56,924 nucleotides of DNA from a virus (lineage: Duplodnaviria > Caudoviricetes). The notes below the pieces were generated by a model. The model had not been told where the DNA came from. It was given only the letters and a program-made list of their open reading frames with translations, and did not search any database. The stretch covers positions 1 to 56,924 of IMG/VR virus record IMGVR_UViG_3300045781_000081, one strand, 5' to 3'. The position numbers and the translations under genes were made by a program. Shown one piece after another: positions 1 to 56,924 of this stretch (position 1 is the stretch's first letter; the number at the start of each line of letters is the position of its first letter).

Positions 1-136
1 TGTAGACGGGCACTGCGTCGATGCTGCCCCCATCATCCGGTGGATGATCGGTATGACTGACCAGGAAATTTTACAGACCAAAGCGGCAATGTGGAAAATT
101 ACAATGATACTGTGAGAGGGGGGGGGGAGTCATGGG
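1..136. repeat. Terminal direct repeat, left copy (circular overlap)
   Basis: Identical to 56790-56924 except a G10 versus G9 homopolymer. Confidence 0.97.
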
Positions 137-224
137 TTACGTCGTGTGTTTGTTCGTCGGTGCGAGTCTCGGCGTTCTCTTAATGTGCTTACTACAAATG
201 GCGAAAAGCAATGATAATGCGTGA
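132..224 (+). CDS. Small membrane peptide (DUF3789-like)
   Basis: MGYVVCLFVGASLGVLLMCLLQMAKSNDNA, read by hand; G-rich RBS. Confidence 0.45.
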   Translation: MGYVVCLFVGASLGVLLMCLLQMAKSNDNA

Positions 225-423
225 ACTGGCAGAGGATTACACTGATCCACCGACTGAATATCGGCGGGTCAACAGTTCATGCCCGTTCTGTAACGCTGAA
301 CCTTGGCACCGGACGACCGACATGATCCTGTATCGCTGCGGGACTATTGGTTGTCATGTTACGGGTAATCACACTAAAGGCGGCTGCTTGTCGCCGGCAT
401 TAATTCAATGGGGACCGCTATGA
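211..423 (+). CDS. Hypothetical protein with CxxC
   Basis: CPFC motif; ATGA overlap with next gene. Confidence 0.55.
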   Translation: MIMRELAEDYTDPPTEYRRVNSSCPFCNAEPWHRTTDMILYRCGTIGCHVTGNHTKGGCLSPALIQWGPL

Positions 424-683
424 CCAACAGAGGTAACGACTGGCAGGATTTTTCAGACGGTGTACTGAACCACATCGAGACTTACACCGTCCCGCAGTAC
501 GGTGACGCACCCAACGACCATGTGAGCACCTATACCGCCGCCGAGTGCGTGCGCCAGGCGGAAAAGTACCTCAAGCGGTTCGGCAAAACGTCCCGCGTCG
601 GTGAGGAATGCTTGGACATGATGAAAGCGGCGCACTTCATCCAGATTGCTATGACCAAGATGCAGGGGGAGGTGGCCCGTTGA
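420..683 (+). CDS. Hypothetical all-alpha protein (DUF3310-like C-terminus)
   Basis: KYLKRFGK...LDMMKAAHF pattern; coupled to neighbours. Confidence 0.55.
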   Translation: MTNRGNDWQDFSDGVLNHIETYTVPQYGDAPNDHVSTYTAAECVRQAEKYLKRFGKTSRVGEECLDMMKAAHFIQIAMTKMQGEVAR

Positions 684-1267
684 TCCCTCAGTCTGAATTT
701 AACTTGGCACTCGCCGTGGTGCTGCACGCGATACCTGACGAAAAGCCGTCCATGCCGGCGATTTGCTCGCTGCTTATGGAGTTCACCAGCGACCGCGAGA
801 TGCGCCTGATCGGTACGGACGGTGAGGTGATCGTGGTGTGCTGCCTGGAACTGGAGCACTTGGTGCCCGCCGGGGCGGTGTTCCGTATCGACAAGGAGGA
901 CACCGGGCGGCTCGTTGCGGACTTTCCGGCAGACAGCACGGAACGCATCACTCTTTGCATTTTTGGCGAGACGCTGATTGTGACTGCCGGGGCAAAATGT
1001 GCGAGCATGGAGAATCTGCCGGCTGAACCGACTTACCCCAACTATCGCAAGGCAATGACCTATAAACAGTGCCCGTCTGTGGCGCGTCCGTTCGATCTGC
1101 ATTACCTGCATGACGCACTCGCCGCACTCGCGCCGCTGTGCGACCTGGTGAGCGTTGACATCAACGGGTTGCTCGGTCCGGGGTACATCGACGCGGTGAT
1201 ACCGGAGGGACAGTTTGAGTGTTTACGCTCGGTACGTATCGGGATCGACCAGCGCCGGGGGGTATAG
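680..1267 (+). CDS. DNA polymerase III beta-clamp-like protein (short)
   Basis: TTG start after GGAGGTG; RLIGTDG and TYPNYRK match the DnaN ATDG and FPDY motifs; directly upstream of the polymerase. Confidence 0.6.
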   Translation: MIPQSEFNLALAVVLHAIPDEKPSMPAICSLLMEFTSDREMRLIGTDGEVIVVCCLELEHLVPAGAVFRIDKEDTGRLVADFPADSTERITLCIFGETLIVTAGAKCASMENLPAEPTYPNYRKAMTYKQCPSVARPFDLHYLHDALAALAPLCDLVSVDINGLLGPGYIDAVIPEGQFECLRSVRIGIDQRRGV

Positions 1268-3387
1268 TGGCGCTCCCCACCCTAGACTTTGAGACATACA
1301 GCGAAGCCGGCTACGTATGGGACACCGTGGCGAACCGCTGGAAGGGCGTGACCAAGACCGCGCCCGGTATAGCTGCGGTTGGTGCTGCTGCGTATTCCGA
1401 GCACCCGAGCACTCAGGTGCTGTGCCTCGCCTACGATGTTTTAGATGGTATCGGCCCGCGCCTGTGGTTGCCCGGCATGGAGCAACCTACCCGGCTCTTT
1501 AACCACATAACAGCGGGTGGGTTGCTGGAGTCCCACAATTCCGGGTTTGAGTTCCTGATCTGGTACAACGTCTGCCACAAGCGTATGGGTTGGCCCCCTC
1601 TCCCCGTCGCGCAGCAGCGGTGCTCTATGGCAAAAGGGCGAGCGTTCTCCCTACCGGGCAAGCTGGGGGAAGTCGCCAAGATACTCTGTGCGCGGGAACA
1701 GAAAGACCCGCGAGGTGAGGCGCTTATCCGCAAACTCTGCATCCCGCGTAACCCGACGAAAGCGGACCCGTCCACCCGTTGCACCGATCCCGAGTCGTTG
1801 GCGGAATTGTGGTGCTACTGCCTCCAAGACGTAAAAGCCGAAGCGGCTATATCCGAACTGATACCCGATCTGTCGCCCGACGAGCAGGTGCTGTGGCTGC
1901 TGGACCAGCACATAAATCTCAGGGGTGTGGCTATCGACCGCGTGGCGCTGGATAACTGTATTTCAATTGTGCAGCAGGCGACCGAGAAGTACACCTTAGA
2001 GCTACGACAGATTACGAGCGGGGAAGTGCAGTCTGCGGGTGAATTGGCTAAAATAATCCGTTGGCTGTGCGCGAACGGGTGTTACACAGAGAGTCTCGAT
2101 TCCGATCAGGTGGAAGGTCTACTTGGTCGTGAATGGATACCGCCCGCCGCCCGCCGCGTACTGGAAATCCGGTCAAGCCTCGGTGCCGCCAGCGTGAAAA
2201 AACTTTTCGCTATCGAGCGCCGATTGACAGCAGACGGTCGGTTGCATGATCTTTTTGCTTTCTGCGGGGCAGATCGTACCGGGCGTTGGGCGGGTCGTGG
2301 CCCTCAGCCGCAGAACCTGCCAGGGAGCGGACCAAAAACCCGCTACGGTTTGCCGGTGGAATGGGGTATCGAAGTTGTTGAGTCTGCTTTGGTGGACATC
2401 TCCACTCGGCATTTGTCACACGTTGAATCTGTGTGGGGTGATGCCGTGGCGGTCGTTTCCGGCTGTTTGCGCGGTCTATTCTCCGCAGCTCCGGGGCATG
2501 ACCTGATCTGCTCGGACTACTCCGCTATCGAGGCGGTGGTGCTTGCTGAGTTGGCGGGGGAGACATGGCGACAAGAGGTATTTCGGACGCACGGCAAAAT
2601 TTATGAAATGTCGGCCAGCAAGATAAGCGGGGTGCCGTTTGAAGAATTCGCACGGCATAAAGCCGAGACGGGGCAGCATCACCCGCTGCGAAAAAAAATC
2701 GGTAAAGTAGCTGAGTTGGCGAGCGGGTATGGTGGTGGGTTGGGTGCGTGGAAAGCGTTTGGTGCGGACGACTTTATGACCGACGACGAAATACAGCTCA
2801 ACGTGCGAGCGTGGCGGGTAGCAAGTCCCGCCATAGCAGCACAACGTGATCACACTAACAACCTCCCGCCGGGGTTCTGGTACGGATTGCAGGAGGCTGC
2901 GCTGTCCGCTATCCAGTTCCCCGGTTATCGGTATAGTTTCCGCGACATCAGCTACTATGTGCTCAACGACATAATGTACTGCCTGCTGCCGTCCGGTCGC
3001 ACGCTGACCTACCACGCACCCCGGATGGAATACAAAGTCATGCCGTGGGGCGCGACAACGGTCTGCATCACCTATTCCGGGTGGAACAGTAACTACCTCA
3101 ACGGACCTATCGGTTGGATGAGGCTTGAAACCTACGGACCAAAACTGACGGAGAACGTGGTGCAGGCGGTGGCGCGGGACTTACTGGCGTTCGGTATGAA
3201 GGGTCTGGACGCGGCGGGGTATGGCATTGTGCTGCACGTTCACGACGAGGTGGTGGTGGAAGTACCGGAGGGTTGGGGGTCTGTTGAGGAAGTAGAAAGC
3301 ATTATGGCGACGATGCCCCTTTGGGCGAATGGGTGGCCTGTGAAAGCTGCGGGGGGCTGGCGGGGGAAGCGGTATCGCAAGGGATGA
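1267..3387 (+). CDS. polA: Family A DNA polymerase with 3'-5' exonuclease domain
   Basis: LDFETYS exonuclease motif, TGRWAGRGPQPQNLP, motif A DYSAIE, motif B KVAELASGYGGG, motif C HVHDE. Confidence 0.96.
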   Translation: MALPTLDFETYSEAGYVWDTVANRWKGVTKTAPGIAAVGAAAYSEHPSTQVLCLAYDVLDGIGPRLWLPGMEQPTRLFNHITAGGLLESHNSGFEFLIWYNVCHKRMGWPPLPVAQQRCSMAKGRAFSLPGKLGEVAKILCAREQKDPRGEALIRKLCIPRNPTKADPSTRCTDPESLAELWCYCLQDVKAEAAISELIPDLSPDEQVLWLLDQHINLRGVAIDRVALDNCISIVQQATEKYTLELRQITSGEVQSAGELAKIIRWLCANGCYTESLDSDQVEGLLGREWIPPAARRVLEIRSSLGAASVKKLFAIERRLTADGRLHDLFAFCGADRTGRWAGRGPQPQNLPGSGPKTRYGLPVEWGIEVVESALVDISTRHLSHVESVWGDAVAVVSGCLRGLFSAAPGHDLICSDYSAIEAVVLAELAGETWRQEVFRTHGKIYEMSASKISGVPFEEFARHKAETGQHHPLRKKIGKVAELASGYGGGLGAWKAFGADDFMTDDEIQLNVRAWRVASPAIAAQRDHTNNLPPGFWYGLQEAALSAIQFPGYRYSFRDISYYVLNDIMYCLLPSGRTLTYHAPRMEYKVMPWGATTVCITYSGWNSNYLNGPIGWMRLETYGPKLTENVVQAVARDLLAFGMKGLDAAGYGIVLHVHDEVVVEVPEGWGSVEEVESIMATMPLWANGWPVKAAGGWRGKRYRKG

Positions 3388-3397
3388 CTTTTTTTTG

Positions 3398-3751
3398 CTA
3401 GGGACCGTTTGACCCGCTTGATACCGGAAAGTCACCGTTACCGTGCGCACGCGCCATGAGTCGTACCACGTCGTCATGCAGACGACTTAACTCTGAACTG
3501 ATCCGCAGTATTTCGGCGGTGTCCTTCTTGTCGATCCCCTCGCACGCGCCACATTTGGTTTCGACGGCGGTCAGGCGTTCCCGAATCAGAATGAATGTTT
3601 CCTGACCATTATCGAGCTGTTCCTGCTGCCCTTCACGATCCTTGTTGAGCCGGTTATAGAGCACGCCGACAAGCGCCATGATAACAGTCGAGCACCCACC
3701 TATGACGGCGTAAAGTTGGGTGGTGTCACTCTGCACTGGTTGTGTTGCCAC
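3398..3751 (-). CDS. Membrane-anchored coiled-coil protein in the lysis cassette
   Basis: One N-terminal TM segment followed by a heptad-rich region. Confidence 0.6.
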   Translation of the reverse strand: MATQPVQSDTTQLYAVIGGCSTVIMALVGVLYNRLNKDREGQQEQLDNGQETFILIRERLTAVETKCGACEGIDKKDTAEILRISSELSRLHDDVVRLMARAHGNGDFPVSSGSNGP

Positions 3752-3881
3752 GTTGACTCCTTCTAAGTCGGCGTTTCCTACAGTCTCTCAATATTTTATA
3801 AAATTGAATAACAGACCACGTTAACAAAGCCGTTGAGATGATTGCACAAAGCATGATCACATGCAAGAAAATATCTGTCAT
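3726..3881 (-). CDS. Small single-TM protein
   Basis: MTDIFLHVIMLCAIISTALLTWSVIQF followed by a basic tail. Confidence 0.45.
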   Translation of the reverse strand: MTDIFLHVIMLCAIISTALLTWSVIQFYKILRDCRKRRLRRSQRGNTTSAE

Positions 3882-3942
3882 GGTGGTGGCCCCTATATAC
3901 AAAAAGACCCGGCAGCGGGGTAAGCCGACTGCCGGGTGGGTG

Positions 3943-4455
3943 TTACGGTTTGATGTAAGCCAACGATTCGCAAAAGTAGAGGAAGTCGCCTGGCGCGGCG
4001 CATCCAGGTGTGACATAGCCGGCAATCTGCCAACGATGCTGTGCGAAAAGTGAGCACACCTCATGTGGGGTGTCGTAGGTTTTCCCGGTAAGACCGGACA
4101 ACCAGACGGCGAACAGTTCCGGGTATCCGTACTTGCGGCGCTCCGGGTCGTTGTACTCGGCAAGACTACCAAGAATCGCCGCGCCACCTTGGCGCACCTG
4201 GTCCGGTGCACGGCCGAAGAACACCTTGTCGGTGGGTCGGCCTGCGAACCAATCGTCAATGGTCATGGACTGGTAACCGACACCCTCCACCATTTCGCAG
4301 ACCAGCAACGCGTCGGGGGCGGGGCGCGCCAGCAAGGCGATATGACAGAATGGAGAGCGGGTAGCCTCTTCGATCCCGCGCTGCACCAAGTCGGTACCGT
4401 GAACTACCAGCAGGTCGCCGGTCTGTGCCAGCGCCTTGACGTAGGACAGGTTCAC
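3943..4455 (-). CDS. Permuted papain-like amidase (YiiX/YaeF, NlpC/P60 superfamily)
   Basis: GDLLVV, SPFCHIAL (His first), VCS (Cys later). Confidence 0.8.
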   Translation of the reverse strand: MNLSYVKALAQTGDLLVVHGTDLVQRGIEEATRSPFCHIALLARPAPDALLVCEMVEGVGYQSMTIDDWFAGRPTDKVFFGRAPDQVRQGGAAILGSLAEYNDPERRKYGYPELFAVWLSGLTGKTYDTPHEVCSLFAQHRWQIAGYVTPGCAAPGDFLYFCESLAYIKP

Positions 4456-4458
4456 GGG

Positions 4459-4683
4459 TTACTCCGCAGGTGCAGCGGTGAATGCGGTCAGCAGGTCGCT
4501 GTTGAACTTGGTGAACGCGGCGATGGCGGCAATGTCGGCCTGAACGTCGGTGCCCTTGGTGAGTACGGCGGCACCCATCTTAACGATGGTGTCAACGGCG
4601 TCCATGGGTGCCGGGCCAGTAAGGGCATTTTTGATACCCTGGTTGACATTGGTGGCGAGCTGGAGCAGTTCGGTTCTGTTCAT
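4459..4683 (-). CDS. Hypothetical protein
   Basis: GGAG RBS; tight packing in the lysis cassette. Confidence 0.6.
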   Translation of the reverse strand: MNRTELLQLATNVNQGIKNALTGPAPMDAVDTIVKMGAAVLTKGTDVQADIAAIAAFTKFNSDLLTAFTAAPAE

Positions 4684-4687
4684 GGTT

Positions 4688-4963
4688 CTAATCTCCTTTT
4701 AATTGTGCCGCCAAGTCGTCGTTGAACTTCTTGAGTGCGGCTGCTGTGGGATCAAGCGGGGTAACGGTGGCCGTCGCGCCGGGTACCTTGGGAGCCACCA
4801 GCACGCCGCCGAGCGTGCCGAGAGCTGTTGCACCAATACCGAGGCACACAGCCCCGGCCATTGGGTCTTTCATGACGATGATCAGCGCGGTCCCGCAAAT
4901 GATGCCGAGGGCACCAAGGGCGATTGCTCCAGCTGCTATTACTGCCATAAAATGCTTATCCAT
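4688..4963 (-). CDS. Putative holin
   Basis: Two TM segments; immediately downstream of the endolysin. Confidence 0.6.
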   Translation of the reverse strand: MDKHFMAVIAAGAIALGALGIICGTALIIVMKDPMAGAVCLGIGATALGTLGGVLVAPKVPGATATVTPLDPTAAALKKFNDDLAAQLKGD

Positions 4964-5067
4964 TCTTTCCTTCCTCCCTTTTCGGTGGCTCCGCCCCCGG
5001 CCAGCGCCACCCTCTCTGCCGCTATCCTCTCCCGCATGGTCATATCAAGGCTCTCCTTTATTCAGTC

Positions 5068-5631
5068 CTATACCACTGACTGTTCCAGCGCGTCAAGAAT
5101 TTTGACAGCATAACCGGCGATTCGGTCAGCACAGTCGGTCCCGTTGATGATACGCCGGGCATTGAGAAAGTCACATTTCTCCCCGGAAATATAGTGCGCG
5201 AGGCCGACGCCGGTAAACGATCCGTTTCTCATGCCGTAGGACATGATGCGATAGGCGATTGCCGGTTCCATGGCAAGGTCGGGTTGACGGTAGAGGTCCA
5301 CGCCGCAGACCTCCCCCATGGTTTTGAAATTTCCTGCCCACGTTAACTGGACAAACCCGCGTCCGTAGTACCGCTCCCCGCTCACCGGGTCCGGTTGACC
5401 GTAGGGGTGTCCGGCACCCTTGCCGTCTTCCGCAACCGGCTCGTAGGTGCCCCCGGTTTCATGCAGGGTTGTTGCCAGCATGTAGGCCGCGTGCCGTAGG
5501 TCGGTCACGGCAGCGTCGGCCTCCAGGAAGCCGAGCAACGCGAGCAGACCGGTCTGCGCCGCCGGGGTGAGAGTGCCGAATTCGGCCTGCTCGTAGATGA
5601 AAAGAAACTTGTCACGGTTGATCTCTTGCAT
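5068..5631 (-). CDS. Endolysin, glycoside hydrolase family 19
   Basis: AYMLATTLHETGG, YYGRGFVQLTW, ARRIING. Confidence 0.92.
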   Translation of the reverse strand: MQEINRDKFLFIYEQAEFGTLTPAAQTGLLALLGFLEADAAVTDLRHAAYMLATTLHETGGTYEPVAEDGKGAGHPYGQPDPVSGERYYGRGFVQLTWAGNFKTMGEVCGVDLYRQPDLAMEPAIAYRIMSYGMRNGSFTGVGLAHYISGEKCDFLNARRIINGTDCADRIAGYAVKILDALEQSVV

Positions 5632-5700
5632 GTGTGATTACCTTTATAATTGACTACCGACTGTTGCAGCAATCTATCTCTGTCCACTTAATTCTCCCCT

Positions 5701-7314
5701 TTAGTTGAGCAGTAACCATCCTGCCGAGTTAATCGTGTTTTTCGCTTTATACCACTTGCTGTTTGTGGTGTCCAAATACTCCTCACCGATATAGTCTGGA
5801 GTACTCCCTGGCGCACCTACCCCGCTGCGGGGGCTGTTATTAATCAGTATCCAGTCTGCAACAGTGGAATTGAACTGAGCGCGATACCATCTCCCAAGAA
5901 CTATGTCCCAGTACATGCACCCCTCATAAGGCGGTGCGGCTGAGGGTTTGACAGACGCTGTTATAGTCCCAGGGTTAGCGAATCTGACCATAGTTCCATC
6001 GGCTCCAATTAGTTGCTTGTAGTACGTAGGTGTAGTCGTGGGGTCTGTAAGCTGGCTCATAACTGAAGAATCTTGTTGGACGATACCCCCAAAATCGACA
6101 TAGGCGTAGGTTCCGTCTATGTCAAAATAGTTTGCCCCTATTTCAAGCCCCGATATTTGCTTGGTTCTGGTATTGGTATATGAAAATTGGATAGGGGCCG
6201 TGGCATTTGCCCCAGTATCAGCAGTTTTCATGCTTAGGTAATTTCCTGATATTTTCAGGCCGGCAACATAATGCACTATATTCGGGCCTGATGCTTCGTA
6301 GTCTGTCTTTCCTCGGATGTGACCGTATCCGTTAATCTCAAAATAATTATTCAAGATAGTACACATCGACATACTGGAATCTGTCGTGGTCATTCCGTCG
6401 CCGGTTAATAAAACACCAGACCCGGCGTTGCCCTGTATCACATTGTTATTGATGTTAAGATTATTGGCCCATACCTCAACACCGTGGCCACCGTTATTTT
6501 GAATATGGCTATTTGTAATATTGACGGAGTTTAACTGTTTCGTTGTTTCAGTTTTACCGTAAATACCTGACAACGTGCTGCCGTTGATATAGCAGTTATC
6601 TATATTTATGACTGATGTATTTACGCCCCCACCAAGAACAAGCCCATATGAACCTGCGTTGACTATATTTACCCTGTTGATTGTGTGTACCCCACCATCA
6701 CCATTTATTGATAGTGCATTCCCCGAGGTGGAAGTGCGCGCCGTGTTCGTATTGCCGACCAGAATTAGGTCCTCCATGACAAATGACGTAGCAGTCACGG
6801 ATATACCTGTGCTGGCACTCATGTTTCGCAGGGCCGTCCATGCGAGATCGGCCCCGATTCCAGGACCTTTGATCGTGAGGGACTCGCTGACCGTCAGGGC
6901 GTTATGCCGATAGACTCCAGGACTGACGTGGAGCAGTCCGGTTCCCGCCGTGTTTATGGCTGCCTGGATCTTCACCGTGTTGGCTGCTTCGCTCCCCACC
7001 GTATCCCCACCGTCCGGCGCAAACCAATCCAGCCAAACCTCAAGCAATCCGGTAATGGCGCCGGAGCCAGAGTACGAAATCGAGCCACCTTTTTTAACCT
7101 CCAGCTTCCTATCTGCCGGCCATGCGATGACGGTACTCACGACTTGAGGGGTTGTGACTATGATGGTTTTGCCTGCACATTGCACATCCGTTGCCGCAAC
7201 TGCCAGCGTTGTTTTAGCGGTGTAGGTTCCGTTGCTGGAAGAAACCAGCACGGCTGCATCTACATTCACAGCCAAACTGCACAGGAGTAGGATCAAAAAC
7301 AAAAACTTTTTCAT
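5701..7314 (-). CDS. Tailspike/depolymerase, right-handed beta-helix, with N-terminal signal peptide
   Basis: IQAAINTA...PGVY start of the beta-helix; Asn-rich repeats; MKKFLFLILLLCSLAVNVDA leader. Confidence 0.8.
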   Translation of the reverse strand: MKKFLFLILLLCSLAVNVDAAVLVSSSNGTYTAKTTLAVAATDVQCAGKTIIVTTPQVVSTVIAWPADRKLEVKKGGSISYSGSGAITGLLEVWLDWFAPDGGDTVGSEAANTVKIQAAINTAGTGLLHVSPGVYRHNALTVSESLTIKGPGIGADLAWTALRNMSASTGISVTATSFVMEDLILVGNTNTARTSTSGNALSINGDGGVHTINRVNIVNAGSYGLVLGGGVNTSVINIDNCYINGSTLSGIYGKTETTKQLNSVNITNSHIQNNGGHGVEVWANNLNINNNVIQGNAGSGVLLTGDGMTTTDSSMSMCTILNNYFEINGYGHIRGKTDYEASGPNIVHYVAGLKISGNYLSMKTADTGANATAPIQFSYTNTRTKQISGLEIGANYFDIDGTYAYVDFGGIVQQDSSVMSQLTDPTTTPTYYKQLIGADGTMVRFANPGTITASVKPSAAPPYEGCMYWDIVLGRWYRAQFNSTVADWILINNSPRSGVGAPGSTPDYIGEEYLDTTNSKWYKAKNTINSAGWLLLN

Positions 7315-7326
7315 GCTGGATCTCCG

Positions 7327-8190
7327 TTAAAATGGATCATTGGTGTTATATTGGAACGATAAGATTACCCAGTTACTTGTTGTCCATGATGGTGCCCATG
7401 CAAGGTTGATATACACGTATCCGCCAACACCAGTGTTAAGCATTGCGCCAGTTGCCAGGTTCACGCCTGTGATTGCTTCATTGCTAGCGTTGTTGTACGG
7501 TAGACTGAAATACGTGCTATTCCCAGCAGCAGAAGTTGACCCCGTTGACTGAATAGCCAGAGTGCAGCAGACCCTGCGTCCAATCCTTGTATATGTTCCC
7601 GTGTACGTTGGAGTCCCGACAACGGTTAAATTGGTCGGCGTTGGTGTCCAGGTCCCTTCCTTGTAACCAGTGAGCGGAGTTGTCCCGGCAATGGTTACCG
7701 AGGTGGTAATGTTAGGAGTTATGATGGTTGGGCTGGTATCCATGACAAACTTGTTGCCGGTGCCGGTCTGACTTGCCACGGTTGCCGCTGCCGTCACGTT
7801 CCCGCTGCCGTCAAAGCCGGGCGATGTCCAGGTGATGGGGCCGGTGATCCCGATAGTCCTAGCAGTCTGCAACTTTGTCGCGGTGGCCACATTTCCAGCA
7901 GGTTGAACGGCCGTCGATAGCGAGGTATGATCTGCCGCTGTCAGCGCTCCAGGTTGGCTATTTGTGGCCGCCTGCAGGCTGAGTACCTGTCCGGCAAGGG
8001 ATAAGCCGTTGGCGGTGCCGATGATGACGTTTTTATGATTTGACGTGTAGGCGCTGAATCCGGTTATGTCGCCCGGGACCGTGCCCACCACCACCATGTC
8101 GGGCTTGCCGGTCTGTGGATTGTTTTTGTAGCCGTAGGTGAACCCGCACAACAGCATCGTTGCAAGAAATAGAAAAGTTGATTGTCTCAT
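7327..8190 (-). CDS. Tail fibre protein with hydrophobic N-terminal leader
   Basis: ATATKLQTARTI and YKEGTWTP...GTYTRIGRRV fibre motifs. Confidence 0.8.
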   Translation of the reverse strand: MRQSTFLFLATMLLCGFTYGYKNNPQTGKPDMVVVGTVPGDITGFSAYTSNHKNVIIGTANGLSLAGQVLSLQAATNSQPGALTAADHTSLSTAVQPAGNVATATKLQTARTIGITGPITWTSPGFDGSGNVTAAATVASQTGTGNKFVMDTSPTIITPNITTSVTIAGTTPLTGYKEGTWTPTPTNLTVVGTPTYTGTYTRIGRRVCCTLAIQSTGSTSAAGNSTYFSLPYNNASNEAITGVNLATGAMLNTGVGGYVYINLAWAPSWTTSNWVILSFQYNTNDPF

Positions 8191-8194
8191 AATT

Positions 8195-8770
8195 TTACTC
8201 CACATACCAAGTTGATCCGTTAAGAATTAAGTGGACACACTCACCTTGTAACGATAGCGGATCAAGTGGTACGGTGCGCGGTGTAGTATCTGTAATTGTA
8301 ATTACGTTAACAGTCGCATCGGTTTTACAAAGTCTAACGTCATTGCTCCCGTTGAGATTGTATACAATAGAGCCGGTTGTCGCGTCAAGAAATAATTGCA
8401 GACCATTTGATCCTGCTCCACTGGACGATATATTGTCCTGAGTGTATATCAAACTGGAAGCTGAATCGTAAACTGCGATTTTATAAAATCCCGTGATCCA
8501 AATTGACCCTCGACCCGCCGAGTCAAGGACCACCGGATTAGCATTTGGAGTTACACCCGTCGAGTCGGTGTAACTTGACTTGAGTGTCACACTACCCGGA
8601 CCACAAGATGTACCGGGTTGACAGGTGTAAATTTTGCCGCCGGACAAAGGTAGTCCTTGGTTGCTGAAAAATTGCAACTTTGGCATCGGCATAATATTAG
8701 TCTGCGCAGCCTGAGTTGGTGCGACAGAGACGATAAACAGAATGAGAGCGAAGAGAGTGCGGGTTAACAT
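8195..8770 (-). CDS. Tailspike head-binding/adaptor domain protein with signal peptide
   Basis: PKLQFF..G.PLSGGKIYT...NPVVLDSAGRG is typical of podovirus tailspike N-domains; MLTRTLFALILFIVSVAPTQA leader. Confidence 0.8.
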   Translation of the reverse strand: MLTRTLFALILFIVSVAPTQAAQTNIMPMPKLQFFSNQGLPLSGGKIYTCQPGTSCGPGSVTLKSSYTDSTGVTPNANPVVLDSAGRGSIWITGFYKIAVYDSASSLIYTQDNISSSGAGSNGLQLFLDATTGSIVYNLNGSNDVRLCKTDATVNVITITDTTPRTVPLDPLSLQGECVHLILNGSTWYVE

Positions 8771-9135
8771 GTGGTTACCTCATTGATAGCGGTTTCATAG
8801 GTCACCCAGTCGCAGCCGGTCAGGACGATAAAAAGCCGCTCCAGCACGTCGGCCTCCATATGAGTTTTGTGGTAGGGCGCATCCGGTAACAGGCCGGGGT
8901 CGTCGTGATCCAGATGCGCCAGGTCGAATTCGTCAACCAGAGCGTCGGCGATACCGAGCTGGTCATTGCGGAATTTTTCATGCAGTTCGTGCAGCAGGAT
9001 CGCCATGCTGTGCGCCGGGTTGGGCATGACGGTGATCTGGAACACCGTAGCGTTCGGGGTGTCGAAATAGTCGCCCACCTGACCCGGTATTCGTTGCTCT
9101 GACTGTGATATGAAGTCGATAATGATTCGTTTCAT
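8764..9135 (-). CDS. Putative zincin-like metalloprotein
   Basis: HELHE on a helix after beta-strands; distal PYHKTH..A...E. Confidence 0.55.
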   Translation of the reverse strand: MKRIIIDFISQSEQRIPGQVGDYFDTPNATVFQITVMPNPAHSMAILLHELHEKFRNDQLGIADALVDEFDLAHLDHDDPGLLPDAPYHKTHMEADVLERLFIVLTGCDWVTYETAINEVTTC

Positions 9136-9362
9136 GTGGTCACATCCCCCTCGGCAACATATCCTTTAAACCAAATTTTATGTAGCAGTACCCGCCAACC
9201 TGTCAATTTACGGTCCGGTTGCCAATGTGTGACTTTGCCTTGCGGTGACTCATGCAAAAAATGCGGTATCAAGCGGCATTGAGAGCAGCGTCGTACTTTG
9301 AGATAACCACCATGTTTGCACCACATTACCAGTGCGTAAACTATGCAGTTACACCTCCGCAT
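9132..9362 (-). CDS. Hypothetical phage protein
   Basis: NC..YAL..W...GGYLKVRR...PHFLH pattern; overlaps both neighbours. Confidence 0.6.
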   Translation of the reverse strand: MRRCNCIVYALVMWCKHGGYLKVRRCSQCRLIPHFLHESPQGKVTHWQPDRKLTGWRVLLHKIWFKGYVAEGDVTT

Positions 9363-10914
9363 GTTTAAAGTCAATGCCTGCAACACGCTTGCCTGCTTCG
9401 ATCTGTTTGCCCGCCTCGTCAAAGATGGTCGGGTCATGCTCCAGGTCGTCCGCCTTGATCGTTTCCACGATGGCGAGCGCCTTTTTGGCCGCTTCCTCGT
9501 AGGTCTTGCCGCTGGCGGTCACCGCACCGAAAAACGAGCCGTTACCTGCGGGGATACACCGATACTTACCGCCCTCGCGCAGATGATTTTTGAGTTTGAT
9601 GTTGTCGGCGTGTTCCGGCGGGAAGTCCACGACCAGTTCGTGTTCCTCATGCCAGGGGCTGCGCAGGACCACCTCTGCGATGTACGGGTTATCCCACTTG
9701 GGTGTCGGTAGGATACCACCCGCACACAACCATGCCACCTCGGCGTAGTTCGTGATGTGCTGACACATTGCCTCGGACGGCGGTGAGGGTGCCCGCTGGG
9801 TGGCGTCGATGAAATACCCCTTACCATCAGCCGTGAAAATGATTTCCGTGGACAGGTGACCGTTGTAGCCGAGCTTCTGGTAGATCGGTGCAACTGCCTG
9901 GTTCACTTTGTCGATACTGGCCGGCGTTTCGGCAAATACTTTACCGAGCAACCCACGGTCCTTTATCTCGTAGCCAAACAGGCAGTTTTTGGTGTACTCA
10001 CCGTTGACGCAGAAACCGTCGTAGCCGCCCTCGGCTTCCTTCTTGAGCACGTTCTGCACCAGGACTTCCAGGGTCCGGCTGGCGTGATCCCCGATACGGT
10101 GTTCCACGTCCTTGAGCTTCGATTCAAACTGCATCATGTTACCGGGGTACTTCATTGTTTCAAAGTCTTCCCGATAATAGGGAGTTTTGAGCCATTTTGG
10201 GCCTTTCCCGTCGAGATACTGCCGTAAGGCGTCCGTACCCTTCACTCGGTGCGTGTATGCCACTGGCAGGCCGACGCGGGTCAGCTCTGACAGGAAAAAA
10301 TCTTTCTCCAGTTCCATTTTCTCGGAAAGGCCGGACCCGAATACCCGGTGACCCTCCCCGCGCAGGTAATGTTGGAGGTCGCCGTCGTAGCAGTCGGGGA
10401 AAAACACCATGTCCGCTTTGTCCAGGTACTTCCAGAACGAGTACACCCGCTCGATCTCCGGTAACCCGGTGCCGATCAGTTTGAACCGGCTGGAGGGGTA
10501 CGGTGCGCTCTCGGCGAGGTAGAACCAGACCTTCTTGAACTTCTCGCCGAGCTTCTGCGCCAGGAAGATGTAAAGTCCCTTGCGACCGTAGACCAGGCAG
10601 GTCTTGTCCGACAGGTCAACCGAGTCGGTCACGTCCTTCTGCTTGATCCCTTTCGCGGCAGCATAGATGTGACTATGCAGACCTTCCGGTGGCACATTGC
10701 GCAGCTTGGCGGCTAACTGCGGCTCGTATTTCTTGAGCCAACCGAGCGCCTGCTTCCTGGTGAGGAACATCTGACCGCCGGGCGTGAAACCGTGGGCCGA
10801 GTCAGGCAGATTGTCGGGTAGACCGCGACCTTCGATGATGGTCACATGGGTGTCGGTGGGGGTGCCGGTCACTACGGTACCGTCAGGCAGGCGGATTGCG
10901 GGTAGAAGTCTCAC
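9349..10914 (-). CDS. ATP-grasp (PurD/GARS-like) ligase with extra N-terminal domain
   Basis: VFGSG...MELEK, GLPV, WLK, GYEIKD, STE, FIDATQR..PP; GTG start after GGGAG. Confidence 0.75.
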   Translation of the reverse strand: MRLLPAIRLPDGTVVTGTPTDTHVTIIEGRGLPDNLPDSAHGFTPGGQMFLTRKQALGWLKKYEPQLAAKLRNVPPEGLHSHIYAAAKGIKQKDVTDSVDLSDKTCLVYGRKGLYIFLAQKLGEKFKKVWFYLAESAPYPSSRFKLIGTGLPEIERVYSFWKYLDKADMVFFPDCYDGDLQHYLRGEGHRVFGSGLSEKMELEKDFFLSELTRVGLPVAYTHRVKGTDALRQYLDGKGPKWLKTPYYREDFETMKYPGNMMQFESKLKDVEHRIGDHASRTLEVLVQNVLKKEAEGGYDGFCVNGEYTKNCLFGYEIKDRGLLGKVFAETPASIDKVNQAVAPIYQKLGYNGHLSTEIIFTADGKGYFIDATQRAPSPPSEAMCQHITNYAEVAWLCAGGILPTPKWDNPYIAEVVLRSPWHEEHELVVDFPPEHADNIKLKNHLREGGKYRCIPAGNGSFFGAVTASGKTYEEAAKKALAIVETIKADDLEHDPTIFDEAGKQIEAGKRVAGIDFKHAEV

Positions 10915-10930
10915 GATATGCTCCCTGTGG

Positions 10931-11101
10931 TTACCCGAGCTTTTTCTGCTTTGAAACTCCAATGACGACCGGGGCAGTTGCAATCTTTTTAGGTCGAAAA
11001 TGGGTGGTGCGGAAATTATTAACGCGGTACGACTTGGTAAAACATCCGGCGTCAACGGACACAGCGAACACTAAAGCCACGAAACACAGTAAATACCACA
11101 T
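10931..11101 (-). CDS. Small basic peptide with signal-peptide-like N-terminus
   Basis: MWYLLCFVALVFAVSVDAGCFTKSY..., 56 aa; TAATG coupling to the upstream gene. Confidence 0.5.
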   Translation of the reverse strand: MWYLLCFVALVFAVSVDAGCFTKSYRVNNFRTTHFRPKKIATAPVVIGVSKQKKLG

Positions 11102-14100
11102 TATTCATCTCCTGTTTTAATGTATTTTTCCATCTTTTTAAGTATTTCCAACTGTTTTTTGGAGTACATAGTGTTGCCCGATTTAGTCTGTCCTTCCCTT
11201 GCGGACTTAGCGTCAGCACCTAACCACCCACGCACGTACGCGTCGTAGGTAGCACCACCTTCCGCCCCCCCACCGTTTACGTCTTCCCACCATGCCCGTT
11301 TACGCTTTATACGCTCCTGTTCCTCGGGGGTAAAGTTCTTCATGAACTCGTCACGTAGCTTTTTAAACTGCGGGTCACGGTTCATACCATGTATCATGTC
11401 ACCATAAAGCGCTTGTTTTAGCTGCGCGGGGTCTTTCTTTAAATCGTCGCCGTATATCTCAAGGATGTTTTTACCTTTTGACGGGTGCGGCCAATCCTTG
11501 GTACCACCCTCACTGTCCGGCCAATACTCCAGACCGACATTACCCATACGTTTCCGAGCTTGATTGGTTCGATCTGGATCAGCGAATATAACGGACGTAT
11601 TGTCTTTGTTGTGAATCTTTGCCAATCCTTTGTTTTCATTCAGTACCTGCTGTAACACCAACTGCTCCGGGGTGAGCGTGGCGGGTGCCGGGACGCTCGG
11701 CTGCACCATACCCGGTTGCTGCGGGGTAATTACTTGCGGACCCGCCACGCCGAGAATCTGCTGGGTGCCGTCCGCGTTCAGCAGTGTTTCCGGCTGGTTC
11801 TCACCTGTGAGGTATTTCTGACCAGGTACAACCGGCCCACCGTCTGCACGCGGTATTGGCTCGCTGTCGTCGGTGCCCCACTGGTCGGTCGCGCCCTGCG
11901 ATACCGCCGCGCCGGCAGCGCCTCGCACGGTGGCCTGCTTGGCGTACCCCCTGACGCGGGCGGCTATCTGCTTACACATCGCCTCGGACACTCCGCGCTT
12001 GGTCTGTGACGCTTGGAACGCCTCGTTGAGTAGTCGGCCGTCTTTTGGGTTGAGTGCGGCCTGGTCAACGAACTGCTCGATCATCTCACCGTGTTCTTCG
12101 ATCATCCCTTTCATGAAATGACGCAGCACGTTGGCACCTGTGTTGACTACCGCACCGCCGGCATAACGCAACACGTCCCGTGCCACGCCGTAGCCTACCT
12201 GACCCATTTCCTTGGATTGCAGGAACGACGTAGCGGATTGTGCGCCGTGGGGAGATGTCTTGTTGCGCGACAGGTTGCGGATGGTTTCATGGAAGTCCGA
12301 CAGAGCATCCCTCTGCTTGCCGTCGAACACCTCGTGCAGCATCCGCTTGGTACGTGCGACCGTCAGTTTCTTGGACTTACTCAAGGTCGTTTTGTTGAAA
12401 CCCAACATATCCTCGGCGCTGACTTCCCCGCTGGTCATGACCCAATCGCGCACCGCCACCTGGAGGCCCGCCTTGTAACTCGGGTTACCCTTGCCGTATG
12501 CCAGCACCTCTCGCATCGCGGCGGCAGGATCGGTCTGCTTATGAATCCACCCCACTATCGTGTCCGGGTCCATTTCCATGATCTTGCCGACCGTCGATTT
12601 CTGGAACTGCTCAAGGGTAGACTGTGCTGCCGCGACGGTCTGCTTGGCACGGCTAACGTTGGAGAATTCGTCGTACAAACCGAGCTTTTGCAGGACCGGC
12701 TTGACCTTGGGGGAGTTGAGCCAGGCGGTCAATTTCTTCGGATTGTCCAGCATGGTGGCGGCTTTGTCAGCGAAGTGATCGCGCATCAGGTCGCCGGCAG
12801 CTTTGCGCCCTGCATCGGTGATTTCCAGCTTGCCGCGTGCGTCCCGTTTGTTGCTATCGCTCAGTGACCGCGCCAAGTCCTCGGCTCCCGACTCCGTTTC
12901 AAATTTTGCTGGTAATTTCTCGGCGGGCAGGCGCTGGCCGCTGGCTTCCTTACCTTGCCGGAACACCTCGTCACTGGCACCTTTACCGTAGCGGTCGGCT
13001 TCCTCGCTGGCGAGAGTGGTTGCACGCTTGTACTTGGTTGCGAAGTCCTCGGCGGGTTGTAGCTCGGTGAGCTGTTTCTGCTTCGCCGCGATAGCCGCTT
13101 TGATGTCAGCTACAATTTTGGGATCAACGGCGGATACGCTTGGCACCGGCTCGTTGGGAAACCGACGCTTCCACTGCTTTTCCAAGCGAGCGGTGTAACC
13201 GTCCGGTTTCTCCCCGGTCATTTTCATAGTCGAGGTGTCACCCGATTCTTTCAACTTGGCAGCCATTGCTGCGGTGTCGGTTCCGGCGGCTTTCCCTGAC
13301 CCGTCTGCCAGGCGCTTTTCCAATGTGGTTATTTCAGCCTTTACCTCGGACGGTCTGACGATCCGTTTCTCATGGATAGCCACATCTCCTGCCTCGACTG
13401 CTTTACTGAACGCTTCCGCGTCGGACCGCAACGCATCCTTCGCTTTTTGCAGCAGCGCGACGGCACGACTTGCGCCAGGTGTCTTGCTCCCTTGGAAGTC
13501 CCGAATGTAGCTGTTGAGGGTCTTATAAACCGCGTCGTATCCGCTGGTACTCTTGGCTTTCTCCAGCGTGCCCTTGACGATCCCGATCACGTTTTTTATT
13601 GCCGGGTCGGCCTCGGTGGCGGCGGATGCTTCCAACTCCCCTACATGCTTTTCGTAGTTGGGGAATTTCATCTCGTAACCGAGTGCATCCACCTCGTCGT
13701 AGGCGGCTTTCTTGGCGGCTTTCTCCGGGGTCCGTTTGGTGGTGAGCGTATCAGTTATGCGCTCTCCCACGGTCTGTGGTGAGTCGGTGGCAGCGAGCGG
13801 TCTGCCTGCCGCGTCAGCGGCTTGCCCGGCAATCTCAACCTCGCCCGTGAGCGCCGCAGCATCAGCTTTGATGCGATCCCTCACGGTCCTTGCACCCTCA
13901 CCAGTCTCACCGGGTATCGCACGGTCCACACTCTCGCGTGCAGCCGCAGCCAACGTGTTGTCGTTCAGCTCGGCGGCGATAGCGTGAGTCGGGTCTTTGC
14001 TCCTGGTACGGCGCACCATTTCGTTCACGGCGTGCTGCGGCATACCCAGTTCACCGGGGGTGAACGCTGCACGCTGTTCCGGCGGGCGGTGCTCCATGAT

Positions 14101-14916
14101 CCGTTGATTGAGCGCCTGGGCGTCCGCAACGTCGGTCGCCTGCGTCATGGCATGTTCGGTGCTGAGAGGGTTTGACAGGTTATTAAATTTCTGACCCGCC
14201 TTGTATTCGGCACGTTTCTTACCGTAGGGGAGGAAACCTTGCTCGGCACCGGTAGCGAGCTTGTTTTTAACAACACCAGCACCTTTCGTGAGCGCGTTCG
14301 TGCCGGGTTTGACCGCACTGAGTGCCAGCAAGTCACCAACCACCTCGGCGACTTTCGGCAGGTTCGGCAGGTCCAAGTCCTGCGACACCTTATTGACCAA
14401 TCGTCCGGTGTAATTGCCCACCGCTTTACCGGTCCAGGACTTGCCGAGCGGAGATTCCAAACCCGACTCATGATACGCGTCATACGCCTGTTTGGTGCTA
14501 CCGCCACCCGCTAAGGTACCTGCACCTGCGGCGAGTTTGTTGACTGCCGAGACAGGGGCGGTAACCGCCTCACCGAGCACTTGTGGTATCTCTGCGGCTA
14601 CCTGGCCGGCGGTGGATAGCGTCTCGGTTACGGGATGTGCTTTAAACTTGCTCCACTTGCGACTTATCGTATCTCCGATGTCACCGAGAAACGAACCTTC
14701 CTGCTTGGGTGCGTGTTGCGGTGCTGTCGGCGCGGCGGGTGTGGTGGGTGTCTTACCACGCCCCGGTTCCCGTCCGTTCATCTCCTTGAGGACTTCCAGG
14801 GGGTCGTGACCGTCAGCGATAGCACGCTTGTAATCCATTTTGACGCCGCGTTTCGCCAGTTCACCCATTACGTCTTCGGGGCTGTGACCGTCCGATAATG
14901 CTCTTTGGTAATCCAT
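11101..14916 (-). CDS. Large DNA ejection protein (P22 gp16-like position)
   Basis: ~1270 aa, Ala/Lys-rich and helical; duplicated MDY.RA..DGH.P.EV N-terminal motif; third ejection gene. Confidence 0.75.
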   Translation of the reverse strand: MDYQRALSDGHSPEDVMGELAKRGVKMDYKRAIADGHDPLEVLKEMNGREPGRGKTPTTPAAPTAPQHAPKQEGSFLGDIGDTISRKWSKFKAHPVTETLSTAGQVAAEIPQVLGEAVTAPVSAVNKLAAGAGTLAGGGSTKQAYDAYHESGLESPLGKSWTGKAVGNYTGRLVNKVSQDLDLPNLPKVAEVVGDLLALSAVKPGTNALTKGAGVVKNKLATGAEQGFLPYGKKRAEYKAGQKFNNLSNPLSTEHAMTQATDVADAQALNQRIMEHRPPEQRAAFTPGELGMPQHAVNEMVRRTRSKDPTHAIAAELNDNTLAAAARESVDRAIPGETGEGARTVRDRIKADAAALTGEVEIAGQAADAAGRPLAATDSPQTVGERITDTLTTKRTPEKAAKKAAYDEVDALGYEMKFPNYEKHVGELEASAATEADPAIKNVIGIVKGTLEKAKSTSGYDAVYKTLNSYIRDFQGSKTPGASRAVALLQKAKDALRSDAEAFSKAVEAGDVAIHEKRIVRPSEVKAEITTLEKRLADGSGKAAGTDTAAMAAKLKESGDTSTMKMTGEKPDGYTARLEKQWKRRFPNEPVPSVSAVDPKIVADIKAAIAAKQKQLTELQPAEDFATKYKRATTLASEEADRYGKGASDEVFRQGKEASGQRLPAEKLPAKFETESGAEDLARSLSDSNKRDARGKLEITDAGRKAAGDLMRDHFADKAATMLDNPKKLTAWLNSPKVKPVLQKLGLYDEFSNVSRAKQTVAAAQSTLEQFQKSTVGKIMEMDPDTIVGWIHKQTDPAAAMREVLAYGKGNPSYKAGLQVAVRDWVMTSGEVSAEDMLGFNKTTLSKSKKLTVARTKRMLHEVFDGKQRDALSDFHETIRNLSRNKTSPHGAQSATSFLQSKEMGQVGYGVARDVLRYAGGAVVNTGANVLRHFMKGMIEEHGEMIEQFVDQAALNPKDGRLLNEAFQASQTKRGVSEAMCKQIAARVRGYAKQATVRGAAGAAVSQGATDQWGTDDSEPIPRADGGPVVPGQKYLTGENQPETLLNADGTQQILGVAGPQVITPQQPGMVQPSVPAPATLTPEQLVLQQVLNENKGLAKIHNKDNTSVIFADPDRTNQARKRMGNVGLEYWPDSEGGTKDWPHPSKGKNILEIYGDDLKKDPAQLKQALYGDMIHGMNRDPQFKKLRDEFMKNFTPEEQERIKRKRAWWEDVNGGGAEGGATYDAYVRGWLGADAKSAREGQTKSGNTMYSKKQLEILKKMEKYIKTGDE

Positions 14917-14917
14917 T

Positions 14918-16654
14918 TTAGTAGCTCGCCAAGGGTTTTTTCTCACCCGACTTGAACGCATCGGATATGCTCGCGTTGATCCCTTCGGAAATCTGCTTGT
15001 TGGAAGTGGTACGCACGGCCATGTTGGCAATCATGTTGTCCACGATTTCCTGCACTCCGTCGCCACCCGCCATACCAGCGGTGAGCAGCATCTGCGCCTC
15101 TTTACGTGCCGAGTCGGTCAGACCACCGGCACCCACGTTACCACCCATGACCTTACCGTAGTCAACCAGTGCCTCGTAGATCGTGTTGTTGATGTTGACC
15201 GCTTTCGGGTTACCCTTATACTCAGCACGCAGGTGGTTCAACCAGTCGTCGGCTTTCTTGAAACCGGACATGCTGGACTTGATCGCCTTACCCTGTGTGA
15301 CCACATTTACAAGCAGTTTCTTGGCGGTTTCCTCGTCGCGCTGCACCTGTGCGTTGATCGTGGCGATCTTGTTGAGCGCCTTTTGTCCCGCCTGGGAGTT
15401 CGGACCCATCTTGGCCCACTCCATCGGACTGATACCGTAATATTTCAACTGCGCGTTGGCAACGCGGCGGAACTGCGCCTGCGTAGCGGGGTCGCGCATG
15501 TTGCCGGGCAATTTGTGCGAAACAAGATAATCCGCCACCATCGGTAACATGTCCTCGTCGGGCGACTTCTTGGCGTCGGCGGCTTTTTCCTTTAATGCTT
15601 CCTTTTTTTCGTCCCGCTGCGTCACGTACATGTTTGTCGTGGCTTTACTGTGATCGGCTATATCCTCTTTTTCCGCCTTTATGTAGTCCGCAACCTCCGT
15701 CATGGTCGGTCGGCGGTGCAGCTTCTCACGCAACACACCTTCCGCGATTTGCTCCGGTGTCTTGGTTTTGCCACCCGCTATGTTGCTCACCGTGTCGTCC
15801 ACGCTGGTGATACGTTTTCCGTCCATTGAAATGCGCACCACACTGTCCGGCGTCGGCTGCGTTCCTTCCGGCATGTACGGTGCAAGTTGGTCAGCAATCC
15901 CACGATACTGTGGGGAGTCGGACGGTGGGATATTGAGGTCGATGGTTGACGTGCTCCCCGGACCAGGCACCCAACCGTTGTCCATCATGGTGGTGATCTG
16001 CTTGGTTCGTTGTGCAACCACTTGGTTGCCAGGGTTTTCTTCTACCGCCTGTTGCATGTATTTTCGTAACAGTTTGGTGTCACCCGCTTTCTTAGCCGCT
16101 TCCATCGGCTCATTCATGACCTTGAAATACGAATTCGCTTGTGCGGTCTGTTGCTGAAAAACCTGCTGACGGTATGCTGATTGCGCCTGCTGTTGACCGA
16201 TAAATTTATTCATCCCCTCTCGATTATCCGGGTCAGGCATACCACCAGACGCAGCGGCGAGCGGATTACCTGTTGGTGCGGGGCGCGGAGCACTCTGCGG
16301 TGCGGGCATACCACCACCGACAGCGAGAGAGTTGCCTGTTGTGGGCGCTACCGGACCTGGTGCTGGCGAGGGTAATGACGCGGGTGCTGCTGGTCGCGGT
16401 ATGTCCGCAAGAGGGTTGTCCTGAGTCTGATCGCCGGTAAAACCGAACGGAACATTGGGGTCGTTCGCAGCTACAAGCGCGGCGTTCCGCACCAACTGTT
16501 CACGATTGATGCCGAGTCGGTCAGCGTAGTCGTCAATTTGCATGGACGCCAAACGATTCTGTATCCCGCCAGCATACAGATTCTGCTGACGTAATGCGGC
16601 GTCATCTCGTATCTCCTGATGTTCCCACGGATACAATATTCCGTTTTCAGGCAT
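14918..16654 (-). CDS. DNA ejection protein (gp20-like position)
   Basis: Gln/Pro-rich N-half, helical C-half; synteny. Confidence 0.7.
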   Translation of the reverse strand: MPENGILYPWEHQEIRDDAALRQQNLYAGGIQNRLASMQIDDYADRLGINREQLVRNAALVAANDPNVPFGFTGDQTQDNPLADIPRPAAPASLPSPAPGPVAPTTGNSLAVGGGMPAPQSAPRPAPTGNPLAAASGGMPDPDNREGMNKFIGQQQAQSAYRQQVFQQQTAQANSYFKVMNEPMEAAKKAGDTKLLRKYMQQAVEENPGNQVVAQRTKQITTMMDNGWVPGPGSTSTIDLNIPPSDSPQYRGIADQLAPYMPEGTQPTPDSVVRISMDGKRITSVDDTVSNIAGGKTKTPEQIAEGVLREKLHRRPTMTEVADYIKAEKEDIADHSKATTNMYVTQRDEKKEALKEKAADAKKSPDEDMLPMVADYLVSHKLPGNMRDPATQAQFRRVANAQLKYYGISPMEWAKMGPNSQAGQKALNKIATINAQVQRDEETAKKLLVNVVTQGKAIKSSMSGFKKADDWLNHLRAEYKGNPKAVNINNTIYEALVDYGKVMGGNVGAGGLTDSARKEAQMLLTAGMAGGDGVQEIVDNMIANMAVRTTSNKQISEGINASISDAFKSGEKKPLASY

Positions 16655-16665
16655 TGCCTGCCCTC

Positions 16666-18045
16666 CTACGACTTAAGGTAATTTGCCAGCACGTTGGTGC
16701 CGTAGTTGATTGCAGGTGCCCATGAATTACCAGCATTAACGGTGTATGGTGCCGCACTGGAAGCCGCGCTGGTCAGGTTGGTACCCTGCGATGTAGCCAC
16801 ATTTGCACCGAGATTACCGAGTTGGTTGATTTGTCCCGGATTGGCGGCGCTGGCGAGTGTGTTGGTTTGCTGTGCGACTTGGTTCATATACGGTGTGTAA
16901 CCGGACTGCATGGCAATCAGCGCGTTCTGCTGTGCCAGGCTGTTAGCGAGCGCCGGGCTACCGGAGTTGCCGGTAGCGGCAGCGTGTGCGAGAGCGGTCT
17001 GGTCGGCCTGTTGTGTGGCTGCCTGCGCGACAGCGTAAGGAGTGGACGCTTGGTACGCCTGCGGCGTGTAGGCAGTGAGCGGGTTGAGCGCACCGTTACC
17101 AGTGGTCGCCGCCGTGTAGGTTTCCAAACCTTGCTGCTCGGCAGCCACATAGGGTGCGTTCAAACCTTGTGTGTATGCCCATTCGGCAGCCTGTATCTGG
17201 TTGGCTTGAGACGCCGCAGCGGACATGTTGCTTGCTGCTGCTGTATTTGCGTTGTTGCTGAGAGCAGAGCTGAGCAAACTACCAGCAGCGCCGACCAAAC
17301 TGCTCCCGGTGCTTCCGGTACCGAGCAAATTGGTCAGACCGGACAAACCGGTTCCACCGGCAGTGGATGCGGAAGCAGACAGACCTGCAACCGCTGTGCC
17401 GTCCGCACCGATTACCGATCCACCTTCACCGATTGACCCGATCACCGCTCCATTTGACGCTGTAACGGACCCGTCCGCACCGATGGTGCCGACAATGGTA
17501 CCGGACGAATCAACTACCGTGCCTGCCGCTGCACCCGCTGTGGCGGCGTCAATGGACGACGCGGCGGATAGGCCGGCAATTGGAGCACCATTTGCTCCGA
17601 TCACCGCTCCACCTTCGCCGATTGAACCAAGAGCGATACCGCTGCTGGATATAACCGTACCGTCAGCGCCGATTGTTCCAACTACTGCACCAGTTGAGTC
17701 AATTACTGAACCAGCAGTACCGGCAACAGTGGTGGTAGCAGCACCACTTACCCCCGCACCTGCACCTGCACCTGCACCTGCACCTGCACCAGCTATTTCA
17801 GGAAGTATTGCGGCACCTACCGCACCAAAGACTGCTGCTGCACCGCCAACCGCAATACCTCGTATGATGTCACCGAACAAACCACCACCAGGCATCGCAT
17901 CAAGTTCGGCTTGAGTGTATGGGCGTTGTTCGGTGTAATTCCACAGTGTCGGGTCCGTGTACGGCACCAGACTCTGCCCACCGTTGATAGTACTGGTTCG
18001 GGTGTTATTGCCGTTTACCATACCAACAGTAAAGTCGTCACTCAT
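16666..18045 (-). CDS. DNA ejection/pilot protein (gp7-like position)
   Basis: Gly/Ala-rich; PY..A...GL and AAATG..GS motifs; RBS before MSDDF. Confidence 0.72.
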   Translation of the reverse strand: MSDDFTVGMVNGNNTRTSTINGGQSLVPYTDPTLWNYTEQRPYTQAELDAMPGGGLFGDIIRGIAVGGAAAVFGAVGAAILPEIAGAGAGAGAGAGAGVSGAATTTVAGTAGSVIDSTGAVVGTIGADGTVISSSGIALGSIGEGGAVIGANGAPIAGLSAASSIDAATAGAAAGTVVDSSGTIVGTIGADGSVTASNGAVIGSIGEGGSVIGADGTAVAGLSASASTAGGTGLSGLTNLLGTGSTGSSLVGAAGSLLSSALSNNANTAAASNMSAAASQANQIQAAEWAYTQGLNAPYVAAEQQGLETYTAATTGNGALNPLTAYTPQAYQASTPYAVAQAATQQADQTALAHAAATGNSGSPALANSLAQQNALIAMQSGYTPYMNQVAQQTNTLASAANPGQINQLGNLGANVATSQGTNLTSAASSAAPYTVNAGNSWAPAINYGTNVLANYLKS

Positions 18046-18056
18046 AACGCGTTCTC

Positions 18057-18392
18057 CTATGTCCACACCAGTGCGTTGACTTCCAGGTTCAGTTTGCTGG
18101 CAGCGTCCGCATAAAATGCAACCGAGTCGCCGGGATAAAGCACTTTGGAACGACTGTAGGTGTTCGGTCCATTGCCAGCGGCCTGCACCACCTCGCCGTC
18201 GTAATCGAACGCTGCCGCGCCGCCGTTGGGTGTGGTTTTCATGTAGAACTGGTGGGTCACGGCGTCGATGTTGGAGACATGAATCTCTTTCACAACAACT
18301 TGTTTCACGCCGGTTGCCGGGACTGTGTAGACCAGAGCACCACCGACAAGCGGCAGAGTCTGTAAGGGAAGTAGTTGAAAAGGGGTTATCAT
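18057..18392 (-). CDS. Small beta-rich virion protein
   Basis: YTVPA...VVKEIHVSN...VLYPGD pattern; structural operon. Confidence 0.65.
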   Translation of the reverse strand: MITPFQLLPLQTLPLVGGALVYTVPATGVKQVVVKEIHVSNIDAVTHQFYMKTTPNGGAAAFDYDGEVVQAAGNGPNTYSRSKVLYPGDSVAFYADAASKLNLEVNALVWT

Positions 18393-18393
18393 G

Positions 18394-18768
18394 TTAGCCT
18401 CCCACAGAGAACTGCGTTCTTATATCACTTATTTCGCGTCGGAGTCCAGCTATTTCAGCGCGATAATCACATTGCATTGCTAATTCCGTTCGCATATCCT
18501 GTATCGTCCTACGCAACCGAATCAGTTCACTGTCATACAACATTTCCATTGAAAGCTGAGTCTGAATATCTTGAATTGATCTGCGCAGCGCAGTTATTGC
18601 TGATTGAGCGTCGTAATCCATTGACGACTGTGCAACCGACGCATCGGTGCTGTCGGTGCCGATCGCTGCCGCATTGTTAACGAACCACAGATACCAGGCG
18701 GGCGACATGACACCTGATTTCGCGTCCAGGAACATCGGCGTTCCTATCGGTGGCGGCCGTACACTCAT
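18394..18768 (-). CDS. Tail needle-like protein (gp26 position)
   Basis: PP...P..D..SG.MS.AWY.WF N-terminus plus three ~23-aa coiled-coil repeats. Confidence 0.6.
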   Translation of the reverse strand: MSVRPPPIGTPMFLDAKSGVMSPAWYLWFVNNAAAIGTDSTDASVAQSSMDYDAQSAITALRRSIQDIQTQLSMEMLYDSELIRLRRTIQDMRTELAMQCDYRAEIAGLRREISDIRTQFSVGG

Positions 18769-20471
18769 TCTTCCACCTCCGCATACCCACCGAGCAGGAT
18801 CACCCGGCAGGCGTCACTGCACCTGATCTGCAATACCCGATCCCGCGCCTTACCCTGTCTGCGAAAAACTACACGTGTGTTGTACTGACCCGCGTTACCC
18901 ATCGACTTGATTTGCTCGTTACCGAACGTGTGTCCACCGTCCTTCGACCAACTTAGAGCCATCACCGGTGTGACTGCCGGGCCGGCGAAAACGACTTGCG
19001 GTGGTGCGGTGTAACCAGCTCCCGCCGCCGTCACGTTCACCCCGGTAATCTGACCGTTCGCCACGACCGCAGTTGCCGCCGCTCCCGCCCCGTTACCGTC
19101 CACCGGCACGAAAACGACCTGTGGTGCGGTTGAATAGTCGTAACCGGGCGTGACCACCGTAACCGACCAAACGCCGTCTGCCACCATGGTTGCGGTCGCG
19201 GTTGCCGGCACGACGGGTCCGTTGTTACCGACTCCGGTTTCCAAGTCTATCTGGAACTGAGAAATGAAAAAATTAGCAAGCGACTGTTTGTCGAAGATGT
19301 GCCCTGTCCGGCGCAGCCGAACTATCGGTAAACCGAAATCGGTACTGTAGTTGTCCGCCATCTGATAGATATTGCCCGATTGCCAGTCTCCTACCAGGTG
19401 CATATTGTTGAACCGAGCGTAGGAATTAGTTACGTGTCGGTTGACCTGATACGAGCTGTCGCCATAGGTGGACCTGTCATGCCATTTCTGCGTCGTCAGG
19501 TCGTAGACGAGCGTCTGGTTATCACCTGGTGAGGTGAACGCTATAAATGTATGACCACCTTCACTATAACTCCAGCCGAAAATATTTGGTATGCCGGTCC
19601 ACTGGCTCATTTGATAAATGATTGCCTGTGACGCAATGAACTGCGGTGTGTAGCCGTTGAGTATGACAGGACCGACGAATACTCCACCGTTATCAGTTTG
19701 CTGACAGGCCAACCAAATGGCGGCACCACCGGCCAAGACAAGTGACCAGGGTGACTGCGTACCGTAGGGAATGACTGCACCTTGGATGCGGTCGAAAGGC
19801 AGACCCACGGCGGTGCCGGTGGTGCCGGTGTCATAGAAAAATTCAGTATTGTATTGCTTGACGATCATCAGACCTTGTGGTAATCCGACCGCTGTCTGCA
19901 CATTGTCCTGTAGGAACTGAACGGCTTTATAGGCACTAGCACTCCATGACATTGCATCATACTGATCGCTGGCAGACACCATCATAGTGCCGTTGGTGAG
20001 AATTATGTAACCGTCTTGATATGCAAGATGTGTTGGATTGGAGGGAAAACCTGGCGACGTGACGGCGGCAAAAACATTGGTCACGATGTTGTAGACGTAC
20101 CCTGTTTGCCCGTCCACAACCAATATCTGGTTGCCACCGACACCTTGCGCCTGCACACCATTATCCATCATTGAAACACGCCCGGTAACGGTGCCGAGCG
20201 TGCCGAGCAAAGAGAATGTGCCGAGAGGCGACACGGCGTAAAGACCGGACCCGGAAACGACGAAAAGAGCGCCAGCAAAAGGTCGTTTACCACGAATCGG
20301 ACCACTACCGAGCGACTGCCATAACGCGCAGCCCGGCGTGCTAACAAGCGATATTTTGGCCTTACCCATCGGGTCGGTGTCGATTTCAGGGTAAAGATTG
20401 ACGGTACGGCTTGCATTGGCGGCTACGCTGCGTCCTGCACCCGTACCGTCGAGTATTGCCAATTCGGCCAT
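18765..20471 (-). CDS. Head-closure/tail hub protein (P22 gp10-like)
   Basis: NLYPE, TPG, GPIRG, YDLTTQKWH, WSKDGGHTF. Confidence 0.9.
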   Translation of the reverse strand: MAELAILDGTGAGRSVAANASRTVNLYPEIDTDPMGKAKISLVSTPGCALWQSLGSGPIRGKRPFAGALFVVSGSGLYAVSPLGTFSLLGTLGTVTGRVSMMDNGVQAQGVGGNQILVVDGQTGYVYNIVTNVFAAVTSPGFPSNPTHLAYQDGYIILTNGTMMVSASDQYDAMSWSASAYKAVQFLQDNVQTAVGLPQGLMIVKQYNTEFFYDTGTTGTAVGLPFDRIQGAVIPYGTQSPWSLVLAGGAAIWLACQQTDNGGVFVGPVILNGYTPQFIASQAIIYQMSQWTGIPNIFGWSYSEGGHTFIAFTSPGDNQTLVYDLTTQKWHDRSTYGDSSYQVNRHVTNSYARFNNMHLVGDWQSGNIYQMADNYSTDFGLPIVRLRRTGHIFDKQSLANFFISQFQIDLETGVGNNGPVVPATATATMVADGVWSVTVVTPGYDYSTAPQVVFVPVDGNGAGAAATAVVANGQITGVNVTAAGAGYTAPPQVVFAGPAVTPVMALSWSKDGGHTFGNEQIKSMGNAGQYNTRVVFRRQGKARDRVLQIRCSDACRVILLGGYAEVEE

Positions 20472-20481
20472 GTGGTTACCC

Positions 20482-21219
20482 CTATACGTCGTCGCCGTTC
20501 AGGATGTTGAAGGTGCTCTTTTTCATACCGGGCAGGTCCATACCGACCAGCAACTGCGTACTGTTCATCGACTTGATAACGTGCATCGACTCACGTGCAG
20601 CTCTCAGAATGTCGGCGGGTATCGCTGTGTTGTGACCGCGATACTCATGATACATTTCGACAGCGCCGTTGAACTTGATCGCACGGAGATAGAATGACTC
20701 CAGGGTGATCACATCAGTGGGGTTAACAAACTCGGTGAGCATTTTCTGCTCGGTGATGAACGCGGTGTAGGAGGTGGTCGCGTCGGGAATGTAATAAATA
20801 TTGACCATCCCGACCTGTGGATTCTGCTGGGTATAACCGGGGTCGAAGAAAAGAGCACAGGGTCGCCCTTGGGTGAACGACTTGTCCTCGCGGGCGTTGT
20901 ATTGGTCCTCGGTGTAGATGTCCAGCGGCGTGTCAATCGACTGGCTGTCACGTATGAACGCTTCGGGTATCGCCAGCGGTTTGCTGGTGTTCCAGGTCTG
21001 ACCGATCCCGATTGTGTACTGACCGACGTTGGCGGTCAGCGGAAAACTCTCTTGTATCAGCGCACGAATCATCAGCCGTTGCGCCGACCACGAATCGAGC
21101 ATGATGTTGTTCGCCTGCACGGCGGCATTGATCATGTCGGTGTCAGGTGTTTCACCGGGATCAACGACGCCGATTAGCCGTAACTGTGCCAGAACTATGT
21201 CCTGTACGGTTAGTTGCAT
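20482..21219 (-). CDS. Head-tail adaptor (P22 gp4-like)
   Basis: TVQDIV...LRLIGVV.PGETP...N.MLDSW. Confidence 0.85.
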   Translation of the reverse strand: MQLTVQDIVLAQLRLIGVVDPGETPDTDMINAAVQANNIMLDSWSAQRLMIRALIQESFPLTANVGQYTIGIGQTWNTSKPLAIPEAFIRDSQSIDTPLDIYTEDQYNAREDKSFTQGRPCALFFDPGYTQQNPQVGMVNIYYIPDATTSYTAFITEQKMLTEFVNPTDVITLESFYLRAIKFNGAVEMYHEYRGHNTAIPADILRAARESMHVIKSMNSTQLLVGMDLPGMKKSTFNILNGDDV

Positions 21220-21615
21220 TTAGACCGCCGGGGGCGCTTCGGGCGCGGGCGGCACGACGGGCGGTCGGCCCGGTTTGCCGGCCTTTTCCAGCGCGGAAAC
21301 CCTGCCGCTGACAGATGCGAGCAACTGCCCCTGCCCTTTGATCATTTCGGGGTTGGGCGCAGCGGCCCGCAGCTCGGCAACCTCTTTACGGAGCGCCGCG
21401 ACTTCGGCACGCAGGTCGTCCAGGCTGTCCGGGGTGAGCAGCACGACCGGCGCGACTTCTTCCGGTTCCTCGGGTTTCTCAACCGACCATCCCTGTAGAA
21501 TGTGGTACTCCAGCGACTCCAGGTTATCAACGCGGTACTCCGCGCCGCCTAGTTTGTAAATGGTTACGGGGAAATCGTAACCGAGCAAGTTTTCATCGTC
21601 GTCCTCGATCCGCAT
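21220..21615 (-). CDS. Hypothetical virion-associated protein, paralog B
   Basis: FPVTIYK...HILQGWSVE followed by a coiled coil. Confidence 0.7.
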   Translation of the reverse strand: MRIEDDDENLLGYDFPVTIYKLGGAEYRVDNLESLEYHILQGWSVEKPEEPEEVAPVVLLTPDSLDDLRAEVAALRKEVAELRAAAPNPEMIKGQGQLLASVSGRVSALEKAGKPGRPPVVPPAPEAPPAV

Positions 21616-21969
21616 TTACTTGCCCCCTTCCGGTGCGACGGGCGGCACCGCCTGGTCAGCCGCAGCAGGCTCGACGGGTGCAGTAGGCTCGACGGGTGCT
21701 GCCGGTTCGTGCAGGATCGCTTCAAGCGCAGCAACTCTGTTGGTCAGTTCGTTGAGCGAACACACCTGTTCATCCCTGAGCGAACACACCTGTTCAGCCA
21801 ATTCAACGAGTTTCTGGTTGCCCCATTTCTCGATGTCTGCGGCGGACAGGTCGGCAAGACTGGTTGCGGTTTCCACCGCCCACCCCTGACCTAAATGAAA
21901 GTCAAGAGCGGCCTGGTCGTACACGGAGTATTTGAACTCGCCTTTTTCGATGGTTACGGGAAATTCCAT
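21616..21969 (-). CDS. Hypothetical virion-associated protein, paralog A
   Basis: FPVTIEK...HLGQGWAVE followed by a coiled coil. Confidence 0.7.
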   Translation of the reverse strand: MEFPVTIEKGEFKYSVYDQAALDFHLGQGWAVETATSLADLSAADIEKWGNQKLVELAEQVCSLRDEQVCSLNELTNRVAALEAILHEPAAPVEPTAPVEPAAADQAVPPVAPEGGK

Positions 21970-21973
21970 GACG

Positions 21974-22129
21974 TTATTTCTCCCCTTTGATGTAGTCGGC
22001 GACGGTCGGCTCTTTTTTCTTTTTCTTACCGGCGGCGAACGGGTTTTTGGTTTTGCCGACCGCCGGTTTTTTAGCTTTGGCGACTTTCTTTTTCTTCTTG
22101 GATTCTTCCGTACCGAGCATGTTTTTCAT
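21974..22129 (-). CDS. Lys-rich 51-aa basic peptide
   Basis: MKNMLGTEESKKKKKVAKAKKPAVGK..., read by hand; fills the gap between neighbours. Confidence 0.65.
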   Translation of the reverse strand: MKNMLGTEESKKKKKVAKAKKPAVGKTKNPFAAGKKKKKEPTVADYIKGEK

Positions 22130-22134
22130 CGAGT

Positions 22135-23679
22135 TTATTCCTCCGTGAGTGCAACGTTAATTCCAAAACTGGCTGCGCCGAGTGCGCCCGAATCGTCGAT
22201 AGCTATACCGTTGGTTATACCCGCAGGAACAACCAAATCTTTCACCGTGCCAGGTGCGATACCTAATGGAGGCCACACCTGTAGTGGTGGTTGACTCGCC
22301 ACCGCAGTGGGCACCCAAAACTGATACGTGAACAGGGTTACGCCTGCCGTACCGTCGATGCCGGATGCGCGGGTGATACCCGAATACGCGGCGTCCGCAG
22401 CGTCTGCCGGGTACGGTGTGACGGCACCTGTGCTGCCGGCGGCGGACGTGCGTTTAATTGTCAACGTCCGCATACCCGGAGTAGTTTGCGCTCCTACGTT
22501 GGTAATGTAGATCGACCTGACCCGTGTCACCTTTACCACTCCTGACTCAACGGCAACCGCTTGAACCGCAGCAGTATTCGCTTGACCGGACGCGGAAAGA
22601 ATGTATGTCGGTTTATTGGAATTGTCAACTCTTATGCTCGCCGCCACATCCGATGCCGCTGAAATTACCGATGCAGGTTTCAAGGTCTGTTTGCGCCAGG
22701 CGTACTGACCATCACTGATCTGGATGTTGTTCTTGGCTGTGTCAGAGACGGAAACCGCATTGCTGGTGAGAGTTGCGGTCGTCGTGCCACCCTGCACAAC
22801 CAGATAAGCCGACGAAAGTGTGTCCACACTGAGCGCGGATTGCGCGAGGGAACTGGTGCAGACTGGCACGTCCGAATTGTCGATATTCCAGTAAATTTTG
22901 GTAGGACGGTAAAAAATCTGGTAATTGTGAGTCGTACTGTCTTTGGGTTGCACGCCAGTTCCGGTAGTTGCCGACAGGTCACAGACCGCAGTTCTTACGC
23001 CCGCCTGGTACACAGCAGCATACATCTTACCGTCCGTGTCCACCTCAAACACTGCGGCGTCGGTGAACGTGTTGGAACAGGCCGGGCAAGCCGTCGAACT
23101 CGGCACTGCCTGTACCTTGCCACCGCCCCACGCCATGTATGTGGACGCGACGACCGGGTAGGGAACAGCAATGTTGTTTGCGTACCTGATCCAGCCGGGT
23201 GTGCTCGACGTGAACGTAGGTTGGCTGGTCAGGTATGAGTACCCGTTTAACGTGGTACCGGTACCAAGTGTCAGGTTACCGGCGCTCTGTGACGCGGCGA
23301 CACCACCACCCCCCGACACTGCGGCGTTCCACCTGTTGGTGGTGTCCAAGGACGCACCATTGTCGAAAGGGTCTACAAAGAGTTGGTGCGGTTCATCCGT
23401 CACGCGCTGGTACCCGGCAGGGAAATTGGTACCGTATATCCCCGCTACGGATTGTGCCGGTGTCGTGCTGGTACTGAACAAAAACCCGTTGGTGTCGGTC
23501 CGCAGCAATCGCACATACGTTCCATCCGAACCACCGATCAGAACAGGATTAACTTTGGTTACCACACTGCCGTTCGCCGCTAAACCCTCCGCTCCCACGG
23601 TGTTTCCAACGTAATCGGACGCCGCCGCCGGCAACACCGCAACGACCAACAAACACAATAAAACCGATAACATTTTCAC
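22135..23679 (-). CDS. Beta-rich (lectin/ConA-like) putative virion-surface protein with signal peptide
   Basis: MKMLSVLLCLLVVAVLPAAA leader; D.FD..SLDTTNRW and HNYQIFYRP..IYW.ID patterns. Confidence 0.7.
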   Translation of the reverse strand: MKMLSVLLCLLVVAVLPAAASDYVGNTVGAEGLAANGSVVTKVNPVLIGGSDGTYVRLLRTDTNGFLFSTSTTPAQSVAGIYGTNFPAGYQRVTDEPHQLFVDPFDNGASLDTTNRWNAAVSGGGGVAASQSAGNLTLGTGTTLNGYSYLTSQPTFTSSTPGWIRYANNIAVPYPVVASTYMAWGGGKVQAVPSSTACPACSNTFTDAAVFEVDTDGKMYAAVYQAGVRTAVCDLSATTGTGVQPKDSTTHNYQIFYRPTKIYWNIDNSDVPVCTSSLAQSALSVDTLSSAYLVVQGGTTTATLTSNAVSVSDTAKNNIQISDGQYAWRKQTLKPASVISAASDVAASIRVDNSNKPTYILSASGQANTAAVQAVAVESGVVKVTRVRSIYITNVGAQTTPGMRTLTIKRTSAAGSTGAVTPYPADAADAAYSGITRASGIDGTAGVTLFTYQFWVPTAVASQPPLQVWPPLGIAPGTVKDLVVPAGITNGIAIDDSGALGAASFGINVALTEE

Positions 23680-23748
23680 GGTGTATACCTCCAGTAACTG
23701 ATTGCGATAGCGGTTGCGCTCAATACCAGGACGGTAAAGAGCGGTGAT

Positions 23749-24957
23749 TTAAAATAACTCCACATACCAGATTGACCCTGCGGTTTTGACGCGGGTTCCG
23801 AACACCTCGTTGACCGCCTGCATGACACCGGGCCAGGCCGGGCTGTAATCGTGACCACACACCAGGCGCTTCGCCTTGCTGGCGTACCCCTCAATGTCGG
23901 ATTTGCACCCTTCATAGGTATGTTCAGCGTCGATGAACACCATATCGACAGACGGCAGGTGGCCGGACATTTCCTTGCTGTCGCCGCGACAAACGGTGAG
24001 GTTCGCATAAGCACCGACATTTACCTGGAACTCCGCGAAAACGTCAGTTTTAGCCGCGTGATCCTCCAGAACACCGTTGCTCGACGGGTCATGACCGGTC
24101 CAGTTGTCAACAGCTACGACAGTGCCTGGGCACCCTTCCAGCAGTACCGTGGTGCTGCGTCCCTTCCACGATCCTATCTCGATCACGCTGCCCATTCTGG
24201 TGGCCTGCTCGTAGAGCCAAACCAGCTCGTCCAGGGTCATGTAACCGTCAACGCAGTTCGCCCGCTTCACCGCTTCCGGCAGGTCCATGAACTTCCGGGT
24301 ACCATCCATGAGGAATTCCTGGAAATTCCCCTCGTAACTGCGCCCGCCGGAATGCCCGAACGTGATGTTGGGTAAACACCACATTTCACCACCGAGTTTT
24401 TCCCACAGGTGACAGAAACCGTAGTCGTCACCGAACCAGCGCCCGTCCTTAACGAACGTGCCGAAAAAGTCATAGGTCGATTTTCCGGTGATGCCGTCCT
24501 TGTACTCCAGTTCCGGGTATGCCGCCTGCATCTGCTCGATTACCGACCGTGTGATCTTGAGGAAACCGGTCGCCAGGGAGTCAGCCAACAACACGCCGTT
24601 GTGATTGATCGGGTGATGATCCGCGTCAGTTTTCAGTCTGACGGCAAACTCCAGATTGTCCTGCTTTTTGGGATAGGCACCGCCGATAACTTCCTCCGGG
24701 GAATTGAGCAAGTCGCGGAATGCAGTAGCCGGGAAGTTCACGTCGGCGTCGATGAATACCATGTCGGTACATTCGGATGCCATGAAAGCGCGGGTCAGGT
24801 TGTTCCGTGCCATGGACACATACGGGCAGCCGACCTCAAATTTGAACTCAAACGGAATTTCCATCAGTAGCATTGCCTGCATGGCGTTCATCAGGCTCTG
24901 CACGGTCGGTGCAAAAACCTTTTTGTCGTAACACGGTACTGCCACAAATACTTTCAC
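23749..24957 (-). CDS. Glycosyltransferase (GT-A) fused to class I SAM methyltransferase (Methyltransf_24-like)
   Basis: VFVAVPCY, ARNNL, FIDAD, GDDYGFC; then IEIGSWKGRST, FIDAEHTYE, GHDY. Confidence 0.88.
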   Translation of the reverse strand: MKVFVAVPCYDKKVFAPTVQSLMNAMQAMLLMEIPFEFKFEVGCPYVSMARNNLTRAFMASECTDMVFIDADVNFPATAFRDLLNSPEEVIGGAYPKKQDNLEFAVRLKTDADHHPINHNGVLLADSLATGFLKITRSVIEQMQAAYPELEYKDGITGKSTYDFFGTFVKDGRWFGDDYGFCHLWEKLGGEMWCLPNITFGHSGGRSYEGNFQEFLMDGTRKFMDLPEAVKRANCVDGYMTLDELVWLYEQATRMGSVIEIGSWKGRSTTVLLEGCPGTVVAVDNWTGHDPSSNGVLEDHAAKTDVFAEFQVNVGAYANLTVCRGDSKEMSGHLPSVDMVFIDAEHTYEGCKSDIEGYASKAKRLVCGHDYSPAWPGVMQAVNEVFGTRVKTAGSIWYVELF

Positions 24958-25076
24958 AATTTTCTCCTTGGTGACGGGGTTTGTAATCGGACCCGCCGGC
25001 ACCCTCCACCCCGTCACAGGATAGAGGATACCGGGAGCCGATGCGTTACGGGGTCAGCGGAGCACCCCTTGGATAA
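24958..25076 (-). promoter_or_regulatory. Structured 5' leader with alternative pairings
   Basis: 18-bp hairpin with five G-U pairs; competing perfect 10-bp helix ending next to the RBS. Confidence 0.45.
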
Positions 25077-26744
25077 TTACTGCGAACCTTTCATTGCACC
25101 GATACCGGACTGCGCCAGGGTCTGCTGCATCTCGTTGACCAGGTTGACCAGGGCGTTACGGGCGGGTGCACCCGACAATGCTACCCAGCTACCCGGTGCG
25201 CCGCCGCCAGGTCCGACCGCATTGAAACAACCGATGGTGTAAATCTCGGTGTTCGGGGTGATCGCGGTTGCGGTGACGTTTTCAAAGGTAATCGCCAGGG
25301 TGTTGGCTGCCGAGATGCGGCAACCGGCGATTGCCAGGCCGGCCTGAAACGACGGCTTGTTGACGAACACCGTAGCGGGACTGGCGTTGACGAACGGCAG
25401 ACCAACGACGGTGAAAGTCTGCTCGGCGGTGGTGTTTGCCGCAACCGAGGTAGGCGTAATGCTGGCACGCAGCACGGTGAACGGGCTAATCGGTGTCTGG
25501 TTGAGTACGGTAACGCCGTAAATCTCGGTGGCGGACGGTGTGACTGCTGCGGCGGTCGGGTTGACGAATTGAATCTGCAACGTGTTTGCCGCCGAGATGC
25601 GCCCTGTACCGTTCAGTAGACCCACGGAAAGGGTCGGTTTCTGCACACCAACCGCGATGTCGGTAGCGAGCAGACCGCTGACAGTCAGTGTCTGTTCCGA
25701 CGAGGTGATGGTTGCTACGGACACCAGGCCGGTACCGACGACGCCGTAACTGGTAATCTGGTCAGCGGTGAGCATGGAATGCAGACCGACAACGGAGTAG
25801 GTTTCAGCGGCGGTCGGCGTAACCACGGCGGCGGTCGGGTTGACGAATGTGACCCCGATCTGGTTGATACCAGTCACCCTTGCGTTGCTGATCGCCACGC
25901 CTGCGTTGATAGTCGGTTTGGTGACCATGACAGCCATGCCGGGGGCGATGGTGTTACCTCCGAGGAACGTAACGGTCGGTGCGGTCACATACCCGGAGCC
26001 GGGGTTGGTGATCTGTACGCCGAGGATCGTACCGGTTGCGCTCATGATGGGTACGCCGGTCGCGCCGACGCCGACCGTGCCGATGTTCGGGAAAGGTACC
26101 GAGGGGTTGGCCGGGTTGACCGCCGGGTTGTTGAGTCCGTAGTTGAAGGACACGACCGGCGGGGTGGTGTAGTTGGACCCGGCGGCGGTGATCGTGACGC
26201 TGGTGACCTGCCCGCCGGAAATAGCGGCGGTACCGGTTGCGACGACCGGGACAAGGTTGAAAATCTGTTCCTGAGTGGTTGCCGCCGGCACGGGCGCGGG
26301 AGTCAGCGCCTGCTGGTGAACAGGGAAACCGCGCAGTACAGTCACGTTGTAGACCTGACTCGCGGTCGGGGTCAGGGTACCCGCCGAGGTGTTGGAAAGC
26401 GTCAGGAACATGGTGTTCGCCGCCGAGATTCGGGCACTATGAACACCGATACCCGCCTGTGCGGTCGGCTTGTTGACGGCTGCCACAAAGTCGGTGGCGA
26501 GCAGACCGTTGCCTGCGGTGGTGCCGACCGTCAGGGACTGCTCGGCAGTCGTCAGGGTGACGATGGCTGCCGGGGTCAGGGTCTGCTGGTAGGTGACAAC
26601 CTGCCCGCCGGCCAGGGGGTACAGAGGACCAGCGCAGGGATTGTTACGCTGGGGCACTTCGCCGCTGTTGTAGAGAGCTACCAGGTCGGTAGCGCCGTCG
26701 CCGAGGCTAACACCGTCGCCTCCGGTAAGAATATTTTTAGGCAT
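25077..26744 (-). CDS. Capsid decoration-like protein with four tandem repeats
   Basis: Repeats of LTP..V...TT.EQ...VNKPT.Q.G.....RISAANT..I.F.N.T; directly after the coat gene. Confidence 0.75.
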   Translation of the reverse strand: MPKNILTGGDGVSLGDGATDLVALYNSGEVPQRNNPCAGPLYPLAGGQVVTYQQTLTPAAIVTLTTAEQSLTVGTTAGNGLLATDFVAAVNKPTAQAGIGVHSARISAANTMFLTLSNTSAGTLTPTASQVYNVTVLRGFPVHQQALTPAPVPAATTQEQIFNLVPVVATGTAAISGGQVTSVTITAAGSNYTTPPVVSFNYGLNNPAVNPANPSVPFPNIGTVGVGATGVPIMSATGTILGVQITNPGSGYVTAPTVTFLGGNTIAPGMAVMVTKPTINAGVAISNARVTGINQIGVTFVNPTAAVVTPTAAETYSVVGLHSMLTADQITSYGVVGTGLVSVATITSSEQTLTVSGLLATDIAVGVQKPTLSVGLLNGTGRISAANTLQIQFVNPTAAAVTPSATEIYGVTVLNQTPISPFTVLRASITPTSVAANTTAEQTFTVVGLPFVNASPATVFVNKPSFQAGLAIAGCRISAANTLAITFENVTATAITPNTEIYTIGCFNAVGPGGGAPGSWVALSGAPARNALVNLVNEMQQTLAQSGIGAMKGSQ

Positions 26745-26798
26745 GGTTCGTTTCTCCTATGTTGATTGTGATCACATTTACTGCTGTGTCGCTACGGG

Positions 26799-28046
26799 TT
26801 ACCGGGTTACGCGGGCGGCGCACTGCGGACGGGTCGCCAGATACCCGTACAGTACGTCCAGGCGGGACAGGTACACGTTGTTGATGATGTCGAAGCCGCG
26901 CAGGATGCGGAGCGAAATACCTTCGGACACCTCGCGGTAGCACATGTCCATTCCTTTGGGGAGCGTCATGTCGCCGGTAACGAACGTGAACGCCGTCTTG
27001 TCGTAGGCGATGTTCTGCCCGTAGCTGGTGGACGCCGCACCCTGGAACACGACCGAACCGGCAACACCTGTGGTCGGAGAGGCGGTCACGTTGCTGTAGG
27101 GGTTTTGCACCGCCGGCAGCGCGATAACCGGTATGATCGCCGGGGAGATGTTGAGGGTGACGTTGCCGTTCGCGTCCGCCGTGTAAACATCCGTACCGTC
27201 GGCAGTGCCGGTCGCCACGAACTGCTGGAGCGAACCGAACGTCTGCTTGGTTTCCATGTGAACCTTGCTGCACCCCGTCATGGTGAAGACGGTCCCGCGT
27301 GTGATCGTTGCGCCTGCGGTGAAACCCGCAAGTAAGACGGTCGTGCCAGTCTGGTTCGCGCCGTTCACGTAGACGTTGGCGCTGCCGGCCATGGTGCCCG
27401 TGGTGTGGACCGGCACCAGTTCGTTCTCGTAGAAATCGAAGTTGGAAGCGCGACCCATGGTCCCTTCCAAGAACTGCTCTTCAATCGCCTTGACCGGGTT
27501 GAAAAAGTTGGTCATGCCGTTGCTCATGGCGGCACTGGTCACGGAGTCGAGCTGCACCTTGCGCCCCTTGCCTTTGGGTGCCAACGACTGGTTCAGCAGG
27601 GTCTTGGCGTTGAGGAACGGCAGGATACCAGCGGGAGTCGAACCGGCGGTGCCGGTGAACTGGTAGATGTCCTTGAACATCTGGAACGCGTCGGATTCCA
27701 TGTTGGCGATGATCGTCGCAACCGCCGGGTCCAGGACGCGCTCCGCGAAGTCCTCGATGTTCAGCGACAGGTCGGTGTCGGAAAAGTCCATGTCGGCACC
27801 GCCGATCTGGGACAGGACCAGGACAATGTTCTGCTCCTGCGTGCCCTGCATGTTGGAAACCGGGCCGCGCCGGTAATTGTACTGGTTCGGCAGACGAATC
27901 TTGAGTTGGTTGCCGATCTTGGCGTTTTCCTGACCGAACTGATCGTCATACTGGCGACCGATGGTCCCGATGAAGGTGGACTTATTGTGGAGGATCGCCA
28001 AGGACTTGCGGGTTATCTTAATATCCGTTAATAGTGCGTTAGCCAC
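26799..28046 (-). CDS. Major capsid protein (P22 coat family, HK97 fold)
   Basis: MAN.LLT...IT, KIG..L.IRLP, RLDVLYG...RP. Confidence 0.95.
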   Translation of the reverse strand: MANALLTDIKITRKSLAILHNKSTFIGTIGRQYDDQFGQENAKIGNQLKIRLPNQYNYRRGPVSNMQGTQEQNIVLVLSQIGGADMDFSDTDLSLNIEDFAERVLDPAVATIIANMESDAFQMFKDIYQFTGTAGSTPAGILPFLNAKTLLNQSLAPKGKGRKVQLDSVTSAAMSNGMTNFFNPVKAIEEQFLEGTMGRASNFDFYENELVPVHTTGTMAGSANVYVNGANQTGTTVLLAGFTAGATITRGTVFTMTGCSKVHMETKQTFGSLQQFVATGTADGTDVYTADANGNVTLNISPAIIPVIALPAVQNPYSNVTASPTTGVAGSVVFQGAASTSYGQNIAYDKTAFTFVTGDMTLPKGMDMCYREVSEGISLRILRGFDIINNVYLSRLDVLYGYLATRPQCAARVTR

Positions 28047-28078
28047 GGTTAATACTCCTTACGCCCGGTGCTGCCGGG

Positions 28079-29008
28079 TCAACCTCGTCTGTAGCTAGCC
28101 TCGCGCATTTCCCTGATCACATCTGCTGCCGGGCGCTTGTCGTCGTCGGTATCCAACGCGCCTCGCTGCTGACTTGCCGGTGTGACCGGGGGTGGCGCTC
28201 CGCTAACCTTCTTGACGGGCGTGTTGTTTGCCGCTGTGATAGCGGATTCGATTTTTACCAGTTCCCTCATTGCCGCCACCGGGGCGAGTTGCGCAATCCG
28301 CGTGGCGTCCTTCTTGTTGTTAAACAGGTGCCGCAACAGTTCCGGCCCGACTTCCGACTCCAGCACCAATTCCTGAGTTGCCGCGTTGAGCGGTAGATGG
28401 TACTCGCCGGGGAGGTGCCATTTGTTGGCGATGTCCGCCAGCTCCGGGTCAAGCTCGCTCGCTTTCTCCAGGCGCTTGACGTACTCGCTGCGTTTCTGCT
28501 GTACGGTCTGCTGCACCGTCTGTTCCTGCTGTTCCGCCCGCAGGTCGTACTTGGCTTTCTCGATCACGTACTTGTCACGAGCTTCCTGGTACTTGTCGTC
28601 CTCGGCTTCCTGCGCCGCTTCGCCTTCCTCCCAATCGTCAAACTTGCTCCGGTCGATCTTTACCCTGACAGGAGCTTTCGGGACGGTCGGCGCTGCCGGT
28701 GCGGGCGGTGTGGCTGCGGGGCTGTGTGCGGCGGGTGCTTTCCCACCGGCCTCGGCTACGCCACGCCAATATGCTGCTTCCTGTGATGCTTCCTGGCGTT
28801 TTTTCCGTTCCGCAGACAGTGCTGTGGTCAGACCCTTCACCGGGTCCGCTGCCGGTGGATCGCCCGCAGGCGGGTCTGCCGCTGGGGGATCGCTGGCCGG
28901 CGGGTCCGCTGCCGGTGGATCGCCCGCAGGCGGGTCTGCCGCTGGGGGGTCGGTGACTGTGACTTCACCACGCTGATTTCCGAGAATACGTACCAGTCTT
29001 TTAAACAT
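28079..29008 (-). CDS. Scaffolding protein
   Basis: Between portal and coat genes; acidic coiled coil; SEVGPELL..L; APPP.TP. Confidence 0.85.
   Translation of the reverse strand: MFKRLVRILGNQRGEVTVTDPPAADPPAGDPPAADPPASDPPAADPPAGDPPAADPVKGLTTALSAERKKRQEASQEAAYWRGVAEAGGKAPAAHSPAATPPAPAAPTVPKAPVRVKIDRSKFDDWEEGEAAQEAEDDKYQEARDKYVIEKAKYDLRAEQQEQTVQQTVQQKRSEYVKRLEKASELDPELADIANKWHLPGEYHLPLNAATQELVLESEVGPELLRHLFNNKKDATRIAQLAPVAAMRELVKIESAITAANNTPVKKVSGAPPPVTPASQQRGALDTDDDKRPAADVIREMREASYRRG
28841..28951. repeat. 15-nt tandem repeat (DPPAA/G/S) with a 60-nt higher-order repeat
   Basis: 28841-28888 is identical to 28901-28948. Confidence 0.9.
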
Positions 29009-29090
29009 GATCACATCTCCTTTTGCTACGCGCCCGATAGGTCCGGCGACAACCGTTTAGCGCCCGTTAAGGTCGGCTTCACCTTGTTGA

Positions 29091-29333
29091 CTATTTCTTA
29101 CCGCTGCCGAGCAACGTCTTAGTGTGCCGCATGGCTTCTGCCGGCGACTTGGCGATAAGGATTTCCTCACCTTTCGGGCCATAGGCACTCACCGTGAAAC
29201 CGTTATCCGCCTCGGTGATCCGAACCGACCGTTTTTCCCGGTAGCAGCATTCGACGGGTCCATCGGCAATTGTACCCTTCTGTTTACGAACGGATTTCTT
29301 CGCGGTGGCGGGTTTCTTCTTGGGGGTGGTCAT
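29091..29333 (-). CDS. Small basic protein
   Basis: GGAG RBS; Lys-rich N-terminus; I.EADNGF.V motif. Confidence 0.7.
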   Translation of the reverse strand: MTTPKKKPATAKKSVRKQKGTIADGPVECCYREKRSVRITEADNGFTVSAYGPKGEEILIAKSPAEAMRHTKTLLGSGKK

Positions 29334-29345
29334 ATCGGTTCTCCT

Positions 29346-29492
29346 CTAAACGTCAATCCATTCGTGCCCGCACGCGACACATCTGTAATGGTCGTGCCGG
29401 TGATCCGCACCTGGTGTATTGATCAGACCGCACACTGTGAAGTCATGCGGCGCCACTTGGCAACCCGCCGTGCCACAGACCGGGCAACGCAT
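29346..29492 (-). CDS. Zn-ribbon peptide
   Basis: MRCPVC...CVACGHEW, 48 aa, read by hand. Confidence 0.6.
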   Translation of the reverse strand: MRCPVCGTAGCQVAPHDFTVCGLINTPGADHRHDHYRCVACGHEWIDV

Positions 29493-29493
29493 G

Positions 29494-31896
29494 TCACGCG
29501 GCCAACTGCTGCGGTATCAAGTCCGGGTGTTTGCTGGACGGCGAGACACTGTGCAGTTCTTCCAGGATGCGCAGTATCTGCGTCTTGATACCCGACTCGC
29601 TCTCGTTGGTCGCCTTGTAAAGCTCAACCATCTTGACCTTGGCGGTCAGCAGTGCGACCTGCTCTTTGGCCTGTGCTGTCTTTTCCTTCGCCAGCTCAGT
29701 CTGAACCTTGGCAAGTTGCACCTGTATCTGTGGCGGGACGGGCGGCTGGAAGGTCTGTTCACCTTCTTTGAGTGCGACCAGGCCGGCGGGCATGGTACGG
29801 CGTGCGCGGCTTGCCATCTTGTCAGCTCCCAAGAAATCCATATTTTCAAACAGAATATCCTGGTATTTCTCCATACCCTTGGGGTTGGCTTGCGTCATAC
29901 CCTGGAGAATTTGAGTGGCTTCTTGGCGCTGGGTGGCGTAGCTCGGCCCGGTGGTCACAACTATGTCGTACTTGCCCACGGTGATGTCGTTGAACTTCGC
30001 ACCCTTACCCTTCTGCTGGAACAGTTCGACCAGGTGGGTGGTGTTCATCTCTTTGTACCGTTCCGGGTTGGCACGGACGTTTTTAAGGGCGGTTTCCGCG
30101 TTAGTGTTGATCGGCACAATGTGCTCAGTATCATCAATATTGCGTAGCCGCACATCGCGTTCGGAGTCATAGATTTCCGGGATCATGGAATTGATCACTT
30201 TGCCGGAATGCTCAATACCCCGATTGAGGTTGTAGCCGTAGACGTAGGTGGAAATGTCGCCCGGCTTTTGCTTGGCGTAAACGGCGGGGGCGCTGCGCTC
30301 CGGTCCCACTTCTCCCACATCGCCGCCAAACATGCCGATAACTGCTTTCAGATTGTCGTGCGCTCGTTGTGCCTGGGTGAACAGGGCGGTCGGGGGTTGT
30401 GCGGGTGCCTGGCGCATGGGGGGCGGCAGGAGTTGCCCGTTGTCGCCCACGACGGCGTTGTATTTCAGCACCGCGTAGTTCTTCACATTGGCGTTGATAT
30501 AGTCGTTTTCATAATTCTCGATCTGCTCGGCGGTAGCGAGCCAGGGTGCTTTGGGGGCAAGCGCAATGGTTTCAGCCAATGCGGTTTCCCAATAATTGAC
30601 CAGGCGCTGCGCGTCCTTGGCGTCCCGAATGATCCCCTTGATAATCACCTTACCCTTGATGTTGAGCGTCGGACCTGTGATCATCACGATGGGGATATAG
30701 CAGCCGGGTATCGGGTCGCCGTCCAGCAGAGTTTCCGGGTCCAGGTCGTCCTCTTCCCGATAATCCTCGTAACCGTCCTTGCGCGGCGGCAAGATCGTAT
30801 CCATGGTGAGCGTGTAGTGCCGGATGCGATTGACGGGCGTGGTGCGGCGAGCTGTAATTTTCGGCTCGTCGGGCAGCGCCATCGGGGGGAGCGCCGGGGG
30901 AGCGCCGGACGCGGGAGGCGCAGCAGGACCGGTGGGTACCGGCTGACCCGGCTGACCGGGGGGCGTTGAACCGGGGGGTACCGGTCCTGCTGCTACGGGC
31001 GGGTGGCCCGCCTGCGGTGGTGCGCCGGGTGCTGCCTGGTGCGGCGGCGGTGCGGGCTGCGCCTGCTGCGCCTGCTCCAGCTTGTACTCGCGCAACTCTT
31101 TCCAGTCGGAGATCAGTTTCTTGGCGTCGGCCTCGGGTAACACGGTGCCGTCTTCCATCTGGCAGAAGGTGACTTTTTCCGGTTTGACCACATAATAGTC
31201 GATGACCGCCACCGAGTCCTCGGAATACATGCCCTCCAGGCCGGTTGTGGCGAGCGCCTTGTTGGGCAGGTCCGCGTCCGGCCAAAATTCCTTGAACTCG
31301 TCCTTGGGCATCATGTCGTAAATAAACCCGTACTTCGCGTCCGCTCCCGCCGCGTCCTTGCGGTGCGAGTCGAGGTACACGTTGAACGGGTTGGGGATCA
31401 GTTCTTCGTAGATTTCCTGGAGAAAGGGATTGTCTTCACAGTACCGGGTGCCGACGCGCCACGCGCCGTAGCCGGCGGGTACCTGCGTCTTGCCTGCTTC
31501 CAGGTAGATGTCCTCGGCGTTGGAAATGTACTCGGTGTTGGCGATGATCCCGGCGCGGATACGGGCGATGTGGGGGTCTGCTTTGTAATCGACGGGTTTT
31601 ACGGAGATGCGAGCGCGGTTGTGCAGCATGTCACCGACGACTTGTGCGGGGAATTTAGTGATTATAGGGACTTCGATGCAAGGGCGACCGTCGCGGGTCC
31701 GGTCGTCGCGCTCTTTCTGCGCCCACTGGTTGCCTGCAACGGTGAACTCAAGGCACTCTACTGCGTGGCGACGGTTCTCGGCGTCGAGTTTGATTTCATA
31801 CTCAAGACGCTTTCTAACTTTCGCTAGAAACTTCTTGGTACTCTCGTCAGTCGCTTCCTGTGCCTTGGTTTTCTTAGCCAAAGTAAGTCTCCGCAT
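29494..31896 (-). CDS. Portal protein (P22 gp1-like)
   Basis: G.QW...R...GRPC, GYGAWRV, KDAQRLVNY, GKYD.VV.TGPSYATQRQE; Pro/Gln-rich insert near 30870-31080. Confidence 0.95.
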   Translation of the reverse strand: MRRLTLAKKTKAQEATDESTKKFLAKVRKRLEYEIKLDAENRRHAVECLEFTVAGNQWAQKERDDRTRDGRPCIEVPIITKFPAQVVGDMLHNRARISVKPVDYKADPHIARIRAGIIANTEYISNAEDIYLEAGKTQVPAGYGAWRVGTRYCEDNPFLQEIYEELIPNPFNVYLDSHRKDAAGADAKYGFIYDMMPKDEFKEFWPDADLPNKALATTGLEGMYSEDSVAVIDYYVVKPEKVTFCQMEDGTVLPEADAKKLISDWKELREYKLEQAQQAQPAPPPHQAAPGAPPQAGHPPVAAGPVPPGSTPPGQPGQPVPTGPAAPPASGAPPALPPMALPDEPKITARRTTPVNRIRHYTLTMDTILPPRKDGYEDYREEDDLDPETLLDGDPIPGCYIPIVMITGPTLNIKGKVIIKGIIRDAKDAQRLVNYWETALAETIALAPKAPWLATAEQIENYENDYINANVKNYAVLKYNAVVGDNGQLLPPPMRQAPAQPPTALFTQAQRAHDNLKAVIGMFGGDVGEVGPERSAPAVYAKQKPGDISTYVYGYNLNRGIEHSGKVINSMIPEIYDSERDVRLRNIDDTEHIVPINTNAETALKNVRANPERYKEMNTTHLVELFQQKGKGAKFNDITVGKYDIVVTTGPSYATQRQEATQILQGMTQANPKGMEKYQDILFENMDFLGADKMASRARRTMPAGLVALKEGEQTFQPPVPPQIQVQLAKVQTELAKEKTAQAKEQVALLTAKVKMVELYKATNESESGIKTQILRILEELHSVSPSSKHPDLIPQQLAA

Positions 31897-31982
31897 GTGC
31901 GGTGCACGCCAAATGAAACCGGCTGGTGGTAGTTTGTCATGAGCCTTACACCCTTACGGGTGATAAAGTCAAGAGAAATTAA

Positions 31983-33713
31983 TTACATCTCGCCCCGAAT
32001 ACGTCGCGCTGCCATCATGGAGCCGACTGACTGAGGTTTGGGGCGGCTCGCCAGGTTGAATTTGTACGTTTTGATGATGTCATACGTGTACGCCCAACCG
32101 TTGATACAGTCGGGATGGTAGTACGGGTGCAGGTCCATCTCTGTGGTGATTTTTAACATGTCCTCGTCACTCACCTCGGTGGACACATACAACTTCCCGT
32201 TGCAAAGCGGCCATTCCAGCGCGGCCTCGACGCGTTCTTCCGTGGACCTGCCACCGGGGCGTAGCAGTATGAGCGATCCCGTCTCGGTCGAGACGCGGCG
32301 TCCGTGCGCCTTGAGTGCGCCGGCAATGTGAATTTCCGTGGTGGACAGACCGACTTTCTCGACTGCGATTGCCCGGATGAAACCGCCGTTCAGGTACATG
32401 TCGATGACGGTGTTGATCGCCTCGGCGTGCGTCAGTTCGTCGGCAACCATCCGCTCCAGGTAGCAGTCCGACGCTCCCAGCTCGTTCATGATCGGGTTTA
32501 CGGAGATGATACCGATGAACCACTTGTCACCTTTACGGGTCGCTTTAGACCTGGTGTCGGTGCCACCGGCCTGGTCAATGATAAGGAACTTGTAACGGTC
32601 TTTCGGCATGAAACGCGGCTCGATCCGCTTGAGCATTTTGCTGTCAAGTTTCACGTCCTTAACCGGGGTCGGGTTGCAGAGCTGTTGTGAGTCAAAATAT
32701 TTACTGGTTTTCAGCTTGTCGAGTCGTTCCTGGGGGAGCAGCACTGGTCTGCCTGTCTTGGTGCCGTCGTGGGTAGCTGCTTTGATGATCGTTCGGTAGA
32801 GTTTTTCACCGTGAATGTCCTTCTTGTCACGGATTTGGACCAGCGCACCGACGTGGCTGTAATAGGTACCGACGATCAGCTCCGTACCACCATCCGTTCC
32901 AAGGTTGTCCGACATCTCAAACGCCGCGAAACAAAGGTTCAATTGATCCGGTGACTTGGCAATGTCGAATGTCTCGCAGTCGTCATAGACGCGATGATCA
33001 AAGTGACCACCCGTTGGCATCCCCTCGATCAGACCGAACGCCTCAACCGTGTTTTCCCTGCGACTGGCCGATTTCCGTTTGATCCGGATACCGTTTTGCA
33101 GCGACCAGGACGGCGATTCAGTGTCAGGTTTCTCGTAAAGAATATCGGGGAAACACTGCCACATGACCTCTTTTTGCAGCGTTTCGCGGATGCCGGACAG
33201 GAATTTGTCGGCTGCGGGTTTTTTGAAGGAGAATAACGCGGTGGTGCATTCCGGGTCGTTGAGGATACGCTTGATCGTCAAACCCATTGTGATCACAGTG
33301 GATTTGAAGTGCTCGCGTGCGTAGTTGTGGAACGCTCCGGTGTGGCTCAATCCACCGTCCGGGGTGCTCGCTTCCAGTTCGTTACACATTTCTACGACGA
33401 ACGGGTGGTTGGCCGGCGGCACCTCCATGATAAAATGGACGATGAAGAACAGGTCACCCTTGGTGAACAGCCGTACAATTGATTTTGCGAACCGCTCACG
33501 ATCTACCGGGGGCTGCGCGGCGATGTCGCGGAACGCTTTTTCATAGTCGTGGGCGTACCAGGTGAGCCAGGGGAAGTCAGGGTGTGACGCGGGGTCGGCT
33601 AGGTACTGGTCGTCAGACGGCAGAGACAGAGCAAACCGTGTCAGGTCGGCGTCATAGACGGACCTGCACGGCGCGATCTGCGGGTGCGGAATGAATTTTG
33701 GAAGCGTTTGCAA
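31983..33713 (-). CDS. terL: Terminase large subunit
   Basis: REHFKST Walker A, GGHFD...YDD, GTYY, IIDQAG nuclease motif, HPDCI; TTG start after GGAG, downstream of the tRNA. Confidence 0.92.
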   Translation of the reverse strand: MQTLPKFIPHPQIAPCRSVYDADLTRFALSLPSDDQYLADPASHPDFPWLTWYAHDYEKAFRDIAAQPPVDRERFAKSIVRLFTKGDLFFIVHFIMEVPPANHPFVVEMCNELEASTPDGGLSHTGAFHNYAREHFKSTVITMGLTIKRILNDPECTTALFSFKKPAADKFLSGIRETLQKEVMWQCFPDILYEKPDTESPSWSLQNGIRIKRKSASRRENTVEAFGLIEGMPTGGHFDHRVYDDCETFDIAKSPDQLNLCFAAFEMSDNLGTDGGTELIVGTYYSHVGALVQIRDKKDIHGEKLYRTIIKAATHDGTKTGRPVLLPQERLDKLKTSKYFDSQQLCNPTPVKDVKLDSKMLKRIEPRFMPKDRYKFLIIDQAGGTDTRSKATRKGDKWFIGIISVNPIMNELGASDCYLERMVADELTHAEAINTVIDMYLNGGFIRAIAVEKVGLSTTEIHIAGALKAHGRRVSTETGSLILLRPGGRSTEERVEAALEWPLCNGKLYVSTEVSDEDMLKITTEMDLHPYYHPDCINGWAYTYDIIKTYKFNLASRPKPQSVGSMMAARRIRGEM

Positions 33714-33761
33714 TATGACTCCGCGTGTGCGGTTCGGGCGCGTGTGGCGTCGCAGGTTACT

Positions 33762-33837
33762 TGGCGGCGGGGGTTGGGATTGAACCAACGACCACGGGAT
33801 TCAAAGTCCCGCGCTCTACCAACTGAGCTACCCCGCT
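33762..33837 (-). tRNA. tRNA-Gln (UUG)
   Basis: 76-nt cloverleaf: GCTC/GAGC D-arm, CGGGA-CTTTGAA-TCCCG anticodon arm, GTTGG-TTCAATC-CCAAC T-arm, encoded CCA. Confidence 0.95.
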
Positions 33838-34252
33838 AAACGGTGTACGTCGGTCGTATCCGTATGAGCAGACACACTCGCATGATATACGTGCATTTGT
33901 CAATGTCGAACATTCGGACGACACGACATGTGATGTTCTGATATGTTTCTACTGCTGCGTCCTCAACGCCGACTGGTAGCGCGACTTTAACGCTGTCATG
34001 GTCAATCATTCTCGGTAACTTGATGTACTGGTGGTCCATCCAAACGTAGTGCTCCGGGTTGGTCAACAGCGGTTTAAGGTACTTGTCTCTCAAATCCTCC
34101 AGTGAACCATTCAACTCCAGTTCTGTCGGGCTAGTGAACAAGCACGTTCGGGTTGTGAAGTCGCAGCCCTTGGGTGCATTCATTTCCAGATCGTTCGTCG
34201 CCAAAAGCAACAACTGTCGCGCAATGTGTGTCATACTGATTCGTTTTTCCAT
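33836..34252 (-). CDS. Miniature major-capsid paralog 2
   Basis: 13/38 identical, ungapped, to coat residues 362-399; N-terminal and spine-helix blocks also align; AGGAGG RBS. Confidence 0.75.
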   Translation of the reverse strand: MEKRISMTHIARQLLLLATNDLEMNAPKGCDFTTRTCLFTSPTELELNGSLEDLRDKYLKPLLTNPEHYVWMDHQYIKLPRMIDHDSVKVALPVGVEDAAVETYQNITCRVVRMFDIDKCTYIMRVCLLIRIRPTYTV

Positions 34253-34263
34253 GTGACCTCCTG

Positions 34264-34551
34264 TTACCACATTTTCATACCTACCGTCAACGCATTCTCG
34301 CTCGGTTCACCGAGTTTAACGCATTCCTTGGGTTTCGCCTTGGGGTGGTTTTCACTCATATATACGAACAGCATGTCCGCGAGCGCCTTGTGGATTACCG
34401 GAATGTTTTTCTCCAGACGGCAGGTGTCGGTGACCACGCGCCAATCGGTTCCCACACATATCTCGACGCGGGCGTGGTACTGCTGTTCGTTTATGTCGTA
34501 GGCGGACAGCTTGCGCGTGAAAGAATCAAACTGCTTGCGGGTCAAGGACAT
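34264..34551 (-). CDS. Hypothetical protein between the mini-capsid genes
   Basis: Tightly packed ORF. Confidence 0.6.
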   Translation of the reverse strand: MSLTRKQFDSFTRKLSAYDINEQQYHARVEICVGTDWRVVTDTCRLEKNIPVIHKALADMLFVYMSENHPKAKPKECVKLGEPSENALTVGMKMW

Positions 34552-34946
34552 ACCACCCCCACGTCGAATTTGAGACTCACCGCAACAAACCCTTCCACCC
34601 ACGACATGTCAATGAGGCGAACTGATAAACCATTGAGTGTTTCTCTCACTGAATTGAAATCTTTACTAGCCAATGGTAGCATTACGGTTCCCATGTCGCA
34701 GCAGTTATTGTCTAACCAAAGTTCTATCATCATGCCGGCCAATGTTGACGCGGCAGGTCTTAAATATCTCAGAGAAAAATCAAGTATTGGGAGTTTTAAA
34801 TCAGCAGGTTTAACGTGCATGTCTATACCGAGAATGTCTTTTCTTCTATTGGTAGAAATACATGTCATTGGTATCTGATCCACATATTGACTTAGAATTT
34901 TAAGAAATTTTCGGTTTATTTGAATCAGGTTGATTTCATCACGCAT
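34542..34946 (-). CDS. Miniature major-capsid paralog 1 (possible longer form from 35150)
   Basis: 16/37 identical, ungapped, to coat residues 80-116; N- and C-terminal blocks also align; GGAGG RBS. Confidence 0.8.
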   Translation of the reverse strand: MRDEINLIQINRKFLKILSQYVDQIPMTCISTNRRKDILGIDMHVKPADLKLPILDFSLRYLRPAASTLAGMMIELWLDNNCCDMGTVMLPLASKDFNSVRETLNGLSVRLIDMSWVEGFVAVSLKFDVGVVCP

Positions 34947-35151
34947 GTGATCCCCTCCTACCCTGCGCTGTGCCCTGGGTTGCCGCTCCTTAACCGGTGC
35001 GAGCCGGTTATCCTGTGCTGCTGCTACCCGGTTGCTGTAACCCACGATCAGTTCGTGCTCCCAACACCCCGGTCGTGGTAATGAACCCTCGTACCGGATT
35101 CCGCAGGTTTTGCAGATTATCAGATTTGGGCCACTTTGCTGTGTCTCCACG

Positions 35152-35505
35152 CTACACCTCCACCACGCCGGACAGCTCCGACTCGCGCATGATCCGCACC
35201 GGATAATCCCACGGCAACCGCGCCCGACCCGCCTCAGCGGGGAACATGACGGTCATACCTACCTCGACCTCCAGGGGGAGCAGCACGTCGCGTTTAGAGC
35301 GCCGGCCCGGTCCGACAACCTCGACCACGCCTTGCATGACGGTGCCAGGCTGCGGGCCGGACGGAGTGACGTACACCAGACCGTCGTGCAACGGTGGTGC
35401 GCTCTCTCTGACCGCGATCCAGTCAGCGATGAGGCGCAGGGCGCGGGGGGTGGCTCCGGGGGCGATGGAGCGGCCTGATCCTTCTTGTCTGAGTCCGTGT
35501 GTCAT
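35152..35505 (-). CDS. groES: GroES/Cpn10 co-chaperonin homolog
   Basis: LR.I.D.I.VR, G.V..VGPGR, PLEV.VG..V.F, IMRESEL.GVV. Confidence 0.85.
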   Translation of the reverse strand: MTHGLRQEGSGRSIAPGATPRALRLIADWIAVRESAPPLHDGLVYVTPSGPQPGTVMQGVVEVVGPGRRSKRDVLLPLEVEVGMTVMFPAEAGRARLPWDYPVRIMRESELSGVVEV

Positions 35506-35723
35506 TCTGCTACCTCGCTCGATGCTTCCAACATGTCGTGTTGCAGCACTGTGACCATGCCGATATACGGGAAAATGTCACCAACCGGGCTGTACCTGGT
35601 CATCAACGAACCGTCCTGCCTGCGCCCGATCAGCACGATCTCGGTCAATCCTGCCTCGGTGGCTTCGTTGAGCACGTTCTGTACTGAATCCGTGCGGAAT
35701 AATTGGTGTACCTTTGCGGTCAT
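35502..35723 (-). CDS. Hypothetical protein
   Basis: ATGA coupling on both sides. Confidence 0.65.
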   Translation of the reverse strand: MTAKVHQLFRTDSVQNVLNEATEAGLTEIVLIGRRQDGSLMTRYSPVGDIFPYIGMVTVLQHDMLEASSEVAE

Positions 35724-35848
35724 AGCGTAAAATGTGTTCTGGAGCCGTCCGCTTCAAATGCCGTACCGCATTTTCTGCAAACGTAAAACGGGGTGCCGGA
35801 CGCTCCGATTGTGTCGATTTCTTTGGATGTGCAATTGGGGCAGTTCAT
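35720..35848 (-). CDS. Zn-ribbon peptide
   Basis: MNCPNC...CRKCG, 42 aa; AGGAG RBS. Confidence 0.6.
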   Translation of the reverse strand: MNCPNCTSKEIDTIGASGTPFYVCRKCGTAFEADGSRTHFTL

Positions 35849-35903
35849 GTGGTGCTCCTGTAAAACCCCGACCTCACCAGTGGGACTGTAAACAGTAGAT
35901 TTG

Positions 35904-36257
35904 TCATTTCTTTTCCGCCTTCTTGATAGCGCGCACGATTGTGGGCTTTTTGGCCTGTTTCTTTGTTATAACTACTTCACCTTTGTGAACTAACGCCGGT
36001 CCGGTCTTCTTTACCTTCCCGCCATTTTTATACGCCGGAAGTAATGTTGAACCGCCATCAGTACTAAATGGCCGCTTGGGTATGGAAGGTGCTGTGGCGA
36101 ACGACCCTGTTTTTTGAGCAGCGTCATTTCTGGCGTTGTTTGATGTTTCATTCTTGTATTGAGAAATAGGCTTTTCTGAGGCGGCCCTTTCCTTTGAGTT
36201 TTTACTTCTTCGTTCGCTTTCTGAAATCTTTATTTTCTCTCTGTCTGTTAATTTCAT
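35904..36257 (-). CDS. Basic protein with YKNGGKV...VHKGEVV motif
   Basis: GGAGG RBS; lower GC; motif visible in the translation. Confidence 0.7.
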   Translation of the reverse strand: MKLTDREKIKISESERRSKNSKERAASEKPISQYKNETSNNARNDAAQKTGSFATAPSIPKRPFSTDGGSTLLPAYKNGGKVKKTGPALVHKGEVVITKKQAKKPTIVRAIKKAEKK

Positions 36258-36334
36258 TTCTTTTCCTCCGGTAGAACTAGCTTGTTTCCTGGTTCTACTC
36301 TGTTGAAGTAATCTTTAAGCTCGTCGACAGTGTG

Positions 36335-36871
36335 TCACGCTCGCCCCACCCCGCCGAGTCCCGGCAGCAGGATACGCGGCTCCGCAGCCTCGTTGCACCC
36401 GGACCGGTCGATGGACATCATGAGGGTGATCACACTGCCGGCCGGCGGGATCGCGTCACCGCTCGACTTGCGGTCCTGCGCCAGCATGGCACGGAGCGCG
36501 TGCAGCAGTATGTCGTCCACCAGGTGCAAGGGGCTGCCGTAGCGGATACCGACGCGGCAATCCATCCGGTACAGGTCCATCATTTCGTCGTCCGCGTCAG
36601 GCGCGGGGTCCGGCGCGCCCACCAACGTGTAACCACCCTCGAACGGAGCAGCCGGGGAGTACGCGCTGTAGTCGCTGTCCGGGTACTCCACGAAATACCC
36701 GCCGATAGCGAGCGCGGGGTTGCGTGTTTTCCACGCCGTGTCGACGACCACGCGGCCCGCTCCGTCAAGCAAAAGCCCGGTACGTAATTCGTTGTCGCAC
36801 GGCTCAATACCCACGATCTTAGCGGCGCGGACCTTCTTGTGACACTGGTAAAGCGGTAGTAAATGTGTCAT
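36335..36871 (-). CDS. Conserved phage protein (Y.CHK.V.A.KI...GGY.V.Y..Y..YSP...FE.GY domain)
   Basis: Recognisable motif; AAGGAG RBS. Confidence 0.7.
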   Translation of the reverse strand: MTHLLPLYQCHKKVRAAKIVGIEPCDNELRTGLLLDGAGRVVVDTAWKTRNPALAIGGYFVEYPDSDYSAYSPAAPFEGGYTLVGAPDPAPDADDEMMDLYRMDCRVGIRYGSPLHLVDDILLHALRAMLAQDRKSSGDAIPPAGSVITLMMSIDRSGCNEAAEPRILLPGLGGVGRA

Positions 36872-36892
36872 GTCGTCTCCTTGTCATTCGAT

Positions 36893-37073
36893 AACTTAGG
36901 CTGGATTTACACCGGCTGTCTGCGCGATAGGCGTGTGGTTTGCGACGCCTCGTTTTACTCCTTACCCACCCCTCTTATCACACTCATTTGGAGTGGTCCC
37001 ACCCGCACCGTGTCGTGTCCTACCGGGTAAGTTCTCGCACAGCGGATTCTCCCCCACGTGGGGCCGCTAAGTC
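36893..37073 (-). ncRNA. Candidate structured ncRNA with tRNA-like closure
   Basis: Intergenic; GACTTAG/CTAAGTT closing stem, T-arm-like GCCGG-TGTAAAT-CCAGC, several internal hairpins. Confidence 0.3.
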
Positions 37074-37468
37074 TCCTGTGCAGCCGCCGCCCGGTGTCGG
37101 GCGTACAGCGCGGTTACTGTTTCGACCGGCGTGCCGGGCGGTGGTGGCGTGTCAACGGGTAGACACATATCCTGCGGCACTATGACGTACCGCTCGTTGT
37201 CGAGATGGACGCGGTAGCACAATGTGTTGTACACCATCTCCGCCATGACGACCGTGCCTGTTTGCCCACGGCTGGTGTGACCTGGGCCGATCACCACGCG
37301 GGTGCCCTCCGGTCCCTTACTCACCGAAATGTACGCCAGTTCAATAGCTCCAACGATACCCCGGAGCGCCATGCACATCGGTTCGCCGGGGTCGGCGTCG
37401 TGGTCGATCAGCCGCTCGATGTTGTCGCGTAGCTCTGTGACAAAGCGGTCCAGTCTGTCGCGGCTCAT
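37067..37468 (-). CDS. Hypothetical protein with C-terminal KOW/SH3-like domain
   Basis: G.RVVI..G...GQTGTV...YRVHLD. Confidence 0.6.
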   Translation of the reverse strand: MSRDRLDRFVTELRDNIERLIDHDADPGEPMCMALRGIVGAIELAYISVSKGPEGTRVVIGPGHTSRGQTGTVVMAEMVYNTLCYRVHLDNERYVIVPQDMCLPVDTPPPPGTPVETVTALYARHRAAAAQET

Positions 37469-38151
37469 ACAGCACACCGCTGGAGCACGGAACGTACCGC
37501 TGATGCGGTCCAGGCACCTTTACCGCCAGGCGTGAGCATCTGGTCGGCGGTGAGTTGTGCAGCGATGTCACGCAGGGACATACCCTTGTCGCGATAACGA
37601 GTGACCAGAGGACCAATCTTGCGAGCGTAGGTGTCGGCTTTGCGACGCCGGGTTTCCGACCCGGCAGTGCGCCCGGCAGCAGCCGCCGCAGTGGTGAGAT
37701 TGTTGGGCGATCCGAGCTTGACGCCGCGATCACGCAGGGAACTGAGTGCTGATTTAGTGCGCTGCGATATAAGACCACGTTCGTATTCAGCCAATGCCGC
37801 GAAAACATGAATTATGAAACTGTTGACGATGGGAAGATCGCATGCGATGAAATTCACGTTACTTTTCATCACAGCGTTGATAAATCCCACGTCGCGGCTC
37901 AATCGGTCGAGTTTTGCGACCAACAGGACCGCTCCAGTCAATTCAGCGTGCATGAGTGCCGCCGCAAGTTGCGGTCGGTCGTTGTGGGCACCTGACTCAA
38001 CCTCTACAAACTCCCGTAGGTGATCGTCGGCGGTCGCACCCTGACCTGTCAGGTACTGTTGAACGGTGGTTTGCTGCGCTTCCAGTCCGAGGCCGGATGC
38101 TCCCTGCTTGGCGGTACTGACGCGGACGTAGGAGACGTACTTTGTGGTCAC
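37465..38151 (-). CDS. Serine recombinase (resolvase-type catalytic domain plus short DNA-binding domain)
   Basis: YVRVSTAKQ, ESG...RPQL, KLDRLSR, ER..IS.RTK, G.SLR.IA..L. Confidence 0.95.
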   Translation of the reverse strand: MTTKYVSYVRVSTAKQGASGLGLEAQQTTVQQYLTGQGATADDHLREFVEVESGAHNDRPQLAAALMHAELTGAVLLVAKLDRLSRDVGFINAVMKSNVNFIACDLPIVNSFIIHVFAALAEYERGLISQRTKSALSSLRDRGVKLGSPNNLTTAAAAAGRTAGSETRRRKADTYARKIGPLVTRYRDKGMSLRDIAAQLTADQMLTPGGKGAWTASAVRSVLQRCAV

Positions 38152-38327
38152 ATTGCACCTCCGGTCGTCTCATGCCGGGTGACCGGTGACGGTGGCGCGG
38201 TGGCGTAGCGCACCCAATGTGACACCAGGGCGCTACGGTCCAGACCACTCTGTGCTGCGAGGACGGCTAGAGCATGGGCCACCTCCGGTGCTAGGAAAAG
38301 CGATATTTTCTGTTTAGGTGTCTTCAT
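38148..38327 (-). CDS. Ribbon-helix-helix regulator
   Basis: KISLFL.PEV...L..LA...G.DRS.LV; coupled to the recombinase. Confidence 0.7.
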   Translation of the reverse strand: MKTPKQKISLFLAPEVAHALAVLAAQSGLDRSALVSHWVRYATAPPSPVTRHETTGGAM

Positions 38328-38330
38328 GAC

Positions 38331-38364
38331 TGACACTTGTATTCCATCTGATACGAGTTGTCAA
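38331..38364 (-). promoter_or_regulatory. Promoter/operator for the RHH-recombinase pair
   Basis: TTGACA at 38364-38359 lies within the imperfect inverted repeat TGACA-CTTGTAT/ATACGAG-T-TGTCA. Confidence 0.5.
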
Positions 38365-38759
38365 CATTTTATTTACGTACCAGGTGCGAGGTGCTGCCGG
38401 GCACTTGCTCCATAGCGGGGCAATCATAGCGGCTATGGGACAACTCTTAAAAAATTGCCCGCGTTGCGGGATACGGGCCGCGCGAATTTCCGCAGCCAAT
38501 CGCGTTGGCCCATGCACCGGGGGGTCGGACCGGGCGCGGGGGTCCGGCCTGCCTGGCTCGGCTCGGTCCGGCTCTCCAGCTCCTGCCGTCGCGGCGCTCC
38601 TGGCCTGGTGGCGCGGCCTGCCTGGTAGGGGGTGGGGTGCCGTGTGCGAGCTGTAAACGGTCGTTTACTGTTTCCATACAGGCGGCGCGGCGGGCCTGGT
38701 AGGATCGCGGGCGGCGCTCGGCTCCTGGAGCTGGCGACCGGCGCGGCTTGGTCCGGGTC

Positions 38760-39257
38760 CTATAGGTAATCAGTCAGATCGATGGGTAGAAACTCGGCGC
38801 TAATGCTGGCGGTCAAGCTGACCTTGGGTTGCTCGCGGTCCATGACAAGTTCAACGGCTCGCATTACATCGCTTCCCTTGGGCTGCACACCTCCGGTCTT
38901 GGCTCCTGTAGTGGGGTCGGTGGTCTGACCTATTGGTTTTCCTTGGATAAATTTCTTGGTGGTCTGCGTTGCTAGTGACAGCAATTTGTCCCGTTCCAGC
39001 TCATAGCTGTTTAATTTACGCTCTAACCTGGTGCCGTGTTGCGGCGTGTATCCGAGTAGTTCAGCGGCTTGTGTCGGGCCTGCTCCTGCTTCACGTAACA
39101 AACCATAAGCGGCGTGTTTCATACTTACTTTTTTATCTTCATGTGCCGGTTTTCTCCCTCCTTTGCTCCTGTCTCTCTCTGGTGTGTTCATGCTCTGAAC
39201 GTCTATAGGATAAATTGCTATCGGTTTTACAGGGGTTTCTGTCTCAAATAATCCCAT
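38760..39257 (-). CDS. Putative terminase small subunit (HTH)
   Basis: G.GPTQAAELLGYT HTH; first gene after a late-oriented promoter; no other terS candidate found. Confidence 0.5.
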   Translation of the reverse strand: MGLFETETPVKPIAIYPIDVQSMNTPERDRSKGGRKPAHEDKKVSMKHAAYGLLREAGAGPTQAAELLGYTPQHGTRLERKLNSYELERDKLLSLATQTTKKFIQGKPIGQTTDPTTGAKTGGVQPKGSDVMRAVELVMDREQPKVSLTASISAEFLPIDLTDYL

Positions 39258-39281
39258 AATAAGCGTCCCTCCTGGCTCGTT

Positions 39282-39309
39282 ATTATCACATGAGTCTGTG
39301 AGGCGTCAA
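39282..39309 (-). promoter_or_regulatory. Sigma70-like promoter
   Basis: TTGACG-16 bp-GATAAT with extended TG. Confidence 0.55.
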
Positions 39310-39391
39310 GGGCCGTTTGCGTGGGTGCCTTGGTGTCTGCTCGGCGTGCTCCGTGGTGGCTTGGCGTGCGGTGTCGGGTGGCGTCGGGTGG

Positions 39392-39830
39392 TTACCTTTA
39401 ATACCTAGATACGTTTTGAACATTGTAGGTATAAAGTTATATTATAATTTCAATCACTTACACTATTTACCTTTAATACCTTTAAATATATAAAAGATAT
39501 GTATGTATGTTATATGGTACTGTAGCCGCTACATAGCGGCTACATAGCGGCTACATAGCGGCTATAGTGCGGTGTGCGTGGGGTAGTAATGCGATTGTTT
39601 AAAGGTATTAAAGGTATTAAAGGTAAATCGTGTAACTGTGGGGAGTTGTTACGTTTATTTTACCTTTAATACATAAGGTGATTAAAGGTATCTAGGTGAT
39701 TAAAGGTAAAAATAAAGCCGCTACGGGTCCGTGTGAGGTCGTAGCGGCTTTGTAGCGGCTTGGGTATGTTGTAGCGGCTTGGTGTGGTCTGTAGCGGCTT
39801 TGTAGCGGTTTGGTGTATGTCGTAGCGGCT
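39392..39830. repeat. Nested inverted/direct repeat field (origin or packaging site)
   Basis: TACCTTTAA repeats in both orientations around an AT-rich core; about ten TAGCGGCT motifs. Confidence 0.85.
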
Positions 39831-40494
39831 ACAGATTGATGTATGGCTGCTCCATAGCGGCTGTGAAAGTATCCGCTAGGTATTCTTTTATCTGGTTGCG
39901 GTCGCGTCCGGTGACGTGCAAGGTGTAGCCGTCCGCTAGGCTAGGTGTGATTATAACGGCGTGGTCAGTCCAGCCGTCATAAAACCCGGCGTCGTTCATG
40001 TGGTGGTAACTGGTGCGCAGTATGACGCGTTCCGGGGTGCTGGCCGGGTCAATGGTCGTTCCTGAGTCTATGCCGCTGCCGCTGGGTAGCATTTCGCGGG
40101 CTATGGCGTCAAGTTTCTCCTGGTAGCGGTCGTGCCAGTCGGCGCGGCTTGCGCAGGTGCTGCAAGTCGGCTCTCCCTCTGGTCCTTGGTCTGCGCAGTG
40201 TCGCGGGCAAGCTGCAAGGGCTGCTTGGCAATTGTTGCGGGCCTGGAGCGTGGCGGCTATGACGCGGTAAAGCGGGCGCGGCTTGGTGGCTCTGCCGGTG
40301 GCTTGGTTGGTCTGCGGTTCGTCGGCTGCGTCGGTGCCGTCGTTAAATTCGTGGTCACATTCAATGCAGGTTATCGCGGTTATCTCGTCGTGTTCTGGTT
40401 CGCTGGTGTTGTAGTGGACCGTGCCCGCGTCGTCGATCGTGCCGGTAAAAGCGCGCTCTTGGTAAACTCTTATGTTGTCGTGTTTGCATTTCAT
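39829..40494 (-). CDS. Early hypothetical protein
   Basis: LPSGSGID...YHHMND.G.YDGWT motif; AGGAGG RBS. Confidence 0.75.
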   Translation of the reverse strand: MKCKHDNIRVYQERAFTGTIDDAGTVHYNTSEPEHDEITAITCIECDHEFNDGTDAADEPQTNQATGRATKPRPLYRVIAATLQARNNCQAALAACPRHCADQGPEGEPTCSTCASRADWHDRYQEKLDAIAREMLPSGSGIDSGTTIDPASTPERVILRTSYHHMNDAGFYDGWTDHAVIITPSLADGYTLHVTGRDRNQIKEYLADTFTAAMEQPYINL

Positions 40495-40823
40495 CGGGTT
40501 GCCTCCTGGGTGGCTGCGTGTGCTCCTGCCTCGGCTGCTAATTCGCCGGGTCCGGGTTTCCTCCAAAGTCCGGCGGCTGCCGGGCCTCTCATTACTCCGT
40601 CAAGTAAAGAAACGGCTACAAAATGCGTGGTGTTGCTCCACGTGGCACGTGGGTTGCGGCGGTCAAGTTTCCATGCTTTGCTGAGTGCTCCGGGGCTGTG
40701 CGGGTCGTTGGTCAGGACCATTACAAGCCGGGCGGCTGTGAGTAGTGCAAGTTTCGCGTTGGGAAATATAAGGTTGTCGGTGTGCGCTCCACCTCTGGCG
40801 CCAAATTCTAAAACTGTTTTCAT
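40491..40823 (-). CDS. Early hypothetical protein
   Basis: ATGA coupling; AGGAG RBS. Confidence 0.7.
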   Translation of the reverse strand: MKTVLEFGARGGAHTDNLIFPNAKLALLTAARLVMVLTNDPHSPGALSKAWKLDRRNPRATWSNTTHFVAVSLLDGVMRGPAAAGLWRKPGPGELAAEAGAHAATQEATR

Positions 40824-41035
40824 GGTCTGCGCTCTCCTGTGGTCGGGTCGATATTTAAAGTTATCTGCGTATATTTCAAATCGCCAAAATGTGAGGCTTT
40901 ACAGCCTTGCGCGGCTGCCTCGGTGGTCGGTATTGATGCGCAATAATCGCAGTCGTCTTTGTAAATATCCCAATTTCCATTATGACAAACAAAATGAGGA
41001 AAATTTACCGTATTGTAGTACGGGTGCGGGTTCAT
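40820..41035 (-). CDS. Early hypothetical protein
   Basis: ATGA coupling; GGAG RBS. Confidence 0.7.
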   Translation of the reverse strand: MNPHPYYNTVNFPHFVCHNGNWDIYKDDCDYCASIPTTEAAAQGCKASHFGDLKYTQITLNIDPTTGERRP

Positions 41036-41316
41036 GGCGTCGGCTCCGTGTCGCTCTCCGTCTCCAGTGATATAAACTTATCCGCGCTTATCCATGCTTC
41101 ACCTGTGCCGTGCTCCGGGGTGACTAACAGTCGGGCGGCTCCGTAGGGTGTCGCGGTGCCCCGGACTATGACGCGGACGTGTCGCGGGTCGTGGGTCGGC
41201 TGCATGTCGCCGGGTAGTGGGTCGGTTAACAGTTTGACGGTGACGGTTTTGCCTATGAGGTCGCGCAGGTGGTGCCGTCCGGCGGTGTTCCTGGGTGTGC
41301 TTGATGATCGGCTCAT
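41032..41316 (-). CDS. Early hypothetical protein
   Basis: Coupled ORF; YG..RLLVTP..G.GEAW. Confidence 0.6.
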   Translation of the reverse strand: MSRSSSTPRNTAGRHHLRDLIGKTVTVKLLTDPLPGDMQPTHDPRHVRVIVRGTATPYGAARLLVTPEHGTGEAWISADKFISLETESDTEPTP

Positions 41317-41346
41317 GTTATCGGGTGCCGCGTGTTGTGCGGGCTT

Positions 41347-41709
41347 TTACGGGTATTCGTTAGGGTGGCGCTCTACAATGTCGGCGACGGCACAAATTGA
41401 AAGCGTGCCGGTCTTGTGGTTATAAATCACGGTCGCGGTGTAGCTGTCTCCGGTGTTGATGTAGGTTAAGCCGTGGGTGCCGTGCTGGTCGTCGTCGCGG
41501 TGGGCTGCATAATCGGTGCCGTGGGTCTGTAAAGTTTTGTCTAGTCCGCTAAAAATGTATTGCAGGCGGTTTTCTGTAATCGGTCGATCTGTGAGTTTTT
41601 CCAGCTCGGCGCGGACGCGTTGCGCAAGCTCTCCGGGATCGCCTACTTTGTCCAGCCATTGCAGGCGGGCGAGTATGGTTTTAACGGTCGGTGCGTTGCA
41701 TTGTCTCAT
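41347..41709 (-). CDS. Early hypothetical protein
   Basis: YINTGDSY..TV.Y motif; AAGGAG RBS. Confidence 0.7.
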   Translation of the reverse strand: MRQCNAPTVKTILARLQWLDKVGDPGELAQRVRAELEKLTDRPITENRLQYIFSGLDKTLQTHGTDYAAHRDDDQHGTHGLTYINTGDSYTATVIYNHKTGTLSICAVADIVERHPNEYP

Positions 41710-41996
41710 GGTCGGCGCTCCTTGTGGTCCTCGGTTATGTTTCCGGCGGCTATCCAAACAATCCGGCGCTCGTTGTCGGTGCGGTCCTGTAGCTCGTCGG
41801 CGCTCCATGCTCCTACTTCGCGCAACTCGGCTATTAAGTCCGCGTCGCTGATGCGTGCGAGCTGGCGGCGTATAGCGGGGTGTGCAGTGAGTGCTTCTAC
41901 GTCCGCGTCACATTGGCCGGGGTGGCTGGCGCTCCGTGCCTGGTCAAGCGTCATTGTGAGAGGTGGTATGTGGTTGTGATAGGATTGCATGGTCAT
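41706..41996 (-). CDS. Early hypothetical protein
   Basis: SH.GQCDADV...ELRE.GAW...R.VW.AAG.I. Confidence 0.72.
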   Translation of the reverse strand: MTMQSYHNHIPPLTMTLDQARSASHPGQCDADVEALTAHPAIRRQLARISDADLIAELREVGAWSADELQDRTDNERRIVWIAAGNITEDHKERRP

Positions 41997-42406
41997 GCCT
42001 CGCCGGGTTCAAAGTCTGCGCGGTTCGCGTCAAAGTGTTTGATTTCACCTTGCACCAAAGCGTCAAGGGTGGCTCTCTGCTCCGTGGTGAGGGTGAGGTA
42101 TGCCTTGCGACTGTTGTCTGCGGTCACATTCCATTCAGCGAGTGCGGTTAGTTGCGACAGTCCGGCGGTGCGGTTCAATCGTTTGTTGTCGGCTATCTGG
42201 ATCGCTTTAACCATTGTGCCATAACCGTAGCTGCCGTTTAAAACCCAATTGATCCGCTCGGCAAATATCGCGGGGTTCTGTATCCAGCACTCGATTAATG
42301 CGGCTCGGTTCTCTGCTTTGTCCGCTCGCGGTAGTCGTTCGGCTGCGGTCACCTGGTTGGCAAAGGCTCGCAACTCCCTGTCGTGGTACTCTTTTTGGGT
42401 GCTCAT
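41993..42406 (-). CDS. Early hypothetical protein
   Basis: AAGGAG RBS; coupling. Confidence 0.7.
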   Translation of the reverse strand: MSTQKEYHDRELRAFANQVTAAERLPRADKAENRAALIECWIQNPAIFAERINWVLNGSYGYGTMVKAIQIADNKRLNRTAGLSQLTALAEWNVTADNSRKAYLTLTTEQRATLDALVQGEIKHFDANRADFEPGEA

Positions 42407-42427
42407 GTCGTCGGCTCCTTGGTCGGG

Positions 42428-42688
42428 TTATTTGGCTTCAAAAACACATTCAAACGTTACTTTGTCAAAATACGCGGGGTCTTTCAATCCGTGTTTTACT
42501 GCCCGGCGGCGGTAAAGTTCCCATACTTCAACCTGGCGGCGGTCGTCTCCGTATCCTCTCCAAATAGTAGCGGTCCGCACTCCATAGTTTTTCATGGTGT
42601 CACCAAAAAATGACATAGTTTTGCGAGTGAAAAAATACGATTCGTGGCCGGATTGCTCTACTTGATATTTAAGCTCGCTCGGTGTCAT
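42428..42688 (-). CDS. Early hypothetical protein
   Basis: YFF.R.TM.FFGD motif; GGAGG RBS. Confidence 0.72.
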   Translation of the reverse strand: MTPSELKYQVEQSGHESYFFTRKTMSFFGDTMKNYGVRTATIWRGYGDDRRQVEVWELYRRRAVKHGLKDPAYFDKVTFECVFEAK

Positions 42689-42693
42689 GTTGT

Positions 42694-43020
42694 CTAATCC
42701 TCCGTGTTGGTGCGGCGTCGGTTGTGTTCCACCTGGGCGGTGTGTGCCTGGTCTGCGGTGTCGTGCGAGCTGCACCATACACCACAGAACCTAAGTACAG
42801 CACGTACCGTGGGCGCTCCGGTGTGCTCCCATGTGATGGTGTAACGGGCGTCGGCTGGCTGCGGGGTGGGTCTGGTCCCTGCGTGCGGCGTGCGGGGCGT
42901 GGTGGCCGTCCTGGTGCGTGTGGTGCCGTGCAGGCGGGTACGCGTCGCGGCTGCTAGTACAAGCGGCGCGGGCGGCTGCATGGCGGCAATTAATGCGGGG
43001 TGCGTGTGCTGTCTGGTCAT
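42694..43020 (-). CDS. First early gene, hypothetical
   Basis: GGAGG RBS right after the promoter; Y.I..E.TG...V.RFCG.W. Confidence 0.65.
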   Translation of the reverse strand: MTRQHTHPALIAAMQPPAPLVLAAATRTRLHGTTRTRTATTPRTPHAGTRPTPQPADARYTITWEHTGAPTVRAVLRFCGVWCSSHDTADQAHTAQVEHNRRRTNTED

Positions 43021-43060
43021 GGTGTCGGCCTCCGGGGCGGTGTTTAACTGTCGATGGCTA

Positions 43061-43089
43061 TTTATACCGCCTTATTCCCCTATAGGCAA
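43061..43089 (-). promoter_or_regulatory. Leftward early promoter
   Basis: TTGCCT-17 bp-TATAAA with AT-rich upstream sequence. Confidence 0.65.
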
Positions 43090-43142
43090 TAGGCAAAATG
43101 ATTATAAATTTTTAATGGTTGCGGGGTCCGCTCCGGGTACCT

Positions 43143-43255
43143 GGTCGGACCGGCGGCGGCTCGTCGTGCTCTCTCCTGGAGGGTCGGACCGGCGGCGGCT
43201 CGTCGTGCTCTCTCCTGGAGGGTCGGACCGGCGGCGGCTCGTCGTGCTCTCTCCT
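43143..43255. repeat. 39-bp perfect tandem repeat, 2.9 copies
   Basis: GGTCGGACCGGCGGCGGCTCGTCGTGCTCTCTCCTGGAG at 43143, 43182 and 43221. Confidence 0.95.
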
Positions 43256-43411
43256 ATAGGCCCACCCCTATGGTCCTATAGGGGCGCTAAATATTCCCGC
43301 CGCGCCGGCATCGCCGTGGTGAATCGGTCCGTAGCCGCTACAAACAGCAAATGGTTTCAGCGCGGTGGTTGAGACAGAATCGTAAATTCTGCGGGACAAT
43401 TTTTATTTTGC

Positions 43412-43441
43412 TTGACTCGTAGCGGTCGGTCGTTGTAATGT
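43412..43441 (+). promoter_or_regulatory. Rightward promoter
   Basis: TTGACT-18 bp-TAATGT, upstream of AGGAGG-ATG. Confidence 0.55.
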
Positions 43442-43477
43442 GGCGTCACACTGTAATCACATCCACCAGGAGGAATT

Positions 43478-43909
43478 ATGCAAACCCCGTCACTCGCTAC
43501 GACACCCGACAACGGAACACCTTGGGTAACCACTCTCGCCGCGATCCGCGCAAAATCACCCTGTCAGCCCGGTTGGGAAAAGTTGCTTAAAACGCTCGGC
43601 AAAACCCTCGCCGACGACGAACCGTTGTTGTTGTTGTTGTTGTTGTTGACGACAATCTTGGAAAGTAAGGGTCTGGACGACACGTTATGGGCACTTCGCA
43701 CCATCACAAACCACGACCGAGAGATTCGTTTGCTCGCCGTCCGGTATGCGCGTCGTGTGCAACATCTCATGACAGACCCGCGTAGTATCAACGCACTTGA
43801 TGTACCGGAACAATTCGCTAAAGGTGAAGTGGATGAAAACGTTCGGGAGGCGGCTGGGGAGGTGCAAAAAGCAGAACTGCTACGCATCATATCAGGTGGT
43901 GGGTACTGA
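43478..43909 (+). CDS. Conserved phage protein with poly-Leu expansion
   Basis: TTL..IR..SPC..GW.KLL..LGKT.ADDEP...GLDD.LW.LR motif. Confidence 0.8.
   Translation: MQTPSLATTPDNGTPWVTTLAAIRAKSPCQPGWEKLLKTLGKTLADDEPLLLLLLLLTTILESKGLDDTLWALRTITNHDREIRLLAVRYARRVQHLMTDPRSINALDVPEQFAKGEVDENVREAAGEVQKAELLRIISGGGY
43625..43648 (+). repeat. (TTG)8 microsatellite
   Basis: Direct read. Confidence 0.95.
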
Positions 43910-43910
43910 T

Positions 43911-44111
43911 ATGTGTGATCATAACCACTGCGTATGCAAAGACTGCGGGCGGGAGGATAGCGCGAAGTCGCTGTTCAGCTCGATACCGAGTGCAGCAAAA
44001 CAGGCGGCGCGTGTAGCGAACGCCAAGAAGCCGCGTCCAGGCGCACGGGGTCCGCGTGGTCCTCGCGTCACGGACGTTAAGAGAGGGGTGAGTCATGAAA
44101 GTAAGGACTAA
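43911..44111 (+). CDS. Small basic protein with CxxC
   Basis: CKDCG...S.AK..A...N.KKPRP. Confidence 0.55.
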   Translation: MCDHNHCVCKDCGREDSAKSLFSSIPSAAKQAARVANAKKPRPGARGPRGPRVTDVKRGVSHESKD

Positions 44112-44334
44112 GGATTTCCGTTGGAAAGATACCGAAATGGAATTGTCCGACCTGCTCACACCGACCAACGATGACGACGGTATCGCCGAGCGAGCGTATG
44201 CTTTGGCTCAGACCAACGCCGAGGTGATTGGTCGGCTCGTTGCTCATTTGGTGGAAACCGGCGCGATACTCCTGCCCGACGCGCTCACCATCTGCGGCGT
44301 GTACGGGGAAGTGGAGGAGGTGACCGGTGAGTAA
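44095..44334 (+). CDS. Hypothetical protein
   Basis: RBS; overlaps neighbours. Confidence 0.6.
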   Translation: MKVRTKDFRWKDTEMELSDLLTPTNDDDGIAERAYALAQTNAEVIGRLVAHLVETGAILLPDALTICGVYGEVEEVTGE

Positions 44335-44542
44335 TCCCAGACCTTTCAAACACCCCATAATCGGTCAGGAAGCGATTTGTGGCGATGGGTTGGGGAGGGT
44401 TGTTGCGTTCAGAGATGTATTTCCAGACCAGTGGATACAAGTGAAAACCTACGTTGACAACCGGTCATGTATGTGGTCGCCGGACAACGTGGAATTGGTA
44501 TGTATCCACCGATGCCAGTGCAAGGAGGTGACCGGTGAGTAA
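44327..44542 (+). CDS. Hypothetical protein bounded by a 20-bp direct repeat
   Basis: AGGAGG RBS; GTG start. Confidence 0.6.
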   Translation: MSNPRPFKHPIIGQEAICGDGLGRVVAFRDVFPDQWIQVKTYVDNRSCMWSPDNVELVCIHRCQCKEVTGE

Positions 44543-44649
44543 CTGGCAGTCGGAAATGGAGCAAGTGCGGTACTTACAGGTGCGAATCGTCGCCGCGTGC
44601 ATAGTAATTGCAGCGGCCTACGGGGTCGCACATGTCATGGGGGTGAGGT

Positions 44650-44853
44650 ATGCCGGATAATCGGCTGGAGGGCGTTGTATCGTGTCTGGAGTGTCCCAAG
44701 TTCGACCGCAGCGAGGCACCGTGCAAATGGCGTATTGGCGGTAACGATTGCCCGCGTCGTGAGGACGTGACGGGCTGCACGGAGTGCGCAGACTACAACA
44801 CGACCATTATTGTGTCGGTGAGCGAGTGCTGCGGACGGGCGGTGCCGGTATGA
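44650..44853 (+). CDS. Cys-rich hypothetical protein
   Basis: Two CxxC motifs; ATGA coupling. Confidence 0.55.
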   Translation: MPDNRLEGVVSCLECPKFDRSEAPCKWRIGGNDCPRREDVTGCTECADYNTTIIVSVSECCGRAVPV

Positions 44854-45278
44854 GTGCTGCCGGCAAACTGATAGCCGAGATGGAGGGTGAGTTCAACGCT
44901 AAAACCAATCAGATGATTGAGCGGCACGCTGAACAAATTACCCAGCTCATGCTCGACCGCGACTGGTTGACTACTGTCGGTGGTGCGATCCACGCCAACA
45001 AACTGCGTCACGGTTGGAAGGTAACAGGTCGTGGTGCGTTTGAATCGGACCCGGAGCAGGTCTTGGCGGTGCTCATGCTTGTGGTTACAGAGGTCGCCGA
45101 GGCAGCGGAAGCGGTGCGTAAAACGGATGAACTGAATTTCCGCGAGGAATTGGCCGACATTGTGATCCGCGTGATCGGCTTGGCGCACGGTATGGGTATC
45201 GACATGCGAGCGGAGATTTTGGCAAAGGTCGAGAAGAATTCAACGCGGGAACACAAACATGGAGGTAAGCGGGTATGA
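44850..45278 (+). CDS. MazG-like nucleotide pyrophosphohydrolase
   Basis: EVAEAAEAVRK...EELADIVIR...K..KN..R...HG.K. Confidence 0.88.
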   Translation: MSAAGKLIAEMEGEFNAKTNQMIERHAEQITQLMLDRDWLTTVGGAIHANKLRHGWKVTGRGAFESDPEQVLAVLMLVVTEVAEAAEAVRKTDELNFREELADIVIRVIGLAHGMGIDMRAEILAKVEKNSTREHKHGGKRV

Positions 45279-45553
45279 AATGCAGCGACTGTAAGTATCA
45301 CATTGACGAGGATACTGGATATTCCAACTGGACCGTTGAAGGGACGGACATAGACTGTCTGTTAAAACTGAACCCTGGGTTGCCCAAAGATAGGTGGTAT
45401 AATGAAGACCCGGTTTTGGATTTTGCTAACCAGTGCGAGAAATTCGTAGAAGGACCGGGTGTTGAAGTCGATGTCGATATTGGGTTAGGTGATTTGATGA
45501 ATTATTCCGATGATCCTGAGATAAAAGAATTACTTAGTAAACGGAGTCTGTAA
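45275..45553 (+). CDS. Hypothetical Cys-containing acidic protein
   Basis: GGAGG RBS; ATGA coupling. Confidence 0.65.
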   Translation: MKCSDCKYHIDEDTGYSNWTVEGTDIDCLLKLNPGLPKDRWYNEDPVLDFANQCEKFVEGPGVEVDVDIGLGDLMNYSDDPEIKELLSKRSL

Positions 45554-45562
45554 AAACGAAAC

Positions 45563-45600
45563 AAGGGCGGTTCACCTCATAAGTGAACCGCCCTTTCTTT
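45563..45600. terminator. Intrinsic terminator between convergent units
   Basis: 13-bp stem AAGGGCGGTTCAC/GTGAACCGCCCTT with T-rich tail. Confidence 0.85.
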
Positions 45601-45649
45601 ATGTTCAACCGCTGGCACCCACTGGTGCGCTACAGAAAGCATTTTTCTG

Positions 45650-45772
45650 TCATAACCATCCGCACCATGTCAATATCCAAAGAGGCAACCAAACAATAAT
45701 CAAACCTGTCATGCCGACTATAACTAACCAAACACCAAACGAGGCTGTGACCGAGCCAATCCGTATCATCAT
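45650..45772 (-). CDS. Small membrane protein
   Basis: MMIRIGSVTASFGVWLVIVG... after AGGAGG. Confidence 0.45.
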   Translation of the reverse strand: MMIRIGSVTASFGVWLVIVGMTGLIIVWLPLWILTWCGWL

Positions 45773-45773
45773 G

Positions 45774-48194
45774 TTACCCTCCTGCCGTTGCGAACGCCGG
45801 GCACGCCGCGCCAGGTGCTGCCGCTCCAATCTGGCAGTCCAGATAATGCTTGACGATTTCCACGTTGCCGACGATGTTGCCGACGATGTGTCCAATTTTG
45901 ATATAAAGCACAGGTTTCCCTATCAGACCGCAGGCGTCCTTTATGTTGTTGTTCACCTGCCCGTTTGCTAGTCCGGGGTGACGTTCGTACCCCAAACCGC
46001 GCATCATTTCCTTGCGTTTCACATGAGGCATCCGGTTGTTCATGTTGTTGTCCTTGAGCAACTTGTCGAGCGCCAGGCTTGACACCCAACCACCGATAAA
46101 ACCGGGTTGACCATTTGTTATGGCTGCGGCAACCTCCTGCTCGATGTTGCCGAGCGACAGACTCACCGCCTCGTCGCTGCTGCTGGATCGGGGAGCTTCC
46201 TGACAGTCGCGGGCCGGGTTCAGCTCGGCACACAGCGCGTATTTGTGCAGGTAGTCACATACAACAGCGTAGCCGTAGTTCGCACCGTGTTCCGCGTACT
46301 TCCCGCGCCCGGTAAACCAGTCGTAGAGGTCCGGGAAGTAGGAGCCGCCCATGCCGTCGCGCATCTTGTCGGACTTGCACTGCTGCGCGGTGTAGAGGAT
46401 GGTGTAGCGGCGCTGGTCGGCGGTGGTCGGCACACCATCCTTGTGGTTGGTACACATGACGCCGTTGGCGCGGTTGTCGCCGGTCACCTGGTCGCGTCCC
46501 TTCCCTTCGATCTGGATACGGTCGTTGGTCACAATCGCCTTGAACGCCTCCAGGAAGTCGCGCCGGTCGTTGACGTAAATTTCTTCGATCCCGATGAACA
46601 GTTTACCGACAATCCAGGAGTTGAATTTCGCTCCATTTCGTGCCATGTCGTCCACGTTCGGCAGATGGGAATACCGTTGCCCCACCGCGTGCGCCAGGCA
46701 CCGTATTATGGCACTCTTGCCGTTTCCTTCTGTGCCTTGGATAACCGGCCACCACTGAAATTTCGTGCCGGGGTTCTGAACCATCGACGCCATGTAGGTG
46801 AGCAGGATTTCCCGGTCGCGGTCCACCGGCAGTATCTTGCGCAGGAGCGACAGAAACGGTGTAGCATCGCCAGCAACGCGCCGGGTCTGTACCGGGGTGA
46901 ATGTGTTTACCGTGCGGCGGTTTTCTTCCACGGTGATAGCTCCAGCGGGTTGCTCCGGTCGGAAACAAACAGCGTGCGCTTTGGGGAACGACACAGCTTG
47001 GGATTTGGTGAAACATTCAAAAGCGGATTTGGTCGTTTTGGTCGCCTGGGAGTCCATGACGAAAAGTCGCCCGCCATACTCAACGTCGAACTGATCCGGT
47101 TTGAGCAGGTCGCCGTCCGGCACCAGCACACAATGACCCTGACGGATATAGCAGCATCCTTTAAAGAATTCCGGTTGCTCGCTGACGGTGCAGTAGGCAA
47201 CGCCGACGCCGGTAATCTCACCTGTCACCGGGTCGATGTGCTGCGTGGGGGCGGGCGCGGCAGGCTTGTCACCGAGCACTTTGCTGCACTGCCCAACTGC
47301 CTTTAGCACGCTGCGCTGCATGTACTGCTCGATGTGGTGACGTTCGGGCCGGAACAACGACGACATGCGGAACAGGCGGTCAATGCGGGCGCAATCCTTA
47401 CCAGTCCAGAACGCGAGGTGCTGCATAAGCGCAGCGTCGGCGGCGGACGCGTCATAACCGCTACCATGGTTATCCGGGTAAGTACGCAAGAGCGGTTCGT
47501 AGTTGGCGGACCATAAGTCTTGCACGGTGGCTTTACCACCCATGACAGCGGCAGCGGATGGTTTCGACAGGAGGATGCGGGACAGCAGGTCGTTGTCGTC
47601 GGTCGGTCCGTTCCAGGTGGGGTCCGGTCCGGTTGTCCATTCGGTTGACGGCGTTGCCACATCGCTGCCGGACCATCCCGGCCAGGCCAGCAGAGGTGCC
47701 AGGTCAGCGGGGCGGCTTGCGTCACCCTGCGCGTGGTAACCGGTCAGAGTGATAAAGTGACCTTTGTTAAAACCGTAGAGGTCGATCTGGTATGTTTTGT
47801 TCGACTCAGGATGGTTACCGAGCGGCGGGCAGGTGCCTATGATGTGTAAACCAGTTCCTGACGGCGACACTTCACAGTAGCACCCTGCATAATGAGCACA
47901 TATCTGTTGGGCGACGGGTGACCAGGTGCCGTCCGGCTGGAGCTGACCGTCGAGGTCGATACAGAAAAACGGGTCGGTTGCTTCAAACGAAAAACCTATT
48001 CCAGTTGCACCGCTTCCGGGTAGCGCGGCCAACGCCTCGGCACCCGTCATGCGGTTGGCAGGATCACGGTGACTGGCTTTCCAACCGGTGCGTGGGTCGA
48101 TGGAGATTTTGTCCATTTTACCCGGACGCGTTGTCGAGGGTATAGCTTTCCAAAGCACGAACTGGCGGTAGGCAGCCATGGCTTGAGGTATCAC
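45774..48194 (-). CDS. Primase-polymerase (NrS-1-like) fused to SF3 helicase
   Basis: CIDLD, EVSPSGTGLHI, HLAFWTG.D helix bundle, GTEGNGKS Walker A, IEEI. Confidence 0.92.
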   Translation of the reverse strand: MIPQAMAAYRQFVLWKAIPSTTRPGKMDKISIDPRTGWKASHRDPANRMTGAEALAALPGSGATGIGFSFEATDPFFCIDLDGQLQPDGTWSPVAQQICAHYAGCYCEVSPSGTGLHIIGTCPPLGNHPESNKTYQIDLYGFNKGHFITLTGYHAQGDASRPADLAPLLAWPGWSGSDVATPSTEWTTGPDPTWNGPTDDNDLLSRILLSKPSAAAVMGGKATVQDLWSANYEPLLRTYPDNHGSGYDASAADAALMQHLAFWTGKDCARIDRLFRMSSLFRPERHHIEQYMQRSVLKAVGQCSKVLGDKPAAPAPTQHIDPVTGEITGVGVAYCTVSEQPEFFKGCCYIRQGHCVLVPDGDLLKPDQFDVEYGGRLFVMDSQATKTTKSAFECFTKSQAVSFPKAHAVCFRPEQPAGAITVEENRRTVNTFTPVQTRRVAGDATPFLSLLRKILPVDRDREILLTYMASMVQNPGTKFQWWPVIQGTEGNGKSAIIRCLAHAVGQRYSHLPNVDDMARNGAKFNSWIVGKLFIGIEEIYVNDRRDFLEAFKAIVTNDRIQIEGKGRDQVTGDNRANGVMCTNHKDGVPTTADQRRYTILYTAQQCKSDKMRDGMGGSYFPDLYDWFTGRGKYAEHGANYGYAVVCDYLHKYALCAELNPARDCQEAPRSSSSDEAVSLSLGNIEQEVAAAITNGQPGFIGGWVSSLALDKLLKDNNMNNRMPHVKRKEMMRGLGYERHPGLANGQVNNNIKDACGLIGKPVLYIKIGHIVGNIVGNVEIVKHYLDCQIGAAAPGAACPAFATAGG

Positions 48195-48202
48195 GTCGCC
48201 TC

Positions 48203-48526
48203 CTAGTGGTTCGTCGCAATCCAATGAATAGCGGCCTGTCTCAGTGCAGGCGGGCACGCTAAAATATGTGGGCACCGATGTATAGCAGCCTCACCGATAA
48301 TCTGCAAGATTTCATGTTCGATGGCGTGCGCTATGACAGCGGCACGGAGCGAGTCGGCGGTGTAGTAGTGCAGCACCAGGCCGATTGACACATTTGCCTC
48401 GCGGGCGACGGCAGAGCAACTGGTGCGGGAGTATCCGTCGCGGGTGGCAACTGCGATCGCAGCGGTGAGTATTCCGAGAGCGCGGGCGTCGGGTTCCAGG
48501 CGTCGGGGTGCGGTGGGGGTGGTCAT
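48203..48526 (-). CDS. TetR-like HTH protein
   Basis: IL.AA......GY..T....VAREANVS.GLV.HY. Confidence 0.8.
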   Translation of the reverse strand: MTTPTAPRRLEPDARALGILTAAIAVATRDGYSRTSCSAVAREANVSIGLVLHYYTADSLRAAVIAHAIEHEILQIIGEAAIHRCPHILACPPALRQAAIHWIATNH

Positions 48527-49011
48527 GGTGCCTCCGGGTCAGTTACGAACTTGGCGATCCCGCCGAGCGACTGAACTTTTTTAATGAAATTAAATTGGGC
48601 AACAGCGCGGTCGTCTGACTGTCTGAATTTCCACGTAGGTGCTTTACATTCCTCGGCGGTGAAAATACCCGCCGTGTAGCCGACGTGAGCAGGTGTGATC
48701 ACAATAGGCGTGATACCGATCAGGTCGGACGATTTCATGACTTTGATCGTTTCGGGACTGGTGTGACCCAAACCGTACCGGACTAAGCGACCGGTCGAGT
48801 CTTGGCAAGCGCCGCTGTTGTTGCGTAGCAGCCAATAACCGTGTCGTGCGGCGCGGAGTATGCGGCGTGACTGCGTGCCCGCTTCGCTCGCCGTGTCATT
48901 GACCGGGGTGGTTGCTGCGGTTGGCACGGCGGCACCCATGACCGCGAGCAGTTCCTGGAGGAATTGAGGGGGGAGCTGCCAACGGTTGACCAGGGTAACG
49001 AGAGAGTTCAT
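48523..49011 (-). CDS. VRR-NUC family PD-(D/E)xK nuclease
   Basis: RNNSG, SSDLIG, ECK, Q..F...V...GG.A.F. Confidence 0.85.
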   Translation of the reverse strand: MNSLVTLVNRWQLPPQFLQELLAVMGAAVPTAATTPVNDTASEAGTQSRRILRAARHGYWLLRNNSGACQDSTGRLVRYGLGHTSPETIKVMKSSDLIGITPIVITPAHVGYTAGIFTAEECKAPTWKFRQSDDRAVAQFNFIKKVQSLGGIAKFVTDPEAP

Positions 49012-49012
49012 A

Positions 49013-49294
49013 TTACTGACCACCTCCCAGCAGCGACTCAGCGCCGAGCTTTGCACAAACCAGTTGTCCCTCAAAACCCGCAAAGTCAGGACCAGGGAAG
49101 GGGAACGGTCCAACCGACATGTAAACCATCCCCACACCGGTATAGAGTCGCGCTGACTTGTCGCGGTAGAGTGACAGAAATATGCCGTCTTTTTCATAGG
49201 TGACGCTCGGTCCGGCTCCGGGATCACCGACCATCTCGGCGTGTACCGTATAGCCGGCGGCGCGGGCGGCTGCGTGTCGTGGGTCAGCGTGCAT
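49013..49294 (-). CDS. Hypothetical protein
   Basis: AGGAG RBS; fills the gap between neighbours. Confidence 0.6.
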   Translation of the reverse strand: MHADPRHAAARAAGYTVHAEMVGDPGAGPSVTYEKDGIFLSLYRDKSARLYTGVGMVYMSVGPFPFPGPDFAGFEGQLVCAKLGAESLLGGGQ

Positions 49295-49303
49295 GGATAA
49301 CTC

Positions 49304-50230
49304 CTACCATTGGTTGTATTGGCAATCTGCGGGTAATTCTTCGTCGGTTTCTTCACCTGTCACGGCGTCTCGAACAGGCGGTTCGTATGCTTTCCCGGAA
49401 ATCCACCAGTTCCACAAATCGTCCACGCTGTCCATTTTCTCAATCCAACGGTCGTGGTTGCCGTGTTTGTTCTCACGTAAGGTCGGAACACCTTTCCAAC
49501 GATCCCAATATTTCTGAAACCCGCGTTTCCACAATTTCTCGTAGTGCGGCCAGCGTGCAAAGTCTTTCGCCATTCCTTTTGGACCACCCATCGGGCAACC
49601 GATGCAGCCGAGTCGTGCAAAACCCTCGTCGTAGAGTGAACAATACTCCATTTTCTGCTCGTAGATGAACGTCCAAATGTCAACGTCGGTCCAGTATAAA
49701 ATCGGGCACATAATTGGGCTATTGTCTCGTTTGTGAAACGAGACAATAGCCCAAGCACCTTTGCGGCGTTGCGATTCCGGCGCACGTACACCTATTGCTT
49801 GAAACAGACCATTACCACCCTGCTCCTTGTAAATCTCACAACACCAGCGGGCCAGTCTTGTTGGTGGTCCGCTGGCTTTATCGGCCATTTTGGAGCAAAG
49901 GTGCATCGCCGGATTATTCCATGTGACTTCTGGGTATTTGTCCTTGATGAACCGTACCAGTTCAGGCGGGTCGATAGTCACATTGTTGTAAAACGGTTTG
50001 TATTTGACTCCTGCCATTTTAAATAACCTCTCCATCACGATGCTGTCTTTGCCACCGCTGAACGCAACGTAATATCCGTCCGGTGAGAGAGAGAGAGCAC
50101 TTGATTCCATGAGTTGTATTAGACCAATCGCCTGACGAACTTTATCAGCGAGCGGTTGAGCAATGGCAATCTGATACTGTGTCTCGATCTGCTGTTCTTC
50201 TTCGGTTAATATTTTCTTAGGTTTAGCCAT
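49304..50230 (-). CDS. PAPS reductase-family (PP-loop) protein
   Basis: AFSGGKDS, RWCC..YKE, GVR.PES.RR, PI..WT, RLGCIGCP. Confidence 0.92.
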   Translation of the reverse strand: MAKPKKILTEEEQQIETQYQIAIAQPLADKVRQAIGLIQLMESSALSLSPDGYYVAFSGGKDSIVMERLFKMAGVKYKPFYNNVTIDPPELVRFIKDKYPEVTWNNPAMHLCSKMADKASGPPTRLARWCCEIYKEQGGNGLFQAIGVRAPESQRRKGAWAIVSFHKRDNSPIMCPILYWTDVDIWTFIYEQKMEYCSLYDEGFARLGCIGCPMGGPKGMAKDFARWPHYEKLWKRGFQKYWDRWKGVPTLRENKHGNHDRWIEKMDSVDDLWNWWISGKAYEPPVRDAVTGEETDEELPADCQYNQW

Positions 50231-50577
50231 TAGTAGTCACCGAGTGTTACTGTTTTGTCGGGCATTACAATTGTCACTCGCAATTGACCAAGACATGATT
50301 TGAGACGTGATGCAAGCGCAAAAATTCTATCTTCCAAGTCGTCCGGTTCCATTGGAAATCTCGGGTAATTTATGAAACCGATTATCGCACCCGGCTCTTC
50401 TCCACCGGTATAAATAAACTCAGTCGTTGTAACGGTTACACATAACCCAATTTCGTCTACAAACTCATGGCAAACGTCTTTTACCACATTAATTGGGTGA
50501 ACTATGTTGGAATACTCACTGCGCAAACCAACGAAAATTTGACCTACCCATGTGTTAACCGGCTTTATCATCGTCAT
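50230..50577 (-). CDS. Conserved phage hypothetical protein
   Basis: GLCVTVT.T.FIY.GG.E.G..IG.INYPRFP. Confidence 0.75.
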   Translation of the reverse strand: MTMIKPVNTWVGQIFVGLRSEYSNIVHPINVVKDVCHEFVDEIGLCVTVTTTEFIYTGGEEPGAIIGFINYPRFPMEPDDLEDRIFALASRLKSCLGQLRVTIVMPDKTVTLGDY

Positions 50578-52307
50578 CGGCGTGCTCCCCCTGTGGTCGC
50601 TCCCGTGCGCAGCTCCGTGTCGAGGCGCACGATGTCATTGCAAAGCAGTTGTGTCATTTCGTCAGCGTCGGACCGACCGAGCGCCTGGGCGGACAGCACG
50701 TCGGTCTTGAACCGGTGGTAGAACCGGCGCTGTGCCTCGGCGATGTCGCGCCCCATGCTTGCCTGATACCCCATCCAGAGTTGCGCGGCCTCGCGCATGA
50801 ACGCCTGTGCAACCTGGCGCTCGCGGTGACGGTTGCGAGCTGCGAAAGCGACGACTTCGGGCTGTCCCATACGAATCATCTGGTTGAACACATACTGCGG
50901 GTCCGCGTCGATGCGCTCTTTCTCACCGCGCATGACCGCGAGGGTTGAAGGGTCAAGTTCCTCCAGCACGCCGTCAACCTGGTCCGGTGTGGACCGCTCG
51001 GCAGGTACCGGCACCATACCGCAGTACGGGCACTGCGACAGAAACCTTTCGTAAGGCCAGAGACATTCAGGGTTGGCGCAAGTCCGCATGGGGATAACGT
51101 CGGGGTCTTTGTTGGCGGTGCGACGCTCTTTGCGTTCTAGGCTCCACTCACGTGGGCGATCCGGCAGACCATGACGTAATACGTTATTTACATGGTCAAT
51201 TACAAAACCTACTTTTTTACCATCCATAAGTCTATCCATGCGACAAAACTGCTGGACATATAGACTATATGATTCCGTAGCTCGCCCCATAATCACTACT
51301 TCGACAGCCGGTACGTCTATACCTTCACCCAATATGTCCTGATTTGTGAGCATGAGCAATTCTCGTCGGGCGAAGCGTTTCATTATTTCAATGCGTGCTC
51401 GATCTGGTGTTTTAGCTGTAATGACTTCACAAGGTACACCTGCTTTGTTAAACTCAGCAGACCAAAGTGTTGCTGTTTCAACGTCGGGAGCAAACGTGAT
51501 GCCGAGTTTACCAGGTGTAATCCGTAAATAATGTTCGACCACATGACCTGTAATATTTGACTCACGAGTTTTCAATGCGAGCTGACCACGCACAAAGTCA
51601 CCGTCCGCGCCGGTCGCAACGGTAGACAGGTCCAAGTTGGATGGAGGGCAAAAGATACGGTAGTCGGTAAGGTACGGAGTGATTTTACCGTTCCAGTCTG
51701 GTATCCCGTTGATTAGCGTTCGCATGTCTGGCCCCTCGACCATCATGTCAAACACACCGTCTGCGTGTCGCCCAAGACCTTTACCGTCTGTGCGCTCCGG
51801 GGTCGCAGTGACACCAAGTCCTTTGGCGTTGGGGAACATGTCGATTGCCTTACCCCATTTATTGTCTTTGACAATATGGTGCGCCTCGTCAGTAACCCAA
51901 AGCGTGACCTGGTTGCACCACGCGGCCAGCGAGTCAGCGCGGCGCACTAATGTGTCCACACCAGCAACGGCAACGCGGCTGGAGGGATCGTAGAAGTCTT
52001 TTCCGAATAATTGGATATGGGATTGGATTATTGCTTTGATTACGTTGGGTGGGCCGATGATGCGGTGACGGACACCCCACATGGCGAGGGTGCGGGACAT
52101 CTGCCCGACCAGCTCCTGGCGGTGAGCGATGGCGAGGCAGGCACCATTGTGTTTCTCTATCTGGTCGGCGACAATGGGCGACTTCCCCCCACCGCACGCC
52201 ATTACAAATAGGACATTACGTTGCCCTGCGTTCCAGGCAGCATTTATCTGTATGTCGGCGACACTCTGGTATGTGCGTAATTTAGCTAACAACCTGCCCC
52301 CTGACAT
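50574..52307 (-). CDS. SF2 (DEAH) helicase with C-terminal Zn finger
   Basis: GGGKS, DEAHH, TATPER, GEGIDVP, C.NPEC...CPYCG. Confidence 0.93.
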   Translation of the reverse strand: MSGGRLLAKLRTYQSVADIQINAAWNAGQRNVLFVMACGGGKSPIVADQIEKHNGACLAIAHRQELVGQMSRTLAMWGVRHRIIGPPNVIKAIIQSHIQLFGKDFYDPSSRVAVAGVDTLVRRADSLAAWCNQVTLWVTDEAHHIVKDNKWGKAIDMFPNAKGLGVTATPERTDGKGLGRHADGVFDMMVEGPDMRTLINGIPDWNGKITPYLTDYRIFCPPSNLDLSTVATGADGDFVRGQLALKTRESNITGHVVEHYLRITPGKLGITFAPDVETATLWSAEFNKAGVPCEVITAKTPDRARIEIMKRFARRELLMLTNQDILGEGIDVPAVEVVIMGRATESYSLYVQQFCRMDRLMDGKKVGFVIDHVNNVLRHGLPDRPREWSLERKERRTANKDPDVIPMRTCANPECLWPYERFLSQCPYCGMVPVPAERSTPDQVDGVLEELDPSTLAVMRGEKERIDADPQYVFNQMIRMGQPEVVAFAARNRHRERQVAQAFMREAAQLWMGYQASMGRDIAEAQRRFYHRFKTDVLSAQALGRSDADEMTQLLCNDIVRLDTELRTGATTGGARR

Positions 52308-52378
52308 TACATATCATTAACCGACCGCTTTACTGTCAAAGCGGTCGGTGAGACGCACCCCGCCCTGACATGGTGAGC

Positions 52379-52464
52379 ACCTTACTGATTGTTGATAGAG
52401 GTGTCAATATATTTTTAACCGATGTAAAATAATTATTGACAGGGGTGTAAATAACATATAGTGT
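52379..52464. promoter_or_regulatory. Divergent sigma70 promoters
   Basis: Leftward TTGACA-17-TAAGGT (52407-52379); rightward TTGACA-17-TAGTGT (52436-52464); AT-rich sequence between. Confidence 0.75.
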
Positions 52465-52637
52465 CCCGTATCACAGCACGCCATGCAGGGATAACTACTA
52501 TGATTTCGTGTCTCAACTGTAAAATGGTCCGTAAGTGTGGCACCGCTGGAGATATTGCTATCAATGTATTTCTTCAAGCACTCAAGAGTCGTGCTTGAAT
52601 TGAGAAAAGCGAACCGAGGGGGAGGTGATCCGACAGC

Positions 52638-52925
52638 GTGAACAAGGGAGAACTGGTGGCTAAGACCGCGAGGCGCACCGGGTTGAGCCGGCGGCGTTGC
52701 GACATCATCCTCAAGGCAGCGTTTGTGATAATTCGGGAAACAGGGCATTTGGAATACCGAGGGTTTGGAGTATTTCGCACCAAGATTACAGGCGTCCGTC
52801 CTTACAAACTAGGTTGGAACGGCGAGCAAAACGTGACGCTGGGTAAAAAGAAGCTCGTTTTTGATGAAAGTAAGACAGACCCACGAACTAAAACCAAGGA
52901 GGAAGTGAGTAATGACGCAACATAA
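52638..52925 (+). CDS. HU/IHF-like DNA-binding protein
   Basis: MNKGELV..TA..TGLS...RGFGVF. Confidence 0.85.
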   Translation: MNKGELVAKTARRTGLSRRRCDIILKAAFVIIRETGHLEYRGFGVFRTKITGVRPYKLGWNGEQNVTLGKKKLVFDESKTDPRTKTKEEVSNDAT

Positions 52926-53925
52926 CACGTTGAAAATCGAAGTCTCCACCACGGACGGGCGCACGATGATGGAGCTGGGAAAAATGTTCATGTCGCTCGC
53001 GGGGCAGGCGCTGGGAGCTGTGCAGGTCGATCTGGACCGGGACATTGTGCAGCGGCAGCACGACATGGCGTGCGATGTGATCAAAGAAGCGCACCGTGTC
53101 GGCAGCGACGAATACAAAGAAGCACAGAAAACCCTCAATGCTGAGGACTCCGCACGTGCTGATCTGGTTGCGTTGGTACCTGGCACCCCGTTCAATCCGT
53201 TCCAGGCCGGCGCACCTGCGCCGCCGCCACCCGCCGGCACGGTATTTCCCGGTACGCCGTTATCCGACATGATGCCGCCGCCCGCATTTCCGCTGGTTCC
53301 GACTCCCCCCGCACCGCTTGTGCCTGGCGTCGAACTGGACAGCGCCGGCATACCGTGGGACGCTCGCATTCACTCCAAAAGCAAGGCGAAACTTGCCAAA
53401 ACTGCCGAGTGGAAACTGGCTAAAAACATCGACAAGAACCTGGTAACCACAGTAATTGCCGAACTGAAAGCGGTCATGGCTTCTCAGGTAACACCCGCCG
53501 CGCCGGGTCTTCCGGTACAGCCGGTGGCTCCCCCTGCACCGCCGCAGGTTCCGACACCTCCGGTGATCCCGACAACACCCGTCGTTCCCGCGCCGCCCGT
53601 ACTGACGCTGGTTCCGACACCGCCCGCACCTCCGCAGGTGCCCGTAACGCCGCAGACGGTAGCGCCCGCAGGCGAGCCGCCCACGACCTTTCCGGCGTTC
53701 CTCCAGGCAATGACCGCGTTTCAGAACGCCGGCCAGGTCACCAACGAACAGATACTCCAGGTGCTGAATGCCTACGGTATCCCCAATCCGGCGCTGCTCA
53801 ACGCGAAGCGTGAGCTGATCCCGACCGTCTACCAGTACCTCACCTTCATCGCAAGCGGTGCCTGGACGCTTGAGCAGGTGCTGATTAGCATCGCGCAGCA
53901 ACTGGCGGGCGGCGCAGGCGCGTGA
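52912..53925 (+). CDS. Pro-rich replication-module protein
   Basis: D..G.PWD.RIHS..K.....W motif flanked by Pro-rich linkers. Confidence 0.8.
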   Translation: MTQHNTLKIEVSTTDGRTMMELGKMFMSLAGQALGAVQVDLDRDIVQRQHDMACDVIKEAHRVGSDEYKEAQKTLNAEDSARADLVALVPGTPFNPFQAGAPAPPPPAGTVFPGTPLSDMMPPPAFPLVPTPPAPLVPGVELDSAGIPWDARIHSKSKAKLAKTAEWKLAKNIDKNLVTTVIAELKAVMASQVTPAAPGLPVQPVAPPAPPQVPTPPVIPTTPVVPAPPVLTLVPTPPAPPQVPVTPQTVAPAGEPPTTFPAFLQAMTAFQNAGQVTNEQILQVLNAYGIPNPALLNAKRELIPTVYQYLTFIASGAWTLEQVLISIAQQLAGGAGA

Positions 53926-54560
53926 TCATATACAAGGCCACCAACCTTGTGAACGGGAAAGTTTACGTAGGACAGACCATGCAACCGCTTTCGGTAAGAT
54001 TACACAGTCACAAACGATCTAAACACCCATTCGGTAGTGCTATCCGCAAATACGGAATGTTAAATTTTGATGTTGTAATTATAGATCGTGCCAATGGTAG
54101 ATTTTGTCTCAATAGCAAAGAATCATTTTGGATTGATTTTTATAAATGTATGGCACCGTCAGGTTACAATTTAACATCCGGTGGTGATGCACCAACCGAA
54201 ATTTCAGATGAAACCCGGATTAAACTTTCGGTGGCTACAACTAAGAGAATGGCATCCCCGGAAGCACGTGCTAAAGTATCAGCGGTACACTCAGGTAAAG
54301 TTGTATCACTGACAACGCGTGCGAAAATGTCAATTATACAACGGAACAAAATTACAACACTTGAGACGCGTATTAAAATGTCTGCTTCACAGTCTGGCCG
54401 AATCATAACACCGGAACACCGCGCAAAATTATCTGCTGCTGGCAAAAATAGGACACAAGAGGCACAAGACAGAATCACCGCTGGACTTATCGGAAGAAAA
54501 CTCTCTTTGGAGACGCGTGCTAAAATCTCCGCTTCGCATTTAGCGAGAAGGAAAACGAAT
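53922..54560 (+). mobile_element. GIY-YIG homing endonuclease with NUMOD3 repeats
   Basis: IIYK.TN.VNGKVYVGQT, GYNLT.GG, repeated ETR.K(M/I)S; AT-rich. Confidence 0.9.
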
Positions 54561-55709
54561 ATGAGTCATAAACATGCTTTACTTTCTCCATCAGGAGCAA
54601 GCCGTTGGGTTGCTTGTCCGGGGAGTGTGCAAATGTGTCAGCAATTCCCCGAACAAGGACGTTCAGAGGACGCTGAGTTAGGCACCGCCGTACATTGGGT
54701 CGGTAGCGAAGCGTTGGAGGGTAAACCGATGCCCGTTCCCGGCGCGGTATCACCTAACGGCATTGTGATCACCCTGGAGATGGTCGAGTGCGCAGGCGTC
54801 TACGTGCAGGCGGCTATCCAAGGTGCGCAGGGTGCGGCGATTTACGCCGTCGAGCAGCATATGGTTATCAGCCGGGTGCACCCGGAATGCCACGGTACGC
54901 CGGACTTGCGCTACTGGTTACCGACTCCTAACGAACTTCACGTGTGGGATTACAAAAACGGTTTCGGCATTGTCGAGCCGTATGAAAACTGGCAGTTGAT
55001 TTGCTACGCTGCCGGGGCGATTGACGAGGTGGCGGCGTTCACCGGTCAGGAAGTCGGCATTCTCGACCAGCATCTCACCGTCGTGCTCCATATCGTGCAA
55101 CCGCGACCGTTCCACGCGCTCGGCCCGATCCGCGAATGGCGGGTCAAGGCAAGCGACCTGCGGGCACACATCAATCGACTGACACATTCGGCTACGCTGG
55201 CGCTCCAGCAGCAGGCCGCGTGTACCAGCGGCGAGCACTGTCGTTACTGCAACGGTCGCCGGGGTTGCCCGACGCTCCAGCACGCCGCGATGATTGCGGT
55301 GGACTATACGTGCAGCACTTCCGCGTGTCAGCTCTCACCGGCAGCACTGGCAATCGAGTTGCGGACCCTCCAGCGGTGCGCCGAGTTGGTCAAGGCACGC
55401 CTCACTGGTATGGAACAGCAGGCCATGGGGATCATCAAAAGCGGCACTTCTGTGCCCGGTTTCGTCCTGGAGGTGGGCAAGGGTAGGCCCGTCTGGAAAA
55501 AGCCCGTTGGAGAGGTACTGGCGCTCGGCCAAATGCTAGGTAAGAACTTCGCCGCACCCCAGGAAGCAGTCACACCAGCGGTCGCAAAACGCATGGGACT
55601 TGACGACGAGCTTCTGGCGCTCTACAGCGAGACGCCGAGCAACGGTTTCAAACTGGTTCCCAACGATAAATCCCGCATCGCGTCGGTATTCGGTTCACAG
55701 GCAACTTAA
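53922..55709 (+). CDS. GIY-YIG endonuclease fused in frame to Cas4-like exonuclease (DUF2800-type; internal start at 54561)
   Basis: HALLSPS.A.RW..CPGS, GT.D, DYK.G, QL..YA, C.YC.....CP. Confidence 0.88.
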   Translation: MIIYKATNLVNGKVYVGQTMQPLSVRLHSHKRSKHPFGSAIRKYGMLNFDVVIIDRANGRFCLNSKESFWIDFYKCMAPSGYNLTSGGDAPTEISDETRIKLSVATTKRMASPEARAKVSAVHSGKVVSLTTRAKMSIIQRNKITTLETRIKMSASQSGRIITPEHRAKLSAAGKNRTQEAQDRITAGLIGRKLSLETRAKISASHLARRKTNMSHKHALLSPSGASRWVACPGSVQMCQQFPEQGRSEDAELGTAVHWVGSEALEGKPMPVPGAVSPNGIVITLEMVECAGVYVQAAIQGAQGAAIYAVEQHMVISRVHPECHGTPDLRYWLPTPNELHVWDYKNGFGIVEPYENWQLICYAAGAIDEVAAFTGQEVGILDQHLTVVLHIVQPRPFHALGPIREWRVKASDLRAHINRLTHSATLALQQQAACTSGEHCRYCNGRRGCPTLQHAAMIAVDYTCSTSACQLSPAALAIELRTLQRCAELVKARLTGMEQQAMGIIKSGTSVPGFVLEVGKGRPVWKKPVGEVLALGQMLGKNFAAPQEAVTPAVAKRMGLDDELLALYSETPSNGFKLVPNDKSRIASVFGSQAT

Positions 55710-55761
55710 CCGCTTGCCGGGTGCGATAACCCGGTGGTTTCACCTCAAGAGGGCATGACAA

Positions 55762-56736
55762 ATGGACATTTTATTTCCACCGGGAAGGATGATCGGCGGC
55801 AATGTTGATAAACTGTTCCCGCGCACCGACAACACCACGAATCAGCCGAAAATCGGCAAAGACGGTAGCCCGGAGATGCAGTGCTCTATCGGGTACGCGA
55901 TCCCCAAGAATCCCGGCGAGCAGGCGTGGTACCAGACCGCGTGGGGCGCTGAGATTTACAAGATCGGCGCGGCAGCTCACCCGAACCTGGTTGCCTCGCC
56001 CGCGTTCTCCTGGAAGATCACGGACGGCGACAGCATGCTCCCCAACAAGAAGGGCAAACGTCCCTGCGACCAGGTAGGGTACCCCGGCCATTGGGTACTG
56101 TGGCTTTCACAGTGGTGGTTGCCGAAACGCGTGAACGCCAACGGCTCGGTTGAACTGCCGGAAGGGTCCATTATCGCCGGGTACTACGTGCAGATTTTCG
56201 GCTCGGTCAACGGTAACAAACTGGTGCAGAACGGCACGCCGGGCGTCTACCTCAATCCCATCGCGGTGGCGCTGGTTGGCGAGGGTGACAAAATCGCCAC
56301 GGACGTTGACACCACGTCGGTTGGTTTCGGCGCGGCTCCCATGCCTGCCGGGGCACGTCCGGTTACCATGGCTGCTCCGCAGTTCGCACCGCCGGTACCG
56401 GGTCAGATGCCCGGCGTGCCGCCTATGCCCGGTCAGATGCCGGCGCCCCCCATGCCGCAACAGCAGTACCAGCAGCCCGTCGCACCGCCGGTACCGGGTC
56501 AGATGCCCGGCGTGCCGGGTCAGGGTTACCCCGCAGGCGGCGTCCAGCCGGCACCCAACTACATGGCACCGCCGGTACCGGATCAGATGCCCGGCACACC
56601 GCCCGTCCCGCCGACTCCCCCTGCACCTGGCCCGCAAATGACGGCGACGGCACAGCAGGCCGGTCTGACTTATGCGGCGCTCAAGGGGAACAACTGGACC
56701 GACGACCAGATGCGCGGCGCGGGGTACATCGTCTGA
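55762..56736 (+). CDS. Single-stranded DNA-binding protein (gp2.5/DUF2815-like) with Pro/Gln tail
   Basis: KI.DGD, GYPGHW, GYYV, PGVYLN; follows the exonuclease. Confidence 0.78.
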   Translation: MDILFPPGRMIGGNVDKLFPRTDNTTNQPKIGKDGSPEMQCSIGYAIPKNPGEQAWYQTAWGAEIYKIGAAAHPNLVASPAFSWKITDGDSMLPNKKGKRPCDQVGYPGHWVLWLSQWWLPKRVNANGSVELPEGSIIAGYYVQIFGSVNGNKLVQNGTPGVYLNPIAVALVGEGDKIATDVDTTSVGFGAAPMPAGARPVTMAAPQFAPPVPGQMPGVPPMPGQMPAPPMPQQQYQQPVAPPVPGQMPGVPGQGYPAGGVQPAPNYMAPPVPDQMPGTPPVPPTPPAPGPQMTATAQQAGLTYAALKGNNWTDDQMRGAGYIV

Positions 56737-56789
56737 CAAGAGGAACTGTGGCAGTTCGATAGCGGTTATTTCTGCGCGGGGGCAGCATT

Positions 56790-56924
56790 TGTAGACGGGC
56801 ACTGCGTCGATGCTGCCCCCATCATCCGGTGGATGATCGGTATGACTGACCAGGAAATTTTACAGACCAAAGCGGCAATGTGGAAAATTACAATGATACT
56901 GTGAGAGGGGGGGGGAGTCATGGG
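56790..56924. repeat. Terminal direct repeat, right copy
   Basis: Matches 1-136. Confidence 0.97.

Follow-up and report, generated by a model that had tools for sequence, protein, structure and literature searches.

Four proteins of a P22-like podovirus, the tailspike adaptor, the tail fibre, a beta-helix spike and a 514-residue protein with a predicted lectin fold, begin with leaders that have the architecture of Sec-type (signal peptidase I) signal peptides; the presence of export signals on host-recognition proteins suggests that the particle is finished outside the cytoplasm, by a route that has not been described for tailed phages. The genome is a complete 56.9-kb metagenomic record and is identical with the window, i.e. 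the whole stretch of 56,924 nucleotides that was analysed. In the textbook account tailed-phage assembly is wholly cytoplasmic, and all tailed-phage virions of known assembly are put together in the cytoplasm, but P22 tailspikes can add to finished heads in vitro. Our search of the literature found no description of tailed-phage host-recognition proteins with export signals, or of extracytoplasmic finishing. We give about even chances to the explanation as a whole, in which the four proteins carry cleavable Sec signals, fold outside the cytoplasm and join the particles at or after holin action.

Leader peptides in the window

The leaders have been scored by a heuristic for the n-, h- and c-regions that was made for this analysis and is distinct from SignalP; the Sec-type criteria are a short basic n-region, an uncharged hydrophobic h-region of about 8-15 residues, and small residues at positions -3 and -1. 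All four leaders fit this architecture, the fibre weakly: their n-regions are MKK, MLTR, MK and MR, their h-regions comprise 13-14 residues, and the predicted cleavage sites fall between VDA and A, TQA and A (adaptor), AAA and S, and TYG and Y. None of the four n-regions contains the RR of a Tat signal, and the lipobox [LVI][ASTVI][GAS]C is absent from the ends of the h-regions, where LLLC stands in the spike and LLC in the fibre, Leu occupying position -1. The window leaders are rich in Leu, Ile and Phe, unlike signal-anchor-release (SAR) segments, which are rich in Gly, Ala and Ser.

Scores of at least 40 occur in three of the 73 greedily called open reading frames (ORFs) of the window, namely the lectin-like protein (53.0), the spike (47.3) and the adaptor (40.2); the fibre scores 28.7, below the highest score among the remaining window ORFs (32.9). 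As a background rate, 28 of 868 ORFs of at least 80 aa from 80 related loci (3.2%) score at least 35. The core parts of the virion yield no leader score at all with the heuristic, in agreement with the initial annotation: the P22-type major coat protein (26799..28046, minus strand; PF11651, E 4.5e-24), the portal protein (29494..31896, minus strand; phrog_156, E 7.3e-99), the gp10-like tail hub (18765..20471, minus strand; phrog_578, “head closure Hc3”), a candidate gp4-like head-to-tail protein (20482..21219, minus strand; phrog_12985, the gp4 name being given from position alone) and the ejection proteins.

The initial annotation had placed leaders on these same four proteins, where we find them again, with good ribosome-binding sites (RBS), and had raised the possibility that the true starts lie downstream of the leaders. 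The leader starts are secure: an RBS is located 6-8 nt upstream of each of the four start codons, each start lies at most 12 nt from the upstream stop codon or overlaps it, the operon being tightly packed, and the internal Met codons have no RBS ahead of them.

The adaptor and its head-binding domain

The 191-aa adaptor (8195..8770, minus strand) begins with the leader MLTRTLFALILFIVSVAPTQA (8708..8770, minus strand; residues 1-21, with predicted cleavage after TQA), followed by A; GAGG is located 7 nt before the ATG, which overlaps the upstream stop. The leader is followed by a head-binding, i.e. virion-anchoring, domain at about residues 26-118 (8417..8695, minus strand), delimited by alignment and by a PDB profile search, and by a C-terminal domain of about 75 aa; the cysteines of the mature protein are located at positions 50, 56, 148 and 178, with C50 and C56 in an inserted loop of the head-binding domain. 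The profile, which was built from a family of 47 sequences with the window adaptor first, matches 7eeq_A (“Tailspike head-binding domain”, E 6.9e-15), with positions 10-87 of 94 covered, and also 9vyg/9vyh (“Tail spike protein”, E ~1e-12), while the single adaptor sequence reaches only E 0.063 against the 7EEQ-type family. By these sequence comparisons, the adaptor is assigned to the solved tailspike head-binding-domain family, and its homology implies that it would bind to the tail hub as a trimer.

The adaptor resembles the 7EEQ, 9VYG/9VYH and P22 gp9 type in its profile match, in the invariant NANPVVLD core of its head-binding domain and in its occurrence as a single gene. The solved chains and 72 of the 80 IMG/VR relatives, however, start directly with the domain, whereas the window adaptor has its 21-residue Sec-type leader and a Cys pair in the inserted loop; the 72 relatives begin with M..P.PK.QFF, which bears out the initial annotation in its view that the leader precedes the usual start of the protein. 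The adaptor is the sole head-binding-domain gene of the window genome. Exactly one such gene is found in each of the genomes G000, G001, G002, G004 and G005, and it bears a leader in G000, G001, G002 and G005, with the best RBS ahead of the leader. In the closest relative of the adaptor (P0058, 72% identity) the leader is kept with a different sequence and the same build, and the head-binding domain is strongly conserved in the leader-bearing members, NANPVVLDSAGR included.

Leaders, cleavage register and cysteine pairs across the adaptor family

Leader-bearing adaptor homologues occur at 8 of the 80 IMG/VR loci, and make up 57 of the 146 top representatives of an adaptor family with 13,983 matches, a sample that is biased by the leader-bearing query; the leader is not seen in any cultured phage of our INPHARED copy, where two apparent cases proved to be alignment artefacts. 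In 53 leader-bearing members the predicted cleavage site precedes domain position 1 by a median of 2 residues (IQR 1-2); Met1 precedes this position by a median of 2 residues (IQR 1-3) in 90 leaderless members. Predicted cleavage would restore the N-terminus of the leaderless members; only once the leader is removed does the head-binding domain form the very N-terminus of the adaptor, as it does in those members.

The leader-bearing members also have a Cys pair, YTC-x4-C, at places where leaderless members have Y or A; 13 leaderless members share the loop, with A..A in place of C..C. Among the 146 representatives, 38 have both leader and pair, 19 the leader without the pair, 3 the pair without the leader and 86 neither (odds ratio 57, Fisher p 2e-17, a value that overstates independence because the phylogeny-aware test, with 5 independent pairs on supported branches and a median p of 0.5, has no power). 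At least one of the three leaderless exceptions, P0066, was called from an internal Met. Of the IMG/VR loci, 5 of the 8 with a leader have the pair, as against 0 of the 72 leaderless ones.

Variations occur in a few relatives. Three distant ones have an LSGC lipobox in the leader, which would suit membrane tethering better than incorporation into the virion. A large leader-bearing protein comes after a leaderless adaptor at the loci L018, L021 and L028, and therefore the partners need not share a compartment before lysis; alternatively, these large proteins may not be virion parts.

Spike, fibre and lectin-fold protein

The spike (5701..7314, minus strand; 537 aa) is a right-handed beta-helix protein of the spike or depolymerase type, with the leader MKKFLFLILLLCSLAVNVDA followed by A, and GGAGA located 6 nt before the ATG. 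Its residues 200-329 match PF13229 (39.2 bits against a cut-off of 25.9); it is a near-orphan in the homologue searches, no virion-anchoring domain was found in it, and its single-sequence structure model is unusable (pLDDT 40.5).

The 287-aa tail fibre (7327..8190, minus strand), identified by a PHROG tail fibre match, has the leader MRQSTFLFLATMLLCGFTYG followed by Y, with GGAG located 7 nt before the ATG at 8190. The leader is followed by a conserved N-module, GFTYG-YKNNPQTGKPDMVV, and by a fibre repeat region; the central motif has matches among annotated tail fibres from phages of Synechococcus and Acinetobacter. YKNNxQTGKPD occurs in 17 of the 120 fibre homologues listed, and a hydrophobic leader lies ahead of it in all 17. 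The initial annotation's statement that YK.NP.TG normally begins the protein is thus contradicted, the motif YKNNPQTGKPD never being N-terminal. The Cys of the leader is missing in 5 of the 17.

The 514-aa protein (22135..23679, minus strand) has the leader MKMLSVLLCLLVVAVLPAAA followed by S; GGAGG is located 8 nt before the GTG, which overlaps the stop of a mini-ORF. The structure model has a pLDDT of 69 overall and of more than 85 in its core; the leader is followed by some 60 aa of linker modelled with low confidence, a jelly roll at about residues 90-315 and a C-terminal beta domain. Foldseek matches the model best to laminarinases of GH16 and to L-type lectins (E 1.7e-7 downward, target TM 0.49-0.67), and the jelly roll is, according to the model, of the Concanavalin A-like lectin/GH16 fold. 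The GH16 catalytic motif is ExDxxE; this motif is absent from the protein, which has a nearly invariant Glu212 within FEVDTDG and may be a lectin or an enzyme. The window protein and P0004, which both bear leaders, are the only members of this family with four cysteines; none of the 22 leaderless members has them.

The mature proteins have even numbers of cysteines (spike 4, fibre 2, adaptor 4, 514-aa protein 4), and the adaptor pairs and the CPAC of the 514-aa protein are located where the initial annotation described them. Leaders accompany gained Cys pairs in two unrelated families, adaptor and lectin. A leader-bearing tailspike (P0060) and the leader-bearing lectin P0004 are both found on contigs of 55,633 and 55,916 nt, and this 55.6-kb sister phage probably keeps both leaders.

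Candidate lysis genes and the proposed route of assembly

The endolysin candidate (5068..5631, minus strand), which may be GH19-like, has no leader or SAR segment, and no signal by the heuristic. It adjoins a holin candidate of 91 aa with two hydrophobic segments (4688..4963, minus strand), proposed from position and hydrophobicity alone; an i-spanin-like protein (3398..3751, minus strand) is suggested by a membrane segment at the N-terminus with a charged helical region after it. The endolysin thus appears to be soluble and holin-dependent, and therefore the inner membrane would be opened before release.

In the route that we propose, the adaptor, fibre, spike and lectin-fold protein would each be made with a cleavable Sec-type signal peptide and pass, still unfolded, into the periplasm of a diderm host, where they would fold and form disulfide bonds in an oxidising compartment. 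Leaderless heads, portal, tail hub and ejection proteins would assemble in the cytoplasm, and the exported receptor-binding set would meet the particles only once the inner membrane has been broken by the holin, or after lysis, with the adaptor docking onto the tail hub through its conserved head-binding domain. Export and oxidative folding, as put forward in the initial annotation, are supported indirectly, by the secure starts, the cleavage register, the leader/Cys link and the sister contigs; export itself, with cleavage, disulfide formation and late joining, is what we infer. That the set attaches during or after lysis may reasonably be proposed because the sole head-binding-domain gene has a leader and the endolysin is apparently soluble and holin-dependent, and joining after holin action would be the best-fitting mechanism. 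Escape from cytoplasmic immune sensors and superinfection exclusion, which the initial annotation also offered, are speculation. That short-tailed phages finish their virions in this way in a sizeable minority of cases, put at about one in ten for the head-binding family in one unbiased sample, by Sec export, oxidative folding and holin-timed docking, is a tentative generalisation, to which we give somewhat less than even chances.

The four proteins could instead be exported without being virion parts, and act freely in the periplasm or at the surface, trimming or binding glycans of the envelope (destroying or masking receptors, excluding other phages or freeing progeny from debris), with any virion copies derived from leaderless isoforms made at internal start codons. 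The beta-helix and lectin folds suit glycan work, and a precedent is WceF, a bacterial protein exported by Tat that has a beta-helix and a P22-like head domain and can act as a free enzyme; the lipobox of the three adaptor relatives, the leader-bearing depolymerase/esterase genes that adjoin leaderless adaptors at L021 and L064, and the presence of Met27 and Met29 directly before PKLQFF in the window adaptor point the same way. Yet four complete or near-complete phage genomes have no head-binding-domain gene other than the leader-bearing one, the internal Met codons are without an RBS in the window, G001 and G005, the spike has no in-frame Met near its cleavage site, and the virion-anchoring domain stays highly conserved in leader-bearing members; we consider this reading unlikely.

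Less probable still is that there is no export, the hydrophobic N-termini remaining in the cytoplasm as a membrane-proximal assembly site or chaperone handle, or the leaders being untranslated, with true starts downstream. The cytoplasmic assembly of known tailed-phage virions favours this, and gene calls such as P0066, from an internal Met, and P0003, the database call for the lectin, which begins two codons after the window start, show how later starts are chosen; downstream starts, however, would leave gaps of 60-80 nt without an RBS, the build and frame of the leader are kept while its sequence drifts (window versus P0058 and P0004; L002 versus L026 and L060), and the leader/Cys-pair link would be left without a reason. 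The least probable reading, and a very unlikely one, is that the leaders are uncleaved signal anchors holding the proteins on the outer face of the inner membrane until de-energising or breakage allows release or pick-up, much like SAR endolysins (such segments being known for phage endolysins, PMC6116005): it gains from the fibre leader, the weakest as a cleaved signal, whose LLCGFTYG end is conserved along with the mature motif, and is opposed by short h-regions followed by canonical small-x-small sites, by the register in 53 relatives and by the composition of the leaders.

Comparison with known systems

Filamentous phage pIII and pVIII are virion proteins with signal sequences that are assembled at or beyond the inner membrane; they differ from the window set in their unrelated folds and in belonging to a non-lytic virus extruded through the membrane, whereas the capsid of the window phage is of the HK97/P22 type and is filled in the cytoplasm. 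The exported tailspike-like glycanase WceF of Pantoea stewartii acts on envelope polysaccharide and has an export signal ahead of a P22-like head domain and a beta-helix; it differs in being one fused chain with a Tat signal, encoded on the chromosome in an exopolysaccharide gene cluster, whereas the window genes belong to a complete phage's tail module, lack the twin arginine and encode adaptor, fibre and spike as separate chains. The secreted endolysin Lys44 of phage fOg44 and the SAR endolysins are tailed-phage proteins with a Sec signal or signal anchor, kept outside the cytoplasm until lysis (PMC6116005); unlike the window set they are lysis enzymes and not virion parts, and the window's own endolysin has no leader. 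The chimeric fibre proteins of Bdellovibrio are described as phage-fibre-like proteins deployed on a cell surface, but are encoded by bacterial genes for prey recognition.

If the proposed route is correct, it would be a two-compartment assembly route new for tailed phages. Were the proteins exported, the last assembly step would depend on host Sec, signal peptidase, Dsb and holin timing, disulfide bonds could stabilise the fibres, and the host-range proteins would already be located in the envelope ahead of lysis, where receptors could be another target for them. To express these depolymerases for practical use, constructs that are leaderless or periplasmic would be needed, and engineered host-range swaps in such phages would have to retain the leader, the start of which gene callers and annotators may trim or misread.

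Leader-bearing genes of the window

The four proteins for which the initial annotation had proposed N-terminal signal-like leaders of the Sec type (signal peptidase I), i.e. the 191-aa adaptor, the 287-aa tail fibre, the 537-aa beta-helix spike and the 514-aa lectin-like protein, all carry them where it had placed them, and a Shine-Dalgarno match is located 6-8 nt upstream of each start codon. Each of the four genes is tightly packed against its upstream gene: the adaptor ATG overlaps the stop codon of the preceding gene, the fibre ATG is located 4 nt past the adaptor stop, the spike ATG is located 12 nt past the fibre stop, and the GTG of the 514-aa gene shares bases with the TGA that ends a 29-codon mini-ORF; starts located after the leaders would mean gaps of 60-80 nt without ribosome sites.

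The 73 ORFs that greedy calling gives for the window have all been scored with a simple heuristic of our own, which uses the n-, h- and c-regions and the -3/-1 rule and is no replacement for SignalP. A score of at least 40 is reached by three of the 73, namely the lectin-like protein (53.0), the spike (47.3) and the adaptor (40.2); the fibre leader, at 28.7, is outscored by the best unrelated ORF of the window (32.9). None of the core structural proteins of the window scored under this heuristic, in agreement with their earlier description as leaderless. In 80 related loci, 28 of the 868 ORFs of at least 80 aa (3.2%) reach a score of at least 35, several of them being small spanin-like lipoproteins. 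The leader observation is real, and it is stronger than first stated, because leaders recur across families and genomes.

The adaptor and its relatives

As a single sequence, the adaptor gives a weak PDB match to 7EEQ, "Tailspike head-binding domain" (E 0.063), while a profile of 47 N-domains (alignment A1) matches 7EEQ with E 6.9e-15 and the tail spike proteins 9VYG and 9VYH at about 1e-12; the leader thus precedes a domain that, in its solved relatives, fastens spikes to the tail. By profile, there is exactly one head-binding-domain gene per genome, both in the window and in four further records that are complete or nearly so; this sole gene is leader-bearing in records G001, G002 and G005, where the best ribosome site is located ahead of the leader, and leaderless in G004. 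Among the best 80 IMG/VR loci with adaptor homologues, eight are leader-bearing (L002, L005, L026, L029, L042, L043, L060 and L079) and the remaining 72 begin directly with M..P.PK.QFF, which bears out the proposal that the adaptor leader precedes the usual start of the protein. The G+C content of the leader-bearing records spans 37-60%, so a single host group does not account for them. From 1.84 billion representatives, a HMMER scan retrieved 13,983 matches at E <= 0.001, the best 150 of which have been analysed; this sample is skewed toward leader-bearing forms, because the query itself has a leader. Leaders in cultured Vibrio phages, suggested by tblastn, were rejected: translation gave the true start MAVAIIGPKFYAWD, and the upstream match is part of the preceding gene.

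Relative to model position 1, the predicted cleavage site of 53 leader-bearing members and the Met1 of 90 leaderless members have the same median offset, 2 residues ahead of it (IQR 1-2 and 1-3, respectively), so that leader removal restores the usual N-terminus. Leaderless members of the family read GGKLYTY-AGTTTPK or, when a loop is inserted (13 sequences), YTA-x4-A-GPGQ; the common reading in leader-bearing members is YTC-x4-C-GP. Once five rows with internal or partial domains had been removed (homologues P0077, P0095, P0113, P0116 and P0189), 38 members have both leader and Cys pair, 19 the leader only, 3 the Cys pair only and 86 neither (n=146; odds ratio 57, Fisher p 2e-17), the uncleaned table reading 37/21/4/89. 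One of the three leaderless exceptions with the pair, P0066, is a gene call from an internal Met, and the same sequence is leader-bearing in L002. Of the IMG/VR loci, 5 of the 8 leader-bearing ones have the pair, against 0 of the 72 leaderless ones. A phylogeny-aware test, underpowered with five usable contrasts (independent pairs, 90-column tree), gives a median p of 0.5; the association is strong as a description of related rows and is not established as a set of many independent events. The leader sequences drift while their build and reading frame are kept, both between the window and P0058 (proteins 72% identical) and among L002, L026 and L060, whose mature parts are near-identical.

In three head-binding-domain proteins (P0092, P0108 and P0167), the leader contains an LSGC lipobox, followed 4-6 residues on by a site of the signal-peptidase-I type; these proteins may be either lipoproteins or ordinary secreted forms. 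A leaderless short adaptor is located beside a leader-bearing large protein in L021 (6695-8881), L018 (6676-8445), L028 (6636-7958) and L064 (8255-9022), the leader-bearing partner being a beta-helix protein with a K1-lyase C-terminal domain in L021 and a SASA esterase in L064. Two records with a leader-bearing tailspike encode a further leader-bearing, Cys-rich protein: 645 aa with 10 Cys in G005 (41422-43374) and 1008 aa with 12 Cys in G003 (44716-47742).

The tail fibre and the spike

The fibre has matches to tail-fibre PHROGs and to a repeat motif found in annotated tail fibres. Among its 120 listed relatives, 33 have a leader score of at least 33 and 17 carry the N-module leader-GFTYG-YKNNxQTGKPD[LM]V ahead of otherwise divergent fibres. 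The motif YK.NP.TG had been taken as the normal beginning of the protein, which does not hold: none of the 17 module-bearing listed relatives starts with it, and the leader precedes it in all. The module, absent from every other locus examined, seems to be a conserved docking element, always accompanied by its leader. A complex prediction of three mature adaptors with three fibre N-termini scored 0.00 and returned no verdict.

The spike has a Pfam beta-helix domain and is otherwise an orphan, with no phage match; a search of 5.8 billion proteins returned its own fragment and one weak match only, and its single-sequence model has a pLDDT of 40.5.

An exact 13-nt repeat, TGGTATGTGGAGT, occurs twice on the minus strand of the window (8197-8209 and 23757-23769), with 0.07 expected and two copies in 0 of 100 shuffles. 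Each copy is located at the 3' terminus of a gene, the product of which ends in ...GS[TI]WYVE, and the ATG inside the copy opens a hydrophobic ORF that starts with MWS, i.e. the long-form fibre ORF and the 29-codon mini-ORF; similarity around the copies fades within about 22 nt, and the repeat may be a module junction. Three genes are located between the ejection proteins and the adaptor (minus strand, 9349-11055, 9132-9437 and 8764-9135): neither the large (~520-568 aa) nor the 123-aa protein is assignable to a Pfam or PHROG family, and the 101-aa protein has five Cys within 26 residues.

The lectin-like protein and its surroundings

The predicted structure of the lectin-like protein has a confident core; among its matches are GH16 glucanases, L-type lectins, a receptor-binding domain of a mycobacteriophage and, in tailed viruses, numerous proteins that are uncharacterised or assigned to the minor tail. 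Single-sequence PDB searches with this protein and with the spike gave chance matches only. The 53 relatives of the lectin-like protein are mostly located on phage-sized contigs; no relative was found in IMG/VR or in five leader-bearing records. In the 24 relatives examined, leaders occur only in P0004 (71% identity) and the distant P0054, the other 22 starting with varied leaderless extensions. Four Cys in the alignment (CPAC, AVCDL and VCTSS) are confined to P0004 and the window protein; in the nearest leaderless relative, P0005, their places are taken by F..S, Q and A. Contigs of 55,633 and of 55,916 nt are on record both for P0004 and for P0060, the latter a head-binding tailspike of 673 aa with a leader, the simplest reading being one sister phage that keeps both leaders.

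The putative 29-codon ORF (23676-23765, minus; MWSYFKSPLFTVLVLSATAIAISYWRYTP) has one membrane-like segment. Directly upstream of the lectin-like gene, a 422-aa head-operon protein (23749-25017, minus) carries a Methyltransf_24 domain (E 5.9e-14) at its C-terminus, its N-terminal half being unassigned; modification of glycans or virion proteins by it is conceivable. Adjoining the coat gene, a 555-aa Ala/Thr/Val-rich repeat protein (25077-26744, minus) has weak PHROG matches to domains of head-closure and baseplate proteins and is possibly a decoration or head-fibre protein.

Probable export of the leader-bearing proteins

Summed over the readings considered here, export of the four leader-bearing proteins is very likely, and both export and oxidative folding have good indirect support; the four mature proteins contain 4, 2, 4 and 4 Cys. 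The endolysin candidate has no leader and adjoins a two-segment holin-like gene, which suggests that cytoplasmic and exported products are kept apart in this phage and that the inner membrane is opened ahead of release. The spikes would meet the particles after the holin step, either within the still-bounded envelope or after lysis; since the leader is located on the sole head-binding-domain gene, such a meeting would be the simplest way for the particles to gain spikes. P22 spikes can be added in vitro to finished heads, so a late, separate joining step is chemically plausible. The whole chain, from export through to the late joining of spikes to particles, the last step of which we infer, seems to us evenly poised between right and wrong.

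The idea that virions are finished outside the cytoplasm is plausible and testable, and apparently new to the literature: the full texts covered, which take in a minority of subscription journals, contain no account of tailed-phage receptor-binding proteins with Sec leaders, and this is not proof of absence. In the signal-peptide passages of one review (PMC6116005), phage signal peptides are mentioned for endolysins only.

That the exported proteins are free enzymes and not virion parts is unlikely, with some evidence in its favour: exported WceF offers a precedent, and the reading is also favoured by the lipoboxes of the three adaptor relatives and by the loci where a leaderless adaptor is followed by a leader-bearing beta-helix/K1-lyase or SASA esterase gene; this role suits the adaptor less well than the lectin-like protein and the spike. 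That there is no export at all is decidedly improbable. Least probable, given the cleavage register of the adaptor family, is the reading of the leaders as uncleaved signal anchors.

Genome organization and relatives

The 56,924 bases of the window form one entire IMG/VR virus record, the completeness of which is judged as 100%. Its minus strand contains a P22-like morphogenesis block: terminase, portal (phrog_156) and a scaffold-like gene; a P22-type coat (PF11651, E 4.5e-24); the 555-aa and 422-aa proteins; the lectin-like protein; a gp4-like protein and a gp10-like hub (phrog_578); a needle-like protein and three large ejection-type proteins; the three small or unassigned genes; adaptor, fibre and spike; and the endolysin candidate with the holin-like gene. 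Podoviruses of Pseudomonas, Rhodoferax, Xanthomonas, Vibrio and freshwater samples, cultured as well as uncultured, have coat proteins that share 28-37% identity with that of the window. DNA megablast against 50,697 phage records found no nucleotide-level relative, and a search for whole-phage relatives with the gp10-like protein gave a single weak IMG/VR match. Fourteen loci in genome contigs, four of them leader-bearing, are located mostly on MAG contigs with scattered labels, from which a host name is not derivable.

The window also encodes DNA polymerase, primase, helicase, exonuclease and single-strand-binding protein. The exonuclease gene (53922-55709, plus) is apparently fused to an N-terminal homing-endonuclease-like domain, and a PAPS-reductase-like gene (49304-50230, minus) is located in the replication module.

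What the first reader, a model, noticed from the sequence alone, without database searches (positions are those of the whole stretch)
33836..34946. Two miniature, internally deleted paralogs of the phage's own major capsid protein
Seen: ORFs 34542-34946 (134 aa) and 33836-34252 (138 aa) each carry three blocks colinear with the 415-aa coat protein. Block 1 is the N-terminal helix: ITRKSLAIL vs INRKFLKIL / IARQLLLL. Block 2 is coat 80-116: QIGGADMDFSDTDLSLNIEDFAERVLDPAVATIIANM vs DILGIDMHVKPADLKLPILDFSLRYLRPAASTLAGMM (16/37 ungapped), and TSPTELELNGSLEDLRDKYLKP in copy 2. Block 3 is coat 362-399: LPKGMDMCYREVSEGISLRILRGFDIINNVYLSRLDVL vs LPVGVEDAAVETYQNITCRVVRMFDIDKCTYIMRVCLL (13/38 ungapped). 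Both copies lose the same parts (about coat 25-80 and 120-360), keep GGAGG RBSs and open frames, and are highly diverged from each other, so they look like an old maintained family, not decaying fragments. Known: in the HK97 fold the lost parts approximate the E-loop and A/I-domains that make capsomer contacts, and some defence systems (e.g. CapRel, Lit) are triggered by capsid protein. Inference: these are P-domain-only capsid mimics acting as decoys for capsid-sensing immunity, dominant-negative poisons of competing phage or satellite assembly, or assembly/size regulators.
Basis: partly seen in the sequence, partly recalled or inferred. Interest (0 to 1): 0.92.

Follow-up and report, generated by a model that had tools for sequence, protein, structure and literature searches.

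The report
Miniature capsid-protein homologues in a phage
A phage from cold soils carries small genes that are stripped-down relatives of its shell protein, keeping only the inner docking part; their role is unknown, and I found no description of such proteins.

Summary
ORFs 34542-34946 (miniA, 134 aa) and 33836-34252 (miniB, 138 aa) are true remote homologues of the P22-type (HK97-fold) coat protein. They keep the N-arm helix, the spine helix and the C-terminal P-domain strands. They lack the F/E-loops and the A- and I-domains. Evidence: BLASTP E 9e-6 and 1e-4, with 0 of 2000 shuffles reaching either score; profile searches in both directions; hhalign probability 96%; a search of 1.84 billion proteins whose only clear non-family hits were coat proteins (11 of 11 tested are PF11651); and two structure comparisons that point to capsid proteins and encapsulins.

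The family is old, fast-evolving and rare, with six full-length members. The intervening ORF 34264-34551 carries a coat-like C-terminal hairpin. A 57-kb sister phage has two full minis and one chimeric fragment. The minis are not recent copies of the resident coat gene.

Function is untested. My best guess (about 0.35) is a late-made free copy of the coat's luminal docking module that binds scaffold or other docking partners during head assembly. Rivals are shell co-assembly or capsid sizing, an immune decoy, and interference with other phages. The closest known analogue is the Family 4 encapsulins, which are the opposite truncation (A-domain only).

The parts
34542..34946 (-). miniA (P0002, 134 aa): miniature coat homologue made of N-arm helix, spine helix and P-domain strands. 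Sister of P0006 in the related phage. A gene caller's longer form (167 aa, P0005) has an N-terminal extension that P0006 lacks.
   Evidence: AGGAGG before the ATG and GC 0.40 against 0.56 for the genome
34264..34551 (-). P0004 (95 aa): residues 12-37 resemble the coat's C-terminal P-domain hairpin (coat 379-404), followed by an unrelated C-terminal part. Its start overlaps the end of miniA by 10 nt, in another frame.
   Evidence: 58% identical to L002:6883-7185; E 4e-4 to P0007; coat profile E 0.22, ranked just above noise; hhalign probability 89.5%, E 1.9e-6
33836..34252 (-). miniB (P0001, 138 aa): second miniature coat homologue, from a different deep lineage of the family than miniA.
   Evidence: RNA-library contigs identical to the window cover all of it in 2 runs from 2 studies
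26799..28046 (-). Resident major capsid (coat) protein, 415 aa, P22 type.
   Evidence: PF11651 E 3.4e-24; phrog_283 E 2.3e-61; 81% identical to the L002 coat
28079..29014 (-). Scaffolding protein (311 aa). Its last ~20 residues are nearly unchanged (one Y/F difference) between the two 57-kb phages.
   Evidence: phrog_8865 E 1.7e-20; alignment A6
31983..33788 (-). Large terminase, directly downstream of the mini cluster. The listed TTG start overlaps the tRNA; the true start is probably about 25 codons further in.
   Evidence: phrog_38 E 3.4e-18; alignment to L002 TerL begins at residue 27
33762..33837 (-). tRNA-Gln (UUG) between miniB and the terminase gene.
35152..35505 (-). Phage-encoded GroES-like co-chaperonin (Cpn10), one gene upstream of miniA. 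It is conserved at the same relative position in the sister phage.
   Evidence: PF00166 E 2.1e-5, above the curated cut-off; 51% identical to L002:6116-6421
35904..36257 (-). Lysine-rich 117-aa protein. Its homologue in the sister phage sits directly upstream of that phage's second full-length mini (mini-C).
   Evidence: 55% identity over 40 aa, E 8.5e-7; no Pfam or PHROG match

Best explanation
SHOWN (confidence about 0.9). miniA and miniB belong to a small, old family of miniature homologues of the P22-type, HK97-fold major capsid protein. Each ~135-aa protein keeps the N-arm helix, the spine helix and the beta-sheet of the peripheral (P) domain. Each has cleanly lost the F- and E-loops, the A-domain, the I-domain and the C-terminal tail, so it cannot build capsomers. 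The ORF between them carries a coat-like C-terminal hairpin. The genes are separate, have strong ribosome-binding sites, and point the same way as the head genes.

INFERRED (confidence about 0.35). The retained parts form the luminal docking surface of HK97-fold shells. In P22 procapsids the scaffold's C-terminal hook binds the N-arm and a P-domain residue. In 80alpha the scaffold helix binds the N-arm. In Family 1 encapsulins the N-helix plus P-domain form the targeting-peptide site. I therefore propose that the minis are made late as free copies of this docking module. They would bind the scaffolding protein's coat-binding end, or other proteins or coat edges that dock there. That would tune head assembly, for example by buffering scaffold or being carried into procapsids, rather than forming part of the lattice.
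For: Homology:
-, as set out in the observation check.
- The family profile searched against 1.84 billion proteins gave 20 hits at E <= 1e-3: 3 known family members, 2 new minis, 11 proteins of 362-431 aa, and 4 long or repetitive ones. All 11 of 11 in the 362-431 aa group match PF11651.

Domain map:
- The minis align to coat 1-24, about 79-127 and about 354-407.
- These ranges correspond to the P22 gp5 N-arm (2-30) and P-domain (79-127, 358-416) (PMC9965877, section 3.2 read).

Fold:
- The AF2 model has helix 7-22, strand 39-45, long helix 54-79 and strands 100-129 (pLDDT 70.7).
- Independently of my alignment, the ESM Atlas's own model of miniB is nearest to major-capsid clusters: TM 0.53-0.60 over 109-115 residues, with 6 of 9 rows named capsid.

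Constraint:
- Coat-conserved residues are kept in 73/146 cells against 103/472 at other columns.
- A basic residue at coat R13 and at coat R103, and P363, are kept in 6 of 6 minis.

Docking surface (papers, passages read):
- PMC9965877 and PMC12005531: scaffold R293/K296 contact N-arm D14/E15/E18, and scaffold Y292 contacts R101.
- PMC5644958: the scaffold's helix-and-hook binds mainly the N-arm.
- PMC11664910: the encapsulin N-helix plus P-domain form the targeting-peptide site.

Late context:
- The minis lie directly upstream of TerL, in the same orientation. In the sister phage the mini's stop overlaps the TerL start.
- The sister phage's mini-C lies next to a protein whose only PHROG matches are weak (an unknown-function family and tape measure), in the late-gene arm that holds an ejection-protein-like gene in the window.
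Against: No experiment or computation here shows binding to anything. [quoted passage not shown] The minis evolve about five times faster than coats over the same columns (end branches 1.35-1.78 against a median of 0.3). miniA is only 28% identical to its sister, against 81% for coat and 57% for scaffold. Meanwhile the scaffold's C-terminal ~20 residues are nearly unchanged between the two phages (one Y/F difference), so a dedicated partner might be expected to be better conserved. The family is very rare (six full-length members). It was not seen in 11 other loci of 11 kb or more around related coats or in GenBank phages, so it is not a core assembly factor. The low GC of miniA suggests acquisition from elsewhere. 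Fast evolution and several copies per genome also fit conflict genes.
Confidence: 0.35

Rival explanations
1. The minis bind coat subunits and join or edit the shell. They could cap a coat E-loop, sit at special positions such as inter-capsomer seams or the portal vertex, act as cement, or help set a larger capsid size.
For: In HK97-fold lattices the P-domain and N-arm make contacts with neighbouring subunits (general knowledge; the N-arm reaching an adjacent subunit is described in PMC9965877). Both phages that carry minis have 57-kb genomes, whereas the 25 listed isolates with this coat type have 33-51 kb. Using the genome-to-T exponent of 0.71 (PMC8814770, passages), my own scaling from T=7 at about 40 kb gives T of about 9. 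Precedent: Ccm, a capsid homologue, occupies pentamers and changes capsid shape (PMC8569155, abstract).
Against: No binding test with coat was run. The fast divergence of the minis contrasts with an 81% conserved coat. The genomic contexts of P0013 and P0024 are unknown. The T number is only my extrapolation.
Confidence: 0.2
2. The minis are counter-defence proteins. They would act as mimics of part of the capsid protein that occupy or mislead host sensors of capsid protein.
For: Host systems do sense HK97-fold capsid proteins: Avs7/8/10, Lit and CapRel (PMC13581612 and PMC9712102, passages). The minis evolve fast, occur in 2 full-length copies per genome (plus a reduced or chimeric coat-derived gene in each), sit in a variable region, and miniA has foreign-looking GC.
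Against: Avs7 mainly engages the A-domain, which the minis lack (PMC13581612). For CapRel, capsid binding triggers the toxin, so a faithful mimic should trigger it too (PMC9712102). The minis are no more like their own coat than like distant coats, which a surface mimic of the resident coat would be expected to be. The genes lie with late genes, not early ones. The main text of a catalogue of 268 anti-defence proteins mentions neither capsid nor HK97; its supplements were not seen.
Confidence: 0.15
3. The minis are weapons against co-infecting relatives or satellites. They would poison foreign head assembly as dominant-negative partial coat proteins while sparing the phage's own assembly.
For: Assembly-partner mimicry is used in phage-satellite conflict: CpmB competes with scaffold (PMC5644958) and Ccm is a capsid homologue (PMC8569155). 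The rapid evolution and patchy distribution fit a conflict role.
Against: The genes lie in the phage's own late region, so the phage's own assembly would be exposed. No satellite or competitor is known here. Nothing was tested.
Confidence: 0.1
4. The minis are inert relics: leftovers of old coat-gene fragments with no present function.
For: There are clear fragment-like relatives, P0004 and the chimeric P0007. No polymorphism data were available to measure selection, because the DNA contigs from the 2 DNA runs laid are identical.
Against: Six full-length members keep the same architecture across branch lengths of 1.35-1.78 substitutions per site, with open frames. AGGAGG or GGAGG precedes three of the mini genes and P0007; mini-C has only a weaker purine-rich stretch. 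Coat-core residues are preferentially retained (73/146 against 103/472). RNA-library contigs cover miniB in 2 studies (DNA carry-over is not excluded).
Confidence: 0.05
5. The minis are the small terminase subunit, as the position directly upstream of TerL would suggest.
For: The position matches, and in the sister phage the mini's stop overlaps the TerL start. No confident TerS was found elsewhere. ORF 38760-39257 has only a sub-threshold Terminase_4 match (E 0.22).
Against: The proteins are homologous to the coat P-domain. None matched any terminase family in Pfam or PHROGs. mini-C lies 24 kb away from TerL. In the window a tRNA gene separates miniB from TerL.
Confidence: 0.03

Closest known systems
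P22-type coat protein (Pfam PF11651; HK97-fold major capsid protein)
   Same: Homologous over the N-arm, spine helix and C-terminal P-domain strands. Shared motifs include the LP turn before block 3 and the conserved Arg in its first strand.
   Different: One third of the length. It has no F/E-loop, A-domain or I-domain. It does not reach Pfam's own model even at E <= 1. It evolves about five times faster. It is encoded in addition to a normal coat gene.
Family 4 encapsulins (heavily truncated HK97 fold)
   Same: A free-standing, heavily truncated derivative of the HK97 fold that cannot form a shell (PMC11664910, passages).
   Different: Family 4 keeps only the A-domain and is a cellular protein found in enzyme operons. 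The minis keep the complementary part (N-arm plus P-domain) and are phage genes next to head and packaging genes.
Targeting-peptide site of Family 1 encapsulins, and scaffold-docking site of P22 and 80alpha coat proteins
   Different: In those cases the site is part of a full shell subunit. Here it would be a soluble stand-alone module. Binding is not shown.
SaPIbov5 Ccm (capsid-protein homologue that redirects assembly)
   Same: An extra homologue of the capsid protein that acts in assembly rather than as the main shell protein (PMC8569155, abstract).
   Different: Ccm has the full fold, forms pentamers and is encoded by a satellite. The minis lack the capsomer-forming domains and sit in complete phage genomes.
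SaPI1 CpmB (scaffold mimic competing for the coat N-arm site)
   Same: Mimicry of one side of the coat-scaffold interface to tune assembly (PMC5644958).
   Different: CpmB copies the scaffold side. The minis would copy the coat side. There is no sequence relation.

Membership tests
P22-type coat protein family (PF11651) | Match to Pfam's curated model at its gathering score | tested here: not met
   No PF11651 match at E <= 1 for miniA, miniB, P0013 or P0024. The resident coat scores 85.9 bits.
P22-type coat protein family (PF11651) | Homology to family members shown by reciprocal profile searches | tested here: met
   Mini profile to coats: 11 of 11 hits of 362-431 aa in 1.84 billion proteins are PF11651, and all 21 coat rows were hit among 4532 ORFs. 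Coat profile to minis: E 5.6e-8 to 2.3e-5. hhalign probability 96.4%.
P22-type coat protein family (PF11651) | Complete HK97 fold with E-loop and A-domain (the capsomer-forming parts) | tested here: not met
   The alignment leaves coat residues of about 25-78 and about 128-353 without counterpart in all six minis.
P22-type coat protein family (PF11651) | P-domain architecture: N-arm helix, long spine helix, beta-sheet | tested here: met
   AF2 model; HK97-fold shells fill the first 43 rows of the structural search (the model was built with coat rows in its alignment); independent Atlas model of miniB is nearest to capsid clusters, TM 0.53-0.60.
P22-type coat protein family (PF11651) | Assembles into icosahedral shells | not testable with these tools
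   Needs expression and electron microscopy.
Family 4 encapsulins | Truncated HK97 fold that retains the A-domain only | tested here: not met
   The A-domain is the part that is missing. The feature is taken from PMC11664910 (passages).
Small terminase subunit | Match to a TerS family | tested here: inconclusive
   No terminase family in Pfam or PHROGs for any mini. TerS families are diverse, so absence is weak evidence. The positive coat homology argues against.
Ccm-like capsid homologues of satellites | Full-length capsid fold encoded by a satellite that lacks its own full head module | tested here: not met
   The minis are about 135 aa. Both host records are complete 57-kb phage genomes with their own coat, scaffold, portal and TerL.
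Phage anti-defence proteins (decoys) | Binds or blocks a host defence protein | not testable with these tools
   The host is unknown and no assay is possible. The EVADES main text has no capsid-derived entry.

The most novel reading that the evidence does not exclude
Phages have evolved a previously unrecognised class of protein: free-standing copies of only the N-arm plus P-domain of the HK97-fold capsid protein. This is the mirror image of the A-domain-only Family 4 encapsulins. These copies would act as molecular mimics of the capsid's inner docking surface. They could titrate scaffold or internal proteins to control head assembly or size, or mislead host proteins that recognise capsid protein.
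Probability: 0.35. Interest if true: 0.85.

Novelty: new variant of a known kind. Interest (0 to 1): 0.72.

Why it matters
The HK97 fold is the most widespread capsid fold, and its domains are usually treated as inseparable parts of a shell subunit. Only one truncated derivative class is described (Family 4 encapsulins, A-domain only). A maintained phage family that keeps just the N-arm and P-domain shows that the docking half of the fold can exist alone. It also offers a natural reagent for studying how scaffold and cargo recognise capsid proteins. If the minis regulate assembly or size, they add a new kind of head-assembly factor. If they mimic capsid for immune evasion or phage competition, they would be the first capsid-derived mimics I found any record of. 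Standard annotation misses them: they have no Pfam or PHROG hit, so more may be hidden among small viral ORFs.

Tried and rejected
Searches for more family members or their context:
- Word-indexed homologue searches with miniA and miniB found only themselves. With the five-member profile, no new member appeared.
- Viral-contig scans with miniB, P0013 and P0024 found nothing. The scan with miniA did not complete and was not repeated.
- Genome-contig scans with P0024 and with the coat found nothing.
- tblastn of P0013 and P0024 against 50,697 phage records found no match.
- The six-member alignment was too diverse for a collection scan.
- The record behind L003 (40% complete) has no mini. Four other handles were not held and so were not searched.

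Structure:
- A single-sequence AF2 model of miniA was useless (pLDDT 39.7).
- Foldseek of the alignment-based model against PDB and BFVD gave nothing at E <= 0.001. The best HK97-fold row was encapsulin 8v4q_C, TM 0.40.
- The mini profile matched no solved chain by sequence.
- The ESM Atlas feature search with miniA gave nothing at 0.9 or above.

Binding:
- One complex job was run: scaffold residues 195-311 with miniA. It returned 'no answer' (ipSAE 0.00, controls not run). This is evidence neither for nor against binding.

Selection:
- dN/dS was not attempted. Orthologues are saturated (28% identity), and the DNA contigs from the 2 DNA runs laid are identical to the window.

A possible third copy:
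- A candidate at 36996-37549 (tblastn E 1.6-2.9) was rejected, because the coat profile gives only E 17 there.

Other:
- RNA-library contigs do not cover 34399-34692 in either RNA run. This is no finding.
- Supplements of all papers were closed and may hold relevant lists, such as the EVADES tables and the Avs target tables.
Full report
SETTING
The window is a complete 56,924-bp virus record (CheckV 100%). On the minus strand it carries a P22-like head module:
- coat protein at 26799-28046 (PF11651, phrog_283);
- scaffold at 28079-29014, and large terminase at 31983-33788;
- a portal-sized ORF at 29494-31896, named from position and size only and not scanned against any family.
It also encodes its own DNA polymerase and primase. 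Upstream of the terminase lie, in order: tRNA-Gln (33762-33837), miniB (33836-34252), P0004 (34264-34551), miniA (34542-34946) and a GroES-like Cpn10 gene (35152-35505). The three small genes are in three different frames. Both minis have AGGAGG just before the ATG.

Yes.
- BLASTP of miniA against coat gives 16/36 identities over coat 81-116 (E 9e-6).
- BLASTP of miniB against coat gives 13/40 over coat 360-399 (E 1e-4), plus a colinear weak match to coat 89-107 (E 0.076).
- None of 2000 shuffles of either ORF reached its observed score.
- In a six-frame search of the whole window with coat, these two are the best non-self hits. They lie 1 kb apart, on the same strand, and are colinear.
- The two ORFs are not detectably alike by BLASTP (E 8.3).

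A SISTER PHAGE LINKS THEM
A second complete 57,188-bp phage (L002/G001) has TerL 67% and coat 81% identical to the window's. Its 134-aa ORF P0006 ends on the TerL start codon. P0006 aligns end to end with miniA (E 5e-12) and with miniB (E 7e-4). A profile of these three, searched against all 2122 ORFs then in hand, hit only the family and coat proteins. Those included coats just 35% identical to the resident one, and the match came in three colinear pieces.

LIBRARY-WIDE TEST
The same profile, run against 1.84 billion representative proteins, returned 20 hits at E <= 1e-3:
- the three known members;
- two new small proteins, P0013 (132 aa) and P0024 (141 aa), both with all three blocks;
- eleven proteins of 362-431 aa, all eleven of which match PF11651 (10 of 10, plus P0025);
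- four long or repetitive proteins. Three were scanned and look like low-complexity noise; P0010 was not examined.
With five members, the profile hit every one of 21 coat rows among 4532 ORFs from 22 sources (E 3e-10 to 0.09). It hit nothing else below E 0.75. In the reverse direction, a profile of 24 coats picked out P0006 (5.6e-8), miniB (2.3e-6), miniA (2.3e-5), the fragment P0007 (8.7e-4) and then P0004 (0.22). Noise started at 1.6. hhalign of the minis against 12 coats gives probability 96.4%, E 1.4e-9.

WHAT IS KEPT AND WHAT IS LOST
MAFFT places the minis on coat 1-24, about 79-127 and about 354-407. In P22 gp5 the N-arm is 2-30, the P-domain is 31-33/79-127/358-416, the F-loop 34-50, the E-loop 51-78, the A-domain 128-221/346-357/417-430 and the I-domain 222-345 (PMC9965877, section 3.2 read). 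The minis are therefore N-arm plus P-domain, with the loops and the A- and I-domains excised.

THE FAMILY
Searching the whole sister genome found a further full-length member, mini-C (132 aa; E 4.6e-9). It lies 24 kb from TerL. It sits between a lysine-rich protein homologous to window 35904-36257 and a protein 79% identical to window 9421-10914. So each 57-kb phage has two full minis, at partly different places.

Each phage also has reduced derivatives. P0004 in the window, and its 58% identical homologue in L002, carry a segment like coat 379-404 (hhalign probability 89.5%, E 1.9e-6). L002's P0007 joins a coat-like hairpin (E 5e-6 to coat 379-401) to a P0004-like tail.

In a tree on 111 shared columns, the six minis lie on one side of a branch against 24 coats. 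Support is 92/93, and long-branch attraction is not excluded. miniA pairs with P0006 (97/80). End branches are 1.35-1.78 for minis against a coat median of 0.3. The minis are 17-31% identical to coats and 19-31% identical to each other, and they are no closer to the resident coat. They are thus an old lineage, not recent copies of this phage's coat gene.

Constraint is visible. At 25 columns where at least 80% of coats agree, the minis keep that residue in 73/146 cells, against 103/472 elsewhere. Coat R371, invariant in the 24 coats, is lost in all six minis.

miniA has GC 0.40 against 0.56 for the genome. No mini was found in 11 other loci of 11 kb or more around coats 32-46% identical. Those loci are partial, and mini-C shows that minis can lie elsewhere in a genome.

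EXPRESSION AND HABITAT
Contigs 100% identical to the window occur in runs labelled permafrost and peat metagenome, from four studies. In two RNA libraries, contigs cover all of miniB (33888-34337 and 33891-34292). In one RNA library, contigs cover the 5' end of miniA. DNA carry-over in RNA libraries is not excluded, so this is only a hint of transcription.

HOW IT MAY WORK
What is retained is the luminal docking surface of HK97-fold shells.
- In P22 procapsids the scaffold hook (R293, K296, Y292) binds N-arm D14/E15/E18 and R101 (PMC9965877 and PMC12005531, passages).
- In 80alpha the scaffold's helix-and-hook binds mainly the N-arm, and SaPI1 CpmB competes for that site (PMC5644958, passages).
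- In Family 1 encapsulins the N-helix and P-domain form the targeting-peptide site (PMC11664910, passages).
All six minis keep a basic residue at coat R13 and at coat R103, and they keep the LP turn. Five of six aligned scaffolds have an acidic cluster before their last helix.

I therefore favour, at about 0.35, a late-made soluble docking-module copy that binds scaffold or other docking partners and so tunes head assembly. Points against this reading:
- 80alpha's hook also uses the A/P cleft.
- The minis evolve far faster than coat or the near-invariant scaffold tail.
- The family is rare.
The one complex job (scaffold tail with miniA) gave no verdict and counts neither way.

RIVALS
- Co-assembly with coat or capsid sizing (0.2). 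Both carriers have 57-kb genomes against 33-51 kb for the listed isolates with this coat type. The exponent 0.71 from PMC8814770 gives T of about 9 by my own scaling.
- Immune decoy (0.15). It is weakened because Avs7 grips mainly the A-domain (PMC13581612) and because capsid binding activates CapRel (PMC9712102).
- Interference with other phages or satellites (0.1).
- Inert relics (0.05).
- Small terminase (0.03).

COMPARISON AND NOVELTY
The nearest described thing is the Family 4 encapsulin, a truncated HK97 fold that keeps only the A-domain (PMC11664910). The minis are the complementary truncation. Ccm is a full-length capsid homologue from a satellite (PMC8569155, abstract).

The listings, and the passages read from nine papers (one of them as abstract only), showed no description of N-arm/P-domain-only capsid homologues. 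Supplements were closed, and subscription journals are not in the library.

I rate this a new variant of a known kind (truncated or accessory HK97-fold derivatives), with interest 0.72.

Noticed in passing
window 35152-35505 (-): Phage-encoded GroES-like co-chaperonin (PF00166, 24.9 bits against a cut-off of 21.1), one gene upstream of miniA. It is conserved (51% identity) at the same relative place in the sister phage. This may point to chaperonin-assisted coat folding, as known for T4 gp31 (recalled).
   Followed up: partly
window 33762-33837 and 31983-33788 (-): The tRNA-Gln(UUG) lies between miniB and TerL. miniB's stop codon overlaps the tRNA's 5' end, and the longest TerL ORF (TTG at 33788) overlaps the tRNA. 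Alignment with the sister TerL suggests the real start is about 25 codons downstream. A promoter-like site (10 of 12 matches) at 33909-33882, inside miniB, could serve the tRNA.
   Followed up: partly
whole window and G001: Both mini-carrying phages have 57-kb genomes, whereas the 25 listed isolates with this coat type have 33-51 kb. By the published genome-to-T exponent this suggests a T=9 rather than a T=7 head. This is my extrapolation only.
   Followed up: no
window 35904-36257 (-); L023:2030-2380 (-): A lysine-rich ~117-aa protein with no family match is found near minis in both phages. In the sister phage it lies directly upstream of mini-C. The pair may move together as a cassette.
   Followed up: partly
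L002:5662-5952 (+): P0007 (96 aa) is a chimera. Residues 12-34 resemble coat 379-401 (11/23 identical, E 5e-6), and the rest resembles P0004 (E 4e-4). It lies where the window has the lysine-rich gene and two small ORFs.
   Followed up: yes
window 34650-34949: GC falls to 0.37 over miniA, against a genome GC of 0.56. GC3 is 0.39, against 0.83 for coat. This suggests acquisition from an AT-richer source. P0013 and P0024 look like proteins of AT-rich genomes.
   Followed up: partly
window 37465-38151 (-): Serine recombinase or invertase (PF00239 E 5e-22; phrog_125) in the variable region between a possible small terminase (38760-39257; Terminase_4 only at E 0.22) and the mini cluster.
   Followed up: no
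L002:13117-14919 (+): The sister phage has an extra 600-aa gene between portal and scaffold. It has a signal-like N-terminus and a GDS motif reminiscent of SGNH/GDSL hydrolases (recalled, not scanned). The window has no counterpart there.
   Followed up: no
all six minis: The minis hold 2-5 cysteines each, against 1-2 in the equivalent coat columns. Five of six also share a Cys in the linker after the N-arm that coats lack. The meaning is unknown.
   Followed up: no
ESM Atlas: The clusters nearest to miniB by language-model features are small viral hypothetical proteins: 96 aa with 105 members, 106 aa with 55 members, and 84 aa with 82 members of which 12% carry PF11651. Scores are 0.86-0.87, so these are leads only. 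They could be further coat-derived small proteins or truncated gene calls.
   Followed up: no
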